Shown here piece by piece: positions 1 to 64,000 of a stretch of 64,000 nt of DNA. Positions within the stretch are counted from its first letter, which is position 1. Each line of letters opens with the position of its first letter. The stretch covers positions 1,184,001 through 1,248,000 of the forward strand of contig OZ240248.1 in NCBI GenBank assembly GCA_965198235.1, given 5' to 3'. Origin of the DNA: Candidatus Poribacteria bacterium. GTDB lineage: Bacteria > Poribacteria > WGA-4E > WGA-3G. Both the position numbers and the translations under genes were made by a program. The notes beneath the pieces were generated by a model. It did no database searches and had not been told where the DNA came from. It was given only the letters and a program-made list of their open reading frames with translations.

Positions 1-1
1 C

Positions 2-403
2 GACGGAAATAATCCTGTCGTTTCGATCCGCGGCTTCCATCATCAGTTTGCATGCCCGCATTGTAATACCGAACGGCTTTTCAATAATAACATGCTTTCC
101 AGCATCGAGCGCAGGCACGGCGAGCGTATGATGTGCACTATGGAGGGCACAGATGTCAACGCACTCCAGATCGGGGTGCTTCGCCAACATCTCGTCAAGT
201 TCTGCGTAGACCGCTGGCTTCGTTCCGCCTTGGAACTCGTGCGCCTGATTTGCCCGTTCTTCAGCGCGTTCCACTGCGATGTCACACGCCGCCACAATTT
301 CAAAGTCCCTGATGCCTTTCGACCAGAGTTCGCGATACGCACCCATGTGTGCACCGGACATACCCCCGCATCCGACCAATCCCATTTTAATTCGTTCTGC
401 CAT
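2..403 (-). CDS. Gfo/Idh/MocA family oxidoreductase (3' end runs off the window)
   Basis: Not in the ORF track. Manual translation from ATG at 403 (AAGGAGG RBS at 409-415) gives MAERIKMGLVGCGGMSGAH...VDICALHSAHHTLAVPALDAGKHVIIEKPFG, with a Rossmann GxGG motif and the family EKP motif. Confidence 0.88.
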   Translation of the reverse strand, partial: MAERIKMGLVGCGGMSGAHMGAYRELWSKGIRDFEIVAACDIAVERAEERANQAHEFQGGTKPAVYAELDEMLAKHPDLECVDICALHSAHHTLAVPALDAGKHVIIEKPFGITMRACKLMMEAADRNDRIISV

Positions 404-696
404 GTAAGCCTCCTTATGTGTCCTCGTGATTCACGCGTGTCCAGCACGCGCCGACAAGTGAACATGCGAAATTATATGCGATACACTGTCTCATGTCAAC
501 ATTTTTATCTCTGGGTGGAGCCATTCAGTTTTCCCTTAATTTCGATCTCCCGTTGGCAGAGGCTTCACTTTAGGAATGACTCCGAATCGCGACCGGTAGG
601 AGGGAATTCCGATTCCCGACTGCTGACAACTGCATGCACCACCAAATGCTTGACTTAACATTCATATTCTGGTAGAATACCGCAATAAAGGAGGAA

Positions 697-1509
697 ATGG
701 CTATGCACACTACAGATACGAAATCTATCTATAGCATTAAGTGTCTCTTCATCGCAGTAGTGGTTTTGGCACTGCTCGGTGGTCCGTCTACAGAGGCAGA
801 GGTTGATAAACACACCGTCGCCGTCTGGCTCTTTGAGGAAGGTGCCGGCGATGTAGTGGAAGACGCTTCCGGCAACGGACACGATGGCGAATTCGCAGGG
901 AAACCTAAGTGGGTCAAGGCGAAGTTCGGAACAGGATTGGAATTTCCGGGCAATGACAGTGGATATGTCGTCGTCAAGTCCACCAAAAAACTGGAATTGG
1001 AAACACTCAGTATTGAAGCGTGGGTCAAAGTGGAGGAATCCACAGGTAAATGGCAGGGCATCGTCTGCAAACAACAGGCTGGATGCGGCAATCGAAACTA
1101 CGGTATCTGGGTTCATGTAGATAAGAGTGTTCTACATTCGGAAATTGGAGCAAATGGGGCATGTGGGTTTACTATAGATGCCACAACCGACATCACCGAC
1201 AATAAGTGGCATCATCTCGCCTTTACCTTTGATGGCAAAATGGGACGAGCTTATGTCGATGGTGAATTGGAAATCGAAGCACCCAATGGTACTACGTTTC
1301 AGAGTGCAGATCCGATTACGCTCGGCGTGCCGAATCTCAATAACGCAAACGGATTGAAGGGTATCATTGAAGAGATACGCATCTCCAATGTCGCACGAAC
1401 CGAAGCGGAAATTCAGGAAGCGATGGATGTCGGATTGGCCGCAATTCTCAACGTTGAACCCGGTGGTAAACTCGCAACCCGCTGGGCATACCTCAAACGG
1501 GCACCGTAA
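697..1509 (+). CDS. Secreted LamG/concanavalin A-like jellyroll protein
   Basis: Signal peptide; motifs W.FEEG.G...D.SGNG, SIEAWV, WHHLAFTFDG...YVDG; C-terminal VEPGGKLATRWAYLK; GGAGG RBS. Confidence 0.88.
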   Translation: MAMHTTDTKSIYSIKCLFIAVVVLALLGGPSTEAEVDKHTVAVWLFEEGAGDVVEDASGNGHDGEFAGKPKWVKAKFGTGLEFPGNDSGYVVVKSTKKLELETLSIEAWVKVEESTGKWQGIVCKQQAGCGNRNYGIWVHVDKSVLHSEIGANGACGFTIDATTDITDNKWHHLAFTFDGKMGRAYVDGELEIEAPNGTTFQSADPITLGVPNLNNANGLKGIIEEIRISNVARTEAEIQEAMDVGLAAILNVEPGGKLATRWAYLKRAP

Positions 1510-1546
1510 AAAAAAAGAGAATGGATTGAGAAAAATCCTTCTACTG

Positions 1547-1570
1547 CTGGCGAGGTTTCCTAACCTCGCC
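1547..1570. repeat. REP-like palindrome family A (GGCGAGGTT-N3/4-AACCTCGCC), representative copy
   Basis: Further copies at ~5871, 13187 (interrupted), 36008, 43988, 53190-53300 (three in tandem), 58508 and 62798. Confidence 0.85.
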
Positions 1571-1575
1571 CATTT

Positions 1576-1644
1576 ATGACACAATGGGTCGGTGCCGATT
1601 CTCCGTTCCACGCCCAATTCCGGGTCCTAACCTATCAGGCATTG
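1576..1644 (+). pseudogene. Relic 3' end of a paralog of the adjacent serine hydrolase
   Basis: Translates as MTQWVGADSPFHAQFRVLTYQAL, against MTQLIGDSPFHAQFRVLTYQSITD at the end of 1755..2933. Bounded on both sides by repeats. Confidence 0.8.
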
Positions 1645-1754
1645 TCCCGCAAGCCTCTATAGGCTTGCGCCCATGAATAACAGCAGTCAGCAGTCAGGTA
1701 GGGTTGCGTAGCAACCCTACCTGAAAGCCAACCGCTATTTTACAGGAGTTTTCA

Positions 1755-2933
1755 ATGACATTGTATGAAGGATTACCACGCGCAGTACCTGAAGATGTCG
1801 GTATGTCAACCTCGCGTTTAGCGCGCATTGCTCCGGTCATGCAACGCTGGGTTGACGATGGCAAAATCCCCGGTGCGTTAACGATGATCGCGCGTGAAGG
1901 TAGGCTTGTCCATTTTGAAAAGTTCGGTATGCAGGATGTTGCCACTGCAAGACCGCTGGAATTTGATACCATCTTCCGCATTTATTCAATGACGAAGCCG
2001 ATTACCAGCATCGCTGTGATGATGCTCTACGAAGAAGGGCATTTTCAACTCGGCACCCCTGTCTCCGAATTAATTCCCGCTTTCAAGGACATGCAGGTTT
2101 ACACTGAGGGCGGCGAGAATATTGTTGATGCAGAACGCGAGATGACAGTAAAGCATCTGCTGACGCACACTGCTGGGCTTATCTATGGTGGGGACGGGGA
2201 GCACCCGATTCATCAGCGATATAAAGAGGCGAATTTCTACGGTGGGGACCTCGCAAATATGGCGCAAGAGCTTGGGAATATCCCATTAGCATACCACCCC
2301 GGTGCTTCGTGGAGTTACGGCATGTCTACCGACGTACTCGGCTATCTTGTGGAAGTCGTCTCTGGAATGCCGTTTGAGGAATTTCTGAAAACCCAGATTT
2401 TGGATCCGTTGGGAATAGCGGACACTGCTTTCTCGGTGCCGGACGAAAAGGCGGATCGGTACCCGACGTTATATGAACCTGCCGAGGACGGTGGTATTCA
2501 GGTGATTGAGGACGCGCCTGTTTCCAGCGGACCGCGCAGCTTTTTCCATTCCGGGGGTGCTGGACTACAGTCAACCGCCGCGGATTACCTCCGTTTCTGC
2601 CAAATGCTACTCAACGATGGTGAACTTGATGGCGTTCGGTTGCTTGGAAGGAAAACCGTCGAACTCATCAGAATAAATCATATCTCTGACGATTGGCAAC
2701 CGCTTGAGAGAACAGGATGCGGTTTCGGACTTGGATTCGCTGTCGTTACCGATGTCGCTGAGACCCACGCTCCCGGTTCTGAAGGCACGTACAGTTGGGG
2801 CGGGCTTGCAAGTACAACATTTTGGATTGATCCTGTCGAAGATTTAATCGGTATCCTCATGACGCAACTGATAGGCGATTCCCCGTTCCACGCCCAATTC
2901 CGCGTTCTAACCTATCAGTCAATTACCGATTAA
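1755..2933 (+). CDS. Serine hydrolase, beta-lactamase (class C-like) family
   Basis: FRIYSMTK (SxxK), HLLTHTAG, PG..WSY, SGGAGL.ST..DY.RF, WGG...T.FWIDP. Confidence 0.92.
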   Translation: MTLYEGLPRAVPEDVGMSTSRLARIAPVMQRWVDDGKIPGALTMIAREGRLVHFEKFGMQDVATARPLEFDTIFRIYSMTKPITSIAVMMLYEEGHFQLGTPVSELIPAFKDMQVYTEGGENIVDAEREMTVKHLLTHTAGLIYGGDGEHPIHQRYKEANFYGGDLANMAQELGNIPLAYHPGASWSYGMSTDVLGYLVEVVSGMPFEEFLKTQILDPLGIADTAFSVPDEKADRYPTLYEPAEDGGIQVIEDAPVSSGPRSFFHSGGAGLQSTAADYLRFCQMLLNDGELDGVRLLGRKTVELIRINHISDDWQPLERTGCGFGLGFAVVTDVAETHAPGSEGTYSWGGLASTTFWIDPVEDLIGILMTQLIGDSPFHAQFRVLTYQSITD

Positions 2934-3153
2934 ATCTGTGGGTGCTGTTCCATTCCCCGTAAGTGCGGTTTGATGAGGTTTCAGAAAATACTTCGGTCAT
3001 CCTATGTTTTCCTTAGGCACGGTAGTTGCGGTTTCCAACCGCACCGGGCATCGTTTGGAAATTACCGAATTAAATTTTTAATCTTCATCTAACCCCGCCC
3101 ATGTATGGGGTTAATTATTGGCTTTACTATAAAATCTGAAAGGAGAAAGAACT

Positions 3154-3765
3154 ATGAAGATTGCGGTCGTAACCGGTGAACACGGGTTTCAGGAGAAACA
3201 GTTTGACGCGGTTTTTGAGAGTATGGAGGGGGTTCAATTCGTCCGAGAAGATCTGGACGATTTTGTAGACGACCCAAGCCAAAAGGACTATAATACCGTC
3301 GTCTTTTACAACTTTCACCGTCCCTATCCGACGGATGCGCAAGCGCAGGCTATCCTCGGTTTAACGGAACGTGGACAGGGCATGGTAATTCTGCATCACG
3401 CCATCTTAGCGTTTCCAGAATGGGATGCCTATTCTGAAATGTGCGGTATCCATGAACGCGGTTTTGGATACTATCCTCGGCAAACGCTACAGGTGCAAAT
3501 CGCTGATGCGACACACCCAATCACAGAAGATCTCACCGAATGGGAGATGGGTGACGAAACCTATACCATGAAATCCGCTGGCGATGATAGCTCGATCCTG
3601 TTGACTGTCGATCATCCGAACAGCATGGATGTGTTGGGATGGGCACGTGAATACGGCAATTCTCGCGTCTTCTGTTTCCAGAGTGGACACGACGACGTTA
3701 CCTTTTCTAATCCGAACTTCCGAGAGGTACTGAGGCGCGGCATTCGCTGGTGCGCCAAAGCATAA
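3154..3765 (+). CDS. ThuA-like domain protein (class I glutamine amidotransferase-like fold)
   Basis: GMVILHHA, HPITEDL, DETY, W.REYGNSRVF...GHD, F..PNFR..LRRGIRW; AAGGAG RBS. Confidence 0.85.
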   Translation: MKIAVVTGEHGFQEKQFDAVFESMEGVQFVREDLDDFVDDPSQKDYNTVVFYNFHRPYPTDAQAQAILGLTERGQGMVILHHAILAFPEWDAYSEMCGIHERGFGYYPRQTLQVQIADATHPITEDLTEWEMGDETYTMKSAGDDSSILLTVDHPNSMDVLGWAREYGNSRVFCFQSGHDDVTFSNPNFREVLRRGIRWCAKA

Positions 3766-3780
3766 GAGAAGGGGAGAACA

Positions 3781-4911
3781 ATGACTGGCATTTTGGTGCT
3801 CTGTCGATCCAGAGGAACTTGGAGGCGCGCGCTCCGTATTGGAATAAGTTGTGTTCTTTTCGGACTTTCAACGATACTCGCAAACGCAGATGGAGAGAAA
3901 ACGATGGCACATACAACGTATTCAGTAGCCGTAGAAACAGTAAGTGCCCTTGGGTCAAAATACCAAGTTTACTACATCCAGCAAGATGGAAAAGCTGTCG
4001 CTGAGATCGTGCCCGCACTTGGTAATAACTGCTACGCCTTTAAGGTCGCAGCTGGGGATACTTGGTTGAACCTGATAGATGAACCACCGGATCTCGCCAC
4101 CTTGGAGGAACGTCCGACCGCTTACGGCAATCCGATTCTGTTTCCCTTCCCCAATCGAATCCGGAACGGCAAATGGCAATTTGAGGGAGAAACCTATCAG
4201 TTTGACAAAGCACCCGACTCTCCAACAACAATCCACGGTTTGTTGTTGAATCTACCGTATCAGGTTGAAAGCCATGTCGCCGATGAAAACCGAGCAACGC
4301 TCGTATGCTCACTTAACTCTCAAGATTTTCCCGATGTTGGTCGCCAGTATCCGTTCCCTTTTAGAATTGAGATTACCTATACCCTCAAAGATACCGTGCT
4401 AACGATGGGGATTGCTATCAAAAATACGGGTGACCGGAATATGCCTGTTGGGTTCGGTATCCACCCCTATTTTAGCGTAGACCTCGGCACTGAGGCGAAT
4501 GCAGCCGAAGCGATAATTACCGTACCTGCCGCTAAGTATTGGGAATTGGACGAGGTCCTCGTGCCAACGGGTACACAGCACGATGTCGCTGACACACTGG
4601 ATCTCCAAAATGGACAGCCGTTCGCGAAACTGAAACTCGACCATGTCTTTACGGACGTTCAATTGGTTGATGGCGTAAGTCGATGCCTCATTGAGAACCG
4701 AGATACCGGATACGGCATGGTGATGGAATCGGATGCACAGTTCAGGGAGCTCGTTGTCTATACGCCGCCTGATAGGAATGCTATCTGTTTTGAGCCTTAC
4801 ACCTGCCCGACGGATGCCATCAATTTAGAGGCGAGGGATATCCCAGCAGGTGTGATTGTGCTTGCCCCTGATGAAATGTTCTCTGGAACCGTTCGCTTTA
4901 TGCTGCAATGA
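3781..4911 (+). CDS. Aldose 1-epimerase family protein (alternative start ATG 3904)
   Basis: LFPFPNRI.NG, IHG, YPFPF, GFGIHPYF, LDHVF, ICFEPYT. Confidence 0.9.
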   Translation: MTGILVLCRSRGTWRRALRIGISCVLFGLSTILANADGEKTMAHTTYSVAVETVSALGSKYQVYYIQQDGKAVAEIVPALGNNCYAFKVAAGDTWLNLIDEPPDLATLEERPTAYGNPILFPFPNRIRNGKWQFEGETYQFDKAPDSPTTIHGLLLNLPYQVESHVADENRATLVCSLNSQDFPDVGRQYPFPFRIEITYTLKDTVLTMGIAIKNTGDRNMPVGFGIHPYFSVDLGTEANAAEAIITVPAAKYWELDEVLVPTGTQHDVADTLDLQNGQPFAKLKLDHVFTDVQLVDGVSRCLIENRDTGYGMVMESDAQFRELVVYTPPDRNAICFEPYTCPTDAINLEARDIPAGVIVLAPDEMFSGTVRFMLQ

Positions 4912-5867
4912 AAGTTATCGCACTGCTGATTTTTTCGATTTTGCTTCTAACCGCGCAGCCGTCTATGGCAATCCGAGAGGGCACAACGACCGCTAAGGTC
5001 TTTATCAAACGCTACGCGCAGTCCGGCGATTTTGGTAGACTTGCCCTCTGGCACGAAGCCGCCGCAGAATGTCTCACGCGCATCTCTGTTCCGATGAACG
5101 AGATTGCACACGCTTATTATATACGGCACGGATACGAGCAGTGGGCAGCACGCGCTGAAAAAGAGGCGAGTGAGATTCAGAAACAGCACCAATATCACCT
5201 CACTCGCGCCGAGATTGCTTGGCAAAAATTTGTGGGAGGGGTGTTTTTGCTTGGGTGTTTCCCTAGTAACCCCGATGCTTTTTCGGTGCTGGATGCTGAA
5301 CGCCGAAATATCGAAAAATTTATCGCAACGTGGCTACCGCGCTACCCAAATCGGTTTTACGAATTTGGTATCTATCCCACCTTTTTCAGGAAACAGCGGG
5401 AGTTGGCAGAGCAGGAGGGGAGTTACGCCAAAGTCTTGCGTCTCGAAGCAGATGCCGCGGAGATGTGTGCCGCGCAGTATCAACAAATTCCAATCGTCCA
5501 TGGACTTAAGCGTTATGAAAAATTTCGGGATGCCTATCTCCGACATGCAATACACCTTCGCGAACTCGCAAAGCAAAATCCAATGACGTTACCACCAGCG
5601 ATAGACAAAGGCAAACAGATATTGGGTTCATTGAAAACTCAGAGGCTCCCTTCTCAGCAAAAAGCAGACGCTGTCATTCAGATCGCAAAATCGGATGCGC
5701 GAGTGAAAACAACTTTAGTCGGTCAAAACGGAGTTCACGCATATCCGTCATTTCAAGGGTTCGCGTGGATAGTGAGTTTCTCGAATCACAGTCGCGGGAA
5801 CCTTGCTACTGCAGTTATTGATGGTAAAACTGCCACGGTGTTGAATGTATTTTCCCCTGTGAAATAG
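4908..5867 (+). CDS. Hypothetical exported helical protein carrying an in-frame repeat insertion
   Basis: Signal peptide; ATGA overlap with the upstream stop; residues VGGVFLLGCFPSNPD are encoded by a REP plus an insert at 5232-5276. Confidence 0.7.
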   Translation: MKVIALLIFSILLLTAQPSMAIREGTTTAKVFIKRYAQSGDFGRLALWHEAAAECLTRISVPMNEIAHAYYIRHGYEQWAARAEKEASEIQKQHQYHLTRAEIAWQKFVGGVFLLGCFPSNPDAFSVLDAERRNIEKFIATWLPRYPNRFYEFGIYPTFFRKQRELAEQEGSYAKVLRLEADAAEMCAAQYQQIPIVHGLKRYEKFRDAYLRHAIHLRELAKQNPMTLPPAIDKGKQILGSLKTQRLPSQQKADAVIQIAKSDARVKTTLVGQNGVHAYPSFQGFAWIVSFSNHSRGNLATAVIDGKTATVLNVFSPVK

Positions 5868-6089
5868 GTAGGCGAGGTTTGTAACCTCGCCGGGCTTCCG
5901 TTCAATATCTCACTGTAGGAGGGATCTCCGAATCCCGACATCTGATCGCTGCCTCCACGCTGGCGGGGCTTCCGAACCTCACCTCTTTCAATCCTGTCGA
6001 TCCTGTGAATTGTGATTCTGACAATTAAAACCCTACACGCTCTATTAATGATAACTGAAACCGAAAACTATAGTGCCTCGTTTTTTGGG

Positions 6090-6118
6090 TTGACAATAGT
6101 TTCTAACTATGAAATAAT
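6090..6118 (+). promoter_or_regulatory. sigma70-like promoter
   Basis: TTGACA-17 nt-AATAAT; a very similar copy lies at 7681-7709. Confidence 0.6.
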
Positions 6119-6313
6119 GGGCAACGATTAATTTTTCACATCAAAACGTTGTCTTAAAGTGCTTGGTCTCTAAAGCGGTTTTAGGGTATCAATAGGAGCT
6201 TAATGCAAAATTTGCTCTCTCTGACGACAACGAATCTGGTTTAAGGGCGATTTTTTTAATTGACCCGCCTGAACGTTTCATATGGAAATAGTTAAGAATA
6301 AAGGAGATTCAAC

Positions 6314-7486
6314 ATGAACGTAAGAAGGATCATAACATTCGCGTTTGTATTCGCGATTGTTGCTTTGACTGTCGGGCTTTCCGGTTGCGAAAAGATCGCT
6401 CCGATGGTGCCTGACGACAAAACGACAATGCCTGAAATGATGGATGGAGAGATTCCCATTGGTGTCGCCGTAGCACTGACAGGGGAATACGCCGAACCGT
6501 ATGGGCTCCCAATGCAACGTGGTCTTGACTTGGCAAGAGAAGATATTAATATGCTCGGCGGTCCAAGCCTCACGTTCGTCCCTGTGGACGCTCAAAGCAC
6601 TGTGGAGGGCGGGATTGCAGCTGTCGAGGAATTGGTGAATCAAGGCGTACCTGCCATCGTCGGGATTGGTATCTCAACACACCTCGAACAGGCTTTTCCG
6701 ATCGCACAAGAGAATGGGGTGGTCGCTTTTAGCCCGATCTCCTCCGCTTCGGGTTTGAGCGCACTTGGGGATTATATCTTCCGCACCGGTCTCACTGTAA
6801 GTGTACTCAATTCGAATGGTGCGATGGTGGCTCACGAGCAACTTGGCTATAAAAAAGCGGCACTGATATATGATGCCGCGGATACCTACTCCACAAGTAG
6901 CAACGAGGCATTTGAGAAAACGCTCGAGGCGATCGGTGTTGAGATTCTGACGGTGGAAACCTTCCAAACCGGCGATACCGATTTTTCTGCGCAACTCACC
7001 AATATAATGGGTATGGTGCCTGATACCCTCTTTATCTCTGCTCTGGTACCGGAGATGATTCAGATTATCACTCAGGCGCGATCACCGGAAATCGGTATCC
7101 CCGATGCTGTTCGCCTTATTGTTCCTGATTTAACTGCGAAAGAGATCCAAGAAGTGGGCGACGCTGCCGAAGGGGCGATAACTTTTTCTGGGTGGTTTGG
7201 TATGGCTGACACACCCGGAAACCAAGCCTTCGTTCAGAACTATGAAGCGGAATACGGTATTGAACCTGGACCGTGGGCGGCACAGGCGTATGCGACCCTC
7301 CATATTCTCGCTAATGCGATTATGAATGCGCAATCGACAGATTCTGCTGCGATTCGGGATGCCCTGGTGCAGACGATGGATTTCTCCACGATTTTAGGCG
7401 ATTTCTCTTTCGACCCCGACGGCGAGGCGGTATATGACCCGATTGTGTTTATCGTCAAGGACGGCGAACTTCAGCTCTTTGAGTAA
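6314..7486 (+). CDS. Branched-chain amino acid-type ABC substrate-binding lipoprotein (LivJ/K family)
   Basis: Lipobox LSGC; IGVAVALTG..A.YG, YIFRT, GDTDFSAQLT, A.AY, G.FSFD..GE. No permease genes adjacent. Confidence 0.9.
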   Translation: MNVRRIITFAFVFAIVALTVGLSGCEKIAPMVPDDKTTMPEMMDGEIPIGVAVALTGEYAEPYGLPMQRGLDLAREDINMLGGPSLTFVPVDAQSTVEGGIAAVEELVNQGVPAIVGIGISTHLEQAFPIAQENGVVAFSPISSASGLSALGDYIFRTGLTVSVLNSNGAMVAHEQLGYKKAALIYDAADTYSTSSNEAFEKTLEAIGVEILTVETFQTGDTDFSAQLTNIMGMVPDTLFISALVPEMIQIITQARSPEIGIPDAVRLIVPDLTAKEIQEVGDAAEGAITFSGWFGMADTPGNQAFVQNYEAEYGIEPGPWAAQAYATLHILANAIMNAQSTDSAAIRDALVQTMDFSTILGDFSFDPDGEAVYDPIVFIVKDGELQLFE

Positions 7487-7512
7487 CCCCCACCGTTGGA
7501 TGGACATAACCG

Positions 7513-7556
7513 GAGCCTGTCATCAGCCATTCACTGATGGCAGGCTCTTTCATTTT
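7513..7556 (+). terminator. Intrinsic terminator
   Basis: GAGCCTGTCATCAG/CTGATGGCAGGCTC stem followed by TTTCATTTT. Confidence 0.75.
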
Positions 7557-7680
7557 ATAGTCAAGCCCGAAAATATGTAGACAGTTGTTCAGCGAGCGAA
7601 CCCCCACACCTCGCTTCGTCCCCAACCATTCCAATTTGAAGCATAGGGGCTTGGCGTGAAGACTGATAAAATTTTTGGAG

Positions 7681-7709
7681 TTGACAATAACATCCAACTA
7701 TGAAATAAT
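7681..7709 (+). promoter_or_regulatory. sigma70-like promoter of the S8 protease gene
   Basis: TTGACA-17 nt-AATAAT. Confidence 0.6.
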
Positions 7710-7768
7710 AAGCAGGAGGTGAGTTCTTCACGCCGAGACAGCCGATCGCTAACACGCCGATAGCCATT

Positions 7769-10700
7769 ATGAAATACTTAAGAATTTTATTCATAGGCAT
7801 CCTGCTTTTAAGTGTAGTCTGCACCGAATCTGCTCCAGAGAACTTGCCATTCGCGGCCATCGCTTCCCAAATCACGCCCGGTGAGTTGCTAATCCGTTTG
7901 ACGCCTGATGCTGCATCGGATGTCGAGCGGTTGCACGCGAACGCTCCAATCTCCATCTTGCACGTCCAGCATAAGGTTGAGTCCTTACACCCGCTGTTTC
8001 CGTACCTCGCGCGCCCATCACTGAATCCTAACCTGAAGCGTATCTATCTGTTAAGATTTGCCCCTGATGCACCTCTCGAGGATCTCAAGGCTGTCTATGA
8101 ACAGAGTCCACTCATTGAGGCTGTCGAGTATAACTACCTCCGTCCAACGCTTGCAGACACGGTCGTTCCCAATGATCCGATGTATCCTGAACAGTGGAGC
8201 CTACCGCTGATGAAGTTACCGCAGGCGTGGGCAATCGAAAAAGGCGACAGGAACGTTGTAATCGCCATTATTGATTCCGGGATCGATTATAGGCACGATG
8301 ATTTAGCACCCAAGGCGTGGATAAACCCGGGCGAGATCCCTGAAAACGGATTAGACGATGATGGCAACGGTTACGTCGATGATGTTTATGGTTGGGATTT
8401 TACCGATGCACCTAATTTACAAGCAGAGGGTGATTACCTTGAAGGCGATAACGAACCGATTGATGAAAAAGGACACGGCACGCACGTCGCTGGTATCGCC
8501 GGTGCTATGCCTGATAACGGGATCGGGATCGCCGGAGTCGCGTGGGAATGTCCCCTCATGGCAATACGCGCTGGACTCTCACTCGGTGGGAGTTCCCGAA
8601 TGCAGGATGATGACTCCGCCGCAGCGATGGTCTATGCGGTTGACAATGGCGCAAGCGTTGTCAACATGAGTTGGGGTAGTGAGCGTCGCTCTTTCGTTAT
8701 TCAGGACGCAATTGATTATGCTTATGCACGGGGTGCCATATTGGTTGCCGCTGCTGGCAATTCTCAGAAACCTGCCGCAATTTTTCCCGCGGGCTATCGG
8801 AAAGTCATTGCTGTCGCATCTACTGAACAGAATCAACAACGATTTTACCAATCTAATTTCGGCGCGTCTGTAGACATCGGTGCTCCCGGCAACGTAATTC
8901 TCAGCACACAGATTAATAACCAATATCGACTCCTCACGGGTACGTCGATGGCGTCGCCACACGTGGCTGGCGTTGCAGCGTTAATCCTCGCCAAACGTCC
9001 CGCGCTGACGCATGAAGAGGTACGACACATACTCATTAGCACCGCTGATCCTGTCTATCAAGAGGATAGCGATGCAGTGGATGAGAGATTTGTAGGAGCG
9101 GGTACTGTCAATGCCGAACGCGCACTCTTCGCAAGCGGCGCATTGCAGGCACGTATCCTCGCGCCTGAAACCAATAGCGGCGGCGCAGATTCAATTACCG
9201 TCGTCGGGACCGCAGGCGGCTATAAATTCCACGCTTGGCAGCTCAGTTATGGCGAATCTACAGTCCCAATCGAGTTTACGCCTTTTACACAATCTTCCAT
9301 CACACAGAAAATCGATGAAACGTTGGCTGTTTGGGATACCACAACGGTTCCAGAGGGGATTTACACCGTCCGTTTAACAACAACAGCCACGGATGGGCAA
9401 CAGATGCACGACCAGGTCGTGTTGAGTGTAGACCGGACACCCCCTCAAATTATCTCCCTTACCGCAACGGACACACTTTACGGCGAGCGACCCCTTACAA
9501 TTTTTACATGGGCAACGGATGATGTCACCCAGAATACACTCTATTACCGGCGAAAGGGAAGTCTCGCTCCTTTTGCCCCTATTGAGACAACCAATCTCGG
9601 AGTAGAGCATTTCCTATTTTTAGGTTTGGAGCGCGGAACTTACCAGTTTTTTGTTGAAGCAGAGAATACGACAAACCTCAAGACGAGAGAGGATAACGGC
9701 GGAGCGTCTTATACGACTGACATTGTTGCCGGATATATCTCGCCAAGCGGATTCACTGAAAAATCTCTTGATATTCCACCGCTCCACATCGCGAGCGTCA
9801 CCGCAGACTTCGACAGAGACGGTCAGCTTGAGATCGTCGGGAGTCCGTTGTCCTCGGAAACTCTCGATGCCGAGTTGCAGGCTGCTATCCTCGCGGTCTA
9901 TGAACGTCTCCCAAGCGGAAGATATGAATTGGCACATACCCTTGAGAGTGTGGAGGGGCTCTCTAATCTCGAAAAATTCGTTACGTGGACGGTAGATGAC
10001 ACTGATAACGACGGTTTGCTCGAAATACTGGCTACCGACGATGCGAGAACCTTCCTCATTGAGAGTCTTATACCGCGTGGGTACCCACACCAGATCATCT
10101 GGGAAACCCCATTTCTCTCCGGTGGCACGATCGCTGATATGGATGGTGATGGACAAAAGGAAATTATCGGCGCCGATAACAACAACGACCGACTCCTCAT
10201 TTTTGAATACGACAATGCCACAAGGACCTATGTTGAGAGGGCTATCTTGATTAACGAATCCCCCGGCTCTAATGTATTCGCCCAACGCTTCGCTATTAAC
10301 GATTTTGATGGTGATGGAAGCATGGAACTCGTAGCGGCGGATAGCGAAGGAGATCTTTTCGTTTATGAATCTACCTCTATCCGCAACACCTTCCGCCTTG
10401 AATGGCAAACGCAACTTCCACTTAAGGACATCACGCAACTCACGGCAGGGGATCTCACCGGTGATGGCGTGCCTGAGTTTGTTGTTGGTGGTTTACTATC
10501 GCTACCCGACAACCCTTCGGGACCACTAATCTGGAAGTTTTTCGTCTTTACGCACACGTCACGGGGATACGCGTTGCTCTCAGACGGAGCGCGTAATGCG
10601 ACTGTCGCGATCGCACCGCACCGGCGAAATGGGAACAGTCTCGCAATCGCAGACTTAGAAGGTGATGGTCACAATAAGTTGGTCATCGCTACGTATCCGA

Positions 10701-11905
10701 ATCTCTATGTGATGCAGTGGGATGGCACGGCGATGTCACCACTCTGGCACCGAAAGATGGAGGAAACCCCCGCTCTTCTTACCGCCGAGCTCAATCAAAA
10801 CGGGTTTGACGAGTTTTACGTTAACCTTGAGGACGGTATTTACCGCTTTGAATCCATCTTCGCAACAGATCCAGATGCCATTGATACGCTCAAACCGTGG
10901 AATGTTGAAGCGAGACCCTTGACACAGAAAGCGGTTCACGTTACATGGGATGCCGAGGAGAACGACGAAACAGATGGCGAACAGTCGGGTCAGACGCGCT
11001 ATTTTACTGTCTACCGCGCACAAGGGGAAAAGAAGGAGGCACCCGCATCTGACGCTTATGAAAAGGTGACGGAAAACCTCACCGTCACAAGATTCCTCGA
11101 CAGACGTGTTACCAAGGATAATACCTACTGGTACGCTATCACGACGAAGGACGAAAAAGGTAACGAAACGCAGCGCACCGAGCCCGTTTCTGCTACACCG
11201 AGAGAACCACCGCAGTTGATTGGGGCAACTTATCACCGTCCAGGTAGTGATATAGGTCCGACACAGCCTAAATCTCAGATTCAGACACCTAATGAGGTTT
11301 CTATGGATGGGAATTTCTGGGTCCTCGTTACCTTCGACCGGCGGATGAATCCTGTGATTGGGGACGAGAACCGGTATGTCTTGCGAGCCGAGAAACGGAT
11401 TGGTGGTGTGAGTCCCGTGTCTGCTATCCGTGACCGGATGGGCACACGCGCACTCTTGGCATTTGATACAGATAGTCTTCTTGAGCACTTCGGGCAATCG
11501 CTGACTGATACAACCGATCAATATGAGATTACCGTATCCAACGTAGTCGATATTGATGAAAACCCTATCCGCGCTGCTACGCGTCCACTTGAAATACCAC
11601 TCGGTGTCATCGGAGCAGCGGTGTCGGATCTGACGCAGGTACGGGTCTATCCAAATCCGGTGCGTCCCAACGTTGCTGACAAAGGCACAGTTACTTTCGA
11701 CAGGTTGCCTGTCGGCACACGCATCCAGCTCTTTACCGCAGGCGGTGAGTTGCTTGAAACATTGGATGTAACCGATCAGGATCACAATCGCAAGGAGTGG
11801 TGGCTTACGAGCAATAACACCGCAGACGTATCAACCGGTATCTATATATACGTCCTTGAATTTGATACGATGAAAAAGATAGGAAAAATCGCGGTGATTA
11901 AATAG
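7769..11905 (+). CDS. Secreted S8 subtilisin-like serine protease with FG-GAP/VCBS repeats, FN3-like region and C-terminal PNP-type sorting-like domain
   Basis: Catalytic triad IAIIDSG / GHGTHVAG / GTSMASPHVAG; repeated D.DGDG..E motifs; C-terminal VRVYPNP...STGIYIY...GKIAVIK. Confidence 0.92.
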   Translation: MKYLRILFIGILLLSVVCTESAPENLPFAAIASQITPGELLIRLTPDAASDVERLHANAPISILHVQHKVESLHPLFPYLARPSLNPNLKRIYLLRFAPDAPLEDLKAVYEQSPLIEAVEYNYLRPTLADTVVPNDPMYPEQWSLPLMKLPQAWAIEKGDRNVVIAIIDSGIDYRHDDLAPKAWINPGEIPENGLDDDGNGYVDDVYGWDFTDAPNLQAEGDYLEGDNEPIDEKGHGTHVAGIAGAMPDNGIGIAGVAWECPLMAIRAGLSLGGSSRMQDDDSAAAMVYAVDNGASVVNMSWGSERRSFVIQDAIDYAYARGAILVAAAGNSQKPAAIFPAGYRKVIAVASTEQNQQRFYQSNFGASVDIGAPGNVILSTQINNQYRLLTGTSMASPHVAGVAALILAKRPALTHEEVRHILISTADPVYQEDSDAVDERFVGAGTVNAERALFASGALQARILAPETNSGGADSITVVGTAGGYKFHAWQLSYGESTVPIEFTPFTQSSITQKIDETLAVWDTTTVPEGIYTVRLTTTATDGQQMHDQVVLSVDRTPPQIISLTATDTLYGERPLTIFTWATDDVTQNTLYYRRKGSLAPFAPIETTNLGVEHFLFLGLERGTYQFFVEAENTTNLKTREDNGGASYTTDIVAGYISPSGFTEKSLDIPPLHIASVTADFDRDGQLEIVGSPLSSETLDAELQAAILAVYERLPSGRYELAHTLESVEGLSNLEKFVTWTVDDTDNDGLLEILATDDARTFLIESLIPRGYPHQIIWETPFLSGGTIADMDGDGQKEIIGADNNNDRLLIFEYDNATRTYVERAILINESPGSNVFAQRFAINDFDGDGSMELVAADSEGDLFVYESTSIRNTFRLEWQTQLPLKDITQLTAGDLTGDGVPEFVVGGLLSLPDNPSGPLIWKFFVFTHTSRGYALLSDGARNATVAIAPHRRNGNSLAIADLEGDGHNKLVIATYPNLYVMQWDGTAMSPLWHRKMEETPALLTAELNQNGFDEFYVNLEDGIYRFESIFATDPDAIDTLKPWNVEARPLTQKAVHVTWDAEENDETDGEQSGQTRYFTVYRAQGEKKEAPASDAYEKVTENLTVTRFLDRRVTKDNTYWYAITTKDEKGNETQRTEPVSATPREPPQLIGATYHRPGSDIGPTQPKSQIQTPNEVSMDGNFWVLVTFDRRMNPVIGDENRYVLRAEKRIGGVSPVSAIRDRMGTRALLAFDTDSLLEHFGQSLTDTTDQYEITVSNVVDIDENPIRAATRPLEIPLGVIGAAVSDLTQVRVYPNPVRPNVADKGTVTFDRLPVGTRIQLFTAGGELLETLDVTDQDHNRKEWWLTSNNTADVSTGIYIYVLEFDTMKKIGKIAVIK

Positions 11906-12060
11906 TTTTTTAACTATTTAATCTGATCACTGCTCCATTACATTCCGCAGTGGTTTTTGGTTAATTCTAACCCGCTCCAGGTGTTCAAAGAGCTCTTGAT
12001 TTCACCAGAAACCGTTGTGAAACGTAGTGAAACAACGCCCAGGAGCCCATAGTTAAAAAA
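11906..12060. repeat. MITE-like repeat family ending in TA(A/G)TTAAAAA, representative copy
   Basis: Inverted termini TTTTTTAACTAT...ATAGTTAAAAAA; related copies at ~17430, 21477-21626, 23069, 36200, 39777, 51255 and 59780-59990. Confidence 0.7.
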
Positions 12061-12069
12061 GTTAAAAAA

Positions 12070-13074
12070 ATGGATAATTTTATTCTCATCGCAAACCCCA
12101 TTTCCGGTAAAGGCAACGCGAAAAACGTTGCTGAACAGGCTTATGCTGCCCTTACCGAATCTGGAGCTCAGGGACAATTGATGTTCACTTCGGCATCCGG
12201 CGATGCCAAACGTTTCGCGCAGGAAGCCATCTCTGATGGAATTCGATCCATGATTGCTTGCGGTGGCGATGGGACGCTCCACGAAGTTGTTAACGGTATC
12301 GAGACGGCTCCAGATGTAACCTTAGGTGTTCTTCCGTGTGGTCGCGGCAACGATTTTGCAGCGGCAATCGGTGTGCCGCTGAAACCTGAAGCCGCAATCG
12401 CAACCCTCTTATCTGGCACCCCTATCCGTGTAGATTTAGGATGTTGCTATCAGAATAGCAGTCAGCAGTCAGTTGTTAATCCAAATGATGTAGCCCGTAA
12501 TGAAATGGAGGGCGGATCTACGGAAAGGTGCTTCAATGTCCAAACCCCACTGACCGAACCGCAAGGAAAAATTAAAAAATATTTCATCACCATTGCCACC
12601 TGCGGTTACGATACGGAAGTGAGTCGCCGTGCGGCGAAAGGAACACCGCTGTTTGCAGGCACTGCCTCCTACGCTTACGCCGCGGTGGAGACACTTTTCT
12701 ACTACGAACCGCCGTTTGTGCGTCTTGAGGGCGACTTCGGTGTCCACGAGGGACCGCTCCTTCTCGCTGCGACAGGCATCACAAATCGATATGGCGGTGG
12801 ATTTCAGATTGTACCGAACGCTCGCGTCGACGATGGGCTTTTCGATGTCTGTATTATCCGACCGGTGTCCTCTCTAACGGTGTTACGGCTCATGGTGACA
12901 CTCTTCTGGGGTGGACATGTTTCGCATCCTGCCGTATCCATGCACCAGACCCGCACTTTAACAATTGAGACCGACACACCCATGCTGTTGTATGCCGATG
13001 GCGAGCCGATGTGCGAAACCCCTGCCACAATTGAGATAATTAAAGAGGGACTCGCTGTAATGGCACCTCGTTGA
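12070..13074 (+). CDS. Diacylglycerol kinase family (YegS/BmrU) lipid kinase with in-frame repeat insertion
   Basis: NP.SG, GGDGTLHEVVNG, P.GRGNDFA, YGGG, DDGLFDV, ADGE; about 43 extra repeat-derived residues between DLG and YF. Confidence 0.92.
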   Translation: MDNFILIANPISGKGNAKNVAEQAYAALTESGAQGQLMFTSASGDAKRFAQEAISDGIRSMIACGGDGTLHEVVNGIETAPDVTLGVLPCGRGNDFAAAIGVPLKPEAAIATLLSGTPIRVDLGCCYQNSSQQSVVNPNDVARNEMEGGSTERCFNVQTPLTEPQGKIKKYFITIATCGYDTEVSRRAAKGTPLFAGTASYAYAAVETLFYYEPPFVRLEGDFGVHEGPLLLAATGITNRYGGGFQIVPNARVDDGLFDVCIIRPVSSLTVLRLMVTLFWGGHVSHPAVSMHQTRTLTIETDTPMLLYADGEPMCETPATIEIIKEGLAVMAPR

Positions 13075-13279
13075 TGCTCCCTACTCCCTTGCAAACGCTC
13101 CGGCGACTGGGTTTGTTGATGGCAATCGGCAATCGGTGGTCAGCAGTCAGTAGTTTGCTGTGAGAATCAATCCGCCTCTCCCTGCTGGCGAGGTGTTTTG
13201 CTTGGGGTTTTTGCTTGGGGTTTTTGATAGGGTGTTTCTGTGGATTTCTGCGGATTTCCTCTAGTAACCTCGCCTCTTT

Positions 13280-15064
13280 TTAAGCGTCCTCAGGATACAT
13301 TTCCTCAATCGCATCCCCGTATCGCGCTATGATAACGTTGCGCTTTAACTTTAGCGTGGGTGTCATCTCATCCGCTTCTTGAGAAAATTCCTTATCGAGC
13401 AGCGTGAACCGTCGTACCTGTTCAAAGTCCGCGAAATCGGTTAAACGACTCCGGATTTCGCCTTGAATGAATTGTTGCACCTCGCGCGTCTCAAGCAGTG
13501 TCGCAAGCTCATCCGTCGCAACGTTATTCTCCGCCCCCCACGCCTTGAGTGCATCAAAATTCGGAACAATCAATGCAGCGAGATTTTTGCGTTCGTTTCC
13601 CACCAGCATAATCTGGTTAATAAAGGGACTTTGCACCAACACGCTTTCTATCGGTTGCGGTGCAACGTTTTTACCGTTGGAGAGCACAATGATGTTCTTC
13701 TTCCGATCAGTAATCTTAACGAACCCGTCCTCATCAATGATGCCGATGTCACCCGTATGAAACCAACCCTCTCCATCGATAACCTCTGCTGTCGCGGATT
13801 CGTTATTGAAATAGCCCTTCATGACGTGTGGACCACGGGTTAAAATTTCACCATCTTCAGCGATTTGTACCTCCACTCCGGGGACAGGCACGCCAACGGT
13901 TCCGAACCTCCATTGTGCTGAATGGTTCATGCTAATGACGGGCGAGGTCTCCGTTAAGCCGTACCCCTCCAAAATCAGTATCCCCGCCGCGTGGAAAAAT
14001 TCGGCGATTGATTGGGGTAACGCTGCGCCACCAGAGACGAAAAAGCGTAGCCGGCCACCCGTCGCCGCCTTCAATTTCGCAAAGACCAGTTTGTCCGCGA
14101 TGTTCTGCTGTAATTGCAAAATTGCAGACGGCTTTTTCCCCTTTTGAATCGCTGAACTGACGGATGAACCGACTGAGACACCCCAGTGGAAAATCTTCTG
14201 TTTGAGCGACGAACCTTCCTGCACGGCACGCAGAATTCTGTCATGCATGGTTTCATAGAGTCGCGGCACACTGAGCATCACTGTCGGAGCGACCTCCCGC
14301 ATATTCTGTGCGACCGTGAACGTACTCTCCGCATAAGCCACCTTCGCACCGGAGAACAATGGCACGTAGTGTCCACCGAGCCGTTCAAATACATGTGATA
14401 ACGGTAGGAACGACAACAACACGTCTGCATCATTGACATCGATAAGCGATTTACACGCCTGTAAATTTGAAATGAAATTCGCATGTGTCAGCATGACACC
14501 CTTCGGATCTCCTGTTGTCCCCGAAGTATAGATAATCGTTGCGATGTCGTCTTCGCTCGCGTAGGAGGGGTTTCTAACCCCGATTCCTTGTTCCTGTCCG
14601 TCCAGTTCACAGACTGCCTCAAATTGGATAACACCCTCTGGGCATTCACCTTCAATCGGGTCAAAGACAATTATCTGTTCAAGCGTCGGGACTTCATCTC
14701 GGATAGCGGTTACCTTCTCCAACTGCCTGCTCGTGGAGACGCAGATAATTTTTGATCCGGAATCTTTTAGGATATAACCGACCTGTGCCGCAGTTAGCGT
14801 TGAGAACATTGGTACGGTTACCGCACCGGCTTTGAGGCTACCGAAATCCGTGATTGTCCATTCGGGGCGGTTCTCGGAGAGAAGCGCGACCCGATCGTCC
14901 TTTTGCACCCCTAAGGCAGTTAACCCTTTACTAAAAGCGTCCACCGATTCGCCGAGTTCAGTGTAAGAGATGTCTTGATAAGTGCCACCTTTCGGTTTAT
15001 GTGCCAATGCCGGTTTACTACCGTAGTGTTGGATTGAATGTTCTAACATGGATATCAGTGTCAT
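13280..15064 (-). CDS. Long-chain fatty acid-CoA ligase (AMP-binding)
   Basis: IIYTSGTTGDPKGVMLTH, SFLPLSH, EGYGLTE, GWFHTGD, DRKK...NGKNVAPQ, TPTLKLKR. Confidence 0.95.
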   Translation of the reverse strand: MTLISMLEHSIQHYGSKPALAHKPKGGTYQDISYTELGESVDAFSKGLTALGVQKDDRVALLSENRPEWTITDFGSLKAGAVTVPMFSTLTAAQVGYILKDSGSKIICVSTSRQLEKVTAIRDEVPTLEQIIVFDPIEGECPEGVIQFEAVCELDGQEQGIGVRNPSYASEDDIATIIYTSGTTGDPKGVMLTHANFISNLQACKSLIDVNDADVLLSFLPLSHVFERLGGHYVPLFSGAKVAYAESTFTVAQNMREVAPTVMLSVPRLYETMHDRILRAVQEGSSLKQKIFHWGVSVGSSVSSAIQKGKKPSAILQLQQNIADKLVFAKLKAATGGRLRFFVSGGAALPQSIAEFFHAAGILILEGYGLTETSPVISMNHSAQWRFGTVGVPVPGVEVQIAEDGEILTRGPHVMKGYFNNESATAEVIDGEGWFHTGDIGIIDEDGFVKITDRKKNIIVLSNGKNVAPQPIESVLVQSPFINQIMLVGNERKNLAALIVPNFDALKAWGAENNVATDELATLLETREVQQFIQGEIRSRLTDFADFEQVRRFTLLDKEFSQEADEMTPTLKLKRNVIIARYGDAIEEMYPEDA

Positions 15065-15570
15065 TATGGCGTTTCTCCTGTTGCCTCGTAGTGAGAGTTT
15101 GCCTCTATCCTAACATACGAACTGATGAGAGTCAAGTTAATCGTTCCTCTTACGGGTAGGATCGATTTCCTTCCCACTGATAAATTTTCATAGTAACCTT
15201 CACAGAAGATTTCTGAAAAAACCGCGCAGAATCCAGTCAGGGCATGGGTTTATAGCATCCTTTGGGATCCATCACTGTCCGAGTTTTGCTATGAAAACTG
15301 TGAAATTAGCATTGTTTAGAATCATGTATAGGAGCCGACTGCTGACCGCTGATGGCTGATCGCTGACTGTTATTCTTCTGGCGACCGCAAACGAAATTCT
15401 ACCTAAACTTGTTTTTTTCTTGCTTTTGTGTTACGAATTGTGCTAAACTATTGCAAATTATCACAGCAGAACCCAATTTAAGCAGGACCTGAATTAATAT
15501 TCGCAAAATTCTGGGAAATGTGGTAAACTCTATCCTAAAGTCATCCGTTGTTGTCTGAGGAGACGTTCAA

Positions 15571-17391
15571 ATGTACGATAAGAAGAATCGTAAAATTGCT
15601 GGTCCAGGTCCTGATGGGAACGACCTGTTTATTGAAGATGACGAGGAACTTGAAGAGGAACTCACTCCCGAAGAGGAGGCAATGAGTTCTGGCTATTCGT
15701 TACAGTTAATTCACCACATTATTGCCGACACCCCGGTAGATGACCGGCGCCGTCGCTGGCTCATGGAACTCCGTCGCGCTATTCTCAACGATGAAGGCGA
15801 ATTTCAAGAGAGGGTCCGCTCGATTCAGCAGGAGGCACTCCGTATCCACGCAGAAATGGAGGAGCAGATTGAGAAGCTCACCGCACCCGCAAATCGAATC
15901 GGAACCCTACTCGGATTGCCCAAGGAGGACATTGCCCGCGTTATCGTCGGCGGCTCCGAATACTACGCGAATATTGATACCGAACTGAAAGCATCCGACC
16001 TTAAAAAGGGGTTCAGCGTCCTGTTGAACGACGCTTTTGTCGTTGTCGGTGAACTCGGATACAACGATGCAGGTCCTATTGCAAAAATAGCCGATGTCAT
16101 GCCGGATGGACGGCTCCGTATCGGTCAAGAACCGAATGCTCAAACTGTCATCCTTGAACGCTCCACAGACCTCGTAGATGTGAAACTGAAACCCGGTGAT
16201 GAAGTTCGGATCGACTCCAACTTCCGTGTCGCCGTTGAACATATCGCCGCGAAAGAGACAGACGCTTACGCGCTTGAAGCGGTGCCGAATATACCGTGGT
16301 CCAAGGTGGGTGGGCTTGACGATACCATCCAACGCATTAAAGACACGATCGAGCTCCCGATCCTACATCCCAAACTCTTTGAACGCTTCCAGTATAGTGC
16401 GCCGAAAGGTTTCCTTCTCCACGGTCCTCCGGGATGTGGAAAAACACTCATTGGCAAAGCGACCGCTTACAACTTAACCCAACGTCTCCGAAGGGAAAGC
16501 GGCGAGGATGTTGAAGGCTGTTTCCTACACATCAAGGGACCCGAGATCCTCAACATGTGGCTCGGTGAATCTGAACGGAAAGTGCGAGAGATTTTTCAGA
16601 TTGCTCGTGAGAAAAAAGAAGATGGCAAGTTGGCGTTTGTCTTTATCGATGAGGCGGAGTCAATATTGGGGACACGACGTGCACTCAGATCCCACAGTAT
16701 CTCGAACACACTTGTCCCGATGTTTTGTGCAGAGATGGACGGTATTGAATCTCTGCAGGATGTCGTCATTATCTTGGCGACAAACCGTCCCGATCTAATT
16801 GACCCTGCCGTTTTACGTCCAGGGCGAATTGATAGGAAAATTAAAGTAACACGTCCAGATGCAAAGGCTGCAAAGGATATCTTCCGTATCTACCTCACCC
16901 CTGAGATACCCATTGCTTCACTCCTTGATCAGGAGAATGATACCGGAACAGGAGAAGGTGAAACACCCCCCGAAGTCATCCCGGCGGAGAAAGCCGTTGC
17001 AGATCTAATCGCACAGGCCGTTGATGAGATGTTCCGTGAAGACGAAGACAACCGATTCCTTGAAGTTTCTCTCAGGAGTGGGAGACGCGATATTCTCTAT
17101 AAAGGACATCTGTGCAGCGGTGCAATTATTGAGTCGATTGTGCAACGGGCGAAGGAGTCCGCACTCAAACGTGCGATTCAGAACCCAGAGAAGGAAAGTG
17201 GTATCACGCGCGCCGACCTGTTAGATGCACTCGCCGCAGAGTATAGCGAAAGCGAAATCTTCCCGCCAACCGAGGCGACTGAAGACTGGCTCAAGCTCCT
17301 TGATTACGATCCAACGAATGTTGTCAAAGTTACGCCTATCAAATCTGAGAAACAGGAGCGACGCAAAGCCTCCGGTTCGCGCGTCATTTAG
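15571..17391 (+). CDS. arc: Proteasome ATPase ARC/Mpa
   Basis: Coiled coil plus OB region; Walker A GPPGCGKT, IKGPEILN, Walker B VFIDE, NRPDLIDPAVLRPGR; first gene of the proteasome operon. Confidence 0.93.
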   Translation: MYDKKNRKIAGPGPDGNDLFIEDDEELEEELTPEEEAMSSGYSLQLIHHIIADTPVDDRRRRWLMELRRAILNDEGEFQERVRSIQQEALRIHAEMEEQIEKLTAPANRIGTLLGLPKEDIARVIVGGSEYYANIDTELKASDLKKGFSVLLNDAFVVVGELGYNDAGPIAKIADVMPDGRLRIGQEPNAQTVILERSTDLVDVKLKPGDEVRIDSNFRVAVEHIAAKETDAYALEAVPNIPWSKVGGLDDTIQRIKDTIELPILHPKLFERFQYSAPKGFLLHGPPGCGKTLIGKATAYNLTQRLRRESGEDVEGCFLHIKGPEILNMWLGESERKVREIFQIAREKKEDGKLAFVFIDEAESILGTRRALRSHSISNTLVPMFCAEMDGIESLQDVVIILATNRPDLIDPAVLRPGRIDRKIKVTRPDAKAAKDIFRIYLTPEIPIASLLDQENDTGTGEGETPPEVIPAEKAVADLIAQAVDEMFREDEDNRFLEVSLRSGRRDILYKGHLCSGAIIESIVQRAKESALKRAIQNPEKESGITRADLLDALAAEYSESEIFPPTEATEDWLKLLDYDPTNVVKVTPIKSEKQERRKASGSRVI

Positions 17392-17463
17392 GCTTTTAAG
17401 TTAGTAATTCTGGAGTTAATAACTTAAAAAATGGAACGATCCTTAGAGGCACATAATTAAAAA

Positions 17464-18978
17464 ATGGGAAGACTTTTTGGAATCGAAACTGAATACGGAA
17501 TAACACTCGAAAATGAAGCGCACATTGATGCCGTCAAGCAGTCAATTGAGCTGGTAAAAAGTTACCGACAAGAAGATTTTCGACCTGTGTGGGACTACCG
17601 CGGCGAGGACCCGTTTCGAGACGAACGCGGCTTTCGGGCGAGCGCGCTTTCCAATCATCCCGATGAGAAGGAAGAGGAAAAGCGCGACCAAAAACGCAAT
17701 ATTAAAGAACGACTCTCTTTTGCTGAAATCAAAAGCGATCACATCCTCGTCAACGGCGCACGGTTCTACAACGATCACGCACATCCAGAGTATTCAACAC
17801 CTGAATGCAGCAGTCTCTTTGACCTTGTCGCACACGATAAAGCCGGCGAACGCATCCTTCAACGGTGTGCCGAAACACGCAGCCAGAAACTCGGAAAACG
17901 CGTGCTTTTATACAAGAATAATACCGATTTCCATGGGCATAGTTACGGTTGCCACGATAACTACCTGATGGCACGCGAAGTACCGTTTGAAACCCTCAAG
18001 CAAGGTATCATGCCGTTCTTTATCACACGCCAGATCTTCGCAGGTGCCGGAAAAATCGGCATTGAAACTGAAGCCGGACTCGCAACGCCAGGACACTACC
18101 AGTTATCTCAACGATCCGATTTCTTTCACGTCGAGGCGAGTGTGGATACCATGCACAATCGTCCTATCGTCAACACGCGAGATGAACCGCACGCTGATGC
18201 ATCTAAATATCGTAGGTTGCACGGCATCGCCGGGGATGCAAATATGTCCGAATACGCCACCGCACTCAAAGTCGGCACGACAGCACTCGTGATTGCCTTG
18301 ATTGAACAGCGGAGGATTCCAGAAAGTTTAGTGCTCGTCAACCCGATTGATACCATCAAAACTGTATCGCATGACCAGACATATCGTTGGATAGTAATGA
18401 CGGCAGAAGGGAAAACGATGTCCGCTATTGACCATCAGCGTGAGTATCTTGCACTCGCACAGAAGCATCTCGGTGAAGCTGTGGGGCTTGAAACCGACTG
18501 GGTGCTCACCGAGTGGGAGGATACCCTCAACGCGCTTGAGACGGACCCAATGTCGCTCACTGATCGGCTTGATTGGGTCGCGAAGAAATGGTTGCTTGAA
18601 ACGTTTGCTGAGGAAGAGGGAGTCGCGTGGGATGACCCGTGGCTCCAAAGTTTGGATTTAGAATATCACAACATCGATCTTGATGAAGGGCTATACTATG
18701 GGATTCCGATGCGGCGTATCGTCACGGACGAACAGATTGATGCTGCGCTCCATAATCCGCCTGCCGACACGCGGGCATACTTCCGGGGGCGCGCTGTAGA
18801 TCGATTCAGTAACTCTATAAAGGCTATCCAGTGGGATAGTATTACCTTTACTGTAAACGGGCGCACCCGCGAAATCAATCTAAATGCCCTCGCAGATGCG
18901 GAGATCGCGCGTCAATATAACGAGGCACTCGATCAATCGCCGACTGTTGAGACGCTCATTGAAAAATTGCCTCTATAA
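17464..18978 (+). CDS. dop: Depupylase/deamidase Dop (PafA2)
   Basis: GIETEYG, NGARFYNDHAHPEYSTPEC, KNNTD.HGHSYGCHDNY, RPIVNTRDEPHAD, DLEYH. Confidence 0.92.
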   Translation: MGRLFGIETEYGITLENEAHIDAVKQSIELVKSYRQEDFRPVWDYRGEDPFRDERGFRASALSNHPDEKEEEKRDQKRNIKERLSFAEIKSDHILVNGARFYNDHAHPEYSTPECSSLFDLVAHDKAGERILQRCAETRSQKLGKRVLLYKNNTDFHGHSYGCHDNYLMAREVPFETLKQGIMPFFITRQIFAGAGKIGIETEAGLATPGHYQLSQRSDFFHVEASVDTMHNRPIVNTRDEPHADASKYRRLHGIAGDANMSEYATALKVGTTALVIALIEQRRIPESLVLVNPIDTIKTVSHDQTYRWIVMTAEGKTMSAIDHQREYLALAQKHLGEAVGLETDWVLTEWEDTLNALETDPMSLTDRLDWVAKKWLLETFAEEEGVAWDDPWLQSLDLEYHNIDLDEGLYYGIPMRRIVTDEQIDAALHNPPADTRAYFRGRAVDRFSNSIKAIQWDSITFTVNGRTREINLNALADAEIARQYNEALDQSPTVETLIEKLPL

Positions 18979-18994
18979 AAGAAGGAGATATAGA

Positions 18995-19192
18995 ATGACA
19001 GCCAAGATGATTGCTCAGCTTGAACGGAAGCAAAGAGACACCAAACCCATTGGACCCGGTGATGGCGATGACGATAACGAGGGACCCAAGCGACAGAAAG
19101 TCAGTCGGCCCGATACGCAAGAACTGCTCAAACGGATGCGGCGTGTTGACAAAGATCAGTCCAGACGTTACCGCCAAAGAACGGGGGAGTGA
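18995..19192 (+). CDS. ubact: Ubiquitin-like modifier UBact (Pup analogue), 65 aa
   Basis: AAGGAG RBS then ATG 18995; disordered acidic/basic protein ending LLKRMRRVD...RRYRQRTGE (R[ST]G[EQ] end); lies between dop and prcB. Confidence 0.88.
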   Translation: MTAKMIAQLERKQRDTKPIGPGDGDDDNEGPKRQKVSRPDTQELLKRMRRVDKDQSRRYRQRTGE

Positions 19193-20052
19193 TGAACGAT
19201 AAAGGCGGCTTCCCTAAAGAGTACGGAAAATTTGCGCTACAGGGAGTCATGAACCATAAAGGGGACTTCCTAAACCTTTTAAAACACGCAAACTATCCCT
19301 TGAAAATAGATTTGCCATCGGAAGTTACACAGCGCGGTACTGATATTGAAATAGCACACAGTACGACTGTCGTCGTTGTTCGTTACCGGGACGGAGTCAT
19401 GATCGCGGGTGACCGGCGTGCTACCGCTGGCACTTCTGTCATCTATGATCGGGCGGAGAAAGTTTTGCAGATTGATAAGCATTCTGTACTCGCTATTTCA
19501 GGTTCACCCGCAATCGCTTATGAGATCGCCAGAATATTGGAGCACTCGTTTCAATACTTTCGCCGCAGCCAGCTCCAAGAGTTGAGTCTTGAAGGCAAAC
19601 TCCGAATGCTATCACGGCTCATCCGGGAGAATCTGCCCATGGCACTCCAAGGCATCGGAGGTGTTATTCCGATTTTTGCCCTCTACGATTTGAATGCCCC
19701 TGATGACGAGAATGGTGGAAAAATTTTCTTCTATGATGCACTCGGTGCGCATTTTGAAAACGTAAATTTTGCCACGACCGGTTCCGGCTCCATCTGGATT
19801 CGCGGTGTGTTACGCTATATCTCTCGATTCGGCGATGCGCCTTTGCAAGAAATGGATGAGCGGCAGGCGACTATCACTATCTTACGCCTCTTGGACACCG
19901 CAAGCGAGTACGATGCCGCGACAAGCGGTTACAACGCCAGGGCACAAATTTTTCCAAATGTCAAGATTGTGACACGCACCGGCGTTGAAGATATTTCCGA
20001 TGATGAATTGGAGGCATGTTACGCTGAAGCACAACCGGACGGAGAGGAATAG
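19189..20052 (+). CDS. prcB: 20S proteasome beta subunit (alternative start ATG 19249)
   Basis: Propeptide then T1 (codon 19363), D17 (GDRRAT), K33; TGSGS; D..(T/S)G. Confidence 0.92.
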   Translation: MMNDKGGFPKEYGKFALQGVMNHKGDFLNLLKHANYPLKIDLPSEVTQRGTDIEIAHSTTVVVVRYRDGVMIAGDRRATAGTSVIYDRAEKVLQIDKHSVLAISGSPAIAYEIARILEHSFQYFRRSQLQELSLEGKLRMLSRLIRENLPMALQGIGGVIPIFALYDLNAPDDENGGKIFFYDALGAHFENVNFATTGSGSIWIRGVLRYISRFGDAPLQEMDERQATITILRLLDTASEYDAATSGYNARAQIFPNVKIVTRTGVEDISDDELEACYAEAQPDGEE

Positions 20053-20175
20053 CCGTCAGCATATTGGCCGTCAGCAGTCGGCGGATGGTGGTTGGCAGTC
20101 GGTAGCCGGCGGATGGCAGTCGGTTCAGAAGTTTTCGCCTAACAAGGGGTTTCTCTTAAGATAACCTCAAAACCT

Positions 20176-20500
20176 GTAGCCTGTAATGAAATGGAAGGCG
20201 GATTTAAGAAAGGCAGCCGATAGTTCAAACCCGCGACGTTTGACCGCAAGGAATAATTAAAGAATGCGAGATGAACCGTATCACGTAGCTCGTAATGAAA
20301 TGGAGAGCGGATTTCAGAACGGGATGTCAAAGTTCAAACCCGCGACGTTTAACCGCAAGGAATAATTAAAGAATGCGAGATGAACCGTATCACGTAGCTC
20401 GTAATGAAATGGAGAGCGGATTTCAGAACGGGATGTCAAAGTTCAAACCCGCGACGTTTAACCGCAAGGAATAATTAAAAAATGCGAGATGAACCGTATC
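20176..20500 (+). repeat. Tandem 109-bp repeat: ~90-bp GTAGC..AACCGCAAGG element plus duplicated first 19 nt of prcA
   Basis: ATGCGAGATGAACCGTATC at 20264, 20373 and 20482; copies 2 and 3 are essentially identical. Confidence 0.92.
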
Positions 20501-21252
20501 GCTGGATAGAAGCGATTCAGGACCGACGAGATTACATTGAAGACCAGCTCCGCGTCGGGAGCCCTGTTGTAGGACTTACCTATAACGAAGGCGTGGTGCT
20601 ACTCACTATTGGTAGAGGACAACGCAAAATTTTTGAGGTGCATGACCGAATCGCGCTCTCCGCAATCGGACACCCTGCCGATATTGAACGTCTCCGAATG
20701 CTTGTTACCGACACCGCCAGCGTCCAAGGTTTTCAAAATGCTACCGAAGATGTAAACCTACACCGACTCACGAACTTTGTTTTAGCACATACCTTCAAAC
20801 AGGCGTTTGAGTCCATTGTTGGTGAAGCGTATATCATTAAAATGTTGCTCGCCGAACTCGGCAGCACTGATGATAAAAGTCGTTTTACCTGTATCAACTA
20901 CGACGGTAATGTCCGGACAGACATAACCTCTACTGTTATCGGCGGTACAGAAGCAATCGAGACGGGAATGCAAAACTATCTCACGACTACTTCTACAGGT
21001 ACCGACAGAGATTTAACCGCTGCACTTCAGTTGGGTTTAGAAGCGTGGGCAGTTGGTAAGGAATTGAGTTCACGAGAACCGGAGGAAGCTGAATCGGAGG
21101 AAACCCAGATAGATACTGCGCAGATGCACGAAATTATTAATGCTGCACGGGAAGACGGTGAGATTGAAGCAGGGGTTTTGGAAACCATGCAGCGCGGTGC
21201 AAGTAAGTTTCGTCTGTTAACCTCTCAGGAAATTGAAACTGCCCTCCCGTAA
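20482..21252 (+). CDS. prcA: 20S proteasome alpha subunit
   Basis: R.DY....LR.GSPVV, RKIFEVHDRIA.SAIG...D.E.LR, ..YDG; position in the operon. Confidence 0.88.
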   Translation: MRDEPYRWIEAIQDRRDYIEDQLRVGSPVVGLTYNEGVVLLTIGRGQRKIFEVHDRIALSAIGHPADIERLRMLVTDTASVQGFQNATEDVNLHRLTNFVLAHTFKQAFESIVGEAYIIKMLLAELGSTDDKSRFTCINYDGNVRTDITSTVIGGTEAIETGMQNYLTTTSTGTDRDLTAALQLGLEAWAVGKELSSREPEEAESEETQIDTAQMHEIINAAREDGEIEAGVLETMQRGASKFRLLTSQEIETALP

Positions 21253-21626
21253 TTTCTCTACTGACACGCTTTGTAAATGCCCATTCGCAAAATTCAACTT
21301 TCTAACTATGGGAATCTGTTAACCATCGAAGAAACACCCAAGCAAAAACACTTGTGTTTTAACATCTATAATGGAGTCGAGTTGATGGTTAAACTGCTCT
21401 ACTACGTTCCTTGCCCCTCCCAGTAACGGGCGGGGACCCCGGTTTTCGGTGAATTCCAACCCGCTCCAGATGCGCAAAGGTTTCTGATTTCACCAGGAAC
21501 CATCGTGAAACGAAATTAGGTTTCCTTAAATGGCATAATTTTGCTTCGCAGTGTCCCGCAAGCCTCTATAGGCTTGCGCAGAATGCTTTACATTTGGAAC
21601 GATGCCCAGGGGCTTATAAATTAAAA

Positions 21627-23069
21627 ATGAAGAAAAGAATTTTTGGGATCGAAACTGAATTTGGATGCATGACGGATGCCGAACGGATTCGTGGCACCTC
21701 TGAAGGTGTTGCGGCACGCGTGCGCGATTATGTCTTCGATGTGTTGGAACTCGGTCTTCGGGACATTCACTACCGAGACTGGGGCGAACCGCCGGGTAAC
21801 GGTGGGTTCCTATTCAACGGGGGTCGTCTCTACATTGATATGGGGCATCTCGAGTACGCTACACCCGAATGTGGCAGACTCTTTGACCTTATCGCCTACG
21901 ATAAAGCTATTGAACATGTCATCAACGGTATCCTTAGGGATACCGGGTTGCCCACGGCTTTCTTCAAAAACAATATTGATCATTTTACAGGTGCAACCTT
22001 TGGATGTCATGAAAACTTCCAAATCAGTCGAGATGTTCCCTTTTACCGTGTTGTCATCCCGACGCTTATGCCCTTCTTCGTTACGCGCCAGATTTACGCA
22101 GGGGCGGGCAGAGTAGGGGCTTATGATGAAATGATTGAATTCGGCAATTTTCACGATGAACTTGGCGAGCAACAATACTATCAAATTTCGCAGCGCGCCG
22201 ATCACATCGTCACTGAAATTTATGAATGGATCCAGTTCAGTCGCGCAATCATCAATACGCGAGACGAACCACTCAGCGATTACACGAAATACCGTCGTCT
22301 CCATCTTCTCGTTGGGGATTCCAATATGTCAGAGTACGCATCCGCCCTGAAGGTAGGCACTACTGCCCTTTTACTCTCTGCTATTGAAACGTTCCACGAG
22401 ATGCATGGCGAAAAATTGCCGCTCCCGGGTTTTGAACTCGCCGATCCGGTCTACGCGATTCGACACATCTCACGCGATAATACCTTCACGTGGCGCGTCG
22501 AACTGAAATCCGGAAAGACTATCTCTGCTATTGATTTGCAGAGAGAGTATCTTAACTTCGTTCAGGCTTTGATTGTCGAACGTGACGAAGAAAGCGAATG
22601 GGTGCTTGCGGCATGGGAGTCTATCCTTGATGAACTCGAAGATGATTGGCTAAATGTTATTGATCGTGTCGATTGGGCCGCCAAAAAATGGCTGCTTGAA
22701 GCTTTCATTGATGAAGAGAAATTAGATTGGGAAGATCCTTGGATTAAAAGTCAAGATTTAGAATATCATAACATCCATACTGAAAGTGGACTCTACTACG
22801 CACTTCAGGAACAGGGGCAGATGCAAAGGGTTGTCACCGATGAACATATTCAGCACGCCGTAGACAACGCACCCCAAGATACCCGGGCAAAAGTTCGGGC
22901 GTTCCTGATGCGTACGCTTACCCAAAACCGAATGCCTTGTATTGTTGATTGGCATCAAATATATGCAGGACATACAGAATATTTTGAGATGAAAGAACCG
23001 TTTGACACCAACATCACGAAGGCGCAAAAATGGATGAAAAGGCTACGGAAGCGACCCGCGCGAACTTGA
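21627..23069 (+). CDS. pafA: Pup/UBact-protein ligase PafA
   Basis: RIFGIETEFG, FLFNGGRLYIDMGHLEYATPEC, FKNNID, GCHEN, SQRADHI, INTRDEP, YRRLH..VGDSNMSE. Confidence 0.92.
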   Translation: MKKRIFGIETEFGCMTDAERIRGTSEGVAARVRDYVFDVLELGLRDIHYRDWGEPPGNGGFLFNGGRLYIDMGHLEYATPECGRLFDLIAYDKAIEHVINGILRDTGLPTAFFKNNIDHFTGATFGCHENFQISRDVPFYRVVIPTLMPFFVTRQIYAGAGRVGAYDEMIEFGNFHDELGEQQYYQISQRADHIVTEIYEWIQFSRAIINTRDEPLSDYTKYRRLHLLVGDSNMSEYASALKVGTTALLLSAIETFHEMHGEKLPLPGFELADPVYAIRHISRDNTFTWRVELKSGKTISAIDLQREYLNFVQALIVERDEESEWVLAAWESILDELEDDWLNVIDRVDWAAKKWLLEAFIDEEKLDWEDPWIKSQDLEYHNIHTESGLYYALQEQGQMQRVVTDEHIQHAVDNAPQDTRAKVRAFLMRTLTQNRMPCIVDWHQIYAGHTEYFEMKEPFDTNITKAQKWMKRLRKRPART

Positions 23070-23270
23070 TTTTTTAATTATGGCCTCTTGGGCTGCGCTC
23101 CACTACGTTTCGCGCAGGTTTCTGGTTAATTCTGTACTGGGTTTGGGAATTTGTGCGTTTTTGGGGATCCCACTACTCGTCTTATCAATCTTCGGTGTCA
23201 AGACCCCATGCTTTAGCTTGTGGGATGTAGACACCGCCCTCTTAAAAAGGACCAAAACGCCATTTTTAAC

Positions 23271-23300
23271 TTGACTTTTTTCGTGAAAAAACGCTATAAT
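23271..23300 (+). promoter_or_regulatory. sigma70-like promoter inside the IS left end
   Basis: TTGACT-18 nt-TATAAT. Confidence 0.7.
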
Positions 23301-23304
23301 GATT

Positions 23305-23386
23305 GTATCAGGTTGGCAGACATTCTCAGCGTTACCACTTGGTAGCGTGTCTGCCTCCCACTGAGAAGGGGATAACCGCCTGATAC
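23305..23386 (+). ncRNA. Putative structured RNA with pseudoknot (C4/CI antisense-like architecture) in the tnpB leader
   Basis: Stems GTATCAGG/CCTGATAC, GGCAGACA/TGTCTGCC, CGTTACC/GGTAGCG, TCCC/GGGA; bulge TTCTCAG is complementary to loop CTGAGAA. Confidence 0.6.
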
Positions 23387-23396
23387 CTGATAATCC

Positions 23397-24621
23397 ATGC
23401 GAAACACGAACCATAAACTTTTTGATGATAAAACTTTGTGTCACTTGCACGATGACCTGAATATCTGTGGCGTTGTCAAGAACCATTTTCTGGCACTCGC
23501 TATGCGATATTACCGCAGGTATGGTAAGGGACTTTCGTATTCCAAAATGTCGAAGCACCTGACGAAACTCAAGAGGCTTGAGAAGTATAAGCACTGGAAT
23601 ATCCCATACTCATGGGCATTACAGAATGTCCTCAAGCGTCTGGCACAAAGTTTCAAAGAAATGAAAACGTTAGGCAGAGGCCACCCTCAATTCAAGTCCT
23701 GCAAGAAACACAAAGGCATGACGTTTCGGGGTGAACAGGTTAAGATTGAAAAAGTTTTGGACGCGCAGAAAAACGAAAGAAACCACCCGACGTATAAAAT
23801 CCGATTGAACGGACGTTGGTATCGTTTTGCATTACACCGTGAGATAAAAGGCGAAATCAGCCAAGTTCAAGTGACAAGGGACGCACTCGGAGACATGTAT
23901 ATCACCTTCACAGAAGATTACTCGGAAGTGATACTCGAACCCAAGACGGGTAAAGCCGAAGGGTTCGATATGGGTATCAAAGACTTCCTGACTGGCAGTG
24001 ACGGCAAACGATATACCTCTCCGATGTTCTATAAACAGAACGCCAAGACATTGGCAGAAGCACAAAAGTCGTATTCCCGAAAGGTGAAAGGGTCTCAGAA
24101 TCAAGAGCGAGAACGCAAAACTGTTGCGCGTATTCATAAGAAGACTGCGAATCAAAGAGCAGACCACCATTGGAAACTCGCAATAGAGTTGTGTCGGCAG
24201 TTTGATATCCTGTTCTTTGAAGTGTTTTTGCTTGGGTGTTTCGCTTCGCGGTATGAAAAAACTTTGGGGTCAACAGGTTTCTGACCTCGCCTTCGGTGAG
24301 TTTATGCAGAAACTCAAACACCAAAGCAAAAAACGTATCCGTTCTGTGCTGAAGGTTGATAAATGGTCGCCGACCACAAAAGCCTGTTCTGTTTGTGGAC
24401 ATAAAAATGATACTCTCACGTTAGCAGATAGAGAATGGCAGTGTCGAAGTTGTCATACACACTTGGACCGAGACCAGAACGCTGCTATCAATATACTTAA
24501 GGAGGGGGTAGCCTCCTTTGGGTTAGGTGTCGTAAGACCTATCGTTTTGTTCAACAAAATCGTAGGCTGCTCCGTTGAATCGCACAGTCCGATTCTGAAT
24601 TCCACAAGCCTTTCGCGTTAG
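23397..24621 (+). pseudogene. tnpB: TnpB RNA-guided nuclease, frameshifted at 24222-24243
   Basis: RuvC-I GFDMG and RuvC-II FFE in frame 1; CSVC/CRSC zinc finger and DRDQNAAINI in the next frame; the frameshift is caused by a foreign insert. Confidence 0.88.
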
Positions 24622-24675
24622 ATTGCGGAAGCCCCATGCTTTAGCTTGGGGGTCTATCACCAAAGGAGAAAGACC

Positions 24676-25992
24676 ATGGCAGAAGACAGATGCGTACATA
24701 CAGATTGTGAGGGATTTTACCGCCGAGATTTTCTCAAAGCCGGTGCCCTCGGTTTGTTCGGTCTCAGCCTCACAGACCTGTTCCGACTCAAAGCGCACGG
24801 TGCAACCACATTTCAGGGGAAGGAAACCGCTACTTCCGTTATTCTCGTCTGGTTGGGGGGCGGCCCAAGCCACCTTGATATGTGGGATCTCAAGCCGAAT
24901 GCCCCTGAAGAAATTCGTGGGCTTTTCAAACCGATATCGACAAACGTTACCGGTATTCAAATTAGCGAGCATCTTCCCAGGCTCGCTCAACAAACCGATA
25001 AACTCTGCATTATCCGCTCGATGACCTCTCCAGAGGCGGCGCATGAGCGTGGAACACACTATATGATGACAGGTTATCAACCCTTACCGGGTTTTGCTGT
25101 CCCAGGATATGGTGCCGTTGTCTCCAAGCTCAAAGAACAGCGAAGTGCATTACCTCCCTATATTGCTGTGCCTGCGCCAGTCGCTTATGGTGGTGGCGGA
25201 TTTTTAGGCGCGTCGCTCGCACCTTTCTCACCCGGAGGAAACCCGGCAAGCAGGAACTTCAAGGTGCGAGATTTAGAACCTCCCAAAGAGGTTTCCGTTG
25301 AACGCGTTGAACGCCGCCGTTCATTACGCCAAGCCGTTGATGCCGCTTTTAAAAAATATGAGGCAGGCAATCCGGCGGCTAAAGCAGTCGATAGTTTCTA
25401 TACCTCCGCTTACGACCTGATGAGTTCCACCGATGCACGTGCTGCGTTTGATCTCGCCAATGAGACAGGCAAAACGCGCGATGCGTATCAACGGAATACC
25501 TTCGGACAAAGTTGCCTCCTTGCCAGAAGGCTCGTTGAGGCAGGGGTTAACTTCGTCACTGTCAGTAACGGTGGATGGGACAACCACAACAACATCTTCT
25601 CATCGTTGCCGGGTAAACTCAACGCTTTCGATCGGACGATGGCTACCTTAATCGGAGACTTAAGTGATCGAGGATTGTTGGAAACGACCCTCGTTTTGGC
25701 TATGGGTGAATTTGGAAGAACCCCGGTCATTAACCGCAACGGCGGACGCGACCACCATTCCCGTGTTTTCTCGATGATGTTGGTTGGCGGTGGAGTCCGA
25801 GGCGGGCAAGTCATTGGTGCCTCAGATCCACTTGGCATGGAACCCGCGGAGACCCCTGTACGTCCAGAAGACTTGTCAGCAACGCTCTATCGATGCCTCG
25901 GTATTGATTATAATCAGCATCTGGAATCGCCTGATGGCGTTCGCATTGTCCTCTCACGCGGCGGCAAACCCATTCGCGGCGTTCTCGCGTAA
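24676..25992 (+). CDS. DUF1501 domain protein with Tat motif
   Basis: RRDFLK; WLGGGPSHLDMWD.KP, FGQSCLLARRLVEAGV.FV, GWDNH, GEFGRTP..N..GGRDH; AAGGAG RBS. Confidence 0.9.
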   Translation: MAEDRCVHTDCEGFYRRDFLKAGALGLFGLSLTDLFRLKAHGATTFQGKETATSVILVWLGGGPSHLDMWDLKPNAPEEIRGLFKPISTNVTGIQISEHLPRLAQQTDKLCIIRSMTSPEAAHERGTHYMMTGYQPLPGFAVPGYGAVVSKLKEQRSALPPYIAVPAPVAYGGGGFLGASLAPFSPGGNPASRNFKVRDLEPPKEVSVERVERRRSLRQAVDAAFKKYEAGNPAAKAVDSFYTSAYDLMSSTDARAAFDLANETGKTRDAYQRNTFGQSCLLARRLVEAGVNFVTVSNGGWDNHNNIFSSLPGKLNAFDRTMATLIGDLSDRGLLETTLVLAMGEFGRTPVINRNGGRDHHSRVFSMMLVGGGVRGGQVIGASDPLGMEPAETPVRPEDLSATLYRCLGIDYNQHLESPDGVRIVLSRGGKPIRGVLA

Positions 25993-26165
25993 TTAGCGGT
26001 CAGCCATCAGCAGTCAGCAGTCAGTTTTCAGCAAAGATCGTTTTTTGATATCCGAGAGGGTTTCTCCGTTCGATTTTGGAGAATCTAAACTATCCAAACG
26101 CCACTGACGGGTGATAAGCCGATTGCCGATTGCTGATAGCCAACAGCCATTCACGAGGTCTAAGC

Positions 26166-27245
26166 ATGGGTGGAAGACTTCGTAGTGTAGGAACGCTATT
26201 CGTAACGTCCTACATCATCTTCGCGATGCCTCTCTGTCTCGCAGCATCTCTATCCCCGATCTGGTCACTTGAATTTAGTCCCGATGGTAAGACGCTTGCT
26301 GTCGGGAAATATCAGTGGGTTGAAATCTGGGATCTGGAAACGCAGCGCGTCATCTACACGTATGAACCACATGCCGGTGAGGTGCGGAGTCTCGCGTTTT
26401 CTGCAAATGGCAAAACGCTCTATACGAGCAGTGGACTCGCTTCTCGGAGCGGCGAAGTCCGAGTTTGGAATGTCTCCTCTGAAGAACTCATTAAAAGTTT
26501 TGAAATTCACGGCGATACCATTGAATCTATCTCGCTCAGCCCACGTAACACGACATTGGTCACTGCGAGCATGGATGAGTATAGTGCTGTTATCGACTTA
26601 ACACGACTTGAGGATACCGACTTTTCGATAGACACACAGGTATCCAAATGGCTCACCCAACACGTTGGCAGGGTCCTCTGTACTTTGTATCATCCAGAGG
26701 GTACTTACTTTGTCACCGGTAGCGAAGATAAAACCATAAAGGTATGGAATCCGAGCAATTATACCGTCTTGGTGAATTTAGATGCCAACGATGATGCCGT
26801 CTATAGTCTCGCGTATTCAGTCGAAGAAGGTGTGATTGTTTCTGGTTCTGCCGATAATACTGTTCGAACGTGGCGTGTTACGCCGACGGGAAATGGCGAT
26901 GAAGTTGCCGTGAGGCGAAGTTCGCTGGAGATGACAGGGACACTCGTTCGTGAATACAACGGGCATCAAGGTGCCGTCTATAGTGTTGATGCCGGGCTTG
27001 TATCACTGAGGTCCGCAAATAATCGGATGGCAATGATTGCGTCCGGTAGTGCAGATACTTCGGTAGTTATCTGGAGTCTCCGATCCGGCAACCGTTATGA
27101 GACTTTCAATGAGTCAACGGGTGCTGTTTACACCGTCCAGTTCAGTCCAAATGGCAAATTTGTCGCCGCAGGTGGCAGAGATGGTAAAGTACGACTCTAT
27201 AATCTCCGTAAGCGCGCCTTAACCCACGAATTCTTTAAGGAATAG
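26166..27245 (+). CDS. Exported WD40-repeat beta-propeller protein
   Basis: Repeats FSPDGK.LA...WD, TGSEDKTIKVW, SGSADNTVRTW, GGRDGKVRLY; hydrophobic N-terminus. Confidence 0.9.
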   Translation: MGGRLRSVGTLFVTSYIIFAMPLCLAASLSPIWSLEFSPDGKTLAVGKYQWVEIWDLETQRVIYTYEPHAGEVRSLAFSANGKTLYTSSGLASRSGEVRVWNVSSEELIKSFEIHGDTIESISLSPRNTTLVTASMDEYSAVIDLTRLEDTDFSIDTQVSKWLTQHVGRVLCTLYHPEGTYFVTGSEDKTIKVWNPSNYTVLVNLDANDDAVYSLAYSVEEGVIVSGSADNTVRTWRVTPTGNGDEVAVRRSSLEMTGTLVREYNGHQGAVYSVDAGLVSLRSANNRMAMIASGSADTSVVIWSLRSGNRYETFNESTGAVYTVQFSPNGKFVAAGGRDGKVRLYNLRKRALTHEFFKE

Positions 27246-27376
27246 CCATCAATTCTCGGCAAATTGACTATCAGCCTACTTCGCAGTGAGAACATAAAAA
27301 GAACCTTTCTGACACGCTTGCGTCTTTGCTGACTGCCGACAGCCGACTGCTGATGGCTACTCTTGGGAGGTTCACA

Positions 27377-30300
27377 ATGCGAACCAATACGAGGTTGTTT
27401 TTGGCTAAGCGATATAGCCTCGCAAACATAACCCAGATCCTTTTCACTGTGTTTTTCCTTTCAATCGGCATACCTACGTTTGCGCAAGGTGTTCCACGGC
27501 TCAATTCGCTGTTTCCAGCAGGGGGGCAGCTCGGAACGACTATCGAAATCGCAATCCAAGGTTCCGATTTAGAAGGAGCACACACCCTTATTATTGACGG
27601 TGAACCCGGCATCACCGCCCAACTTCATCCTGGTGGCGGCGCCGTTGATGACACGTATAAGCCCGTCTTTGAGGCGAATTGTGGGCAATGTCATGAACTC
27701 CGATCTCCAAATAACCGATCAATGACGCCAGCACAGTGGGAAACCACTGTCCGACGGATGGTTACAGAGAAAGGCGCAGAGATCAATGCAGAAGCACAGT
27801 CCCAAATTATCGCTTATCTGACATCGGCGGCGAGAGCCAGTGGTGGGTTAACTGCTCAGTTGTCAATCACATCGGATGCCCCTATCGGGATGCGCGAAAT
27901 TCGGGTCGTCGGTAAACACGGCACCTCCACTGCATGGCCCTTTGAGGTGAGTCAGACAGCCGATGTCCTTGAAACAGAATCGAATAACACCCCAGAAACC
28001 GCTACCATTATTGGATTGCCAAGTCTCATCAATGGGCTAATTAATCCCAGTGGAGATGAAGATTATTACGTTTTTGAAGGAGCCAAGGGACAGCGCTGTG
28101 TGTTCAGTGTCAACGCGTATCGCCTCAATAACATTAGCCAGCAATTCTTCAATCCCACACTCTCTCTTTTCGGTGCCAAGGGAGTTGAATTGGCACGGAG
28201 TAACGGATTCTACAGTTTAGATCCACTTCTTGATATTACACTTCCTGCCGACGCTTTTTATGTATTACGCATCCGAGATTTGTTGCATCGCGGCAATCCG
28301 GATTCCGTTTATCGCTTGACAGGCGGTGTTCTCCCGTACAATACCTATCTTTTCCCCGCTGGTGGCACGCTCCCTAATGGAGAGCACTTGTCGAAAGAGG
28401 AAGCTGAACGCTTCTACGGACCTCCCACGCCTCCTGAAGCCAATATCGTTCAGTGTGTTATTGGAGGCGAGAATCTTCCCCAAACCGAATGGCAAGTTGA
28501 ATTGACCGCAGATGAACAGCTAGGACTCAAGCAGATTCGCACACCCTACGGCACTTTTCCGTTCATCGTCAACGCGCACTCGGAAGCCGTCGAAGAAAGG
28601 ATGGCAGTTCAAGCCGCACAAGAAACGAAATCCAAAGCGCGCAGCCTGAAACAAAACCGAACCGCGAGGAAAATTAGAGAGACTGAATCCGAAATCCTTT
28701 TTGAAACGAAATGCACAGCGTGCCATGAACTCCGTTCACCGAGCAATCGCGCACTCTCTGCCGAGGAATGGGAACGCACCATTACACGTATGTCGAATAA
28801 AGAGAACGCCGACATCACGCCGACCGAACGAGACCGTATCATCGTTTTCGTTGCCCAAGAAGCACAACGTTTAGCGGGACTCGTCGCACGCCAACTTGAA
28901 CACGCACAGCATCTCACGACCCCGGGCGCACTCAGCGGGCGCATCTCAGAACCCGGTGAAGTAGACTACTACCGACTTACCATTTCAGAAGGAACAAGCC
29001 TCGGTCCCTGGTGGGTGATTTTTCCGTTTGACAACAGTGACGAGACGGGGTTTGATACCGTCTATCCCCCTGAGACTGAGATAGATTTCAATAAGGAATA
29101 CATCGGCAAAGAGGGGCGAAAAATCGGGTGGTATAAGACCGATAGTGGAGGCGAAAATGTCTTCTCAAATGTCCCGGAGGACGATGTTACAGGCTATGCC
29201 TTAACCTATCTCGAATCTGACCGAGACCAGAACTATCTCTTATCCCTCGGTTCTGACGATACGATCAAGATATGGGTGAACGACCAGCTTGTTTTTAGCA
29301 AATACGTCCACCGACCGCTCCGCCGTGCCGATGATGTTATCCAACTGCCGGTCTCTAAGGGCAGAAACAAGATTCTGGTAAAAATTACCAATGGGTACGG
29401 ACCGTGGGGATTTTTCGCAGATATAGGCGGTTATTCGTTGACTGTCTCCGCAGAGCGTCTCAATTCGCCGCTGAGTCCCTCACTCACCCTACTCAATGCC
29501 CGCGGCGAGGTATTGGCAAATAATGCTGGGGTTAGCGGAAGACGTAATGCGATCATTGATTACAGTTTCGATGAACCCGGTGTGTATGCTGTTCGCATTG
29601 AGGACATCGCTGGCAATGGAGGACCAGGGTACGTTTACCATTTGGATGCACGCCCGACAACCCCAGATTTCGCTATCTCCGTAACACCCGATAACCCGAA
29701 TATCGGGCGCGGTGGGACTGTCCTATTGGAAGTGACCCTGCAACGCCGCGTCGGGTTTACAGAGCCGATACAGCTCTCCGTTGAAAACTTACCTCCCGAC
29801 ATGACTGCCAGTGAAAGTGCAATTCTCTCCGGTACGGGTGTGACACAAGGATACATAACCCTCACTGCCACTCCCGATGCCGAGTTGACGCATCGGGTCG
29901 TTCAGGTTGTTGGTGCTGTCACTACCGCCACTGGCAATGAATACCGTCGCACCGCGACACCCGTTGAAGTCTATCGCATTCAAAACAACGACCAGACTGT
30001 CCAACGGAAAAACGTTGTGGTCAGCGTTACGGAGACCGCCTCTATTGTATTATCAACGGGGTTGGAGGAGATTGTGGTAACTCCTGATGCCCCGATTGAT
30101 ATCACTGTCAAAGTTGAGCGGCAAAGCGGCAATCGACAGAACCTGAACCTAACTGCTGTCGGTCTACCCTTTGGTGTGCGGCTCCGACGGCGAACGACTG
30201 TCCTCCGAAAAAATCAAAACGAGGCTACCTTGACGCTTATGCCGAATATTATTACTGCTGGCACTACCATCAATCAGCTACGCCGTAACCCCTTCGTCGG

Positions 30301-30439
30301 TACACGCCAGACGCTTCCGTATACTGTTGTCATCAATGCCTCGATCGGTCAACGGATTGTGGCGAGCAGCCCTGCCATCAAACTCTATCTTGGAAACTCC
30401 AGAAATCCAGGTCAAGATGCGATACTGGGCGGAAATTAG
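27377..30439 (+). CDS. Large exported PPC-domain protein with two c-type heme motifs and a PA14-like insert
   Basis: FPAGGQ.GT, E.ESNNT, G.I...GD.DYY.F, YVLRIRDL..RG....YRL; CGQCH and CTACH; LGSDD..K.WVN...KGRNKILVK; GGGAGG RBS. Confidence 0.8.
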   Translation: MRTNTRLFLAKRYSLANITQILFTVFFLSIGIPTFAQGVPRLNSLFPAGGQLGTTIEIAIQGSDLEGAHTLIIDGEPGITAQLHPGGGAVDDTYKPVFEANCGQCHELRSPNNRSMTPAQWETTVRRMVTEKGAEINAEAQSQIIAYLTSAARASGGLTAQLSITSDAPIGMREIRVVGKHGTSTAWPFEVSQTADVLETESNNTPETATIIGLPSLINGLINPSGDEDYYVFEGAKGQRCVFSVNAYRLNNISQQFFNPTLSLFGAKGVELARSNGFYSLDPLLDITLPADAFYVLRIRDLLHRGNPDSVYRLTGGVLPYNTYLFPAGGTLPNGEHLSKEEAERFYGPPTPPEANIVQCVIGGENLPQTEWQVELTADEQLGLKQIRTPYGTFPFIVNAHSEAVEERMAVQAAQETKSKARSLKQNRTARKIRETESEILFETKCTACHELRSPSNRALSAEEWERTITRMSNKENADITPTERDRIIVFVAQEAQRLAGLVARQLEHAQHLTTPGALSGRISEPGEVDYYRLTISEGTSLGPWWVIFPFDNSDETGFDTVYPPETEIDFNKEYIGKEGRKIGWYKTDSGGENVFSNVPEDDVTGYALTYLESDRDQNYLLSLGSDDTIKIWVNDQLVFSKYVHRPLRRADDVIQLPVSKGRNKILVKITNGYGPWGFFADIGGYSLTVSAERLNSPLSPSLTLLNARGEVLANNAGVSGRRNAIIDYSFDEPGVYAVRIEDIAGNGGPGYVYHLDARPTTPDFAISVTPDNPNIGRGGTVLLEVTLQRRVGFTEPIQLSVENLPPDMTASESAILSGTGVTQGYITLTATPDAELTHRVVQVVGAVTTATGNEYRRTATPVEVYRIQNNDQTVQRKNVVVSVTETASIVLSTGLEEIVVTPDAPIDITVKVERQSGNRQNLNLTAVGLPFGVRLRRRTTVLRKNQNEATLTLMPNIITAGTTINQLRRNPFVGTRQTLPYTVVINASIGQRIVASSPAIKLYLGNSRNPGQDAILGGN

Positions 30440-30485
30440 GCTTTAAGGTGCCGCGGCAAACTAACGAAAAAATCGTAATTTCTAT

Positions 30486-30834
30486 TTGACAAACCTCGTT
30501 TTCTGTGATATTCTATATATCCTTGCAAAATAAATTTGACATTTATCGTTTTTTGTAGTATACTTAACTTCTGTTGCAAAATAAATTTGACATCTTTGGG
30601 GTTTTGTGGTATACTTAATCTCACGTCGATTGAAATTCCGAAAAATTCGCGTTTTTGGCAAGTCTTCGCAAAATAAATTTGACATTTTCGGATTTTTGTG
30701 GTATACTTAAAAACGTCTTGTGTGCCAGTTACTCAATTAGGAGTGTCGGTTGAAAAACCGAAAGTGAGGTGCAACTCCTCCCTGGTAGATTTTAGAAGAT
30801 AAATTTGACATTTGTATCGTGATTGTGGTATACT
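30486..30834 (+). promoter_or_regulatory. Array of five tandem sigma70 promoters for the rRNA operon
   Basis: TTGACA at 30486, 30536, 30587, 30679 and 30805, each followed by 17-18 nt and TATTCT or TATACT; four are preceded by ATAAAT. Confidence 0.88.
30723..30788 (+). other. Degenerate tRNA-like element (pseudo-tRNA, Phe-like TGAAAA loop)
   Basis: Cloverleaf: TGCCAG/CTGGTA, ACTC/GAGT, TCGGT/ACCGA, GAGG-TGCAACT-CCTC; anticodon loop and stems are non-canonical in length. Confidence 0.5.
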
Positions 30835-30850
30835 TAAGAACGTGCCACAT

Positions 30851-30923
30851 GGGGGTGTAGCTCAGCTGGGAGAGCAACTGCTTTGCACGCAGTAGGTCAG
30901 CGGTTCAACTCCGCTCATCTCCA
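30851..30923 (+). tRNA. tRNA-Ala (TGC)
   Basis: GGGGGTG/CATCTCC acceptor stem with G3:U70; ACTGC-TTTGCAC-GCAGT anticodon arm; GGTTCAACTCC T-arm; CCA not encoded. Confidence 0.95.
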
Positions 30924-31008
30924 TCGCCTATAAGCGTAATACGCTATAAATAGGCATTGTTCTTTGACAATTGTATATAGAGGGTAAATCGGTAGAAAAA
31001 ATTATGAT

Positions 31009-33993
<2,985 letters not shown>

Positions 33994-34132
33994 TTCTTTT
34001 CTTCTACCGACCCCTCACACATATACAATTGTCAAATATTCTTGTAACGGCTCAGCAACATCAGCAGACTCTGGCTTTAAACAGCCTCTAAAGCAGCCAC
34101 GAGCACGCTAACCCTGAGCCATACAAAGAACT

Positions 34133-34251
34133 TTCCGGTGGCTATAGCGAAGGGGACCCACCCGTACCCATCCCGAACACGGTAGTTAAGCCCTTCAGCG
34201 CTGATGATACTTCGGGGGCGACCCCGCGGGAAAGTAGGTCGCTGCCGGGAA
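34133..34251 (+). rRNA. rrf: 5S rRNA
   Basis: TTCCGGTGGC...CCCATCCCGAACAC..AGTTAAGCC...GAAAGTAGGTCGCTGCCGGGAA. Confidence 0.95.
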
Positions 34252-34260
34252 TCTTCTCGA

Positions 34261-34290
34261 AAGGCAGGTTATGAACCTGCCTTCAGTTAT
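34261..34290 (+). terminator. rRNA operon terminator hairpin
   Basis: AAGGCAGGTT-ATG-AACCTGCCTT immediately after the 5S gene. Confidence 0.7.
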
Positions 34291-34513
34291 TCTACAAACA
34301 TGCCGTCCTGACAAGGCTAAACATTTTACAATCGCCTTTCTATCCCGTCCCAATCGCCGATGGCTGACAACCATACCCGAACCATTTCCCTTGCATACAC
34401 GTCCAAAAGCGTATATAATGTATATCAGGGTCAAATAAAAGTAGTGAGCTTCTTTGCTCCTACTGAACGAATACATTGCCTATCATGAGTTTGAAAACTC
34501 AGGAGGTAAACCG

Positions 34514-35296
34514 ATGAAATTCGATCTATGTTTTGCTCTCTTTTGCGCGGCAGTCGTTGTTTTCGCATCCGCGTATACAGAGATAGCACACGCACAATCC
34601 CTTGAAGACGGATTGGGAGGACATTGGACTTTTGATAAGGGCGATACCGATGCCAAGGTAGCCAAAGATGCCCTCGGTGAAAACGATGGAGAGATTAAGG
34701 GTGCCCCGAAAATTGTAGAAGGCATTGTCGGAGACGCACTCAGTTTCAACGGTAAAGAGGATTATGTTGTCATGGGAGCCGCCACCACAGGGCAGGATCT
34801 TACATACGCAATGTGGATTAAACCCGCAGCCCTACCCGAGGGTCCTAAAGTTATTATCTGGGACGATGATCCACAGGGCGGTGGTGATTCGTGGCTGGAA
34901 CTTTTAGCGGATGGCACGATACAAACCCAAAGAGGTGGCGATGGGTTCGGTGTTTTCAAAACTCAGACCGCTGTCAAAGCGGACGAATGGACACACGTCA
35001 CGTTTGTTGCTGCTGGTGAGGACGATAAAAAGTTCCTCTACCTCAACGGTGAACTCGATGCCGAGGCGGACGGAAAAATAAACAGTCGCGACACGCGCAG
35101 CCATGTTGTCGTTGCTGTCGGGCACGACCGTAACGCTTTTATCAAACCCCTCTATTTTGACGGTCTGATTGACGATGTTGCTGTCTACCATCGCGTCTTA
35201 GATGACAAAGAGGTCATGGAGAATTATCAAATCGCCTTTGATGTTGAACCCGCAGGGAAGCTTGCTCTCACGTGGGGTGCCATCAAAGCACATTGA
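34514..35296 (+). CDS. Secreted LamG-like jellyroll protein
   Basis: AGGAGG RBS; signal peptide; HWTFD, WTHVTF, YLNG, FDGLIDDVAVY; C-terminal VEPAGKLALTWGAIK. Confidence 0.88.
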   Translation: MKFDLCFALFCAAVVVFASAYTEIAHAQSLEDGLGGHWTFDKGDTDAKVAKDALGENDGEIKGAPKIVEGIVGDALSFNGKEDYVVMGAATTGQDLTYAMWIKPAALPEGPKVIIWDDDPQGGGDSWLELLADGTIQTQRGGDGFGVFKTQTAVKADEWTHVTFVAAGEDDKKFLYLNGELDAEADGKINSRDTRSHVVVAVGHDRNAFIKPLYFDGLIDDVAVYHRVLDDKEVMENYQIAFDVEPAGKLALTWGAIKAH

Positions 35297-35368
35297 GTTT
35301 TTTGAATCGGCGGCTGAGTAGATTGTATTTCATCTTGGCCGCTTTCCGATACAGCGGGGTTTAATGAG

Positions 35369-35908
35369 ATGTCGAAATTGTACACTGAAATTCCTCAAAA
35401 ACTACAACAATTTATCAGGGACCAAAAAATTTTCTTTGTCGCAACCGCGACAGCCGACAGCAGAATCAATCTGTCCCCCAAAGGCATGGATTCGTTGCAT
35501 GTTCTGGGTCCAAACCGCGTTGCTTGGTTAAATGTAACCGGAAGCGGAAATGAAACCGCCGCACACGTTCAGGAAAACCCGCGAATGACGCTTATGTTCA
35601 CCGCTTTTGAGGATAACCCCCTGATCCTCCGACTCTACGGCACTGCAAAGGCTATCCACAAAGATGATACCGAATGGCAACTACTTTTCCCGTTGTTCAC
35701 ACCGCTGCCGGGGGCAAGGCAGATCTTTGACCTCAACGTTGACCTCGTGCAAACCTCTTGTGGGATGGCTGTCCCGCTTTATGATTATGTAGGTGAAAGG
35801 GATCAGCTAAACGCGTGGGCAACGAAGAAGGGTGAGGAAGGCGTAGAGGCGTATTGGAAAGAAACCAATCATACCAGCCTTGATGGAAAACCAACCCGTT
35901 TCACTTAG
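35369..35908 (+). CDS. Pyridoxamine 5'-phosphate oxidase-like FMN-binding protein
   Basis: FFVATA...NLSPKG, TGSGNETAAH...RMTLMF.AF..P.ILRLYG, QTSCG.AVP. Confidence 0.88.
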   Translation: MSKLYTEIPQKLQQFIRDQKIFFVATATADSRINLSPKGMDSLHVLGPNRVAWLNVTGSGNETAAHVQENPRMTLMFTAFEDNPLILRLYGTAKAIHKDDTEWQLLFPLFTPLPGARQIFDLNVDLVQTSCGMAVPLYDYVGERDQLNAWATKKGEEGVEAYWKETNHTSLDGKPTRFT

Positions 35909-35947
35909 CAACTTGTGCAAATCTCTCCTCTGTATTATCCTTTTATT

Positions 35948-36066
35948 TATAGTAAAACTCAAAAATATATGCACACTCTAAAAAACGCAAAACGCCTCTC
36001 CCTCGCTGGCGAGGTTTGTAACCTCGCCAGTCCCTGAGTGTATAGGTAATTAGGGGCTTTACTATA
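35948..36066. mobile_element. ~120-bp MITE/REPIN-like element with TATAGTAAA terminal inverted repeats and a central REP
   Basis: TATAGTAAA...TTTACTATA ends with a family A REP inside; second copy at 43930-44047 and a half copy at ~3111-3131. Confidence 0.75.
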
Positions 36067-36253
36067 AAAGTTCGGATCGCCACTGATGTCGTTTATTTTC
36101 ATCGGAAACCGGCTTGCAACATTCTCTTAGGATTACCAAATTAATTCATCGAAAGCAAAAGAAACCACAATAGATACCAAAAACGCTTCAATTTTAGCAG
36201 AAACCGGCTTGCAACAACGACAGCAAGCCGAGCGAAACCCAATAGTTAAAAAG

Positions 36254-38872
36254 ATGAAATTATCGTTTATCATCATCACGCTTTTTATAACATGCCTGTC
36301 CCTCACACACGCTCTTCCACCGGATCCCGAACTTCAAGGCGCGATCCAAACTGCTCAACAGTTCACCAATCTCAAACCGAAGTACACCGCAAGCGAAATA
36401 ACAGAATGTGTAACCGATAGTTTCGTGACCCTCGCCAAGAATTGGCGAAACTTGCCCTCTGTGCATCGGCAGAAGTTGAAAGGACTTTTCCTTCGACCCG
36501 GACTTCCCGGCAGCTTCTTCGGTGAGGTAGAGCTACCAGAGAGGTTCAACACACCGCATTTTAAATTCCATTACACGCGCGTCGGACCGCACGCACCACC
36601 GCTTGAGGATTTCCATCCGCGCAATGGTGTTCCCGATTATATTGATCTCTGTGCCGATGCAATGGAACGGGCATATCACGTCCAAATCGACCTGATGGGA
36701 TTCAAAATCCCCTACATCGACTTTTGGGCGGCACAGAACGGCGGCAATCATAAATATGATGTCTACCTCTTTACCTTTCCCGCACTCGGTATCACGACGG
36801 CGGACTGGTTCGAAGGACGCGTTTTATCCACCGCGCTGACCGTCGCACCCTATTTCATGATTAACTCCCGTATCTACGATTACGTCGGAAAAGCGGAGGG
36901 GATCCGCTATCTTGAGACAACCTGCACGCATGAATTCCTGCACGGTGTCCAGTTCGGATATAACGCCTATATGCCGACATGGTTCATGGAAGCATCCGCA
37001 ACTTGGATCGAAGTCATGACTTACGATGGTGGGCTTATTGACGATGGCGATACGCTCCCGGATCCCGATGAACCCAACGAGACTAATGCCTATAACTATT
37101 ATATTCATCAGCTCCGCCGCTGGTTTCTCATCCCCGATATATCCCTTGAGAGTCGCATCGGCGACCATGAGTACGGCTCCGTTATCTGGACATTGTATAT
37201 GGCAGAACGGTTCGGGTACGACATCGTCCGCCAATTTTACAGAAACACCACCGATGGCAGTTATCGCGAGATGGGCAATTTTTACGACGTTTTTACGGAT
37301 AACGGCACCACGCTTGCAGAGGCATTCAAGACCTTCACAGTATGGAACTATTTCACGCATACCCGCGCCAATACGGCAACTGGAATTTCGGGATATAGAA
37401 ACGCACTTCGCTTTCCACCCGTCGCTATTCATCCCAACGATGTCCACACGAGTTACCCAGTTCGCGCTGATTTCGACTCGGAATCAATGCCTGAGCATTT
37501 CTCGGCACGCTATATCGTCTTCCGTCCGGCAGGTCCAGGGGGCATATATAATGTGCCAGAATTCGCAGTCAAAATTGATGGCGCGGATCTCGCCCCGATA
37601 AGCCTCCAACACCTCGCACCTGATGATCAGGAGAACATCCAGAATGAACTGAATCGGCAGAGAGGAACCGGTTTGCGTGGATGGGCTGCCAAATTCATCG
37701 TCAAGAAACGGAATGGGACCACCGAGGTTAAAGAAGCATTCACCTATCACCGTTCCCAGGAAGCACAGGTAACATTCAAAGATTTCGGAGGAGAGATTCA
37801 GGAGATTACGCTCATCCTGATTAATATGCACCCCGATGTTGAACGCGTCGTAATTCCGGGTGGAAGCTTCGGTGGTTCTGTCAGTTACGTGGCTGGTGCT
37901 CCGCCGACAGGAACACTTTCAAACGCACAGGTCGTTCAAGGCTCTAATGGACTTCGTGTGACATGGAATGTTGACAATCCGTCAGGGATTCGAGAAGTCG
38001 CAATCCTGCGAAAACGCTATATGTTACGGAATGAAACGGATGTCCTGTTGCCTTTCCAGAAGCCCGATGAAGTCCTCGCCGCTGCCGACCGCGATGGAAA
38101 CGGTATTCCCGAAGACGATATAGCTATCGTTGGACGCGTTGATGTCACACAAACTCGGTTTGAAGACCCTACTGTCTTTGAGGGTATTAATATCAACAGC
38201 GAATTTTTTGATCCGAACAACCTCCACTATTACTATGCTGTTGTGCCTGTTGATGCAATGGGACTTATGGGTACACCGAGCATCGTTCCAAACAGTATTA
38301 CACCGAGTGTAAATACCGTGAGCGGAGCACCTGCCTTCTTTATTCGGACGCAGCCGCACGGCACAGGCGAATGGAATGTTGAAGTACAAAGCACGTATCC
38401 ACTACAGGCTTCACCCCATCTGACGGTGGAGGGTCCGCATAGAAATGAATACACTGTCTTTTTGACACAAGAAACCGAGACGAAATGGTTTGGAACACTC
38501 CGTACGAACGGATTTCCACCGACAGGTATCTATCTCTATAAAATACGCGGACAAACCGCTGCTGGCATAACAGGCACCCGAATCTGGCAGGGGAGCACCT
38601 TCAATTATGTCGCAAACAGCGCGAACCGGAATGTCATCGTCGCACCTAACCCTCTTTATGCGGGGCAAGGCAAACACCTTACCTTCTATCCGCAGGGCTT
38701 AACCGTTGAAATTTACGATGCTTTGGGGAACTTAATTAAGGTACTGGAGGGTGCCTCCGAGTGGGATTGCACGAACGCACGCGGCGAAATGGTCTGCACC
38801 GGATTATACTTCTTCCGGGCGACCGATGGAAATGGATTCCAAAGTACCGGTAAATTCTGTGTGGTGAAATGA
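36254..38872 (+). CDS. Secreted zinc metalloprotease (MXAN_6640-like) with PNP-type C-terminal domain
   Basis: Signal peptide; NGVPDY, THEFLHGVQFGY...WFMEASATWIE; C-terminal VIVAPNP...W...N..G..V.TGLYFF. Confidence 0.8.
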   Translation: MKLSFIIITLFITCLSLTHALPPDPELQGAIQTAQQFTNLKPKYTASEITECVTDSFVTLAKNWRNLPSVHRQKLKGLFLRPGLPGSFFGEVELPERFNTPHFKFHYTRVGPHAPPLEDFHPRNGVPDYIDLCADAMERAYHVQIDLMGFKIPYIDFWAAQNGGNHKYDVYLFTFPALGITTADWFEGRVLSTALTVAPYFMINSRIYDYVGKAEGIRYLETTCTHEFLHGVQFGYNAYMPTWFMEASATWIEVMTYDGGLIDDGDTLPDPDEPNETNAYNYYIHQLRRWFLIPDISLESRIGDHEYGSVIWTLYMAERFGYDIVRQFYRNTTDGSYREMGNFYDVFTDNGTTLAEAFKTFTVWNYFTHTRANTATGISGYRNALRFPPVAIHPNDVHTSYPVRADFDSESMPEHFSARYIVFRPAGPGGIYNVPEFAVKIDGADLAPISLQHLAPDDQENIQNELNRQRGTGLRGWAAKFIVKKRNGTTEVKEAFTYHRSQEAQVTFKDFGGEIQEITLILINMHPDVERVVIPGGSFGGSVSYVAGAPPTGTLSNAQVVQGSNGLRVTWNVDNPSGIREVAILRKRYMLRNETDVLLPFQKPDEVLAAADRDGNGIPEDDIAIVGRVDVTQTRFEDPTVFEGININSEFFDPNNLHYYYAVVPVDAMGLMGTPSIVPNSITPSVNTVSGAPAFFIRTQPHGTGEWNVEVQSTYPLQASPHLTVEGPHRNEYTVFLTQETETKWFGTLRTNGFPPTGIYLYKIRGQTAAGITGTRIWQGSTFNYVANSANRNVIVAPNPLYAGQGKHLTFYPQGLTVEIYDALGNLIKVLEGASEWDCTNARGEMVCTGLYFFRATDGNGFQSTGKFCVVK

Positions 38873-39783
38873 TGAAAAGTTGTCAGTTTTCAGTTGTCAG
38901 TTGTCAGTTAAAGAGGAGTCTGATACGTATCGGGAGCCTCTTACTGAAAACCAAGAACCGAACACCGAAAATCATTATATTCCTCTTGCTGTTTCTCGTA
39001 AGTTGTGGAGATGAGGGACTGGTTGACCCACACGGCGAAACAACGCTTCCACCACCTGAGACAAACGGATTCCGCGCGATCGATCTTCCAACGGCTCCAG
39101 GTTCCGCGTGGACTTATGTCAACGTTGACACCAATCAGGAATTCACGCTCCGAGTCGAAGGCACACGCGATATCAGTGGCACAACGCATCGACAACTGAC
39201 CATCAGTGAACTTACCACCGCGGAACCCGACCAATTCAGTCTTGAGGCTGTTGACCACTTGGTAGCAAACGCATATTATTTGCGAATAGAAACCGAATTT
39301 TTTGACGGATTCTCGTTCCCAATTTTTGCCACCTACTTTTCTAAAACCTATCAAGCGTTGATAGAATCCGCGTTTGACATGTACCTTCCGAATCCTAATA
39401 ATCCCGGCTTTCTCCGTATATCTCATCAGAAGCATTTTCCGCCGCGCCGTCTATTGGATTTTCCATTGGAAGTGGGAAAAGAGTGGGTGGTTTTTGAGAA
39501 GACCGCTGGAATACCGGTCACGGTTACACGCTATGTAGTGAGCGACAATGAACGGGTTACCGTCCCCGCCGGTAGCTACACTACCTATGTCGTTCACGAA
39601 GAAGTCGTTTACGGAGATAGTCCAGAGCCGTCGGTTTTCTTAATTAGTCCACCCGCAATTTATTGGATCGCGCCGTCCGTTGGGGTTGTCCAGTATCGTT
39701 ACAGCCGTTACCGTGCCATCGATGAACCCTCGTCACGAACCTTCGCTTTGAAGCGTGTGCATCTGCCAGCACCGAATTTTTAA
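38869..39783 (+). CDS. Hypothetical lipoprotein
   Basis: Lipobox LVSC; GSAWTY, FPLEVGKEW, VTVPAGSY, YWIAPSVG.V; N-terminus padded by heptamer repeats. Confidence 0.7.
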   Translation: MMKSCQFSVVSCQLKRSLIRIGSLLLKTKNRTPKIIIFLLLFLVSCGDEGLVDPHGETTLPPPETNGFRAIDLPTAPGSAWTYVNVDTNQEFTLRVEGTRDISGTTHRQLTISELTTAEPDQFSLEAVDHLVANAYYLRIETEFFDGFSFPIFATYFSKTYQALIESAFDMYLPNPNNPGFLRISHQKHFPPRRLLDFPLEVGKEWVVFEKTAGIPVTVTRYVVSDNERVTVPAGSYTTYVVHEEVVYGDSPEPSVFLISPPAIYWIAPSVGVVQYRYSRYRAIDEPSSRTFALKRVHLPAPNF

Positions 39784-39933
39784 TTATGGGCTCTTGGGCA
39801 TCGTTCCAAATGTAAAGCAAAGACAAATTATGCCATTTAAGGCATAATTTCATTCCACGATGGTGTTTGGCGAATCCCGACTTGACTGAGGAAATGTACG
39901 TTTTTTAAAACTTTTTATCCGATTCTGATTCTG

Positions 39934-41280
39934 ATGAGTAACTATCAGTGTATTAGCAATCAGCAATCAGTAGGCGTTGTCAACGCTGTCCATTCTCGCA
40001 AGAACGGATCGCGTTATCGACGGTATACTGACAGCCGACAGTTTCCGACAGCCGACAGCCATTTAGCACATCGGAACATCCCAATCACCATCATCGGTGG
40101 TGGGATACACGGTGTATCTATTGCAATTCGGCTGCTCCGCCATATGCCAGCAGTAGCGAAAAGCCTCGCGATTGTCGATCGGTATCCGCAACCCCTCACC
40201 CAATGGCGGTCTAAAACAGAACGCCAAGGCATGACATTTCTCCGATCACCCGCTGTTCATCACATTACTCCCGATGCACTGGGTATCGTAGAGTATGCCG
40301 AACGCCACAACCGAACGAATGAGTTGGCACCACCCTATTCGCAACCCTCTACGCAACTCTTTCGGGATTTCTGCAACGGGGCTCTTGCTGAACTCGGAGC
40401 ACATCGGGTTTATTATCAGTTTGATGTCGCGAAATTGCGGTGGGACAAAGGGGCAGGTAGATTTCCATTCCGCCTAATCTCGACAAATAATGAAGGGTTT
40501 CGGAGTCGTTGTGTCATTCTTGCCATTGGGGCTGACGACTGTGCTTACGTCCCTCCTGAGTTTGTCCAATGGCACCACCGATATCCCGATCAGATTTTAC
40601 ACGCCTCCCAATTTTCGGTGGATTGTGAGGGTAAGCGAGACGATAAGGGCAAAATAGTTATCGTTGGTGGTGGATTGACAGCGGGGACGCTTGCAAAAAG
40701 CCTTAGCGAACGCGGACATAGTGTAGCACTGGTTGCTCGGAAGCAGTTGAAGACTGAGCAGTTCGATTTTCCGCCGGTATGGTTAGGTCCCAAAGCACTC
40801 GCCGAATTTGCCAGCGAGACCGATTTTCAGCGGCGTTACGAGACAATTCAACACAACAGAGGGGAAGGGAGCATCACGCCCGATATTATGGATGCCCTGT
40901 TGAATACCCCGAACATTGACATCTATCCTGAGACCCGTGTCCATAACATCGCCACGGCGGAAGAATGTCTACCTGTCCGAAGATTACGGGTTGAAACGAC
41001 GCGTGGTGTCATGACCGATGTGTCTCGCGTCATCCTCGCAACGGGGTATAGATTCAATCTTCGTCGTTACGGATTTTTAACGGAATTACTCACACGACAC
41101 CAAATCCCGTTTGTCTGCGGGCTCCCACGACTTGATACCGATTTACAACTCCATCCAATCGAGAATCTATTCGGATCTGGCACCATCGCGCAACTTCAAA
41201 TCGGTCCGGCTTCAGGCAACATCGCTGGCGCAAATCTCGCCTATGAACGCTTTCGTGAAAAACTGCTTGCGCAGCTGTAG
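39934..41280 (+). CDS. FAD/NAD(P)-binding oxidoreductase (monooxygenase-like)
   Basis: IIGGGIHG, M.FLRSP, IVGGGLTA, LATGY, LQIGP.SGNI.GA; start uncertain because the N-terminus is repeat-derived. Confidence 0.82.
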   Translation: MSNYQCISNQQSVGVVNAVHSRKNGSRYRRYTDSRQFPTADSHLAHRNIPITIIGGGIHGVSIAIRLLRHMPAVAKSLAIVDRYPQPLTQWRSKTERQGMTFLRSPAVHHITPDALGIVEYAERHNRTNELAPPYSQPSTQLFRDFCNGALAELGAHRVYYQFDVAKLRWDKGAGRFPFRLISTNNEGFRSRCVILAIGADDCAYVPPEFVQWHHRYPDQILHASQFSVDCEGKRDDKGKIVIVGGGLTAGTLAKSLSERGHSVALVARKQLKTEQFDFPPVWLGPKALAEFASETDFQRRYETIQHNRGEGSITPDIMDALLNTPNIDIYPETRVHNIATAEECLPVRRLRVETTRGVMTDVSRVILATGYRFNLRRYGFLTELLTRHQIPFVCGLPRLDTDLQLHPIENLFGSGTIAQLQIGPASGNIAGANLAYERFREKLLAQL

Positions 41281-41300
41281 AAGCGATGTTCATTCCTTAT

Positions 41301-43106
41301 TCAAACGCTCAGATCCGCCGCAGCCAATTTTTTCCAGCGTGGGAGAAACGCTTCTGTTAAAAAGCTGTCAAGTTCCCAGATATTCTGTTGCGGCTTCCTT
41401 TCAAAGAAGGTCCCCATCGCCAATACCAGAATATCTTTGAAACCATACGGCGTTTCGATCTGTGAGAGATCTTTGAATGTCTGAATAAGTGCAGTGTGAA
41501 TTTGGAGAAAGTTCAGTGCCGCGAAACTAAACGCATTCAGTTTCAAGCAACTGGCTTCGCCTATCTTCACAGTTTCCCAAGCCCATTCCGGTTGATAAAA
41601 GGAGTGAAGCTGCTCCTTACAGAGTTGCACCGCGGTACTGAGAACTTGCGCGAGCTCTTTGTGTTTCGTCGCATCGTTTGGAATATCGAGTTTCTCGCAA
41701 ATTTCCTTATGTAATTGATGTTGTATCGGTTCAGAGTCAACCCAATTTTGGAAAACTTCGGAGGCATGTGCAAAGCAGGTACGCAGATCCGCGAGTGTCA
41801 AATCCAGTTTGCTTGGAAACGCTTTGAGTAAAGAAGAACTCGGCAGCAGATGTTCCTGTTCAGGGTGTAGTTCTAAGAACTTATATTCTACTACATCCGC
41901 CAGCATTTCCGCGAGAATAGGTGTGAAGGCGATAATTGCACGTTCGTATAATTCAGCATCGATGAATTGCTGTAGTTTGGTTGGATCAAGTTCTATTGTC
42001 CCTGACGCAGTTTTGACGAATGTATCGACGAACGAAGTCTGTTCTCCCAGAACGGAAGCCGTTTCTGTTAAGGATAGTGGACGTTTGAATGAAGTCAATT
42101 CCGTATAAGGTTCCTCGAAATCGAGTAGGCTTTCTTGCCATTGGTGCCCCCAGGTATCGTGAATTAGATATTTGTCAAGTTCCGCTAAAGGAAGAACGCC
42201 AATCATCCGCGTCAGTGTTGACGTGACCAATTCCAAAGGCAATTCAGTGTCAGCGGAAATCTTCTGACGGAGGGTTACGTCTAAGTATTCTGCGTCAAAG
42301 GTTCCGAACACGGGGAAATGTGCAAACGGTTCAACCTCCCAAATTTTTCGGAGAAATTTTTCATAATAGGCTTTTGGACGTGGGGAGGTGTGGTTTTCCT
42401 TACGCTTTTCATCTGTAGAAATACTGGGTTCCAGTGCTTTTTCCCGTAGTTCAGTCGGAAGACAAAAATAGAGCGCGGAGGACGTTTTCACCAACTTTAC
42501 TTCGCCTGCTTCAAAAGGCGCATCGGGATATAAGATTTGAAAGAGTTGTAAAATATTCGCGTCGAGTTGCGGGTTATCAGACACTAAATTGAATCGAGTC
42601 TCTAAACTCTGCATAATTTGATGCCGATAGCGGAGCGGACGTGTCCGTATGGAAAGTTGCCGAGTGAGCCTATCCACTGTTTCCGAATCCAGATGGAATG
42701 CGTGTTGAAGTTTTGTTTTGAGTTTCTCTCGTTCGTCCGAAACTGCTGGAGCGTCCGGGGCGAAAAGTGTGAAGATTTTAGAACCAGCGGTGTCTAAATT
42801 TTCAATCTCTGGATGATGCACGAGAGCCGGATAGTGATCAACGGACAGCCAGACAGCTTCAACAAAAGCGGTGTCTAAAAGAGCCTCGTCACACTGTATC
42901 GGTGCGTGTCGCGAGCGTGCACGCGTATCCGCCATCAATTCATTATGATGTGTGTAGAACGTTTTAAGCGTTTCGGTTGACTCGATTTCCTGTTCCTTTT
43001 TTGCTTTGTTAATTTGCTGCGCAAGCGTTTCAAATTTCTTCAAACGTTCTAAAACAGATTCCCAACGATTGGGGATGTTCTCATAGTGCCATGTGGGCGG
43101 GGTCAT
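41301..43106 (-). CDS. Hypothetical protein with HDxxGH...ExxAD motif (possible metallopeptidase-like fold)
   Basis: 601-aa ORF with AAGGA RBS; YLIHDTWGHQWQE and LAEMLAD. Confidence 0.65.
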   Translation of the reverse strand: MTPPTWHYENIPNRWESVLERLKKFETLAQQINKAKKEQEIESTETLKTFYTHHNELMADTRARSRHAPIQCDEALLDTAFVEAVWLSVDHYPALVHHPEIENLDTAGSKIFTLFAPDAPAVSDEREKLKTKLQHAFHLDSETVDRLTRQLSIRTRPLRYRHQIMQSLETRFNLVSDNPQLDANILQLFQILYPDAPFEAGEVKLVKTSSALYFCLPTELREKALEPSISTDEKRKENHTSPRPKAYYEKFLRKIWEVEPFAHFPVFGTFDAEYLDVTLRQKISADTELPLELVTSTLTRMIGVLPLAELDKYLIHDTWGHQWQESLLDFEEPYTELTSFKRPLSLTETASVLGEQTSFVDTFVKTASGTIELDPTKLQQFIDAELYERAIIAFTPILAEMLADVVEYKFLELHPEQEHLLPSSSLLKAFPSKLDLTLADLRTCFAHASEVFQNWVDSEPIQHQLHKEICEKLDIPNDATKHKELAQVLSTAVQLCKEQLHSFYQPEWAWETVKIGEASCLKLNAFSFAALNFLQIHTALIQTFKDLSQIETPYGFKDILVLAMGTFFERKPQQNIWELDSFLTEAFLPRWKKLAAADLSV

Positions 43107-43144
43107 AGTTTTATCCTTTTCTTTATTTTTTTACGATGTGTCTG

Positions 43145-43927
43145 TTATCCCTCATCCTTTATTTGGGGTGTATCATAATTATAAGAAGGTGTTAATTCAC
43201 GTATCTTCGCATCAACTTGCTTGGCAAAAGTGAGGCTTTCGTCGAGTTCAGTACGGAGACGTGTGAGTTCTGTCTCATCGCTTTCAGGGTTGAGCGTTAG
43301 TACCCGGGCGTAGAGATGTGAAAGTTGGACAATCGTCTGCTGAACGTCTGCGATCTGTTGTTCTCGGTGTTGTTCGAGTACACTTTTGACGGTTGCCAAT
43401 TGCGTATCTCTTGATTTTTCATGCATTTTAAGCGTGTCTTTCAAGCATTGTACCGCTTGTGTGAAGAGTTCAGAAACTTTATTGGTAATGTCAGCCCTAA
43501 CGCTCATAGGGAGCGTGCCCATCCATCCATCACCGCCTGCCTCCTCCTGAAAGGATTTGTGCAAGTCGCGAAGTTCTTCAAGCATCGTTTCTGTTCGGGC
43601 ATCTCCATCAGATTCAAGTTGTTCATGTAAGATGTTGAGTTCTTCGTCCTGCTTTTGGTGGACTTCCTGAAGGATCTCGCTGTGAACCTGTTTGGCTATA
43701 TCTTCTGTACCGGTTGCCCACTTGCTAATCAGAGTCCCGATAGGCACCAAGATGCTGAGAATTGCGCTACCGAATAGATAAAGAATCTTCGGTTCTAAAT
43801 TGAATATCCAAGATGCAAAAGCGATGGAACTTCCCACGGCGAAGGGGAAGAGAACATAAGAGTTACCAAGAAGATGGAGTAGGAATTTCCTCCGAAACAA
43901 TTTCCGATCAATCAATTTCTTCACCAT
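43145..43927 (-). CDS. Two-TM membrane protein with long cytoplasmic coiled coil
   Basis: Likely start MVKK at 43927 (the upstream ORF extension is a MITE); two hydrophobic helices followed by a heptad-rich region. Confidence 0.7.
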   Translation of the reverse strand: MVKKLIDRKLFRRKFLLHLLGNSYVLFPFAVGSSIAFASWIFNLEPKILYLFGSAILSILVPIGTLISKWATGTEDIAKQVHSEILQEVHQKQDEELNILHEQLESDGDARTETMLEELRDLHKSFQEEAGGDGWMGTLPMSVRADITNKVSELFTQAVQCLKDTLKMHEKSRDTQLATVKSVLEQHREQQIADVQQTIVQLSHLYARVLTLNPESDETELTRLRTELDESLTFAKQVDAKIRELTPSYNYDTPQIKDEG

Positions 43928-43929
43928 AT

Positions 43930-44047
43930 TATAGTAAAGCCCGAAGATACGTGAACACTTTAGAAAACACAAACATCCCTTCTTCGCTGGCGAGGTTTGC
44001 AACCTCGCCCTTCTGTCGGTGTATAGATAATTATGGGCTTTACCATA
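43930..44047. mobile_element. Second copy of the TATAGTAAA-TIR MITE
   Basis: TATAGTAAAGCCC...GGGCTTTACCATA with a central GGCGAGGTTTGCAACCTCGCC. Confidence 0.75.
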
Positions 44048-44145
44048 GTTTTCAGAAGGAAACCGCTTTCTTACCAACAGTTGGATTCCAACAACTCAAC
44101 TTAATATCGAATGTAGAAAGCACGGGGTGTTGGTCAAAACCGTTC

Positions 44146-45741
44146 CTAATACGGCTTTCCGAGGAGTTCGAATGTAACGCTTTGTGCTGCTGCACCTCGC
44201 ATCTGGGTGGAGGTCTGATTGCTTGCGATGGCGCGGATGCGGTGGTTTGCGATACCAGAATTTCTCAGAGATTGTGATGCTGCCTCAGCACGCTGTAAGG
44301 CGAGAATCCGATTCGCCGCTGGATCGCCTTCCTGACGCGTGTGCCCTACCACTCTGAGATAATACTGTGGGAACGATTTCAGGTTTGCAGCGAGTTCTTT
44401 CAGCGCGCGTTCACTATTTGGAAGAATACGAGCATTCCCCCGTCCGAATTGGATCGGCTCTACTTTCATCGCCGCAACGGGCATAAGCGTGTTCCAGTTT
44501 GTATCAGAAAGCGGGTTCAGTGCTGCTGCTTCTTGAACCTGTTCCATAGGTGGCGAGCCAACGAAAATGCCGTCTAATCCGTCGGGACCGCCCGAGTTCA
44601 ACATACCGGGGTGGAATTTATCGTGGTGAAGTGAGCGCAAAATACCCTCAAAGAATAACTGCTCGTAATTTCCTGACACCGGATCAGCGGAGATTGAGTC
44701 CGTCTGCACCAGCACCTGCGTAATTTTAGCGATCATTGTTTCGAGTCTCTCGGCACCTTTTGCCTCCACTGAAGAAATCACTCCGAAATGCGCGTAATTC
44801 TCAACCGTATTCCGCCATTCAATGCCCTTGATTAATTTATTCGTCTCATTTCGGTTAAGCGAATCACCATACTGCTTTGCATCCGCTTGGATCAAGGACG
44901 CTAACCCATCGGGCTGGTTATTGTAATCATAGTTTGCTCGAAGATACGCTTGGACAACGTGCGTGACGAGTTCACGTTGTGAATCCAAAAATTCGCGCTG
45001 AACCACTAACACATCAACGATATAACCCTTCAGTTTTGAGCTGTCTAACAGCAGATGCACACCCTCAATAGCGAGTGCTTTCGTTACGTAAGGTTCCCAG
45101 ATGACATAAGCGTAGGGCTCATCCGGATCAGCGGTCTTGAGTTTCTTATAGGCATCTCCAGCACCGTTTGTCTCCACTGCCCACGAAGAGGGTAGGCTCG
45201 GCAGACTCATTTTGTTAATCATAATTCGGGCGAGTGTTTCACTCGGCGAATCCGGGGTCAGCACGATACGCGCCCGCGGATTGCTCAAACTCGGTATTTG
45301 AGGCACACCTCGCTTATAGGCAACAATCGCATCTGCCCCTTTAGATTCATCAATCACAAGGACAATTGAACCGGGGAATTCGCCGATGACGCTACCTGAC
45401 TTGAGGTAGGCATCAATAGTGAAAACCGCCATCTGTACCTTACCGCTTTTCAGAGCGCGTGCTCTCCCTATATAATCGGCTTTATCGTCAACGAACGTCA
45501 GTTTAATCCCTTGCCGGTCCAACAGGTTCTGAACAGCTGGAGAGCGGAGTATCGCATACCCCGGAAACGAGTCATGCGCCACTTTGATAGTATGCGCATA
45601 CCGTTGTGTGCTCGTCTCTTTGACGAGATCGCCTCGCAGCCACGGTTCAACAACAAACTTGTAAACTAACCCGGTTACCCCGATGATAACCAACCAGCTT
45701 GCGGTCGCGATGATTAGGCGTTTTTTCTTCCCAGCGTCCAT
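44146..45741 (-). CDS. Membrane-anchored substrate-binding (NMT1/SsuA-like) plus OmpA-like domain protein
   Basis: N-terminal TM; DSFPGY, IDESKGADAIV, WEPY, IVDVLV; C-terminal F..G.A.I...V.GHT..EGD..AN..LA.QRA. Confidence 0.8.
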   Translation of the reverse strand: MDAGKKKRLIIATASWLVIIGVTGLVYKFVVEPWLRGDLVKETSTQRYAHTIKVAHDSFPGYAILRSPAVQNLLDRQGIKLTFVDDKADYIGRARALKSGKVQMAVFTIDAYLKSGSVIGEFPGSIVLVIDESKGADAIVAYKRGVPQIPSLSNPRARIVLTPDSPSETLARIMINKMSLPSLPSSWAVETNGAGDAYKKLKTADPDEPYAYVIWEPYVTKALAIEGVHLLLDSSKLKGYIVDVLVVQREFLDSQRELVTHVVQAYLRANYDYNNQPDGLASLIQADAKQYGDSLNRNETNKLIKGIEWRNTVENYAHFGVISSVEAKGAERLETMIAKITQVLVQTDSISADPVSGNYEQLFFEGILRSLHHDKFHPGMLNSGGPDGLDGIFVGSPPMEQVQEAAALNPLSDTNWNTLMPVAAMKVEPIQFGRGNARILPNSERALKELAANLKSFPQYYLRVVGHTRQEGDPAANRILALQRAEAASQSLRNSGIANHRIRAIASNQTSTQMRGAAAQSVTFELLGKPY

Positions 45742-45746
45742 AGTTT

Positions 45747-46676
45747 CTATTTCCTATTTCTGAAAATCAAGAAGCCGGTAACGGAAAGCACAACCAGAAG
45801 GATGACGAACCATATAGCACCTTGATTTTCATCATCATGTCGCTGTGGTGTCGGAGCCTTTCTCGGTGTTGTCGTTTGCGCCTGTGTCGCCTCTATAGAT
45901 TTTACAGCGATTGCCGTATTCCTCGGCAGCGTTGTCAGCCGCTGAATTAAATCAGAGGCAATTTCCGATGAAAGCGGGGCAATGTATTCAAATACATCTT
46001 CGCCGCTAACGTCTGTACCTGTATCGCCGGTTTCCGCAAGAATCTGCGACACTGCCGCCACCAACTCGCCTGGGTTATCTGCCTTGCGGTAACTATCCAC
46101 GACATTTGCCAACATGTGATCGGTTTTCATATCAACACCGATTACATCAATGCGAATCTGGCGATTGAGGATTTCAGGCGTGTAGTACTTAACTTTGTCG
46201 GCATCCGAAGCCTCACCATCTGTAACAACTAACAGCCGATAGTTACCGTAGTTGTACTGTTTTTCCCGTTGTTCAAGGAGGCGATTTGCCCCAATTCGGA
46301 TATATTTCCCCAATGGCGTGTTGCCGCTGGGTTGTGGTAAATGAATAGCTGCTATCAGTTTTTGAGTGTCCTTCAGTCCTAACGGATAAACCCATTCGTT
46401 CTGGATGTTAGTACCGCTAAACACCAGCAATCCGATATGGGTGTCGTTAGGAACTTTCGCCAGCACTTCTTGTAGTGCCCCCTTCGCTGCTTCCATCTTC
46501 GATTTCGTCTGGTCTCCACTAAACTTATCCCGCATTGAGCCAGAGGCATCGAGAATCACAACAATGTTATCTTTATGAATGTCATCGTCGGTACTGCCGA
46601 GTTGGACACTAAAAATGAGTAGACTCAATAGGAGAATAAGTCGCACACCGGAGTTGGCGGTTATAATGCCTTTCAT
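45747..46676 (-). CDS. von Willebrand factor A domain protein with C-terminal TM anchor
   Basis: MIDAS motif DASGSM, GNTPLG, VVTDG, IDVIG; start uncertain (ORF is open to 46781). Confidence 0.85.
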   Translation of the reverse strand: MKGIITANSGVRLILLLSLLIFSVQLGSTDDDIHKDNIVVILDASGSMRDKFSGDQTKSKMEAAKGALQEVLAKVPNDTHIGLLVFSGTNIQNEWVYPLGLKDTQKLIAAIHLPQPSGNTPLGKYIRIGANRLLEQREKQYNYGNYRLLVVTDGEASDADKVKYYTPEILNRQIRIDVIGVDMKTDHMLANVVDSYRKADNPGELVAAVSQILAETGDTGTDVSGEDVFEYIAPLSSEIASDLIQRLTTLPRNTAIAVKSIEATQAQTTTPRKAPTPQRHDDENQGAIWFVILLVVLSVTGFLIFRNRK

Positions 46677-46893
46677 CAAAGTTTTTCGGACCGGAAACCT
46701 CGCCTTAAGAGGCGAGGCGGAAAGTCCCTCTCCGTTTTTTACTAAACTTTTTTTAGAAAATTCCGTTAGGGTGGGTAGCACCTGACGAAAAGAACCTATC
46801 TATGTCATGCAAACTGTCAATCTTCGGAAACCTTCAGCAAGAAGTTTTCGCTCAAAGAACTTCTCTCTTTCTGATGGCTGACTGCTATTCCCG

Positions 46894-48816
46894 CTAAAAA
46901 TCAAAATCAGAAGCTGCGACAGCTTCCGCTGAAACTTTAATCAGCGCGAATTCAACGCGCCTGTTTTCTGCTGCTTCAGTCGGACTGGTCGGCTTTGCAA
47001 TAACGGGCTCCTTAATTCCGACACCTACTGGCACAATCTGGTCCGGGTCGATGCGTGCGTTTTTGCGACGGGCATAGGCGATGATCGCCTGTTTAACCGT
47101 TTGTCCCCGCTGCTCAGAGAGTTTGAGAGCAGCCCGCATCACTTGGTAAGGACTCTCAATGTTGCTACCATCGTCAAACTTCCTCTGCTGAATCAGCCGA
47201 ATCAGGTTTGCGGTGTTTTCCAAGCTAAAAGCCTTACCGTCCATGAAATATTTGTAGTTACCTCGCGTGCCCGTCCGCCTCAAAATACCTGTTTGGAGCC
47301 CCGTTTTAACTAATACGCTCAGGGTTCGAGAGGGGTCGCTGTGCCCCTTTATTGCAATGGCGGCGTTACCGTATTTTGAAGCCAACTCAACAACTCTACC
47401 GAATTCTTCTCGGTATTCGGTATCGCTAAAGGTATCTTGATTTGCCTTAAATTGAATTGTAAACGAGATAAGCGTCTTTTCGTCGAGCACTGCGTCTTCA
47501 TTAAACGATTCAATTTCAGCGCGCACTGTCTCTTTTTTGAAACGGGTCTGTTTCAGTTGCGCAGGGGCTGTCACGGTCGTCGTCAGCAGGTTCTTAAAGG
47601 TTGACGAATTAAAATCTAAATCGGAGGGGAGCAGCGCATATCTCTGCCTGGCAAACCCCCAGTTCACCGCCATGTCCAGGCCTGCTTTATTGAAGCCTTC
47701 AAAGCCTGTAATGGTGTTACGCGGATCTTTGAAGAAGGCGATATTTCCCGGTTGCCCAACGAACGTGCAATCCGCGATTAAGCCATGGGCATCCTCTTCA
47801 AGCGTGGGTAATACTTCTTTACCGTAGATGTTTTGCATCATCGTCAGGAGCTGCGTGTATTTTTGGGAGCCGCTCTTTTCGTAGGCTTTTTTAAGAGCCA
47901 CAACCTCTTCGGCACCCTTCAGATAACCCGCGAAGAAGCGTTCAACGAACGGTTTGTAAGCGTCGTAGAAATCCTTGCGGCAGGCGTAAACATCAGCGAT
48001 AGAACGTGAAAGCGTCGCGGTACTAATGACAACCCGAGCACCTTTGACGGTACCTTCAGCTCCAGTGCCAGTATTCTCGGGACCGCCTGTCAATCCAATC
48101 ATATCGGGGGTTATCACAAAGCAACCTGCGATAGTGGGGTCCTTTCGGAAGCGTTCTGCGGGTCCTTTCGCACCTGTTAATTCGTCGACCCAAACAATTT
48201 CCACCTGGGACTTTGAAAGACGGGCAGTCTTCAACATATCATAGAGCATCCCTACGTGCGGGCCACCCTTTTGGATAGCAATCTTTTTGCCCCTAAGGTC
48301 AGAAATTTTCCGGATGTTAGAACGTCCAACGAAGTGGTCACCTGCTGACCAGGTGAGTTGTCCGAAAACGACCGGTTTTGTACGGGCATCCTTTCCCACG
48401 GCTTCGCTTGCTTGCGCTATCATCCTAAACGTACCACGCAGGAAGGGTGATTTGCCCGCAAGATAGTCGCGGACCTGCTGCTGAAAGTTATCTCCCGGCA
48501 CCAATTTGAGATTCATTCCGAGTTCCGCCATAATCGTGCCAGGGCGAGTCGTCAGCCCACCGTTGGCATGGAAAAGGGCAGCTTCCCCACCCCATGTGAT
48601 ATATGGAACTACTAACGGGGTTATTGCTGTTACCTCTCGAACAGTAACAGGACCGACTGCATCTGAAAACCGCTCTTGCGCGTTTGCCTGCGGCGCAAGA
48701 AAGATGAACAGACTCATGAGACAAAACAACATGCATTTTTGGCGTAATTTGCAAGCCAAAAACTTGCTATAGAAAATTAAAAATCGCTGGCAAATCGACC
48801 TAGAATTCCTTTTCAT
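46894..48816 (-). CDS. Exported substrate-binding plus OmpA-like domain protein
   Basis: Signal peptide; ITWGG, TWSAGD, L.GKKIA.Q..GPH, IADVY; C-terminal KGHSDP...LSEQR...G.G...P...NRRVEF. Confidence 0.8.
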   Translation of the reverse strand: MKRNSRSICQRFLIFYSKFLACKLRQKCMLFCLMSLFIFLAPQANAQERFSDAVGPVTVREVTAITPLVVPYITWGGEAALFHANGGLTTRPGTIMAELGMNLKLVPGDNFQQQVRDYLAGKSPFLRGTFRMIAQASEAVGKDARTKPVVFGQLTWSAGDHFVGRSNIRKISDLRGKKIAIQKGGPHVGMLYDMLKTARLSKSQVEIVWVDELTGAKGPAERFRKDPTIAGCFVITPDMIGLTGGPENTGTGAEGTVKGARVVISTATLSRSIADVYACRKDFYDAYKPFVERFFAGYLKGAEEVVALKKAYEKSGSQKYTQLLTMMQNIYGKEVLPTLEEDAHGLIADCTFVGQPGNIAFFKDPRNTITGFEGFNKAGLDMAVNWGFARQRYALLPSDLDFNSSTFKNLLTTTVTAPAQLKQTRFKKETVRAEIESFNEDAVLDEKTLISFTIQFKANQDTFSDTEYREEFGRVVELASKYGNAAIAIKGHSDPSRTLSVLVKTGLQTGILRRTGTRGNYKYFMDGKAFSLENTANLIRLIQQRKFDDGSNIESPYQVMRAALKLSEQRGQTVKQAIIAYARRKNARIDPDQIVPVGVGIKEPVIAKPTSPTEAAENRRVEFALIKVSAEAVAASDFDF

Positions 48817-48883
48817 GATTTTCCTCTCGTTTCGTTCGTTTTCAATTATCAGTTAAAGACAATAACCGATAAACTTGTCAAAT

Positions 48884-49813
48884 TTACCTTGTGAGGGCAT
48901 ATGCAACGACGTTCATCCCCTGTTCAAATGCCCAATCCCGCTGTTCCGCACCACCAGGCTCACACGGTCTACCTTCCCACGCGCAATTGAGGTCACTCGG
49001 ACAGAAGTAGACAATCACGCGGTCGTCGTCCATAATTGCCTCGTCATAGTCGGAGATGTCAGGGATGCGTTTATCACCGCCGAGGTATTCATCGTGCTGA
49101 AAGAGCGTCCGATAAATCGGATGACTCATCTCCAGCCGTTCAAAATTCTTTTCCGGATAGACCTGCCGCATCATCTCATAGATATGCGGACGCAAACCGC
49201 CGCGATAACCGTTAAGGCGTGCATCACAGTCTTCGACGTGAAGAAAGCCACCACGTTCAAAATAATCTCTCAACTTTCGGATCTGTTCAGGAGAAAGCCG
49301 AATCCCGGTATGTCCTGTCATATAGAGGAATGGATAGGCGAATAATCCTTCGTCATCAATGTCAACATATTGCGGATGCTCACGTACCTCAACATCAATT
49401 GTCGTATATTTAGCAAGTTCCTGAGTGAACTTCAGATCCGATTGCCAGTAATAGTGATTGACAATGTTCGTCCACCAATCGCCACCGGGATACTTGAGTC
49501 GCACAAACGTGAATTTCTCACCCGTTGGATTCATCTCAGGATAGTGGTGTTCAATTACCCCATATCGTCCGTAGTGAAAATCCCCTGCTGCGTCATAAGG
49601 GAGATATTCTCGGAACCTCCATTGGGCATGTGCAGGCAGAATCAGCTTACCCGCGGCGAGCGCAGAGGCAGCAAGTCCAACGGAGCCTTTAAAAAAGGAG
49701 CGTCGCGACAGTCTTTTTGCCGGTTTCGATTCCACGCTGGATATAAGTTCCCGGTATTCGTTACCAGCATCCGATTTCTTTCGAGGTTCGGGGTGTCTAT
49801 TGTTGCTTGACAT
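48884..49813 (-). CDS. DUF4159 domain protein with Tat signal
   Basis: SRRSFFK; RLKY.GGDW, YPFLYMTGH, LR.Y...GGFL..DD, HPIY, DL.CAW, G.N...YALT; GGAGG RBS before ATG 49813. Confidence 0.82.
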   Translation of the reverse strand: MSSNNRHPEPRKKSDAGNEYRELISSVESKPAKRLSRRSFFKGSVGLAASALAAGKLILPAHAQWRFREYLPYDAAGDFHYGRYGVIEHHYPEMNPTGEKFTFVRLKYPGGDWWTNIVNHYYWQSDLKFTQELAKYTTIDVEVREHPQYVDIDDEGLFAYPFLYMTGHTGIRLSPEQIRKLRDYFERGGFLHVEDCDARLNGYRGGLRPHIYEMMRQVYPEKNFERLEMSHPIYRTLFQHDEYLGGDKRIPDISDYDEAIMDDDRVIVYFCPSDLNCAWEGRPCEPGGAEQRDWAFEQGMNVVAYALTR

Positions 49814-49917
49814 GACCTTTCCTCCTGTCCCGATTTCTATTGTAGCCAACCTGTCTTTTCTTCTGCTATCCACTAACAACGGTTTATTGTGCTGACATTA
49901 TTTTACATTATTATAAC

Positions 49918-51342
49918 CTAAAAGCGCGAAAAAATCAAGATCGCGTCCGAAATTGCGCGTCCCCGTTGCCTCGGCATCGAACGTATCCGCCGGTTACCGC
50001 GGGTGATCTTTGTGTTCTTTTCTACTCGTGCCTTTTTCCCTTCCGGTTTATCACGCGACTTATCAGACGCAGCCTCTTTCTGTTTGGCGCTCACAACTTC
50101 ATCTCGGACAACTAACATTGATGAAGTGCCGCCGTCAAGATTAAGCGCATCCGTCGCGCCCCATTCCAGAAACAGTTCCGCGAGCCGTGGCAGCATTACA
50201 CCGCGTCGGACCCCTGCTTCTGTTGCTGTTATCGTCACGAAAAGGAGGGTGCCATCCGCCTTTTTACCGACTGCTGTCCGTGGATGCCAAAAACTGTGAA
50301 AAGCACGATCAAAGCCCTCTTGTTCGTAAGATTTCGTTGAAGATGCGACTCCATCCTGCAGTAGTAACGGACCACCGCCGACAATATGTGTGAAACTTGC
50401 CCACAAATCGCTGTCGCCGACGCGCTCAGGGATGATTGTCTCACGAATCTGAACCGCATCGCCTTCTGCGGTGTGGGTTAAAAGATCCTCGCGTCTTTTA
50501 CCACTTGCTGACAAAATATAACCATCTGTCGGGATGCGCGAACTCCCTTGTCCGTTGTGGATGCCGACGACCTCACCATTTCTCACAACGGCTTCTACCC
50601 CATCGGGCATTGTCAAGGTCACGACGTGAAAATGCGGGCGGTAAATTACGAATTCGTTTCTGCCACGGTTCCGATTCATACCGTCAATTGGCAACGTCCC
50701 CCCACTCGGTAGAACGAGTTCCTGCCGCAGTGCTATCCGGTCAATGGACGCTTCGATTTTTCCATCAACCGTTCGGAGTCCGATCACCGCTCTGCCCTGT
50801 TCCGGTTCGCTTATCCATTCACCATCAATCTTCAACGCACCGACCGACTCGCCACGGAACGTACCCACCATCTCAAAGAAGCCACCATTTATCGCAGCGA
50901 GTGCCTTGTGCCGCCGCGCAAGCGACACCAATGTTTCAGTCCCAATCCCTGCACTCAGCGCACGATATGGACGGATGTCCACAGCATCTGGAGACACCTC
51001 AAGAATGTTCGTCAATACGCCGTTATCTTGTATCTGCCGGTGCACAACTCCCCGAGCAACCGATTTTGTCACATCCGTCCGCTCACGATCCGCAAAGGAA
51101 CGAAAATAATCGGTTATTTTGCTGAACTGAACCGTCTGTCCCAACTGAATACCGATGCCGAGGATCAGCAGAAAGCCAATTATTGTCCATGTGCGTGGGT
51201 AGCGTCTGATGAAACGGAAGCACCGCCGTCCTAAATAGGTAATGTCAAACACTTTTTTAACTATTGGGTTTCTGAGCTGCCCTCCGCTACGCTTACGGGC
51301 AGGTTTTTGATTAATTCGAGAAAGTTTCAAAAACCATAGCAC
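49918..51342 (-). CDS. Phosphodiester glycosidase (NAGPA) family protein
   Basis: AAINGGFF, GGGPLL, HPRTAVG, A.NLDGGTSS; the first ~30 aa are repeat-derived, so the true start is probably ~51250. Confidence 0.85.
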   Translation of the reverse strand: MLWFLKLSRINQKPARKRSGGQLRNPIVKKVFDITYLGRRCFRFIRRYPRTWTIIGFLLILGIGIQLGQTVQFSKITDYFRSFADRERTDVTKSVARGVVHRQIQDNGVLTNILEVSPDAVDIRPYRALSAGIGTETLVSLARRHKALAAINGGFFEMVGTFRGESVGALKIDGEWISEPEQGRAVIGLRTVDGKIEASIDRIALRQELVLPSGGTLPIDGMNRNRGRNEFVIYRPHFHVVTLTMPDGVEAVVRNGEVVGIHNGQGSSRIPTDGYILSASGKRREDLLTHTAEGDAVQIRETIIPERVGDSDLWASFTHIVGGGPLLLQDGVASSTKSYEQEGFDRAFHSFWHPRTAVGKKADGTLLFVTITATEAGVRRGVMLPRLAELFLEWGATDALNLDGGTSSMLVVRDEVVSAKQKEAASDKSRDKPEGKKARVEKNTKITRGNRRIRSMPRQRGRAISDAILIFSRF

Positions 51343-51399
51343 GTAACGAAGTGGAGTGCGGATTTAAGGAACGCACGCAAAAGTCTAAACGCACGAGGT

Positions 51400-52803
51400 T
51401 TAACCGCAAGGTAAATTAAAAATCCGTTCCTCCCATTCATCGCATGTTGCGTGGGTACGCCGCACCGAAGCACCGATATAATTCGTCGGATCTTGGAGTG
51501 CTTCACGCTGCGATTCCGTCAACTTGTCGAGGAATGGACGAAACGTTTCATCTTCCCACAATAACGCCGTCAAACTCTTTCCGGTCTGATGCACCTGTCC
51601 TATCAACTTCCGGGTGTGATCATACGCATCGGGAAACCCGTAATACGCCATCAGCAGATAAATGGGTTCTGCGATCGTATCCTCTGCACTCAGAGCGAGG
51701 TTGCGCCGCATATTGTCCGCTTTGACATCCATCTCCTCCAATGCACGCCGAAGCCGATAGATCGCGTAATCGAACGCCGTGAACAGTTCCGTCAAGAAGC
51801 GGCTTGATGCCGAATTCGTCAAATCGCGTTGATGTTCTAAAATGCTATCCATAAAGACGGTCTGCATACGCGGCACGAACGCCTTCCACAAACTTTTGAT
51901 GTTCTCGTACGTTTCTGGATTCACTTTGTGCGGCATCGTCGATGAGCCTACCAACTGCGGATTATACTTTCTGCCGACCTCAGCGATTTCAGTCCTATAG
52001 AGGTGCCGCATATCGTCTGCGAAGTTCGCAAGCACTGTATATGCCGCCGTAATCTGATACGCCAGATCCGAAATGAACTCTGGTTCCACACACTGCGTTG
52101 ACGTGTGTGTATCGGACGGTTTCAAGCCGAGTAGTGCGAGAAAATCCGCCTCGATCTGCTCTGGATGTTCATGAATCAGCGTGAGTCCATTGAACGCGCC
52201 GACTGCCCCTGAAAATTGCCCACGGAGGTTTTGTCCCGCTTTGTGAATCTCTTCAATTCGGGTACCGAGGCGACTCACGTAAAGTGCCAACGCATAGCCG
52301 AACGTTGTCGGCTCCGCGTGTTGTCCGTGTGTCCTGCCGATTTGCACCGTCCCTGCATGCTCGCGCGCCAGTGCAATCAATTGCTGTTCCAGGACAACCA
52401 GATCAGGAATAATGACGTTTTCTGTGAGTGCTTTAAACCGCAATGCAGTAGCGGTATCTAAAACGTCCGCGGAGGTCGCAAACAGGTGGACATAAGGGCG
52501 CGCTTCCGGGCTAATCTTCCGCCGAATCACATTGACGAGTGAGCGGATATTGTGCCGAATGCGAGACTGCTCCTCATAAACCTCTTCCGCCGTTACCAGA
52601 TCCACTGCCTCTTCTACTTCATCAGCGATCGCGGAAGTGCAGACCCCGTAGTTTGCCAAAGTGCGTACCAACGCCGCCTCCACCTTCGCCTGATATGTGA
52701 CATATCCTGCCTCAGAGACATAGGGTAGCAACCGTTTCATAAAATCGGGATCACCACCGTAGTACCTAAAATCCAGTGGACTGACGGCTTCATAAAGTTC
52801 CAT
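51400..52803 (-). CDS. purB: Adenylosuccinate lyase
   Basis: SPLDFRY, HLFATSAD..DTA, GRTHGQHA.PTT.G, GSSTMPHKVNP...E, HQRDLTNS. Confidence 0.88.
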   Translation of the reverse strand: MELYEAVSPLDFRYYGGDPDFMKRLLPYVSEAGYVTYQAKVEAALVRTLANYGVCTSAIADEVEEAVDLVTAEEVYEEQSRIRHNIRSLVNVIRRKISPEARPYVHLFATSADVLDTATALRFKALTENVIIPDLVVLEQQLIALAREHAGTVQIGRTHGQHAEPTTFGYALALYVSRLGTRIEEIHKAGQNLRGQFSGAVGAFNGLTLIHEHPEQIEADFLALLGLKPSDTHTSTQCVEPEFISDLAYQITAAYTVLANFADDMRHLYRTEIAEVGRKYNPQLVGSSTMPHKVNPETYENIKSLWKAFVPRMQTVFMDSILEHQRDLTNSASSRFLTELFTAFDYAIYRLRRALEEMDVKADNMRRNLALSAEDTIAEPIYLLMAYYGFPDAYDHTRKLIGQVHQTGKSLTALLWEDETFRPFLDKLTESQREALQDPTNYIGASVRRTHATCDEWEERIFNLPCG

Positions 52804-53452
52804 AAAATGTCTTCTCCGTTAGAGCGGAGCAAACTCCACTCTTTCATCTTTGTTTTCTTACCAATTATACACGCGATTGAGGCGAATGTAAAGCGTTTGT
52901 TTTCCTGTAGGCAGGGCTATTTAGTTTTCCATTTTTTGCGACATTTTTGGATAACCAAACCCGGTAGGAGCGGTTTGATAAGGTTTCAATAAATATTTCG
53001 GTAATTCTACCCCAAAAATCATTGTAGGGGGTTTTTGCTTGGGGTGTTTTTGCTTGGGTATTTCTGCATATTGATAGGTGTTTTTGCTGTAGGAGCGAGT
53101 TGTACTCGCGACGTTCATCGACCGCTGACTGCTGATTGCCAACGGTAGGAGGGATCTCCAAATCCCGACTTATCCCATACAATCGGCAGGTGGCAAGGTT
53201 CTAACCTCGCTTACCATAATCCCCTTCCTTTGCTGGCGAGGTTTCTAACCTCGCTACCCACAACCCTCCTTTCTTCGCTGGCGAGGTTTCCCAACCTCGC
53301 CTCGTCCCTAACGCAACCCAAGATAAACGCAGTAAGGGGAAAAACACAACCGGTTGCTTCCCTATACTTACGAGAATCAAAATGTGAAAAATAATTTCAC
53401 AATTTAGCACTTTATGCATCACATATCACGCTTTAGATTCTCCTCCTTGTTT

Positions 53453-54259
53453 TCAGGATTCCTGTTCATCGCTCAAAATCTTATGCAAAGTTGTCGATAA
53501 CGCGATCAACGTCTTCACTCGATCATCGAAGTAAGCTTCTGATGACATAGCCAAATCCTGTGCCTTCTGAACCGCTTCCGCTAAACCCGCAATCACGGAC
53601 TCTGTTGTTGCCGAGTATTCCAACATACGTGCTTGCGCATAAGCAGCTTTCGCTTCACGCCACAACGCTCCATACTTCTGATTCGGCCAACGGCTGTGTG
53701 TTGGACGGAGATAAGAGAACGCACGCTTCCAAATCTTAAAAATAGGAAGAAGATGCTCCCCGGGTTCCCCGACTTCTATCGGAACGCCATCTATCTTCTT
53801 TTCACGCAGTTCAATATGCTGGCGCAGAAACGCGAACTCCGAAAAGTAGTTCACCATTTCGATCAGTGCTTCCTCTGTATCCAGCCGTCGCGCATGACAA
53901 ATCACGATAAACTCACGATGTGTGTCCGTGATCGGTAACACCGCACAGCGAGGGAACAATTCAGAATAAATCCTGCTTTGGCACTCCTCCAGATAATCCG
54001 CGATACACGATGGAACCGTCATATTCCAACCATGCTTATCGCCTTTATATTTCGTCCCGTCATTCGCTATATAAATTTGTCTTACTTTAATCTCACCCGA
54101 TTCATACTTTGCCACCCAATCCCGACGAAAAGCTTCGGTCACTGCTTCAGCACGCGGTCTATGCAGTGCCGCCAGTTCCTTGAAAAAGTCGCAACCCGCG
54201 GGAAGCTGCTTCGCCTGTTCTGCAAGGTCTGTATTCTGTACTACCAAATTCCCATTCAT
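53453..54259 (-). CDS. Hypothetical protein (weak resemblance to phage DUF2280)
   Basis: AGGAGG RBS; FIVICHA...YLRP...KYGALWREAK pattern. Family assignment is by eye only. Confidence 0.6.
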   Translation of the reverse strand: MNGNLVVQNTDLAEQAKQLPAGCDFFKELAALHRPRAEAVTEAFRRDWVAKYESGEIKVRQIYIANDGTKYKGDKHGWNMTVPSCIADYLEECQSRIYSELFPRCAVLPITDTHREFIVICHARRLDTEEALIEMVNYFSEFAFLRQHIELREKKIDGVPIEVGEPGEHLLPIFKIWKRAFSYLRPTHSRWPNQKYGALWREAKAAYAQARMLEYSATTESVIAGLAEAVQKAQDLAMSSEAYFDDRVKTLIALSTTLHKILSDEQES

Positions 54260-54826
54260 CTGAAGTCCTCCTTCTGCATTGTTTATCGTAAAACCTGAAA
54301 GTCCGTAAACACCTCAAAAAACAGTAGTCCCGTCCCTTTCGCTGACGGGGTTGTAACCCCAACCATCCTTCGTAATGGAATACGAATTAAATAATTACTA
54401 AAATTAAGTTAACATATATGCAAATTCTACCACAAAACTATTTTTCTATGCAAGCATTTTAACCGCAAAAATCCGTTTTCACGGAGAACGCCTCTTTTCG
54501 ATACTGGGAAGCCAGTGGTCCCGTGCTACGAGAAAAACCTCCGTGAAGCCTCCGTGAATTGCCACTTTTCTGATGGTATAAATCTTCTCACAAAACCACA
54601 TTATCTCGTAAACGTCCCAATCTACTGCCATTTGCTGACGAAGGGGACCCACAACCTTTGGAGGCGAAACGCATTGTAAACAAACGAAATAGGTAAACTT
54701 AACACTACGAAAGACGTTAGATATACAGGAAACCCAAAATCCGTGAAATCTGTGAAATCTGCGAGAATCCGCGATTCAGACAATAGTTACTACACATCAC
54801 CGGCATTGGAACAGTTCAAAAAACAT

Positions 54827-54856
54827 TTGACAACCCCTTATGGAATATGGTATCAT
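54827..54856 (+). promoter_or_regulatory. sigma70-like promoter of the ileS leader
   Basis: TTGACA-18 nt-TATCAT with an extended -10 TG. Confidence 0.65.
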
Positions 54857-54948
54857 AATTAATAGGGATACGTTTTAGCCGAGTCTGAGAAAAGACTCTG
54901 CATCTACAACGACATCACACATCGTTCAAACGAGGCATAGACAGAAAA

Positions 54949-55086
54949 ATGCTTACTACACCGACATCGCAAGATAAGGAATCTGTGCGCTGCAACACCC
55001 CAAATCACGACTGCCTTGGGGCTGTCACGGGTTCGCGCGCCATATCCATTATTATTATTGCTATTCGTCGTGCTGTGGTGGGCTAA
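54949..55086 (+). CDS. Ile-rich attenuator leader peptide (45 aa)
   Basis: MLTTPTSQDKESVRCNTPNHDCLGAVTGSRAISIIIIAIRRAVVG*; 6 Ile codons within 8 codons; lies directly upstream of a terminator and ileS. Confidence 0.8.
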   Translation: MLTTPTSQDKESVRCNTPNHDCLGAVTGSRAISIIIIAIRRAVVG

Positions 55087-55114
55087 TCACGAGCAGATAA
55101 GAAGTTTCTATTAC

Positions 55115-55160
55115 AACGCCCATCACTGAAGCAGACGATTTCAGTGAGGGTGTTTTTTAT
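55115..55160 (+). terminator. Attenuator terminator upstream of ileS
   Basis: AACGCCC-A-TCACTGAA/TTCAGTGA-GGGTGTT stem plus T-run; the 5' arm GCCCATCAC can alternatively pair with GTGGTGGGC at 55075-55083. Confidence 0.82.
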
Positions 55161-55298
55161 TTAAGATGCCCTGCATGGACGTAGGTCCAATCAACTAAAA
55201 TTCGCGCAATCCGCGATTCAGACAATTAACATTGCACATCACTGACTTAAATTCTTAATCTTCATTAAGGAAAACGGCTTACGCCGAGGAGATGCCAC

Positions 55299-58200
55299 AT
55301 GACAAACCGCTCTAATCGAACGCTTGGCGACCGTATGGAAAAAATGTTTGGAGAGGTATCATCCCAATTCACATTTGCTGAAAGAGAAAAACAGATTTTA
55401 GAGTTCTGGCGTGAAAACGACATCTTTCAGAAGAGTATGGAGATGTCCAAAGACGCGCCGTCGTTTGTTTTTCTGGAAGGACCACCGTTTGCGAATGCAC
55501 CGCCCGGTGTGCACCACGTCCTCGCACGTATCATGAAAGATGCTGTCTGCCGTTACAAGACGATGACGGGGCATTACGTCCACCGTAAAGCAGGCTGGGA
55601 CACGCACGGACTTCCCGTTGAATATCAGGTCGAAAAGCAACTCAATATTACAAACAAAGCCGAACTGGAGGCTTACGGCGTTCAGAACTTCATCGAAAAG
55701 TGTAAGGAGAACGTCTTCCAATACGAGCAGGATTGGCGGCAGATGACCGAACGCATCGGATTCTGGGTCAATCTCGATGAAGCCTATATCACGTTGTCGA
55801 ACGATTACATTGAAAGCGTCTGGTGGGTACTCCGACAAGCGTGGGAGAAAGAACTCCTGTATCATGGACATAAGGTGCAACCGTATTGCTATCGGTGCGG
55901 CACAACCTTAGCGAGCCACGAAGTCGCGCTCGCTTACCAAGAGGTCGCCGATCCATCTATCTTTGTTCGCTTCCCGCTGAAAAATCGGGAGAATACCTAC
56001 CTCCTCGTCTGGACGACAACCCCGTGGACGTTGCCTTCTAACGTCGCCGTCGCTGTCGGTGAAAATTACGATTACGTCGCCGTTGAAGAAGGTAACGGAC
56101 AACACCTCATCCTCGCAAAAGAGTGTATACCCAGTTTATTCGGAGAGGAAACCCCGCAAATCGTCGAAAACTATAAGGGCAGTGACCTCCAAGGGTGGGA
56201 ATACGAACCCTTGTTTGATGGCGGACAGCATCCGGAAAGATCCCACTACATCGTCACGGGTGATTTCGTGACGACGACAGAGGGGAGTGGCTTGGTTCAC
56301 GTTGCTCCCGCTTTCGGACAGGATGACTACGAGATCGGACAGAAATACGGTCTGCCGCTCGTGCAATTAGTCGGTCCCGACGGTAGATTTGTCCCAGAAG
56401 TTAAAGACGCTTGGGCGGGTGAGTCCGTCAAAGACGCTGATCCAAAAATCATCGAAAACTTGGACGGACGTGGACTGTTATTCAAGGCTGCCGAGTATAC
56501 GCACCAATATCCGTTCTGTTGGCGGTGTGATACCCCGTTGCTCTACTATGCCCGCGAATCGTGGTTTATCCGGACGACCGCCATCCGAGATCAGATGCAT
56601 CAGCACAATCAGCAAATCAACTGGTACCCGGAGCATATCAAAGACGGACGTTTCGGCAATTGGTTAGAAAACAATATCGACTGGGGATTGAGCCGTGAAC
56701 GCTATTGGGGCACCCCCTTGCCGGTCTGGGTGTGTGACGACTGCGGACATCAGCACTGTGTCGGCAGTATCGCCGAATTGCAGGAACTCGGGACCGATGT
56801 GCCAGATGATATTGAACTACACCGTCCTTATGTAGACGATGTTGTCCTCGCGTGCAAGAAATGCAGCGGCACGATGCATCGCGTGCAAGATGTCATTGAT
56901 TGCTGGTTTGACTCCGGCTGTGCGCACACGGCGCAGTGGCACTATCCCTTTGAGAACAAGGAGATGCTGGAGCAGGCGTATCCCGCGGATTTCATCTCCG
57001 AAGCCATAGATCAAACCCGTGGGTGGTTCTATAGTCTCTTAGCAACCGGCACACTCCTTTATGACAAACCCGCCTACAAAAACTGCCTCTGTCTTGAACT
57101 AATTATGGGACCCGACGGCCAAAAGATGAGTAAAAGTCGAGGCAACACGGTGGATCCGTGGACAATTCTAAACGAACAAGGTGCCGATGCGATGCGCTGG
57201 TATATGTTCACCGCAACCACACCGTGGACACCACGCGCTTTCAAACCAGAGGGCATTGATGAAGCGTTGAAGAAGTTCATGGGAACCCTCCAGAACGTCT
57301 ATAGTTTCTTCGTCATGTACGCCAACCTTGAGCAGGTCGATGTCCTGCAAGATACACCGCCTGTCTCGGAACGCGCCACAGTAGACAGGTGGATCTTGTC
57401 TCGCCTCCACACCCTCATCGATAAGGTGCGCGACGAGATGGAAAATTATCATCTCACGAATGCCCCGCGCGCCATTGAGACGTTTGTGGACGATCTCAGC
57501 AACTGGTATGTCCGCCGCTCCCGCGATCGCTTCTGGGGCGCGAAAGCCGGACCTGACAAGCATGCCGCATACGCCACGCTTTATGAGGTCCTCGTAACCG
57601 TTGCGAAACTCGCTGCACCCTTCGTTCCATTTTTGGCGGATGAACTCTATCGTAACTTGGTGTGTTCGCTGAATACTGAGGCACCCCTCAGTGTTCATCT
57701 TGCGAAGTATCCCGTTGCGGATGCCGCACTCAAAGATGCCCAGTTAGAAGCAGATATGGATTTCACACGCGGAGCGATTAGCATGGGACATGCCGCCCGC
57801 AATCGTTCCGGCATTAAGACGCGCCAACCATTGGCAGAAATCACCCTCGGTGGGCTCTCCGATGCAGAGAAAGCGACCGTAAATCGTTTGGCCGACCTCA
57901 TCCACGATGAACTCAATGTCAAAGCGATCGTCTTCACAGAGGAATTGAACGCTTTCGCACAGGTGACACTCAAACCCAACTTCAAGGTATTGGGACCCAA
58001 GTATGGCAAGGGCGTGCAAGCCATCGCCAAAGCACTCGCTTCCGTAGACGCAGTCGCGTTGAAAGCGGAGTTGGAAGCCGCGGGAAGTTTGCAAGTTGAA
58101 GCATCGGGAGAGACATACACCCTTGAGCAGTCCGAAGTTGATGTGCAGACCCAGAATCGAGAGGGTTTCTTTGTAGAGGTAGACGCGAAGAAATTCGTCG

Positions 58201-58490
58201 CATTGTCAACGGAATTGACACACGAGTTGACGCTGGAGGGCTTGGCGCGCGAGTTTGTCAATAAAATCCAGAATATGCGGAAGGAAGCGGATTTTAATAT
58301 CTCCGATCGGATTAAACTCAGTCTCAGTACCACTTCTCCGCTTGTGGGTGAGGCGTTTAAGACCCATCGAGACTATATCCTCCGCGAGACACTTACGACT
58401 ACAGTCGTAGACGCTCCGGGTGAAAATGCCTTTACCCTCGCGCAAAAACTGAACGGCGAACCCGCAACCTTGAGCGTTGAGCAGGTTTAG
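55299..58490 (+). CDS. ileS: Isoleucine-tRNA ligase, type 2
   Basis: EGPPFAN, GWDTHGLPVE, WTTTPWTL, DWGLSRERYWGTPLP, DQTRGWFY, KMSKS; type 2 C-terminus (EGLAREFVNKIQNMRK); signature motif GVHH. Confidence 0.96.
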   Translation: MTNRSNRTLGDRMEKMFGEVSSQFTFAEREKQILEFWRENDIFQKSMEMSKDAPSFVFLEGPPFANAPPGVHHVLARIMKDAVCRYKTMTGHYVHRKAGWDTHGLPVEYQVEKQLNITNKAELEAYGVQNFIEKCKENVFQYEQDWRQMTERIGFWVNLDEAYITLSNDYIESVWWVLRQAWEKELLYHGHKVQPYCYRCGTTLASHEVALAYQEVADPSIFVRFPLKNRENTYLLVWTTTPWTLPSNVAVAVGENYDYVAVEEGNGQHLILAKECIPSLFGEETPQIVENYKGSDLQGWEYEPLFDGGQHPERSHYIVTGDFVTTTEGSGLVHVAPAFGQDDYEIGQKYGLPLVQLVGPDGRFVPEVKDAWAGESVKDADPKIIENLDGRGLLFKAAEYTHQYPFCWRCDTPLLYYARESWFIRTTAIRDQMHQHNQQINWYPEHIKDGRFGNWLENNIDWGLSRERYWGTPLPVWVCDDCGHQHCVGSIAELQELGTDVPDDIELHRPYVDDVVLACKKCSGTMHRVQDVIDCWFDSGCAHTAQWHYPFENKEMLEQAYPADFISEAIDQTRGWFYSLLATGTLLYDKPAYKNCLCLELIMGPDGQKMSKSRGNTVDPWTILNEQGADAMRWYMFTATTPWTPRAFKPEGIDEALKKFMGTLQNVYSFFVMYANLEQVDVLQDTPPVSERATVDRWILSRLHTLIDKVRDEMENYHLTNAPRAIETFVDDLSNWYVRRSRDRFWGAKAGPDKHAAYATLYEVLVTVAKLAAPFVPFLADELYRNLVCSLNTEAPLSVHLAKYPVADAALKDAQLEADMDFTRGAISMGHAARNRSGIKTRQPLAEITLGGLSDAEKATVNRLADLIHDELNVKAIVFTEELNAFAQVTLKPNFKVLGPKYGKGVQAIAKALASVDAVALKAELEAAGSLQVEASGETYTLEQSEVDVQTQNREGFFVEVDAKKFVALSTELTHELTLEGLAREFVNKIQNMRKEADFNISDRIKLSLSTTSPLVGEAFKTHRDYILRETLTTTVVDAPGENAFTLAQKLNGEPATLSVEQV

Positions 58491-58888
58491 CCCATCCTTT
58501 CTCCGCTGGCGAGGTTTCCTAACCTCGCCATTGTACATATAAAAGATGTCGTGTTTATTGTTTTGCCGATGTGGTGTCAAACCACACCGGTTCTTTTATT
58601 CATCAAATTTTCGTGCGGTTTTGGATAACCAGACTCGGTAGGTGCGGTTTGCAACCGCACCGAGTATCGAAAAGGGGCGTTCAACCTCCGGACAATCCGA
58701 TAAATTTTTAAATCTAAATGTCCTAATTGAATGGATTAAAAAACTTGCTTTAAAACCGAATTTTTGCTATAGTACGATTTAAAATAAATATCTTTAAAAC
58801 CTGTCTCATAAACTGATTTCTGTGGCGGGGTCTCCGTGCCTCAGCCCCTTATAAATTCCAGTTATAGTAATGAAAGGAGATTCCGTTC

Positions 58889-59767
58889 ATGCAAGATTTT
58901 TCCTATGTTGCCGCGCAAACGGTACCGGAAGCCGTTGCCCTGCTTGACGAAAAAGGAGAAAAAGCCCGCATCTTGGCGGGTGGAACTGATCTCATTGTTC
59001 AAGTCCGGGAAGCACGCCGAGACGTTGACTTGATGATTGATGTCAAATCCATTCCAGAGGTGAACGTCTTAGATTACGATGATAACGCTGGCTTAACGCT
59101 CGGTGCTGCAGTCGAATGTTATAAAATTTACGCCGTTGATGCCATCTGTGATGCCTATCCCGGTTTAATCGATGCAACCAAAATTATTGGTGGCACCGCG
59201 ATCCAAGGACGTGCTGGCGTTGGCGGTAATTTGTGTAACGCCTCACCCGCTGCGGATTGCATACCGCCGCTGATTGTGCTTAATGCCACATGTGTCATTG
59301 CCGGTCCAAACGGCGAGCGTGAACTACCTGTTGAAGATTTCTGTACGGCTCCGGGGCAAACCGCTCTGGAAAAAGGCGAGATGCTCGTCTCTCTGAAGAT
59401 ACCAGCACCTGCAAGCAATTCCAGTTCTTTCTATCTCCGGTTTATCCCGCGCAATGAGATGGATATCGCTGTCGTTGGTGCCGGAGCGTCTGTGACACTT
59501 GATGATGCGAAACAGACAATTGTCTCTGCTCGCATTGCACTCGCTGCTGTCGCACCCACGCCGCTCTTTGCTGAAGAAGCGAGCGCGCTACTCGCAGGTC
59601 GCGAGGTTTCTGATGCCGCAATTGATGATGCCGCACAAGCTGCGCAAGCCATCGCACGCCCGATTAGCGATATGCGTGGTACTGCCGAGCAGCGGACACA
59701 CCTCGTCGGTGTGCTGACTCGGCGCGCACTCAACGGCGCAATCCAGAGAGTCCGAGACGCAGCATAA
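58889..59767 (+). CDS. Xanthine dehydrogenase family FAD-binding subunit (CoxM/XdhB-like)
   Basis: LAGGTDL, GGNLCNASPAAD, AVAPTP, PISDMRG. Confidence 0.92.
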   Translation: MQDFSYVAAQTVPEAVALLDEKGEKARILAGGTDLIVQVREARRDVDLMIDVKSIPEVNVLDYDDNAGLTLGAAVECYKIYAVDAICDAYPGLIDATKIIGGTAIQGRAGVGGNLCNASPAADCIPPLIVLNATCVIAGPNGERELPVEDFCTAPGQTALEKGEMLVSLKIPAPASNSSSFYLRFIPRNEMDIAVVGAGASVTLDDAKQTIVSARIALAAVAPTPLFAEEASALLAGREVSDAAIDDAAQAAQAIARPISDMRGTAEQRTHLVGVLTRRALNGAIQRVRDAA

Positions 59768-60006
59768 ATTTTTGTCCATTTTTTTAATTTATTACTTCTG
59801 GACTGCGCTCCATTTCATTCCGCACAGGTTTCTGGTAATCATCATGTGTGGGACTGCGACAGCAGCCCTACTTAAGAAATTAAAGAATTAAGGCTCACAA
59901 GTTTTCAAGGCATCGTGAATTCATCGGAAGCCCGCATTCTCACTGCGAAGCAAACGGACGCAGCGGCCCAGAAGCCCATAATTAAAAAAACGAAAGGAAC
60001 CATACT

Positions 60007-60483
60007 ATGGCGAGAAAATCGCACGTTCAAACCACTATCAATGGCGAAACAGTAGAATTTCTCTGCGAATCCCGGCAAAGCCTACTCGAAGTTCTCAGAG
60101 ATGAACTCCACCTTACAGGTGCTAAAGAGGGATGCAACAACGGAAATTGTGGAGCTTGCAGTGTCATCCTCGACGGCAGGCTCGTCAATTCATGTCTCGT
60201 CCTTGGTGTAGAGACTGAAGACAAATCTGTCGAAACCATAGAAGGTCTCGCGGAACCCGACAAGCTGCATCCTATCCAAGACGCGTTCTTAGAGAACGCC
60301 GCACTCCAGTGCGGTATTTGCACACCCGGCTTTATTATGAGTGCCAAGGCATTGCTGGATAGCAACCCGAATCCAACCGAACATGAAATTCGGTACTGGT
60401 TAGCGGGTAACCTGTGTCGCTGTACTGGCTATGATAAAATTGTCAAAGCGGTGATAGATGCCGCTAAGGAAACCTCTGCTTAA
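60007..60483 (+). CDS. Xanthine dehydrogenase family 2Fe-2S subunit (CoxS-like)
   Basis: GCNNGNCGAC...NSC; QCGICTPG; NLCRCTGY. Confidence 0.95.
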   Translation: MARKSHVQTTINGETVEFLCESRQSLLEVLRDELHLTGAKEGCNNGNCGACSVILDGRLVNSCLVLGVETEDKSVETIEGLAEPDKLHPIQDAFLENAALQCGICTPGFIMSAKALLDSNPNPTEHEIRYWLAGNLCRCTGYDKIVKAVIDAAKETSA

Positions 60484-60523
60484 CTTCATACAAACACAGT
60501 CTCATGAATCGGAGGTATACGTA

Positions 60524-62779
60524 ATGACTGAAAAGAAAGAATATAAAGTCATCGGCACCCGTCCTATCCGCCATGATGGGGTCGACAAAGTCACCGGTCG
60601 CGCACTTTACGGGGCAGATTTTCAAATGACAGGGCTCCTGCACGGTAGAGTCCTGCGCAGCCCGCACGCTCATGCGCGAATTATATCGATTGACACCAGC
60701 CGTGCCGAAGCCTATCCGGGCGTTAAAGGCGTTGTTACCGCTCAAGACTTGCCTGAAGCTGAGGACAAAATCGCGGATCTCGGCGAAGGTGCGGTCAGTC
60801 TCAAGTATCTCTGCGATAACATCTTGGCAAGCGATAAGGCTTTGTACAAAGGGCACGCTGTTGCCGCTGTTGCCGCAACAAGCCCACATATCGCTGAGGA
60901 GGCTTGTGCACTCATTGATGTCGAATACGAAGTGCTGCCACCTGTCTTAGAGGTACGCCAAGCAATGGAGTCGGATGCACCACTCCTACACGAAACCCTA
61001 AAAACTACCTCAATGGGTGAAACCGCTGACGAATCGAGCAACGTCGCAAGCCATATCCAACACAAACTCGGTGATCCTGAAAAAGGGTTCGCCGAAGCGG
61101 ATGTCGTTATTGAACGCGAATTCGTCACAGGCACTGTCCATCAAGGCTATATTGAACCCCACAACGCCACGGCACATTACAACCAAGATGGTCAGTTGAC
61201 CATTTGGTGTAGCACACAGGGCGCGTTTACTGTTCGTGAACAGGTCGCCGAAATTCTCCAATACCCCATTTCCAAAATTAAAGTTGTTCCAATGGAAATT
61301 GGCGGCGGTTTTGGTGGCAAGATTAGCGTTTACATTAAACCCGTTGCCGCGTTGTTGGCAAGGAAAACAGGTAAGCCTGTCAAGGTTCTGATGAGTCGTA
61401 CGGATGTGTTTGAAGGTACAGGACCGACACCTGCCTCCTACGTCCGTGTCAAGATGGGCGCAACCGAAGAGGGTAAGATAACTGCCGCTGAGGCGTATCT
61501 TGCTTTTGAAGCAGGTGCCTACCCAGGTTCTCCTGTTGGACCTGGCGCAATGTGTATCTTTGCACCCTACAGCATTGAAAACGTTGTCATTGATGGCTAC
61601 GATGTCGTTGTCAATAAACCGAAAACCGCGCCCTACCGCGCCCCCGGAGCACCAAACGCTGCTTTCGGTTCAGAGACAGTTCTTGACGAGATCGCGGAGA
61701 AACTGGACATCGATCCACTTGAAATCCGGTTGCTCAACGGCGCGAAAGAGGGCGACCGACGCGCAGACGGACCCATTCACCCCCGCATCGGCTGTATTGA
61801 AACGCTCGAAGCGGCGAAATCCCATCCGCACTATACAGCACCGAATGGGAAGAAACATCACGGTCGCGGGATCGCTTCCGGGTACTGGTTCAATATCGGC
61901 TTGGAGTCCAGCGTGACGATTAATGTCAACGCCGATGGCACAATTAACCTCGTTGAAGGTTCCACAGACATCGGTGGCTCGCGCGCTTCAATCGCTATGC
62001 AGGCGGCAGAAGTCCTCGGCATTCCCGCCGAATCGGTCAATCCAAGTGTTGTTGATACCAATTCTGTCGGTTACACTGCTGTGACGGGCGGTAGCCGCAC
62101 AACTTACGCAACTGGCTACGCCGCTTATGAAGCCGCACAAGAGGTCAAGCGGCAGATGATTGAACGTGCCGCAAAGCTCTGGGAAGTTGACGAAGACAAC
62201 GTGCAGTTTGCAGATGGTGAATTCTCAAGTATCAACGGCAAAGAAGAGCAGATTAGTTTCCGCGACCTATGTGCCCACCTCGGTCAAACCGGTGGTCCGA
62301 TTGTAGGCAGCGGGACAGTGAATCCTGGTGGTGCCGGTGGGGCGTTTGCAACACACGTCGTGGATGTGGTAGTGGACGAGGAGACCGGCAAGGTCGAGAT
62401 CCTCCGCTATACCGCAGTCCAGGATGCAGGAAGAGCCATCCATCCCAGTTATGTTGAGGGCCAAATACAGGGGGGTGTTGTTCAAGGTATCGGTTGGGCG
62501 TTGAATGAGGAATACATCTACAATGACGAAGGCACCATGACAAACGCCAGTTTCCTCGATTACCGGATGCCGACCTGTTTGGATTTACCTATGATTGATG
62601 CTGTCATCGTTGAAGTCCCGAATCCGGGGCATCCGTATGGTGTGCGTGGGGTCGGTGAAGTGCCGATTGTGCCACCGCTTGCTGCCATCGCCAATGCCAT
62701 CTACGATGCAATCGGCGTTCGGATGACAGAACTCCCGATGTCGCCTGACAGGCTGCTGAAAGCCATGGGCAAAATCTAA
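60524..62779 (+). CDS. Xanthine dehydrogenase family molybdopterin-binding subunit
   Basis: RSPHAHA, GGGFGGK, YRAPG, GGSRT, GQIQGG..QG, GVGEVP; GGAGG RBS before ATG 60524. Confidence 0.93.
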   Translation: MTEKKEYKVIGTRPIRHDGVDKVTGRALYGADFQMTGLLHGRVLRSPHAHARIISIDTSRAEAYPGVKGVVTAQDLPEAEDKIADLGEGAVSLKYLCDNILASDKALYKGHAVAAVAATSPHIAEEACALIDVEYEVLPPVLEVRQAMESDAPLLHETLKTTSMGETADESSNVASHIQHKLGDPEKGFAEADVVIEREFVTGTVHQGYIEPHNATAHYNQDGQLTIWCSTQGAFTVREQVAEILQYPISKIKVVPMEIGGGFGGKISVYIKPVAALLARKTGKPVKVLMSRTDVFEGTGPTPASYVRVKMGATEEGKITAAEAYLAFEAGAYPGSPVGPGAMCIFAPYSIENVVIDGYDVVVNKPKTAPYRAPGAPNAAFGSETVLDEIAEKLDIDPLEIRLLNGAKEGDRRADGPIHPRIGCIETLEAAKSHPHYTAPNGKKHHGRGIASGYWFNIGLESSVTINVNADGTINLVEGSTDIGGSRASIAMQAAEVLGIPAESVNPSVVDTNSVGYTAVTGGSRTTYATGYAAYEAAQEVKRQMIERAAKLWEVDEDNVQFADGEFSSINGKEEQISFRDLCAHLGQTGGPIVGSGTVNPGGAGGAFATHVVDVVVDEETGKVEILRYTAVQDAGRAIHPSYVEGQIQGGVVQGIGWALNEEYIYNDEGTMTNASFLDYRMPTCLDLPMIDAVIVEVPNPGHPYGVRGVGEVPIVPPLAAIANAIYDAIGVRMTELPMSPDRLLKAMGKI

Positions 62780-62852
62780 TTCGTTACGAATTCCTTAGGG
62801 CGAGGTCTTGTACCTCGCCCTCTTTTATCAGCAATTATTGAATCTGAAAAAA

Positions 62853-63134
62853 ATGCCAACCGTAGTTATTCCACCCCTCATGCGTAATCTCACAGGCGGC
62901 GAAGCGAACATTACTCTCCCCGGTGCAACTCTCCGTGCAGTGATTGATAATTTAGAGAGTCGCTACCCGGGTATCAAAGAACGGTTATGTGAAGAAGACC
63001 GTCTTAAACCCGGCATCGCCGTATACATCAACGGCCTTCTCACCCGGGGATCCATCCTCGAACGCGTTGATACGGATGCCGAGATTCATTTCCTTCCTGC
63101 CATCGGCGGTGGTGTTGCAGAACCATCACACTAA
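62853..63134 (+). CDS. MoaD/ThiS family sulfur carrier with C-terminal extension
   Basis: IP..MR.LTGG, G.TL..VI.NLE..YPG...RL, V.ING, PAIGGG followed by VAEPSH. Confidence 0.85.
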   Translation: MPTVVIPPLMRNLTGGEANITLPGATLRAVIDNLESRYPGIKERLCEEDRLKPGIAVYINGLLTRGSILERVDTDAEIHFLPAIGGGVAEPSH

Positions 63135-63237
63135 AACCCTACACCGTTTTGAAACGTTGTGGCAGGACAAGTGTGTTTTCTTGATATACAACTGCAGAAC
63201 GTCGTCGCACATCCCCACAAATAGTAGGTGCTATCTC

Positions 63238-63885
63238 CTAACCGCACCGAGCCTGACAAGGAAATCGAAAATTATTGACGCTAATGCTTTCGGCGATTGA
63301 TTTAAGCGTGTCAGGCACTTCGCAAACGATAAAGCAATACCAACCGCGTGCCGTCTTTTTCAACGTGACTTCTTTCGGGTCTCCACTGATCGGACGGTGT
63401 TGGCGGATCTTGACTTCACCTAACTTCGGCACTTTCAGACGGTTATACCGAGAACCTGTTTCACGGATCGGGGTCTCGCGCTTGCGTCTAAATGTGCCTG
63501 TAGATTTATCCTTAACCTTATACTTTCGCAGACTCCACGTCAACGAGCGAACAGAACGCTTATAGCGAGGATACCCTTTTTTGTCCGATCCCTCTTTGCA
63601 ACGGCGTTGAAAATGCTCGTGTGCAGCGTTGACACGTTTGATTGTTTGCACCTGCATATCCTGTGAGTGATCGGAATAGTGCGAGGTATCGGTACGCAGC
63701 TTCGCCAGATGGTTTATCTGGTCATACATCGACACAGATTTACGACCATACTCCCACATCTGCGAACGCATCTGGAGCATATAGTTCTGCAACTGCTTCT
63801 GGTGGCGCAACTCCGCAAAAAGCCAACGTTCCTCTGTTTTTGTAGGTTTTGCGCGGAACTTAAATGTCATTTTCATGATTGCCAT
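63238..63885 (-). pseudogene. tnpB: Truncated IS605-family TnpB (N-terminal half)
   Basis: FKFR..PT, F.RR.K.G..K.GYPRYK, LKVPKLG.VKIRQHRPI.G..K.VTL....GWY; ends before RuvC-I at a REP-like repeat. Confidence 0.8.
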
Positions 63886-64000
63886 TTGTAGACTGCACAG
63901 ACTTGATCAGCGACCGTGCTCGACTTCTTGAGCACAGCCACCAGAACGGATATCTCTTCTTTCCCAGACTGCTCCCTGTAGAGTCGGTGCTTGAGTTACG

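Follow-up and report, generated by a model that had tools for sequence, protein, structure and literature searches.

A 64-kb stretch from the genome of a Candidatus Poribacteria sponge symbiont (96.3% complete, two contigs) carries the same short string at five places, which raises the question of what this string is and how it came to be there. The whole stretch is called the window below. An earlier note, made from the letters of the window, took the string to be foreign, its sites to be unrelated, and its source to be a polymerase that realigns on a fixed short template, perhaps RNA. All five strings read as described there. Our own reading, which we put forward tentatively and rate a little short of an even chance, is that each is a copy of a non-autonomous insertion module of very small size, which we name element A and which would have spread by non-conservative DNA-templated copying.

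The basic unit of element A is 21 nt long and consists of a 13-15-nt left half (L) and a right half (R) ending in TTTC, with the consensus (G)TG-TTTTTG(CTT/ATA)GGG-TGTTTC, usually followed by YYYA. Site 1 (5241-5266, plus strand) holds a single unit, L + TGTTTC + CCTAG, which occupies the loop of a short hairpin-like repeat (GGGG/CCCC) and lies in frame within the ORF at 4908-5867, which stays open and translates the insert as GVFLLGCFP. Site 2 (13193-13264, plus strand) is a 72-nt array of three L and three R units (LLLRRR) that fills an inverted-repeat loop between the convergent ORFs 12070-13074 (+) and 13280-15064 (-). The host hairpin (13187-13274) has 8-bp arms, GGCGAGGT at 13187-13194 and ACCTCGCC at 13267-13274, and a T-run follows; it resembles an intrinsic terminator or a REP. 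Site 3 (21331-21351, minus strand) is an intergenic one-unit copy inside a MITE-like repeat with the arms TTAACCATC/GATGGTTAA at 21319-21327 and 21384-21392. The one-unit copy at site 4 (24222-24243, plus strand) lies within an IS605-type tnpB gene (23397-24621, plus strand) and breaks it into the ORFs 23397-24284 and 24202-24621, whose profile matches are OrfB_IS605 (9.9e-16) and Cas12f1-like TNB (1e-19). Site 5 (53029-53087, plus strand; token parse at C1:1237030) is an array L L R H with a truncated L (TGTTTTTGC) behind it; a REP-like hairpin directly adjoins the array, which is intergenic between the ORFs 51400-52803 and 53453-54259.

We collected the motif across the window, the genome and its relatives. 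The core TTTTTGCTTGGG has seven exact matches in the window, and nine with at most one mismatch, against a mean of 0.45 in 100 dinucleotide-preserving shuffles, none of which (0/100) reached nine. Over the whole 5.17-Mb genome the 12-base core gave 260 exact matches where base composition predicts ~0.7, and a GATAGGG variant gave 113 more; core and variant matches group into 245 clusters. The exact 18-mer was found at more than 112 loci across public MAGs and genomes, with 75 of 80 among the matches listed titled Poribacteria. It is present in 53 of the 56 sampled genomes of the host genus, in 3 of 38 of the sister genus, in 1 of 10 of family f2 and in none of 41 further genomes sampled from the phylum (58/151 for the sampled phylum), and the reversed control had no matches. 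Copy number of the 18-mer across the genus genomes runs from 0 to 96; the three genomes lacking the 18-mer have the L unit at background (G073 and G117) or in only three exact copies (G089). Moreover, the left 18 bases are identical between species whose orthologous genes share only 66-83% identity. Element A is the commonest small repeat of the genus, is genus-specific and is confined to one coherent lineage, and the string is not foreign; the recurrence holds, but what had been taken for five unrelated sites are members of a genome- and genus-wide family whose hosts are often small repeats.

An assembly, adapter or primer artefact is practically excluded because the 18-mer occurs at those many public loci and in 53 of 56 genus genomes, and because the copies within long ORFs keep the reading frame. 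The loci come from many independent assemblies, with ordered and context-specific flanks. We found no support for an artefact, the sole oddity being that the first unit of site 2, at 13195, has a run of four Ts where contigs of four runs show five. None of the listed Logan contigs bridges the five sites, hence they give no direct confirmation, and no current activity of the element was seen in these reads.

The constancy of the 18-mer in 53 of 56 genomes could also mean that the motif is a functional site under selection, such as an RNA signal or a place where a nucleoid or regulatory protein binds. The intergenic enrichment is in keeping with this, since 173 of 242 clusters fall within ~14% of the genome. 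However, individual sites are not conserved between species, copies break tnpB and lie in frame in proteins, three genus genomes are without the 18-mer, no Rfam match was found at the five sites within the window, and the copies show no bias by gene orientation (70 co-directional vs 56 opposite). We consider selection for a function improbable as the explanation, although it is compatible with the others. Bias towards one assembly strand was also lacking (136 plus vs 106 minus, weak GC skew).

Comparison of the flanks gave ~63 flank groups and 69 non-redundant contexts. The frequent hosts are REP-like hairpins, among which GTAG-tagged ones house many copies, MITE-like repeats and an IS605-type tnpB gene. 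A stem of at least 4 bp abuts 27% of the copies (14% of shuffled pairs), and one of at least 6 bp abuts 11% (1.8% of shuffled pairs); hairpin targeting holds for a minority of copies only.

Alignment to empty sites yielded true insertions in which 1-8 target bases had been lost. Site 1 lacks the element at 10 of 11 orthologous loci in relatives (empty type GGAGGGGTTTGTAACCCC), and one relative (G014, locus L123) has a two-level array at the identical point; a hand count on the alignment puts the net gain at +21 nt in the host genome (G000) and +36 nt in G014. At site 2, empty hairpins of the same family have a 7-8-nt loop. The repeat family of site 3 has 7-8 empty paralogous matches (CACGAGTTGATGG) per query copy, and its filled copies hold one to three L units. 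At site 4, 10 of the 12 aligned tnpB paralogs are empty, and nine target bases have been replaced by 22, or eight by 21, the G at the left junction being ambiguous. Of these paralogs, the two that carry the element do not group as sisters (supports 1.0 and 0.944) and have identical junctions, with the 8-9-base loss in common. Such identical junctions look deterministic, much as a site-specific enzyme would leave them, unless the insert was carried over in a short tract of gene conversion. Orthologous and paralogous filled and empty sites are evidence that element A is mobile, and the comparisons show it entering new sites, coding genes and other small repeats among them.

Could the copies instead have spread without any insertion process, by a few seedings in REP, MITE or IS repeats that then carried them along, with arrays formed by slipped-strand (VNTR-type) expansion? 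Amplified host families do hold many copies (the largest flank groups have 52, 39, 14 and 14), one MITE-like family carries different array lengths at one point, and in our reading a deletion between repeated TTTC or GGG words would yield the one-unit form with no replaced bases. Against this, 45 contexts are singletons, orthologs lack the insertions seen in unique genes, and tnpB carries the element in two copies that are not sisters. At C1:4768746, where G004 has no array, G006 holds a one-unit copy in decay and G000 a pristine array of three levels, suggesting that the locus has been renewed from elsewhere. Adjacent L units show no preference for their own kind, and the same units recur at 245 loci; a simple VNTR or slippage array was rejected on these two grounds. 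We regard hitch-hiking as quite improbable.

Next, we studied the junctions. In 14 filled/empty contexts read by eye, with paralogous empties that are not true ancestors, there was no target duplication (0/14), and 1-3 target bases were lost per insertion, or 8-9 in tnpB. A few bases at the junctions are common to target and element, for example GT on the left and G or AG on the right. The left junction is precise, R-G-(T/G)-G followed by TTTTT, with G at -3 and -1 in 65-66 of 69 contexts; the right junction is variable, with tendencies only (TTTC-YYY-A-R-G). The lack of a constant right end and the loss of host bases, both read from the window alone in the earlier note, were thus borne out, as was the lack of terminal inverted repeats in the arrays. 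The 72-nt array at 13193-13264 has no fold of its own (z = 0.06 on the plus strand and -0.53 on the minus strand), and a one-unit copy forms just a weak 3+3-bp stem (-2.8 kcal/mol). Identity with a MITE, already doubted there, was rejected: inverted ends, an own fold and, in the 14 contexts, duplication are all lacking. Absence of duplication, small losses, junction homology and re-primed copies are together the features of microhomology-mediated templated insertion, which these junctions appear to display.

Lengths vary, as the five strings had indicated, from the 21-nt basic unit, which makes up 113 of the 245 clusters, to arrays of up to 197 nt. Arrays reiterate the 13-15-nt L unit and a 9-12-nt R unit in a largely fixed order, and the prevailing patterns (LT, LLRRT, LLRT and LLLRT) are an L-run followed by an R-run; tandem LR-LR (written R-H) is found in a minority of arrays only. 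The transition matrix gives the order GTG-type L, G.CTT, G.ATA, R(TG), R(GA), end, and forward unit transitions far exceed backward ones (e.g., 17 vs 4 for G.CTT to G.ATA). The L-unit order of G000 is found in G018 as well. The description of the longer copies as re-primed permutations of one word set therefore stands in essence, a small set of words being reiterated with its order largely preserved, as stutter would give. The L variants CTT and ATA are interchangeable and mixed inside arrays, the neighbouring pairs being close to random (CTT-CTT 40, CTT-ATA 38, ATA-CTT 20, ATA-ATA 17).

Where an inner L has the prefix GTG, the R behind it starts with TA in 22 of 27 cases; where the prefix is G, that R starts with TG in 40 of 51 (prefix-R linkage, Fisher 5e-7), suggesting that L and R units travel together. 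Between near-identical paralogs of the GTAG family the step from one unit to two adds one L and one R (+23 nt). The counts of L and R are only loosely coupled (r = 0.28 in 57 single-cycle arrays), hence several processes may be mixed, namely pair addition, unit slippage and conversion. Among 103 multi-unit arrays 38 are balanced and 65 unbalanced, 50 of these being off by one; arrays are not simply whole-element nesting, because of this imbalance and the fixed unit order. G018 and G000 have their L units in common, letter for letter, and R units are species-specific, with CCCAATTTC, CTCAAATTTC, CCTTTC and CTCAATTTC in G018 and TGCGGATTTC in G000. This pattern suggests self-templating and concerted evolution. 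In G018, L runs stand with no R runs of the G000 type to match them.

The copying mechanism that we favour is inferred from this junction anatomy. New copies would arise by non-conservative, primed, DNA-templated copying, that is, copy-choice or template switching in replication or gap repair. A 3' end halted where the sequence is rich in G, commonly on the 5' side of a hairpin stem, would pair through 1-3 bases with a further copy of the element and be extended along it; slipping back to an earlier GGG or TTTC word would produce the stutter, and the extended strand would rejoin its own strand through a few bases of homology. The copies already present in the genomic DNA would together serve as template, instead of an RNA like that of telomerase, and no reverse transcriptase would be required. 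Generic repair alone does not explain hundreds of copies of one sequence, nor does it explain left 18 bases identical across species.

The mechanism of the earlier note, taken here as a reverse transcriptase (RT), telomerase-like, of the defence type or group II-like and coupled to end-joining, that fills DNA breaks by returning repeatedly to a single short RNA template, would account for the stutter-like, order-preserving reiteration, the exact start with a variable end, and the lost target bases. To this extent, primed and non-conservative templated copying fits, and better than cut-and-paste would. A single fixed RNA template fits poorly, as CTT and ATA variants are mixed in arrays and R units are species-specific where L units are shared; telomerase would be expected to give head-to-tail (LR)n, not the dominant L-run and then R-run. 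Searches of the genome for RVT_1 (PF00078), Ku (PF02735) and ATP-dependent ligase (PF01068) returned no matches each, which leaves a telomerase-like enzyme unsupported; PF00078 was positive in 3 of 14 control genomes, and very divergent RTs could escape the model. Ku/LigD end joining was rejected on the same searches. Around the six Y1 genes examined, the motif was nowhere found together with a polymerase gene. We consider synthesis on an RNA template very improbable.

A dedicated enzyme acting in trans (a site-specific recombinase, an HUH or other nuclease-ligase, or a novel polymerase) is a candidate, and we see it as possible though rather unlikely. It would recognise the left end and a short G-rich target, and arrays would form by self-nesting, as is reported for the small dispersed repeats (SDRs) of cyanobacteria. 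The highly uniform left junction, the identical junctions in non-sister tnpB paralogs, the same hairpin point hit independently in G000 and G014, and a sequence conserved across species whose individual sites turn over fast all argue for it, and so do the joint addition of L and R in the GTAG family, the linkage of inner L to the adjacent R, and a second small element, B, that doubles both halves with a diverged outer and a canonical inner copy. It is harder to reconcile with a right end that is not constant, with no inverted ends or target duplication and with lost target bases; L and R counts are often unbalanced, G018 has its L runs without G000-type R runs, and ordered CTT-then-ATA units are unexpected from random self-nesting. 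The sole candidate tested across genomes, the Y1 transposase (Y1_Tnp), did not correlate in number with the element: the element-free G073 has five Y1 genes, and G081, with 96 copies, has two weak Y1 matches. No copies adjoin Y1 genes except one in L113.

Element B shows left-unit and right-unit doubling like that of element A and sits inside A, which supports a habit shared by the two, and R-only arrays are further companions. A broader proposal, which we hold to be doubtful, is that A, B and the R-only arrays form a template parasite, a ~21-nt non-coding mobile DNA that needs no transposase, or else that a genus-specific stuttering DNA polymerase or nuclease-ligase writes A. In the former case the G-run and T-run words would capture stalled or broken 3' ends, the polymerases of the cell would copy them, and the stuttered arrays would record one realignment after another.

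The closest analogue of element A appears to be the SDRs of the Nostocaceae. In the 2008 study of Elhai et al., SDR1-8 are reportedly ~21-27 nt long with hundreds of dispersed copies, are said to lie inside other small repeats and inside their own copies, giving complex arrays, and reportedly encode no protein and are restricted to one coherent lineage. Element A likewise is 21 nt long, has many dispersed copies and no coding capacity, keeps to one lineage and sits inside REP-like, MITE-like and IS repeats, a likeness drawn from descriptions. It differs in coming from another phylum, in arrays that are ordered half-unit runs and not only whole-element nesting, in the loss of target bases upon insertion and in arrays without secondary structure of their own.

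Other short repeats resemble it in fewer respects. BIMEs of E. coli and BOX elements of pneumococcus are intergenic mosaics whose modules vary in number and keep a fixed order; element A is modular in the same way, but its units are 9-15 nt, coding genes are among its targets and unique sites receive new insertions. Rickettsia palindromic elements are palindromic repeats of more than 100 nt, tolerated in frame in protein genes; element A also inserts in frame but is far smaller and not palindromic. It shares with MITEs its non-autonomy, shortness and presence or absence at orthologous sites, and differs in its 21 nt (vs more than 100 nt), in lacking terminal inverted repeats and target-site duplication, and in its variable right end. 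MMBIR/FoSTeS, polymerase-theta end joining and quasipalindrome template switching are sporadic events that copy arbitrary sequence. Element A has the same lack of target duplication, few lost bases, 1-3 common junction bases and stuttered re-primed copies, but here a single sequence family was copied in the hundreds and is maintained across its genus; a polymerase of the MMBIR or theta kind was not identified. Telomerase and repeat-synthesising defence reverse transcriptases reiterate synthesis from a short template, as the arrays might suggest, unlike which element A has no RT gene found, no head-to-tail product, and variant and species-specific units. REP/REPIN elements with RAYT (Y1) transposases, as far as the accounts in Bertels and Rainey (2011, PMC3116915) and Nunvar et al. 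(2013, PMC3733652) go, are short, very abundant and mostly intergenic, all of which applies to element A; it is not palindromic, however, and lies within such hairpins. Identity with REP/REPIN was rejected, as the array does not fold and Y1 counts are uncorrelated.

Precedent for very small mobile repeats, in the portions of PMC4390886, PMC3116915 and PMC5861425 that bear on it, is a single case, the SDRs of the Nostocaceae, reported there as lineage-confined and of unresolved mechanism. Element A is a second, unrelated case, from an uncultivated phylum of sponge symbionts, and comes with more than 50 genomes of one genus, 0-96 copies of the 18-mer, element-free relatives and clean filled and empty sites, material that lets comparative genomics infer the chemistry of insertion and seek the responsible gene. 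If either the template parasite or the genus-specific enzyme proved true, no smaller self-propagating DNA would be known outside the Nostocaceae, and the element would offer a second independent system for tackling the SDR riddle of 2008. For annotation, element A adds short in-frame peptides rich in K/P/Q or in G/V/F/L to proteins, splits a tnpB gene and fills terminator-like hairpins. Finally, short-read contigs end at repeats in this region, and this probably breaks up such assemblies.

The five strings that the earlier note had described at 5241–5266, 13193–13264, 21331–21351 (minus strand), 24222–24243 and 53029–53087 (sites 1 to 5) are present in the window exactly as reported there, and behind them stands one insertion module of ~21 nt, which we call element A. 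Its 12-base core, TTTTTGCTTGGG, has seven exact matches in the 64 kb and nine at up to one mismatch, against a mean of 0.45 at that tolerance in dinucleotide-preserving shuffles, none of 100 of which reached nine. One-mismatch matches at 3273–3284 and 24321–24332 (minus strand) have no recognisable right half and may be chance or decayed copies. Across the source genome, G000 (5.17 Mb in two contigs, 48% G+C), in which the window occupies 1184001–1248000 of contig C1, the core occurs 260 times versus roughly 0.7 expected and a GATAGGG variant of it 113 times; these matches together form 245 clusters.

An 18-mer, the core plus TGTTTC, was sought by exact matching in one genome per prokaryote species and gave more than 112 loci; among the 80 matches listed, 75 were in records titled Candidatus or uncultured Poribacteria and the other five in three "uncultured bacterium" MAGs, one Methylophilus MAG and one Pyrinomonadales MAG. 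A cyanobacterial source, suggested at first by heptamer-like repeats and by the analogy with small dispersed repeats, was rejected because nearly all of these matches fall in Poribacteria records. In a 151-genome sample of this uncultured phylum the 18-mer was found in 53 of the 56 genomes of the window's genus, with 1–96 copies (the highest counts being 96 each in G000 and in another sampled genome, G081), in three of 38 sister-genus genomes (1–3 copies) and in one of ten genomes of family f2; the remaining 41 genomes had none, and a reversed control pattern was absent from every genome of the sample. Two closed genomes of the same genus, G073 and G117, have the left unit at background counts only, and G089 has three exact left units. 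Viral carriers were considered and dropped, as the 18-mer was found in only two viral contigs. Because of this distribution across genomes and viral contigs, the adapter or assembly artefact that the earlier note had admitted as a refutation is excluded, and element A is a genus-specific repeat family.

Parts of the window are found in 20 sequencing runs from eight studies. The Logan contigs of four runs (X1, X2, X4 and X8) break at repeats and, among the pieces listed, none bridges a site; one X8 contig skips 13076–13285, with 16 other letters in between. At 13195 the first left unit of site 2 has four Ts versus five in the family, and the extra T is seen at partial depth in contigs of all four runs compared, which might reflect a homopolymer miscount in the assembly, variation between strains or reads that derive from other copies.

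To describe the family we tokenised every cluster into four unit types. The left unit L reads G(TG)TTTTTG(CTT or ATA)GGG (13–15 nt); the right unit R consists of two bases, TTTC, then nothing, CC or CTC, and TGCG (10–13 nt); H, TATTG(CTT or ATA)GGG (11 nt), is a start-shortened L placed after an R; and T is a terminal xxTTTC. The plain 21-nt unit, L plus T, accounts for 113 of the 245 clusters and a lone L, mostly chance-like or interrupted, for 17, the remainder being arrays of up to 197 nt (C1:1325902). For a one-unit copy the only fold is a weak GGG/CCC stem (−2.8 kcal/mol), and the 72-nt array at 13193–13264 has no fold of its own (z = 0.06 on the plus strand and −0.53 on the minus strand). 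Over 69 non-redundant contexts, the junction consensus is very uniform on the left (purine, G, T or G, G, then TTTTT), with G at position −3 in 65 and at −1 in 66 of them; past the last TTTC on the right it shows a tendency only, Y Y Y A R G.

Element A is an insertion module that gains new sites after speciation, as filled and empty loci show. At site 1 it is absent from 10 of 11 orthologous loci in relatives, and most of the empty ones carry a small intact hairpin of the type GGAGGGGTTTGTAACCCC. The sampled genome G014, which is not the nearest relative, carries a two-level array there whose right junction differs; net gains at this site, counted by hand along the alignment, are +21 and +36 nt (the latter in G014), both in frame. 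The locus C1:4768746 is empty in G004 (GTAG, TTTC, GGTTTC), has a decayed one-unit copy in G006 and holds a pristine three-L array in G000. Site 4 interrupts an IS605-type tnpB gene, and the two resulting ORFs carry OrfB_IS605 and Cas12f1-like TNB domains. Among 12 aligned tnpB paralogs, ten are empty (GAA-GAYYTSAAC-CTTCG) and two filled (GAA-GTGTTTTTGCTTGGGTGTTTCG-CTTCG); the filled copies are not sisters on the tree, each clustering with empty copies (supports 1.0 and 0.944), so that either the same point was hit twice or a short tract was converted.

The tnpB-only element that spans about 23199–24660 has an imperfect hairpin, CCCCATGCTTTAGCTTG(G/T)GGG, at both ends and at least 13 paralogs in the genome at 75–82% identity. 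The 3′ arm of the hairpin has GCTTGGG in common with the L unit; IS605-end hairpins as a source of L were dropped as unsupported, given that GCTTGGG is found in only two IS ends and that there are only two GATAGGG hairpins.

When the flanks of each cluster were joined and used as queries, 67 of the 245 gave a genomic match across the junction, some being self-matches and the rest paralogous empty repeats. We read 14 filled/empty contexts by eye, and a target duplication was seen in none. One to three target bases were lost in these contexts and eight to nine in tnpB, bearing out the earlier observation that host bases disappear at the junctions, and one-unit copies mostly brought a net gain of +21 nt, with +23 in context c9 and +13 in tnpB. 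Target and element have one to three bases in common, GT on the left and G or AG on the right. Since bases are lost, bases are shared at both junctions, the start is fixed and the end is loose, we infer primed, templated copying, of which this non-conservative anatomy would be the signature, and not cut-and-paste or a conservative recombinase. Element A has no coding capacity, inverted ends or target duplication. As the defining features of MITEs, REP/REPIN elements and plain VNTRs were each tested and found absent, it belongs to none of these classes; for MITEs, the lack of inverted ends, target duplication and own fold agrees with the view of the earlier note that this does not look like one.

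By in-house ORF calls, which are crude, take up 86% of the genome and include many spurious "inside" calls, 173 of 242 chromosomal clusters are intergenic. The clusters show no bias of assembly strand (136 plus versus 106 minus; the GC skew is weak and the replication arms are poorly defined) or, on the same crude calls, of gene orientation (70 co-directional versus 56 opposite). Element A also tolerates coding frames and is tolerated in them, with about a dozen copies located deep in long ORFs whose reading frame is kept open. The site 1 insert translates as GVFLLGCFP and the 60-nt array at C1:4768746 as GNPQRKHPIKNPKQKPQAKTP within a 708-residue ORF, and two more in-ORF copies translate similarly.

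Other small repeats harbour many of the copies, namely GTAG-tagged REP-like hairpins, a MITE-like repeat at site 3 and terminator-like hairpins such as that of site 2, in which the arms are GGCGAGGT/ACCTCGCC. Element A is adjoined by a stem of at least 4 bp in 27% of copies versus 14% in shuffled flank pairs, and one of at least 6 bp in 11% versus 1.8% at shifted positions. Because stems are enriched over controls yet found in a minority of copies, hairpin loops are favoured targets, and hairpin-loop targeting was rejected as a general rule. Just upstream of the site 2 hairpin, 13124–13156 holds heptamer-like tandem repeats (ggcaatc ggcaatc ... ggtcagc agtcagt), and similar runs adjoin other element A copies in the genome. 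Rfam matches within the 64-kb window were limited to rRNA and tRNA.

Arrays arise by ordered reiteration of the halves of element A. The transition matrix runs from GTG-type L through G.CTT, G.ATA, R(TG) and R(GA) to the end, with a side branch from GTG.CTT through R(TA) to H, and the prefix of an inner L is linked to the R that follows (Fisher 5e-7): after GTG the next R starts with TA in 22 of 27 cases, and after G it starts with TG in 40 of 51. In other genomes, 102 of 132 parsed clusters were LT, at loci chosen by a pattern that favours one-unit copies. Slippage alone was rejected, since L variants follow one another in a roughly random manner, with no preference for like neighbours (CTT to CTT 40, CTT to ATA 38, ATA to CTT 20, ATA to ATA 17). 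Strict bracket-like self-nesting was likewise rejected as the sole process, as units that open (L, H) and units that close (R, T) are equal in number in only 38 of 103 multi-unit arrays (off by one in 50 and by more in 15), and L and R counts correlate at r = 0.28 in the 57 arrays that consist of a single L run and a single R run. Among three near-identical paralogous contexts, of which two hold one unit and the third holds two, the difference is one L plus one R (+23 nt), so L and R are added jointly in at least one step. The two halves can also exist apart, as indicated by R-only arrays (TATTTCTGCG, GATTTC) that have no L unit and lie in hairpin loops at C1:2739651, 3580484, 485156 and 3181416 of G000.

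Comparison among species separates the halves further. Both L variants, CTT and ATA, recur in other species, with L–L junctions numbering 62 in G000, 26 in G018, 22 in G081, and 5 each in G006 and G014; the G000-type R–R junction, with 122 occurrences in G000, is much rarer in the others (13 in G081, 9 each in G018 and G014, 4 in G006). A strict two-level array pattern had no match in the element-bearing G006, G014, G018 and G081 or in the element-free G073. In 16 G018 arrays picked by the L–L junction (L133–L148) the left units match those of G000, and behind L runs ordered CTT then ATA stand right units that are mostly CCCAATTTC, CTCAAATTTC, CCTTTC and CTCAATTTC, in fixed order; four further G018 loci, picked by the R–R junction, have the G000-type right unit. 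Given these unit counts and types, the right-hand repertoire is largely species-specific and the left half is common to species.

This drift of the unit repertoire by species, and the mixing of L variants within arrays, argue against a single RNA template. The earlier note had proposed that a telomerase-like or other reverse transcriptase writes such a template into DNA breaks, and had suggested looking for an RT or LigD/Ku gene; the 96.3%-complete G000 has no match to RVT_1, Ku or ATP-dependent ligase domains. Of that proposal, the templated, stuttering, non-MITE insertion is supported, and we regard a telomerase-like RT with an RNA template as highly improbable.

With no RT, a repertoire that drifts by species and variants that mix in arrays, genomic DNA copies are the most economical template, and our tentative preference, held at somewhat short of even chances, is for DNA-templated copying by template switching from such copies. 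Stalled or broken 3′ ends, with stalling naturally expected at G-rich hairpin arms, would reach by template switching a pool of genomic DNA copies of element A; stutter would come from realigning backwards on the recurrent words GGG and TTTC, and contraction from deletion between these words. A dedicated enzyme is a somewhat less probable alternative: it would fit the findings that two tnpB paralogs have the same junction, that the left end is highly uniform and that the 18-mer is conserved between species with 66–83% identity in their orthologous genes, but the Y1 transposase counts do not track element A. G000 has six Y1 (IS200/RAYT-type) genes, whose flanks hold no copy of element A except one (locus L113), and the number of Y1 matches in 61 genomes of the genus does not correlate with copy number (five in the element-free G073, none in the element-free G117 and two weak ones in G081, with its 96 copies), for which reasons the Y1 transposase was rejected as driver.

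The nearest described phenomenon, by analogy, is the small dispersed repeats (SDRs) of Nostocaceae (Elhai et al., 2008). On descriptive criteria element A resembles them in its size, in being dispersed and mobile, in its embedding within other repeats and in its restriction to one lineage; the differences are the phylum, the ordered arrays of half-units and the loss of target bases. Papers that cite the SDR work state that SDR5 inserts precisely within the HIP1 octamer (PMC4390886) and that SDRs were not found outside Nostocaceae (PMC5861425), and a 2011 paper still lists their origin as open (PMC3116915). Literature searches gave no description of element A: none appeared among the titles and abstracts listed for Poribacteria repeats, papers retrieved for small dispersed repeats dealt mostly with organelle genomes, and those retrieved for cyanobacterial SDRs dealt only with dehydrogenases.

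Small elements of G000 routinely enter one another at fixed points. A second element, B (about 45 nt), which starts with AATGTAATACAAGG and terminates in an 11-bp hairpin (GGATTTAGTCT/AGACTAAATCC), is present at 12 loci of G000, outside the window (C1:2704938, 895467, 1052294, 2800022, 753187, 3727188 and six more). At ten of the 12 it has the TTTTTGC of element A on its left and, at nine of these ten, GG plus xxTTTC of element A on its right, so that B sits inside A at most loci. Its 20-nt left part is doubled at five loci and its 22-nt right part also at three, and at one locus the outer copy is diverged and its inner partner canonical. A REP-like hairpin at site 5 (TGTAGGAGCGAG..CTCGCGAC, 53080–53115) directly adjoins an L truncated after TTTTTGC, the same point at which B enters A.

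Other features of the window were recorded as well. A tRNA gene lies together with those of 23S rRNA and 5S rRNA at 30851–34250, and 16S rRNA has no match anywhere in the 64 kb, so the rRNA genes may be unlinked. A further short repeat at 5909–5943, directly after the ORF at 4908–5867, is matched exactly over 27–32 nt at many places in genomes of the genus as well as in another family (G026), and contigs of several runs join or end there. Finally, the ORF at 21594–23069 encodes a Pup-ligase domain over its full length (PF03136, 9.2e-135), and a gene of the pupylation type is notable in this phylum.

Follow-up and report, generated by a model that had tools for sequence, protein, structure and literature searches.

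The short inserts that interrupt repeats in this DNA are copies of one modular sequence family, and we propose, as a tentative reading that we place a little below an even chance, that they represent a very small, non-coding, non-palindromic mobile element of one Poribacteria genus that is copied by templated synthesis primed from a G-run. The observation itself is real and statistically solid. Within the 64,000 nucleotides analysed (the window), the 11-mer core of the family, with at most one mismatch, is matched 10 times where 1.43 matches are expected, and none of 100 shuffles gave 10 or more. In the genome as a whole the 10-mer core has 294 matches at 225 places where about 10 are expected, and the remaining unit seeds lie 50- to more than 1000-fold above expectation. 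The common denominator of the sites is a left flank that ends in R-G-K, and not the hairpin loop in which an earlier note on this DNA had placed the inserts.

Inserts in the window

The genome analysed (G000) comprises 5.17 Mb in two contigs with 48% G+C and is 96.3% complete, and the window corresponds to C1:1184001-1248000. It holds five copies of the element, at 5245, 13196, 21331 (minus strand), 24226 and 53033, which together with their host repeats and the relevant intact repeats make up the following features.

5232..5242, plus strand: 5' arm of a REP3 hairpin with its GTGG head, GTGGGAGGGGT
5243..5266, plus strand: 24-nt minimal insert, GTTTTTGCTTGGGTGTTTC + CCTAG, between the REP3 arms and ending in CTAG
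5267..5275, plus strand: REP3 3' arm, TAACCCCGA
5868..5891, plus strand: empty (intact) REP1 with GTAG head and loop TTG; GGCGAGGT-TTG-TAACCTCGCC at 5871-5891
13187..13194, plus strand: 5' arm of a REP1 hairpin, GGCGAGGT, whose final G-G-T is the R-G-K target end
13195..13264, plus strand: 70-nt stutter insert between the REP1 arms, ending in CTAG
13265..13274, plus strand: 3' arm of the same REP1 hairpin, TAACCTCGCC
14561..14583, plus strand: empty (intact) REP3 with loop TTC, GTAGGAGGGGT-TTC-TAACCCCGA
21328..21349, minus strand: minimal insert (GT + 17-nt core + TTC) within the long-stem 3' arm of MITE6
24223..24243, plus strand: 21-nt insert, TGTTTTTGCTTGGGTGTTTCG, in a TnpB gene, replacing ACCTCAAC between GAAG and CTTC
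53031..53088, plus strand: insert of two first-type units and degenerate units, after a GTAGGGG head and abutting an intact REP2
53089..53112, plus strand: intact REP2, GTAGGAGCGAG-TTGTA-CTCGCGAC, with the second TGTAGG

The earlier note had described intact REPs with TTG and TTC loops (at 5871 and 14561) and inserts of 70 and 24 nt, both ending in CTAG, between the arms of two different REP families at 13187 and 5232, and all of these are present as stated. It had added that exactly the 3-nt loop segment was replaced; the inserts do lie between the arms, but an exact replacement is ambiguous, since the empty paralogues have TT (of TTG or TTC) where the filled copies have GT..YYCTA (GT..CCCTA), and a replacement and an insertion plus a small loss are both possible at these two sites. 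The copy at 21331 lies inside an inverted repeat as had been noted, that is, within the long MITE stem, but in its 3' arm and not in its loop. The duplication of TGTAGG read at 53023 did not stand, as the two TGTAGG are the heads of different repeats, one of the GTAGGGG-headed family and the other of REP2. The insert at 24223-24243 frameshifts the TnpB gene, with OrfB_IS605 in the upstream frame and the Cas12f1-like TNB in the downstream frame, and a second TnpB paralogue, about 80% identical, has an insert at the identical site. The empty REP3 at 14561-14583 falls within an ORF for an AMP-binding enzyme (13280-15064, minus strand).

Unit grammar of the family

A multi-seed scan of the genome gave 267 loci, 145 on the plus and 122 on the minus strand, with a locus defined by at least two seed matches; 25 of the 267 carry the first 11-nt unit alone, and at least six look like chance. 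The core has a median length of 17 nt and reaches 164 nt. Flank statistics are based on the 233 loci whose core has a first-type unit at its start and TTTC at its end, with the loci of the 11-nt unit alone excluded. The minimal form of about 21 nt (range 21-24 nt) is GTTTTTGCTTGGGTGTTTC plus two pyrimidines, that is, the 17-nt core plus GT and YY, and accounts for 148 of the 267 loci. There are 92 architectures in all, and the 72 loci with a core of more than 40 nt have mostly single-occurrence architectures.

Each copy carries one or more first-type units of 13-15 nt, GTTTTTG-(CTT/ATA)-GGG, at times with an extra G or T, followed by (T/C/G)(G/A)TTTC and by zero or more second-type units of 10-12 nt (TGCGGATTTC, TGTGGATTTC, CCTGCGGATTTC, TGCGTATTTC). 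A hybrid unit, TGCGTATTG-CTT/ATA-GGG, is the alternative to the second type and leads back to the first type. The 70-nt insert of the window illustrates this grammar, with three 13-nt first-type units (two with GCTT, one with GATA) and GTTTC followed by two 10-nt second-type units (TGTGGATTTC, TGCGGATTTC) and CTCTAG. Transitions from unit to unit occur only after GGG or TTTC: ..GGG is followed by TTTTTG (91 times), TGTTTT (51) or TGTTTC/TATTTC/CGTTTC (271), and ..TTTC by TGCGGA (97), TGCGTA (49), CCTGCG (34) or TGTGGA (25). The internal junctions of an insert thus copy its left junction. Sequence conservation from copy to copy is strong, and one 56-nt insert of five units is identical in three unrelated contexts, as are a 52-mer and a 40-mer in two each, which indicates that, at least sometimes, the architecture is inherited from a donor copy.

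Insertion sites

The flanks were grouped into 91 clusters or, alternatively, represented by 107 contexts. In 98 of these 107 contexts the bases at -5/-4/-3 are R-G-K, where about 6% would be expected by chance as a rough estimate, and are followed by GT, which at -2 and -1 is found in 217 and 216 of the 233 loci, respectively. Ends of the R-G-K type occur in the 5' arms of REPs, in their GTAG heads, at the 3' feet of hairpins, in MITE stems and in the TnpB gene. Each strand has about 16,000 sites at which Y-A-R follows R-G-K, so that the motif by itself cannot account for the choice of site. The 40-nt flank is repeated elsewhere in the genome at 181 of the 267 loci, compared with 124 of 400 random non-coding points. 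The copies show no strand pattern along the chromosome, the GC skew of which is irregular.

About 63-67 of the 267 loci lie between the arms of five REP families with GT[AG]G heads, for which the numbers of empty and filled copies are as follows, with the proviso that a few of the rows counted as filled are long spans instead of loop inserts.

REP1: 113 empty, 29 filled
REP2: 44 empty, 11 filled
REP3: 58 empty, 10 filled (2 of the 10 rows being long spans, not loop inserts)
REP4: 53 empty, 11 filled
REP5: 14 empty, 6 filled

Roughly 15-20% of the copies of these families, about one in five to six, are therefore filled, and REP loops are real hot spots. The residual loops of REP1, however, are all (27 readable) in the purine-rich orientation (TAG.., AAGG..) and never TCC or TCT, an orientation that follows from a site preference of the form GGT^TAG and for which hairpin geometry is not needed. 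Other classes of host place the insert elsewhere. GTAG heads account for 18 of the 107 contexts. Some hairpins have the G-run as their 3' arm, as in CCCC-AGC-GGGG^, and take the insert at their 3' foot, where it comes after the stem and not in the loop. The MITE6 site lies in the 3' arm of the stem, with the empty form CACGAGT-T-GATGG and with 18 empty and 12 filled copies. Finally, eight loci (clusters 9 and 14; for four of them the empty site could be aligned) lie in reverse-complement element copies, GAAACACC^CAAGC, and the left flank of these nested copies is ACACC, not R-G-K. The earlier note had made the hairpin the determinant of insertion, and it is these inserts outside loops, in the MITE6 arm, at GTAG heads and in the TnpB gene, that contradict it.

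The association with loops was quantified by a strict contiguous-stem test, in which at least 5 contiguous pairs enclose the site with at most 3 nt to its left and 12 nt to its right. We adopted this test because longest-stem and MFE tests discriminate poorly: in MFE structures, 62% of loci (51% per cluster) have enclosing pairs, as do 56% of sites with swapped flanks and 47% of random sites, the latter already with at least 4 enclosing pairs. By the strict test, loop insertions make up 40 of the 233 loci (17%) and 16 of the 107 independent contexts (15%), compared with 4% at 2000 random sites, 4% at 2000 R-G-K^Y-A-R sites and 9% when right flanks are exchanged between clusters. Foot-type hairpins, at 12-13%, do not exceed their controls (13-15%), and 70% of loci (72% of contexts) belong to neither the loop nor the foot type. 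The genome-wide check that the earlier note had called for thus gives a split result, by which the hairpin model of that note is weakened. Loops are enriched, about 2- to 4-fold over the controls, yet they are a minority of the sites, roughly one in six, and the description of the inserts as sitting precisely in hairpin loops does not extend to most loci, which lie elsewhere. The hairpin-loop rule is a partial view of the G-run rule.

Junctions between insert and target

True empty paralogues were available for 43 loci in 12 clusters. In these the left junction is exact, and the inserted DNA begins with GT (or TGT) followed by TTTTG. The right end varies (TT, TTC, TTCA, CC, CCCA, CCCTA, CTCTAA or G), and between 0 and 8 nt of the target are lost (nothing, C, T, CG, TT, CA, GTTG or ACCTCAAC); YYCAR is found at the right junction in just 37 of the 107 contexts. 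There are clean 21-nt insertions at GCGCAGG^CAGATA and at GTAGGGG^CAGGTCTTG (L112), the latter adjoining an empty tandem copy. In three host families the empty copies have CG and the filled copies CA, and this CA may belong to the insert, be required in the target or reflect a difference between subfamilies. No target duplication was seen at the 43 sites with empty paralogues. The ends of the insert, GT(T)TTTG and TTTCYY, are not inverted repeats, and the insert has no hairpin or self-complementarity. An exact left junction together with a ragged right junction fits synthesis primed from one side, and the insert is more than a constant component of its hosts, for within one host family filled copies occur alongside empty ones.

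Distribution and turnover

We counted exact copies of a 19-mer of the element in 121 sampled genomes of the phylum. The 19-mer is present in 41 of the 44 genomes of the genus, the counts ranging from 0 to 94 with the maximum in the genome analysed. Outside the genus it is present in 2 of 77 genomes, specifically in 2 of the 32 genomes of the sister genus (1-3 copies) and in 0 of the 45 genomes from 17 other genera. A reversed-pattern control gave 0 in all sampled genomes. The degenerate form of the element is absent as well from three genomes of the genus (G073, G089 and G117) and two of the sister genus (G046 and G052). A wider scan of a sequence collection found at least 113 stretches and, among the 80 matches listed, nearly all are from Candidatus Poribacteria MAGs produced with several different assemblers; the others listed are from one Pyrinomonadales MAG (L073) and two bacterial MAGs. 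The Pyrinomonadales match was set aside as probably due to chance, given its non-G-run context and the approximately four chance matches to a 19-mer that we estimate for such a scan. A 32-mer form was found in one JGI metagenome, on three contigs, and among viral contigs the 19-mer is present in only one, in an ordinary G-run context.

The copies turn over rapidly enough that none was shared between species. In 63 orthologous intergenic regions that carry the 19-mer in other species, as judged by eye among the matches listed, the genome analysed has the element at the shared repeat and position in 0 of 63; the element is missing from 50 of its regions, and in the other 13 it occupies another host repeat or position. 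The copies are therefore younger than the species. The spacer orthologous to that at 13187 contains different repeats or none in nine relatives, among which there is no filled and empty pair for that REP. At the level of strains, the haplotig C2 shows no element-only difference from C1 over 40 kb that are 99.3-100% identical; the indels between the two are one of 230 nt, with a MITE, and one of 41 nt. Public read sets (X18, X19, X20 and X1) yielded short unitigs that are broken at repeats. It should be noted that the number of independent insertion events is uncertain, since much of the copy number may be due to hitch-hiking in REPs and MITEs.

A hypothetical mechanism and its alternatives

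We now put forward a hypothetical copy-paste mechanism in which a DNA 3' end finishing in R-G-K would act as the primer, and this end could be supplied by the G-run of a REP arm, a GTAG head, a hairpin foot, a MITE or a gene. The primer would pair with the matching G-run in or next to a copy of the element that is already present and would be extended along that copy, with occasional re-alignment at GGG or TTTC giving rise to the stutter. The new strand would then rejoin the target imprecisely, with the loss of a few target bases and a ragged right end as the outcome. Copies residing in REPs and MITEs would multiply with their hosts, and their unit numbers would drift by slippage. Observed are the family with its grammar, the target bias, the asymmetric junctions, the turnover and a restriction to one lineage that depends neither on REPs nor on the RAYT-like gene; the priming, the DNA template and the lack of a dedicated enzyme are what we infer here. 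That templated synthesis heals the cut sites had already been suggested in the earlier note, and the junction asymmetry fits priming from one side; we consider such synthesis the best available candidate mechanism. Several observations count against our proposal: the strain comparison caught no insertion event, the flank motif is too frequent to account for site choice by itself, the nested copies have ACACC as their left flank in place of R-G-K, and hitch-hiking may explain much of the copy number. The main weakness is the identity of the 19-mer across species, since it suggests recognition by a conserved factor, which is not predicted by a model without an enzyme.

A stronger form of this proposal, which we regard as doubtful, is that the element is a selfish DNA of about 21 nt without an enzyme of its own, or that it is served by a DNA-templated, target-primed machinery specific to one Poribacteria genus. 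In the enzyme-free version, a G-rich 3' end laid bare by fork stalling or by a break would prime on an existing copy, stutter and rejoin, and the resulting scar would become a heritable, self-amplifying family. If this were true, it would be the smallest replicating genetic element in bacteria.

We think it unlikely that a dedicated protein, be it a transposase, a recombinase or a nuclease-ligase, recognises the ends of the micro-element and moves or copies it, an explanation that may hold for the very small repeats of cyanobacteria (SDRs, see below) too. Such a protein would account for the exact start and the strong left-flank preference, for the long variants that are identical at unrelated sites and for the all-or-none distribution over the genomes of one genus. 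Moreover, the 19-mer and other units are identical in sequence across many species of the genus while orthologous genes of the species sampled are 76-92% identical, and this suggests sequence-specific recognition by a conserved factor. The ragged right junction with its loss of 0-8 nt of target is nevertheless unlike the products of cut-and-paste, HUH or site-specific enzymes, the element lacks inverted ends, a hairpin and a target duplication, and the candidates that were tested fail. Specifically, the genome analysed has six Y1_Tnp genes, three of the IS200/IS605 type and three RAYT-like, and the latter carry the motif YIENQETHH and have REP hairpins on their flanks. The motif fits the signature Y---Q--HH of subclass 1.2 (PMC6006769). 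The RAYT-like protein is found in 26 of 36 genomes of the genus and in 21 of 37 of the sister genus, and its presence does not track that of the element: a homologue is present in G073, which has 0 copies, and none was found at E<=1e-20 in G081, G095, G103 and G108, which have 55-93 copies. The 93-copy genome among these (G081) has two weak Y1 matches (PF01797) and nothing stronger.

The explanation given in the earlier note, that extruded REP hairpins are cut by SbcCD or by a RAYT/HUH enzyme and healed by templated synthesis so that the inserts are repair scars, appears to us quite improbable. It would agree with the filling of five REP families in roughly 15-20% of their copies, with the approximately 4-fold excess of strict loop contexts over random sites and with a junction asymmetry that is compatible with healing by synthesis. 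It is difficult to reconcile with the 70% of loci that are neither loop- nor foot-type and with the inserts that lie outside the loop where the G-run is the 3' arm, or in a stem arm, at GTAG heads or in a gene. The genes it invokes were searched for with a mixed outcome. The Y1_Tnp genes described above exist, including RAYT-like ones flanked by REPs, but across genomes the RAYT-like gene and the element do not go together, and a search of the genome analysed for SbcCD by way of the SbcD_C domain (PF12320) found none. The link to a nuclease or a RAYT is thus not supported. Furthermore, REP1 hairpins are plentiful in insert-free genomes (84 in G073, 19 in G089 and 57 in G046), so that hairpins and host nucleases are not sufficient.

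It is highly improbable, in our estimation, that the motif is a functional site (a protein- or RNA-binding site or a U-tract terminator) that is kept by selection and spreads only as a passenger of REPs and MITEs, considering that its position is conserved at 0 of 63 orthologous sites. By crude ORF calls, 191 of the 264 chromosomal loci (72%) are intergenic in a genome that is 14.6% non-coding, the copies are strongly conserved in sequence and, after CCCC-AGC-GGGG hairpins, the GTTTTTG start resembles the T-tract of a terminator, all of which would suit such a role. Orientation relative to the flanking genes is not significantly biased, however (74 vs 58, by the same crude calls), and the inserts break a TnpB gene and destroy REP hairpins: the empty REP1 folds with -11.3 kcal/mol (z -4.3), whereas the filled REP1 (13170-13290) folds no better than shuffles (z +0.43).

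Finally, RNA-templated addition to G-rich 3' ends by a reverse transcriptase, with a telomerase-like or DRT/retron-like rolling template, would match the telomere-like G/T-rich units that restart after a G-run and the precise initiation and variable far junction known from target-primed reverse transcription, yet it is scarcely probable, since RVT_1 was not found in the genome analysed (96.3% complete) or in four of five element-rich relatives (G081, G095, G018 and G006, with G103 alone positive), Rfam has no family at the element copies, and no syntenic master or template copy was seen in the 63 orthologous comparisons, which by our estimate had about an even chance of sampling one if there is one per genome.

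Relation to known systems

The closest known kind appears, by analogy, to be the SDR family of Nostocaceae. These very small mobile repeats of cyanobacteria (SDR1-8, 21-27 nt) were reportedly described by Elhai and colleagues in 2008, and to our knowledge their mechanism has never been explained. The element shares with them its very small size, many copies, lack of coding capacity and nesting in other repeats. It also shares a precise short target inside other repeats, as in the SDR5 module, which inserts between the third and fourth nucleotide of HIP1 (PMC4390886); here the host repeats are at hand in filled and empty versions (43 loci in 12 clusters, with counts for eight host families). 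The likeness is one of description, and the element belongs to another phylum, in which it is confined to one Poribacteria genus. Unlike the SDRs it is G/T-rich, not self-complementary, built into modular arrays of up to 164 nt and ragged at its right junction. It may be best described as an SDR-like micro-element, and a literature search on Poribacteria and on SDR5 found no report of such an element in Poribacteria.

Around a quarter of the inserts are hosted by typical GT[AG]G-headed REP hairpins, and RAYT-like genes flanked by REPs are present, as in GTAG-REP/RAYT systems (PMC3733652, PMC6006769, PMC3116915), some published families of which have long or variable loops. The insert, in contrast, is not palindromic, lacks a GTAG head and also occurs far from REPs, and its presence in a genome follows neither the RAYT-like gene nor REPs. 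IS200/IS605-derived PATE-like elements insert 3' of a fixed tetra- or pentanucleotide without duplication. The insert likewise has a left-flank preference, for R-G-K, and no duplication, but it has no subterminal hairpins, and it combines a ragged right end with the loss of target bases. It lacks the terminal inverted repeats and target-site duplication of a MITE, and it differs from the products of RT-templated repeat synthesis (telomerase-like, DRT or retron) in that most carriers searched have no RVT_1. A link to CRISPR was rejected, as the repeats of the arrays in this genome are unrelated.

Polymerase-theta-type end joining, including SD-MMEJ, and template switching involve short-homology priming, re-annealing stutter, small joint deletions and occasional inverted copies. 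All of these scar features are shared by the inserts described here. Templated insertions of the theta or SD-MMEJ type, however, draw on neighbouring sequence and differ from one event to the next, whereas here one constant family recurs at hundreds of sites in dozens of species, and Ku and Prim-Pol were not found in the genome analysed. The BOX elements of Streptococcus pneumoniae are short, non-coding, modular repeats in which one module varies in number. The element shares this build and its variable unit number, but the BOX modules are 45-59 nt long with stable structures, and we know of no BOX elements nested precisely after the G-runs of other repeats.

An element comparable to the SDRs is now seen in an unrelated, uncultured phylum of sponge symbionts, and its features constrain the mechanism. 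The 41 carrier and 3 non-carrier genomes of one genus provide a clean natural contrast for finding what mobilises DNA this small. That REP hairpins and at least one TnpB gene are disrupted, and intergenic repeats inflated, by the inserts is of relevance to the assembly and annotation of sponge-symbiont genomes.

Host copies with and without the stutter insert

In three host families the filled copies, which carry the stutter insert, have CA directly after the insert, and the empty copies, which lack it, have CG at exactly that place.

Right junctions in empty and filled copies
Host family 1: empty GGAGGG-CG-GATC; filled ..TTCA-GATC
Host family 2: empty GGGG-CG-ACATC; filled ..TTCA-ACATC
Host family 3: empty AGT-CG-GGATTC; filled ..CCCA-GGATTC

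Coding sequences of the window also hold copies of the insert or of the REP hairpins.

23394-24618, + strand: TnpB-only element of about 1.4 kb, with OrfB_IS605 plus a Cas12f1-like TNB
14561-14583: intact REP3-like hairpin, inside an AMP-binding enzyme ORF (13280-15064, - strand)

The insert causes a frameshift in this TnpB copy, which has 13 further near-full-length paralogues of 74-81% identity, and a second paralogue, at C1:2576407 on the main contig (C1), has an insert at the corresponding position. The ORF around the intact hairpin matches Pfam AMP-binding (E 1e-89), and the REP with its insert at 5232 falls within a 319-aa ORF (4908-5867) that has no match in Pfam.

Rfam places tRNA, 23S rRNA and 5S rRNA genes at 30851-34250 (+ strand), with no match to a 16S gene in the entire window.

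RAYT-like genes

C1 carries three RAYT-like Y1 genes that share the motif YIENQETHH.

C1:606798-607310, - strand
C1:1898748-1899239, + strand
C1:3853649-3854149, - strand

All three have flanking hairpins of the GCACTCCAGCGGAGTGC type with TATGTC after them. The motif fits the Y1 subclass 1.2 signature as given in PMC6006769, which describes IS200-type terminal secondary structures as generally missing from this subclass.

Strain variation, MITEs and micro-insertions

The second contig, C2 (43,879 nt), is 99.3-100% identical to C1:775,767-815,774 and is a strain variant (haplotig) of that chromosomal region. The two differ by a 230-nt indel bearing a MITE (C2:16419-16648), by a 41-nt small insert (C1:789087-789127) and by many 1-nt indels.

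This MITE, of about 100-130 nt and with the layout GTAGCCCGTAA..GGAGGG..TACGG..CCGCAAGGAAAATTAAAAA, occurs at many loci, among them the insert loci L016, L028, L097, L108 and L113. Its 3' end is often a Shine-Dalgarno-like AAGGA with ATG directly after, and it may supply translation signals for the downstream gene.

The CRISPR-like array at about C1:2,734,500-2,738,000, in which a 22-mer is repeated at least 56 times at a spacing of 50-90 nt, has a repeat that is not related to the units of the stutter insert.

This genome appears prone to nested micro-insertions: a piece of about 41 nt with the end ..TTTGCTTTACAT sits before GGAGG in one MITE family, and another small inserted repeat, starting TTGCAATGTAATACAAGGAATGG, is found within stutter inserts. 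Very small inserted repeats other than the stutter insert were seen at C1:789087-789127 and at many other loci (for example C1:3727171 and C1:1052303).
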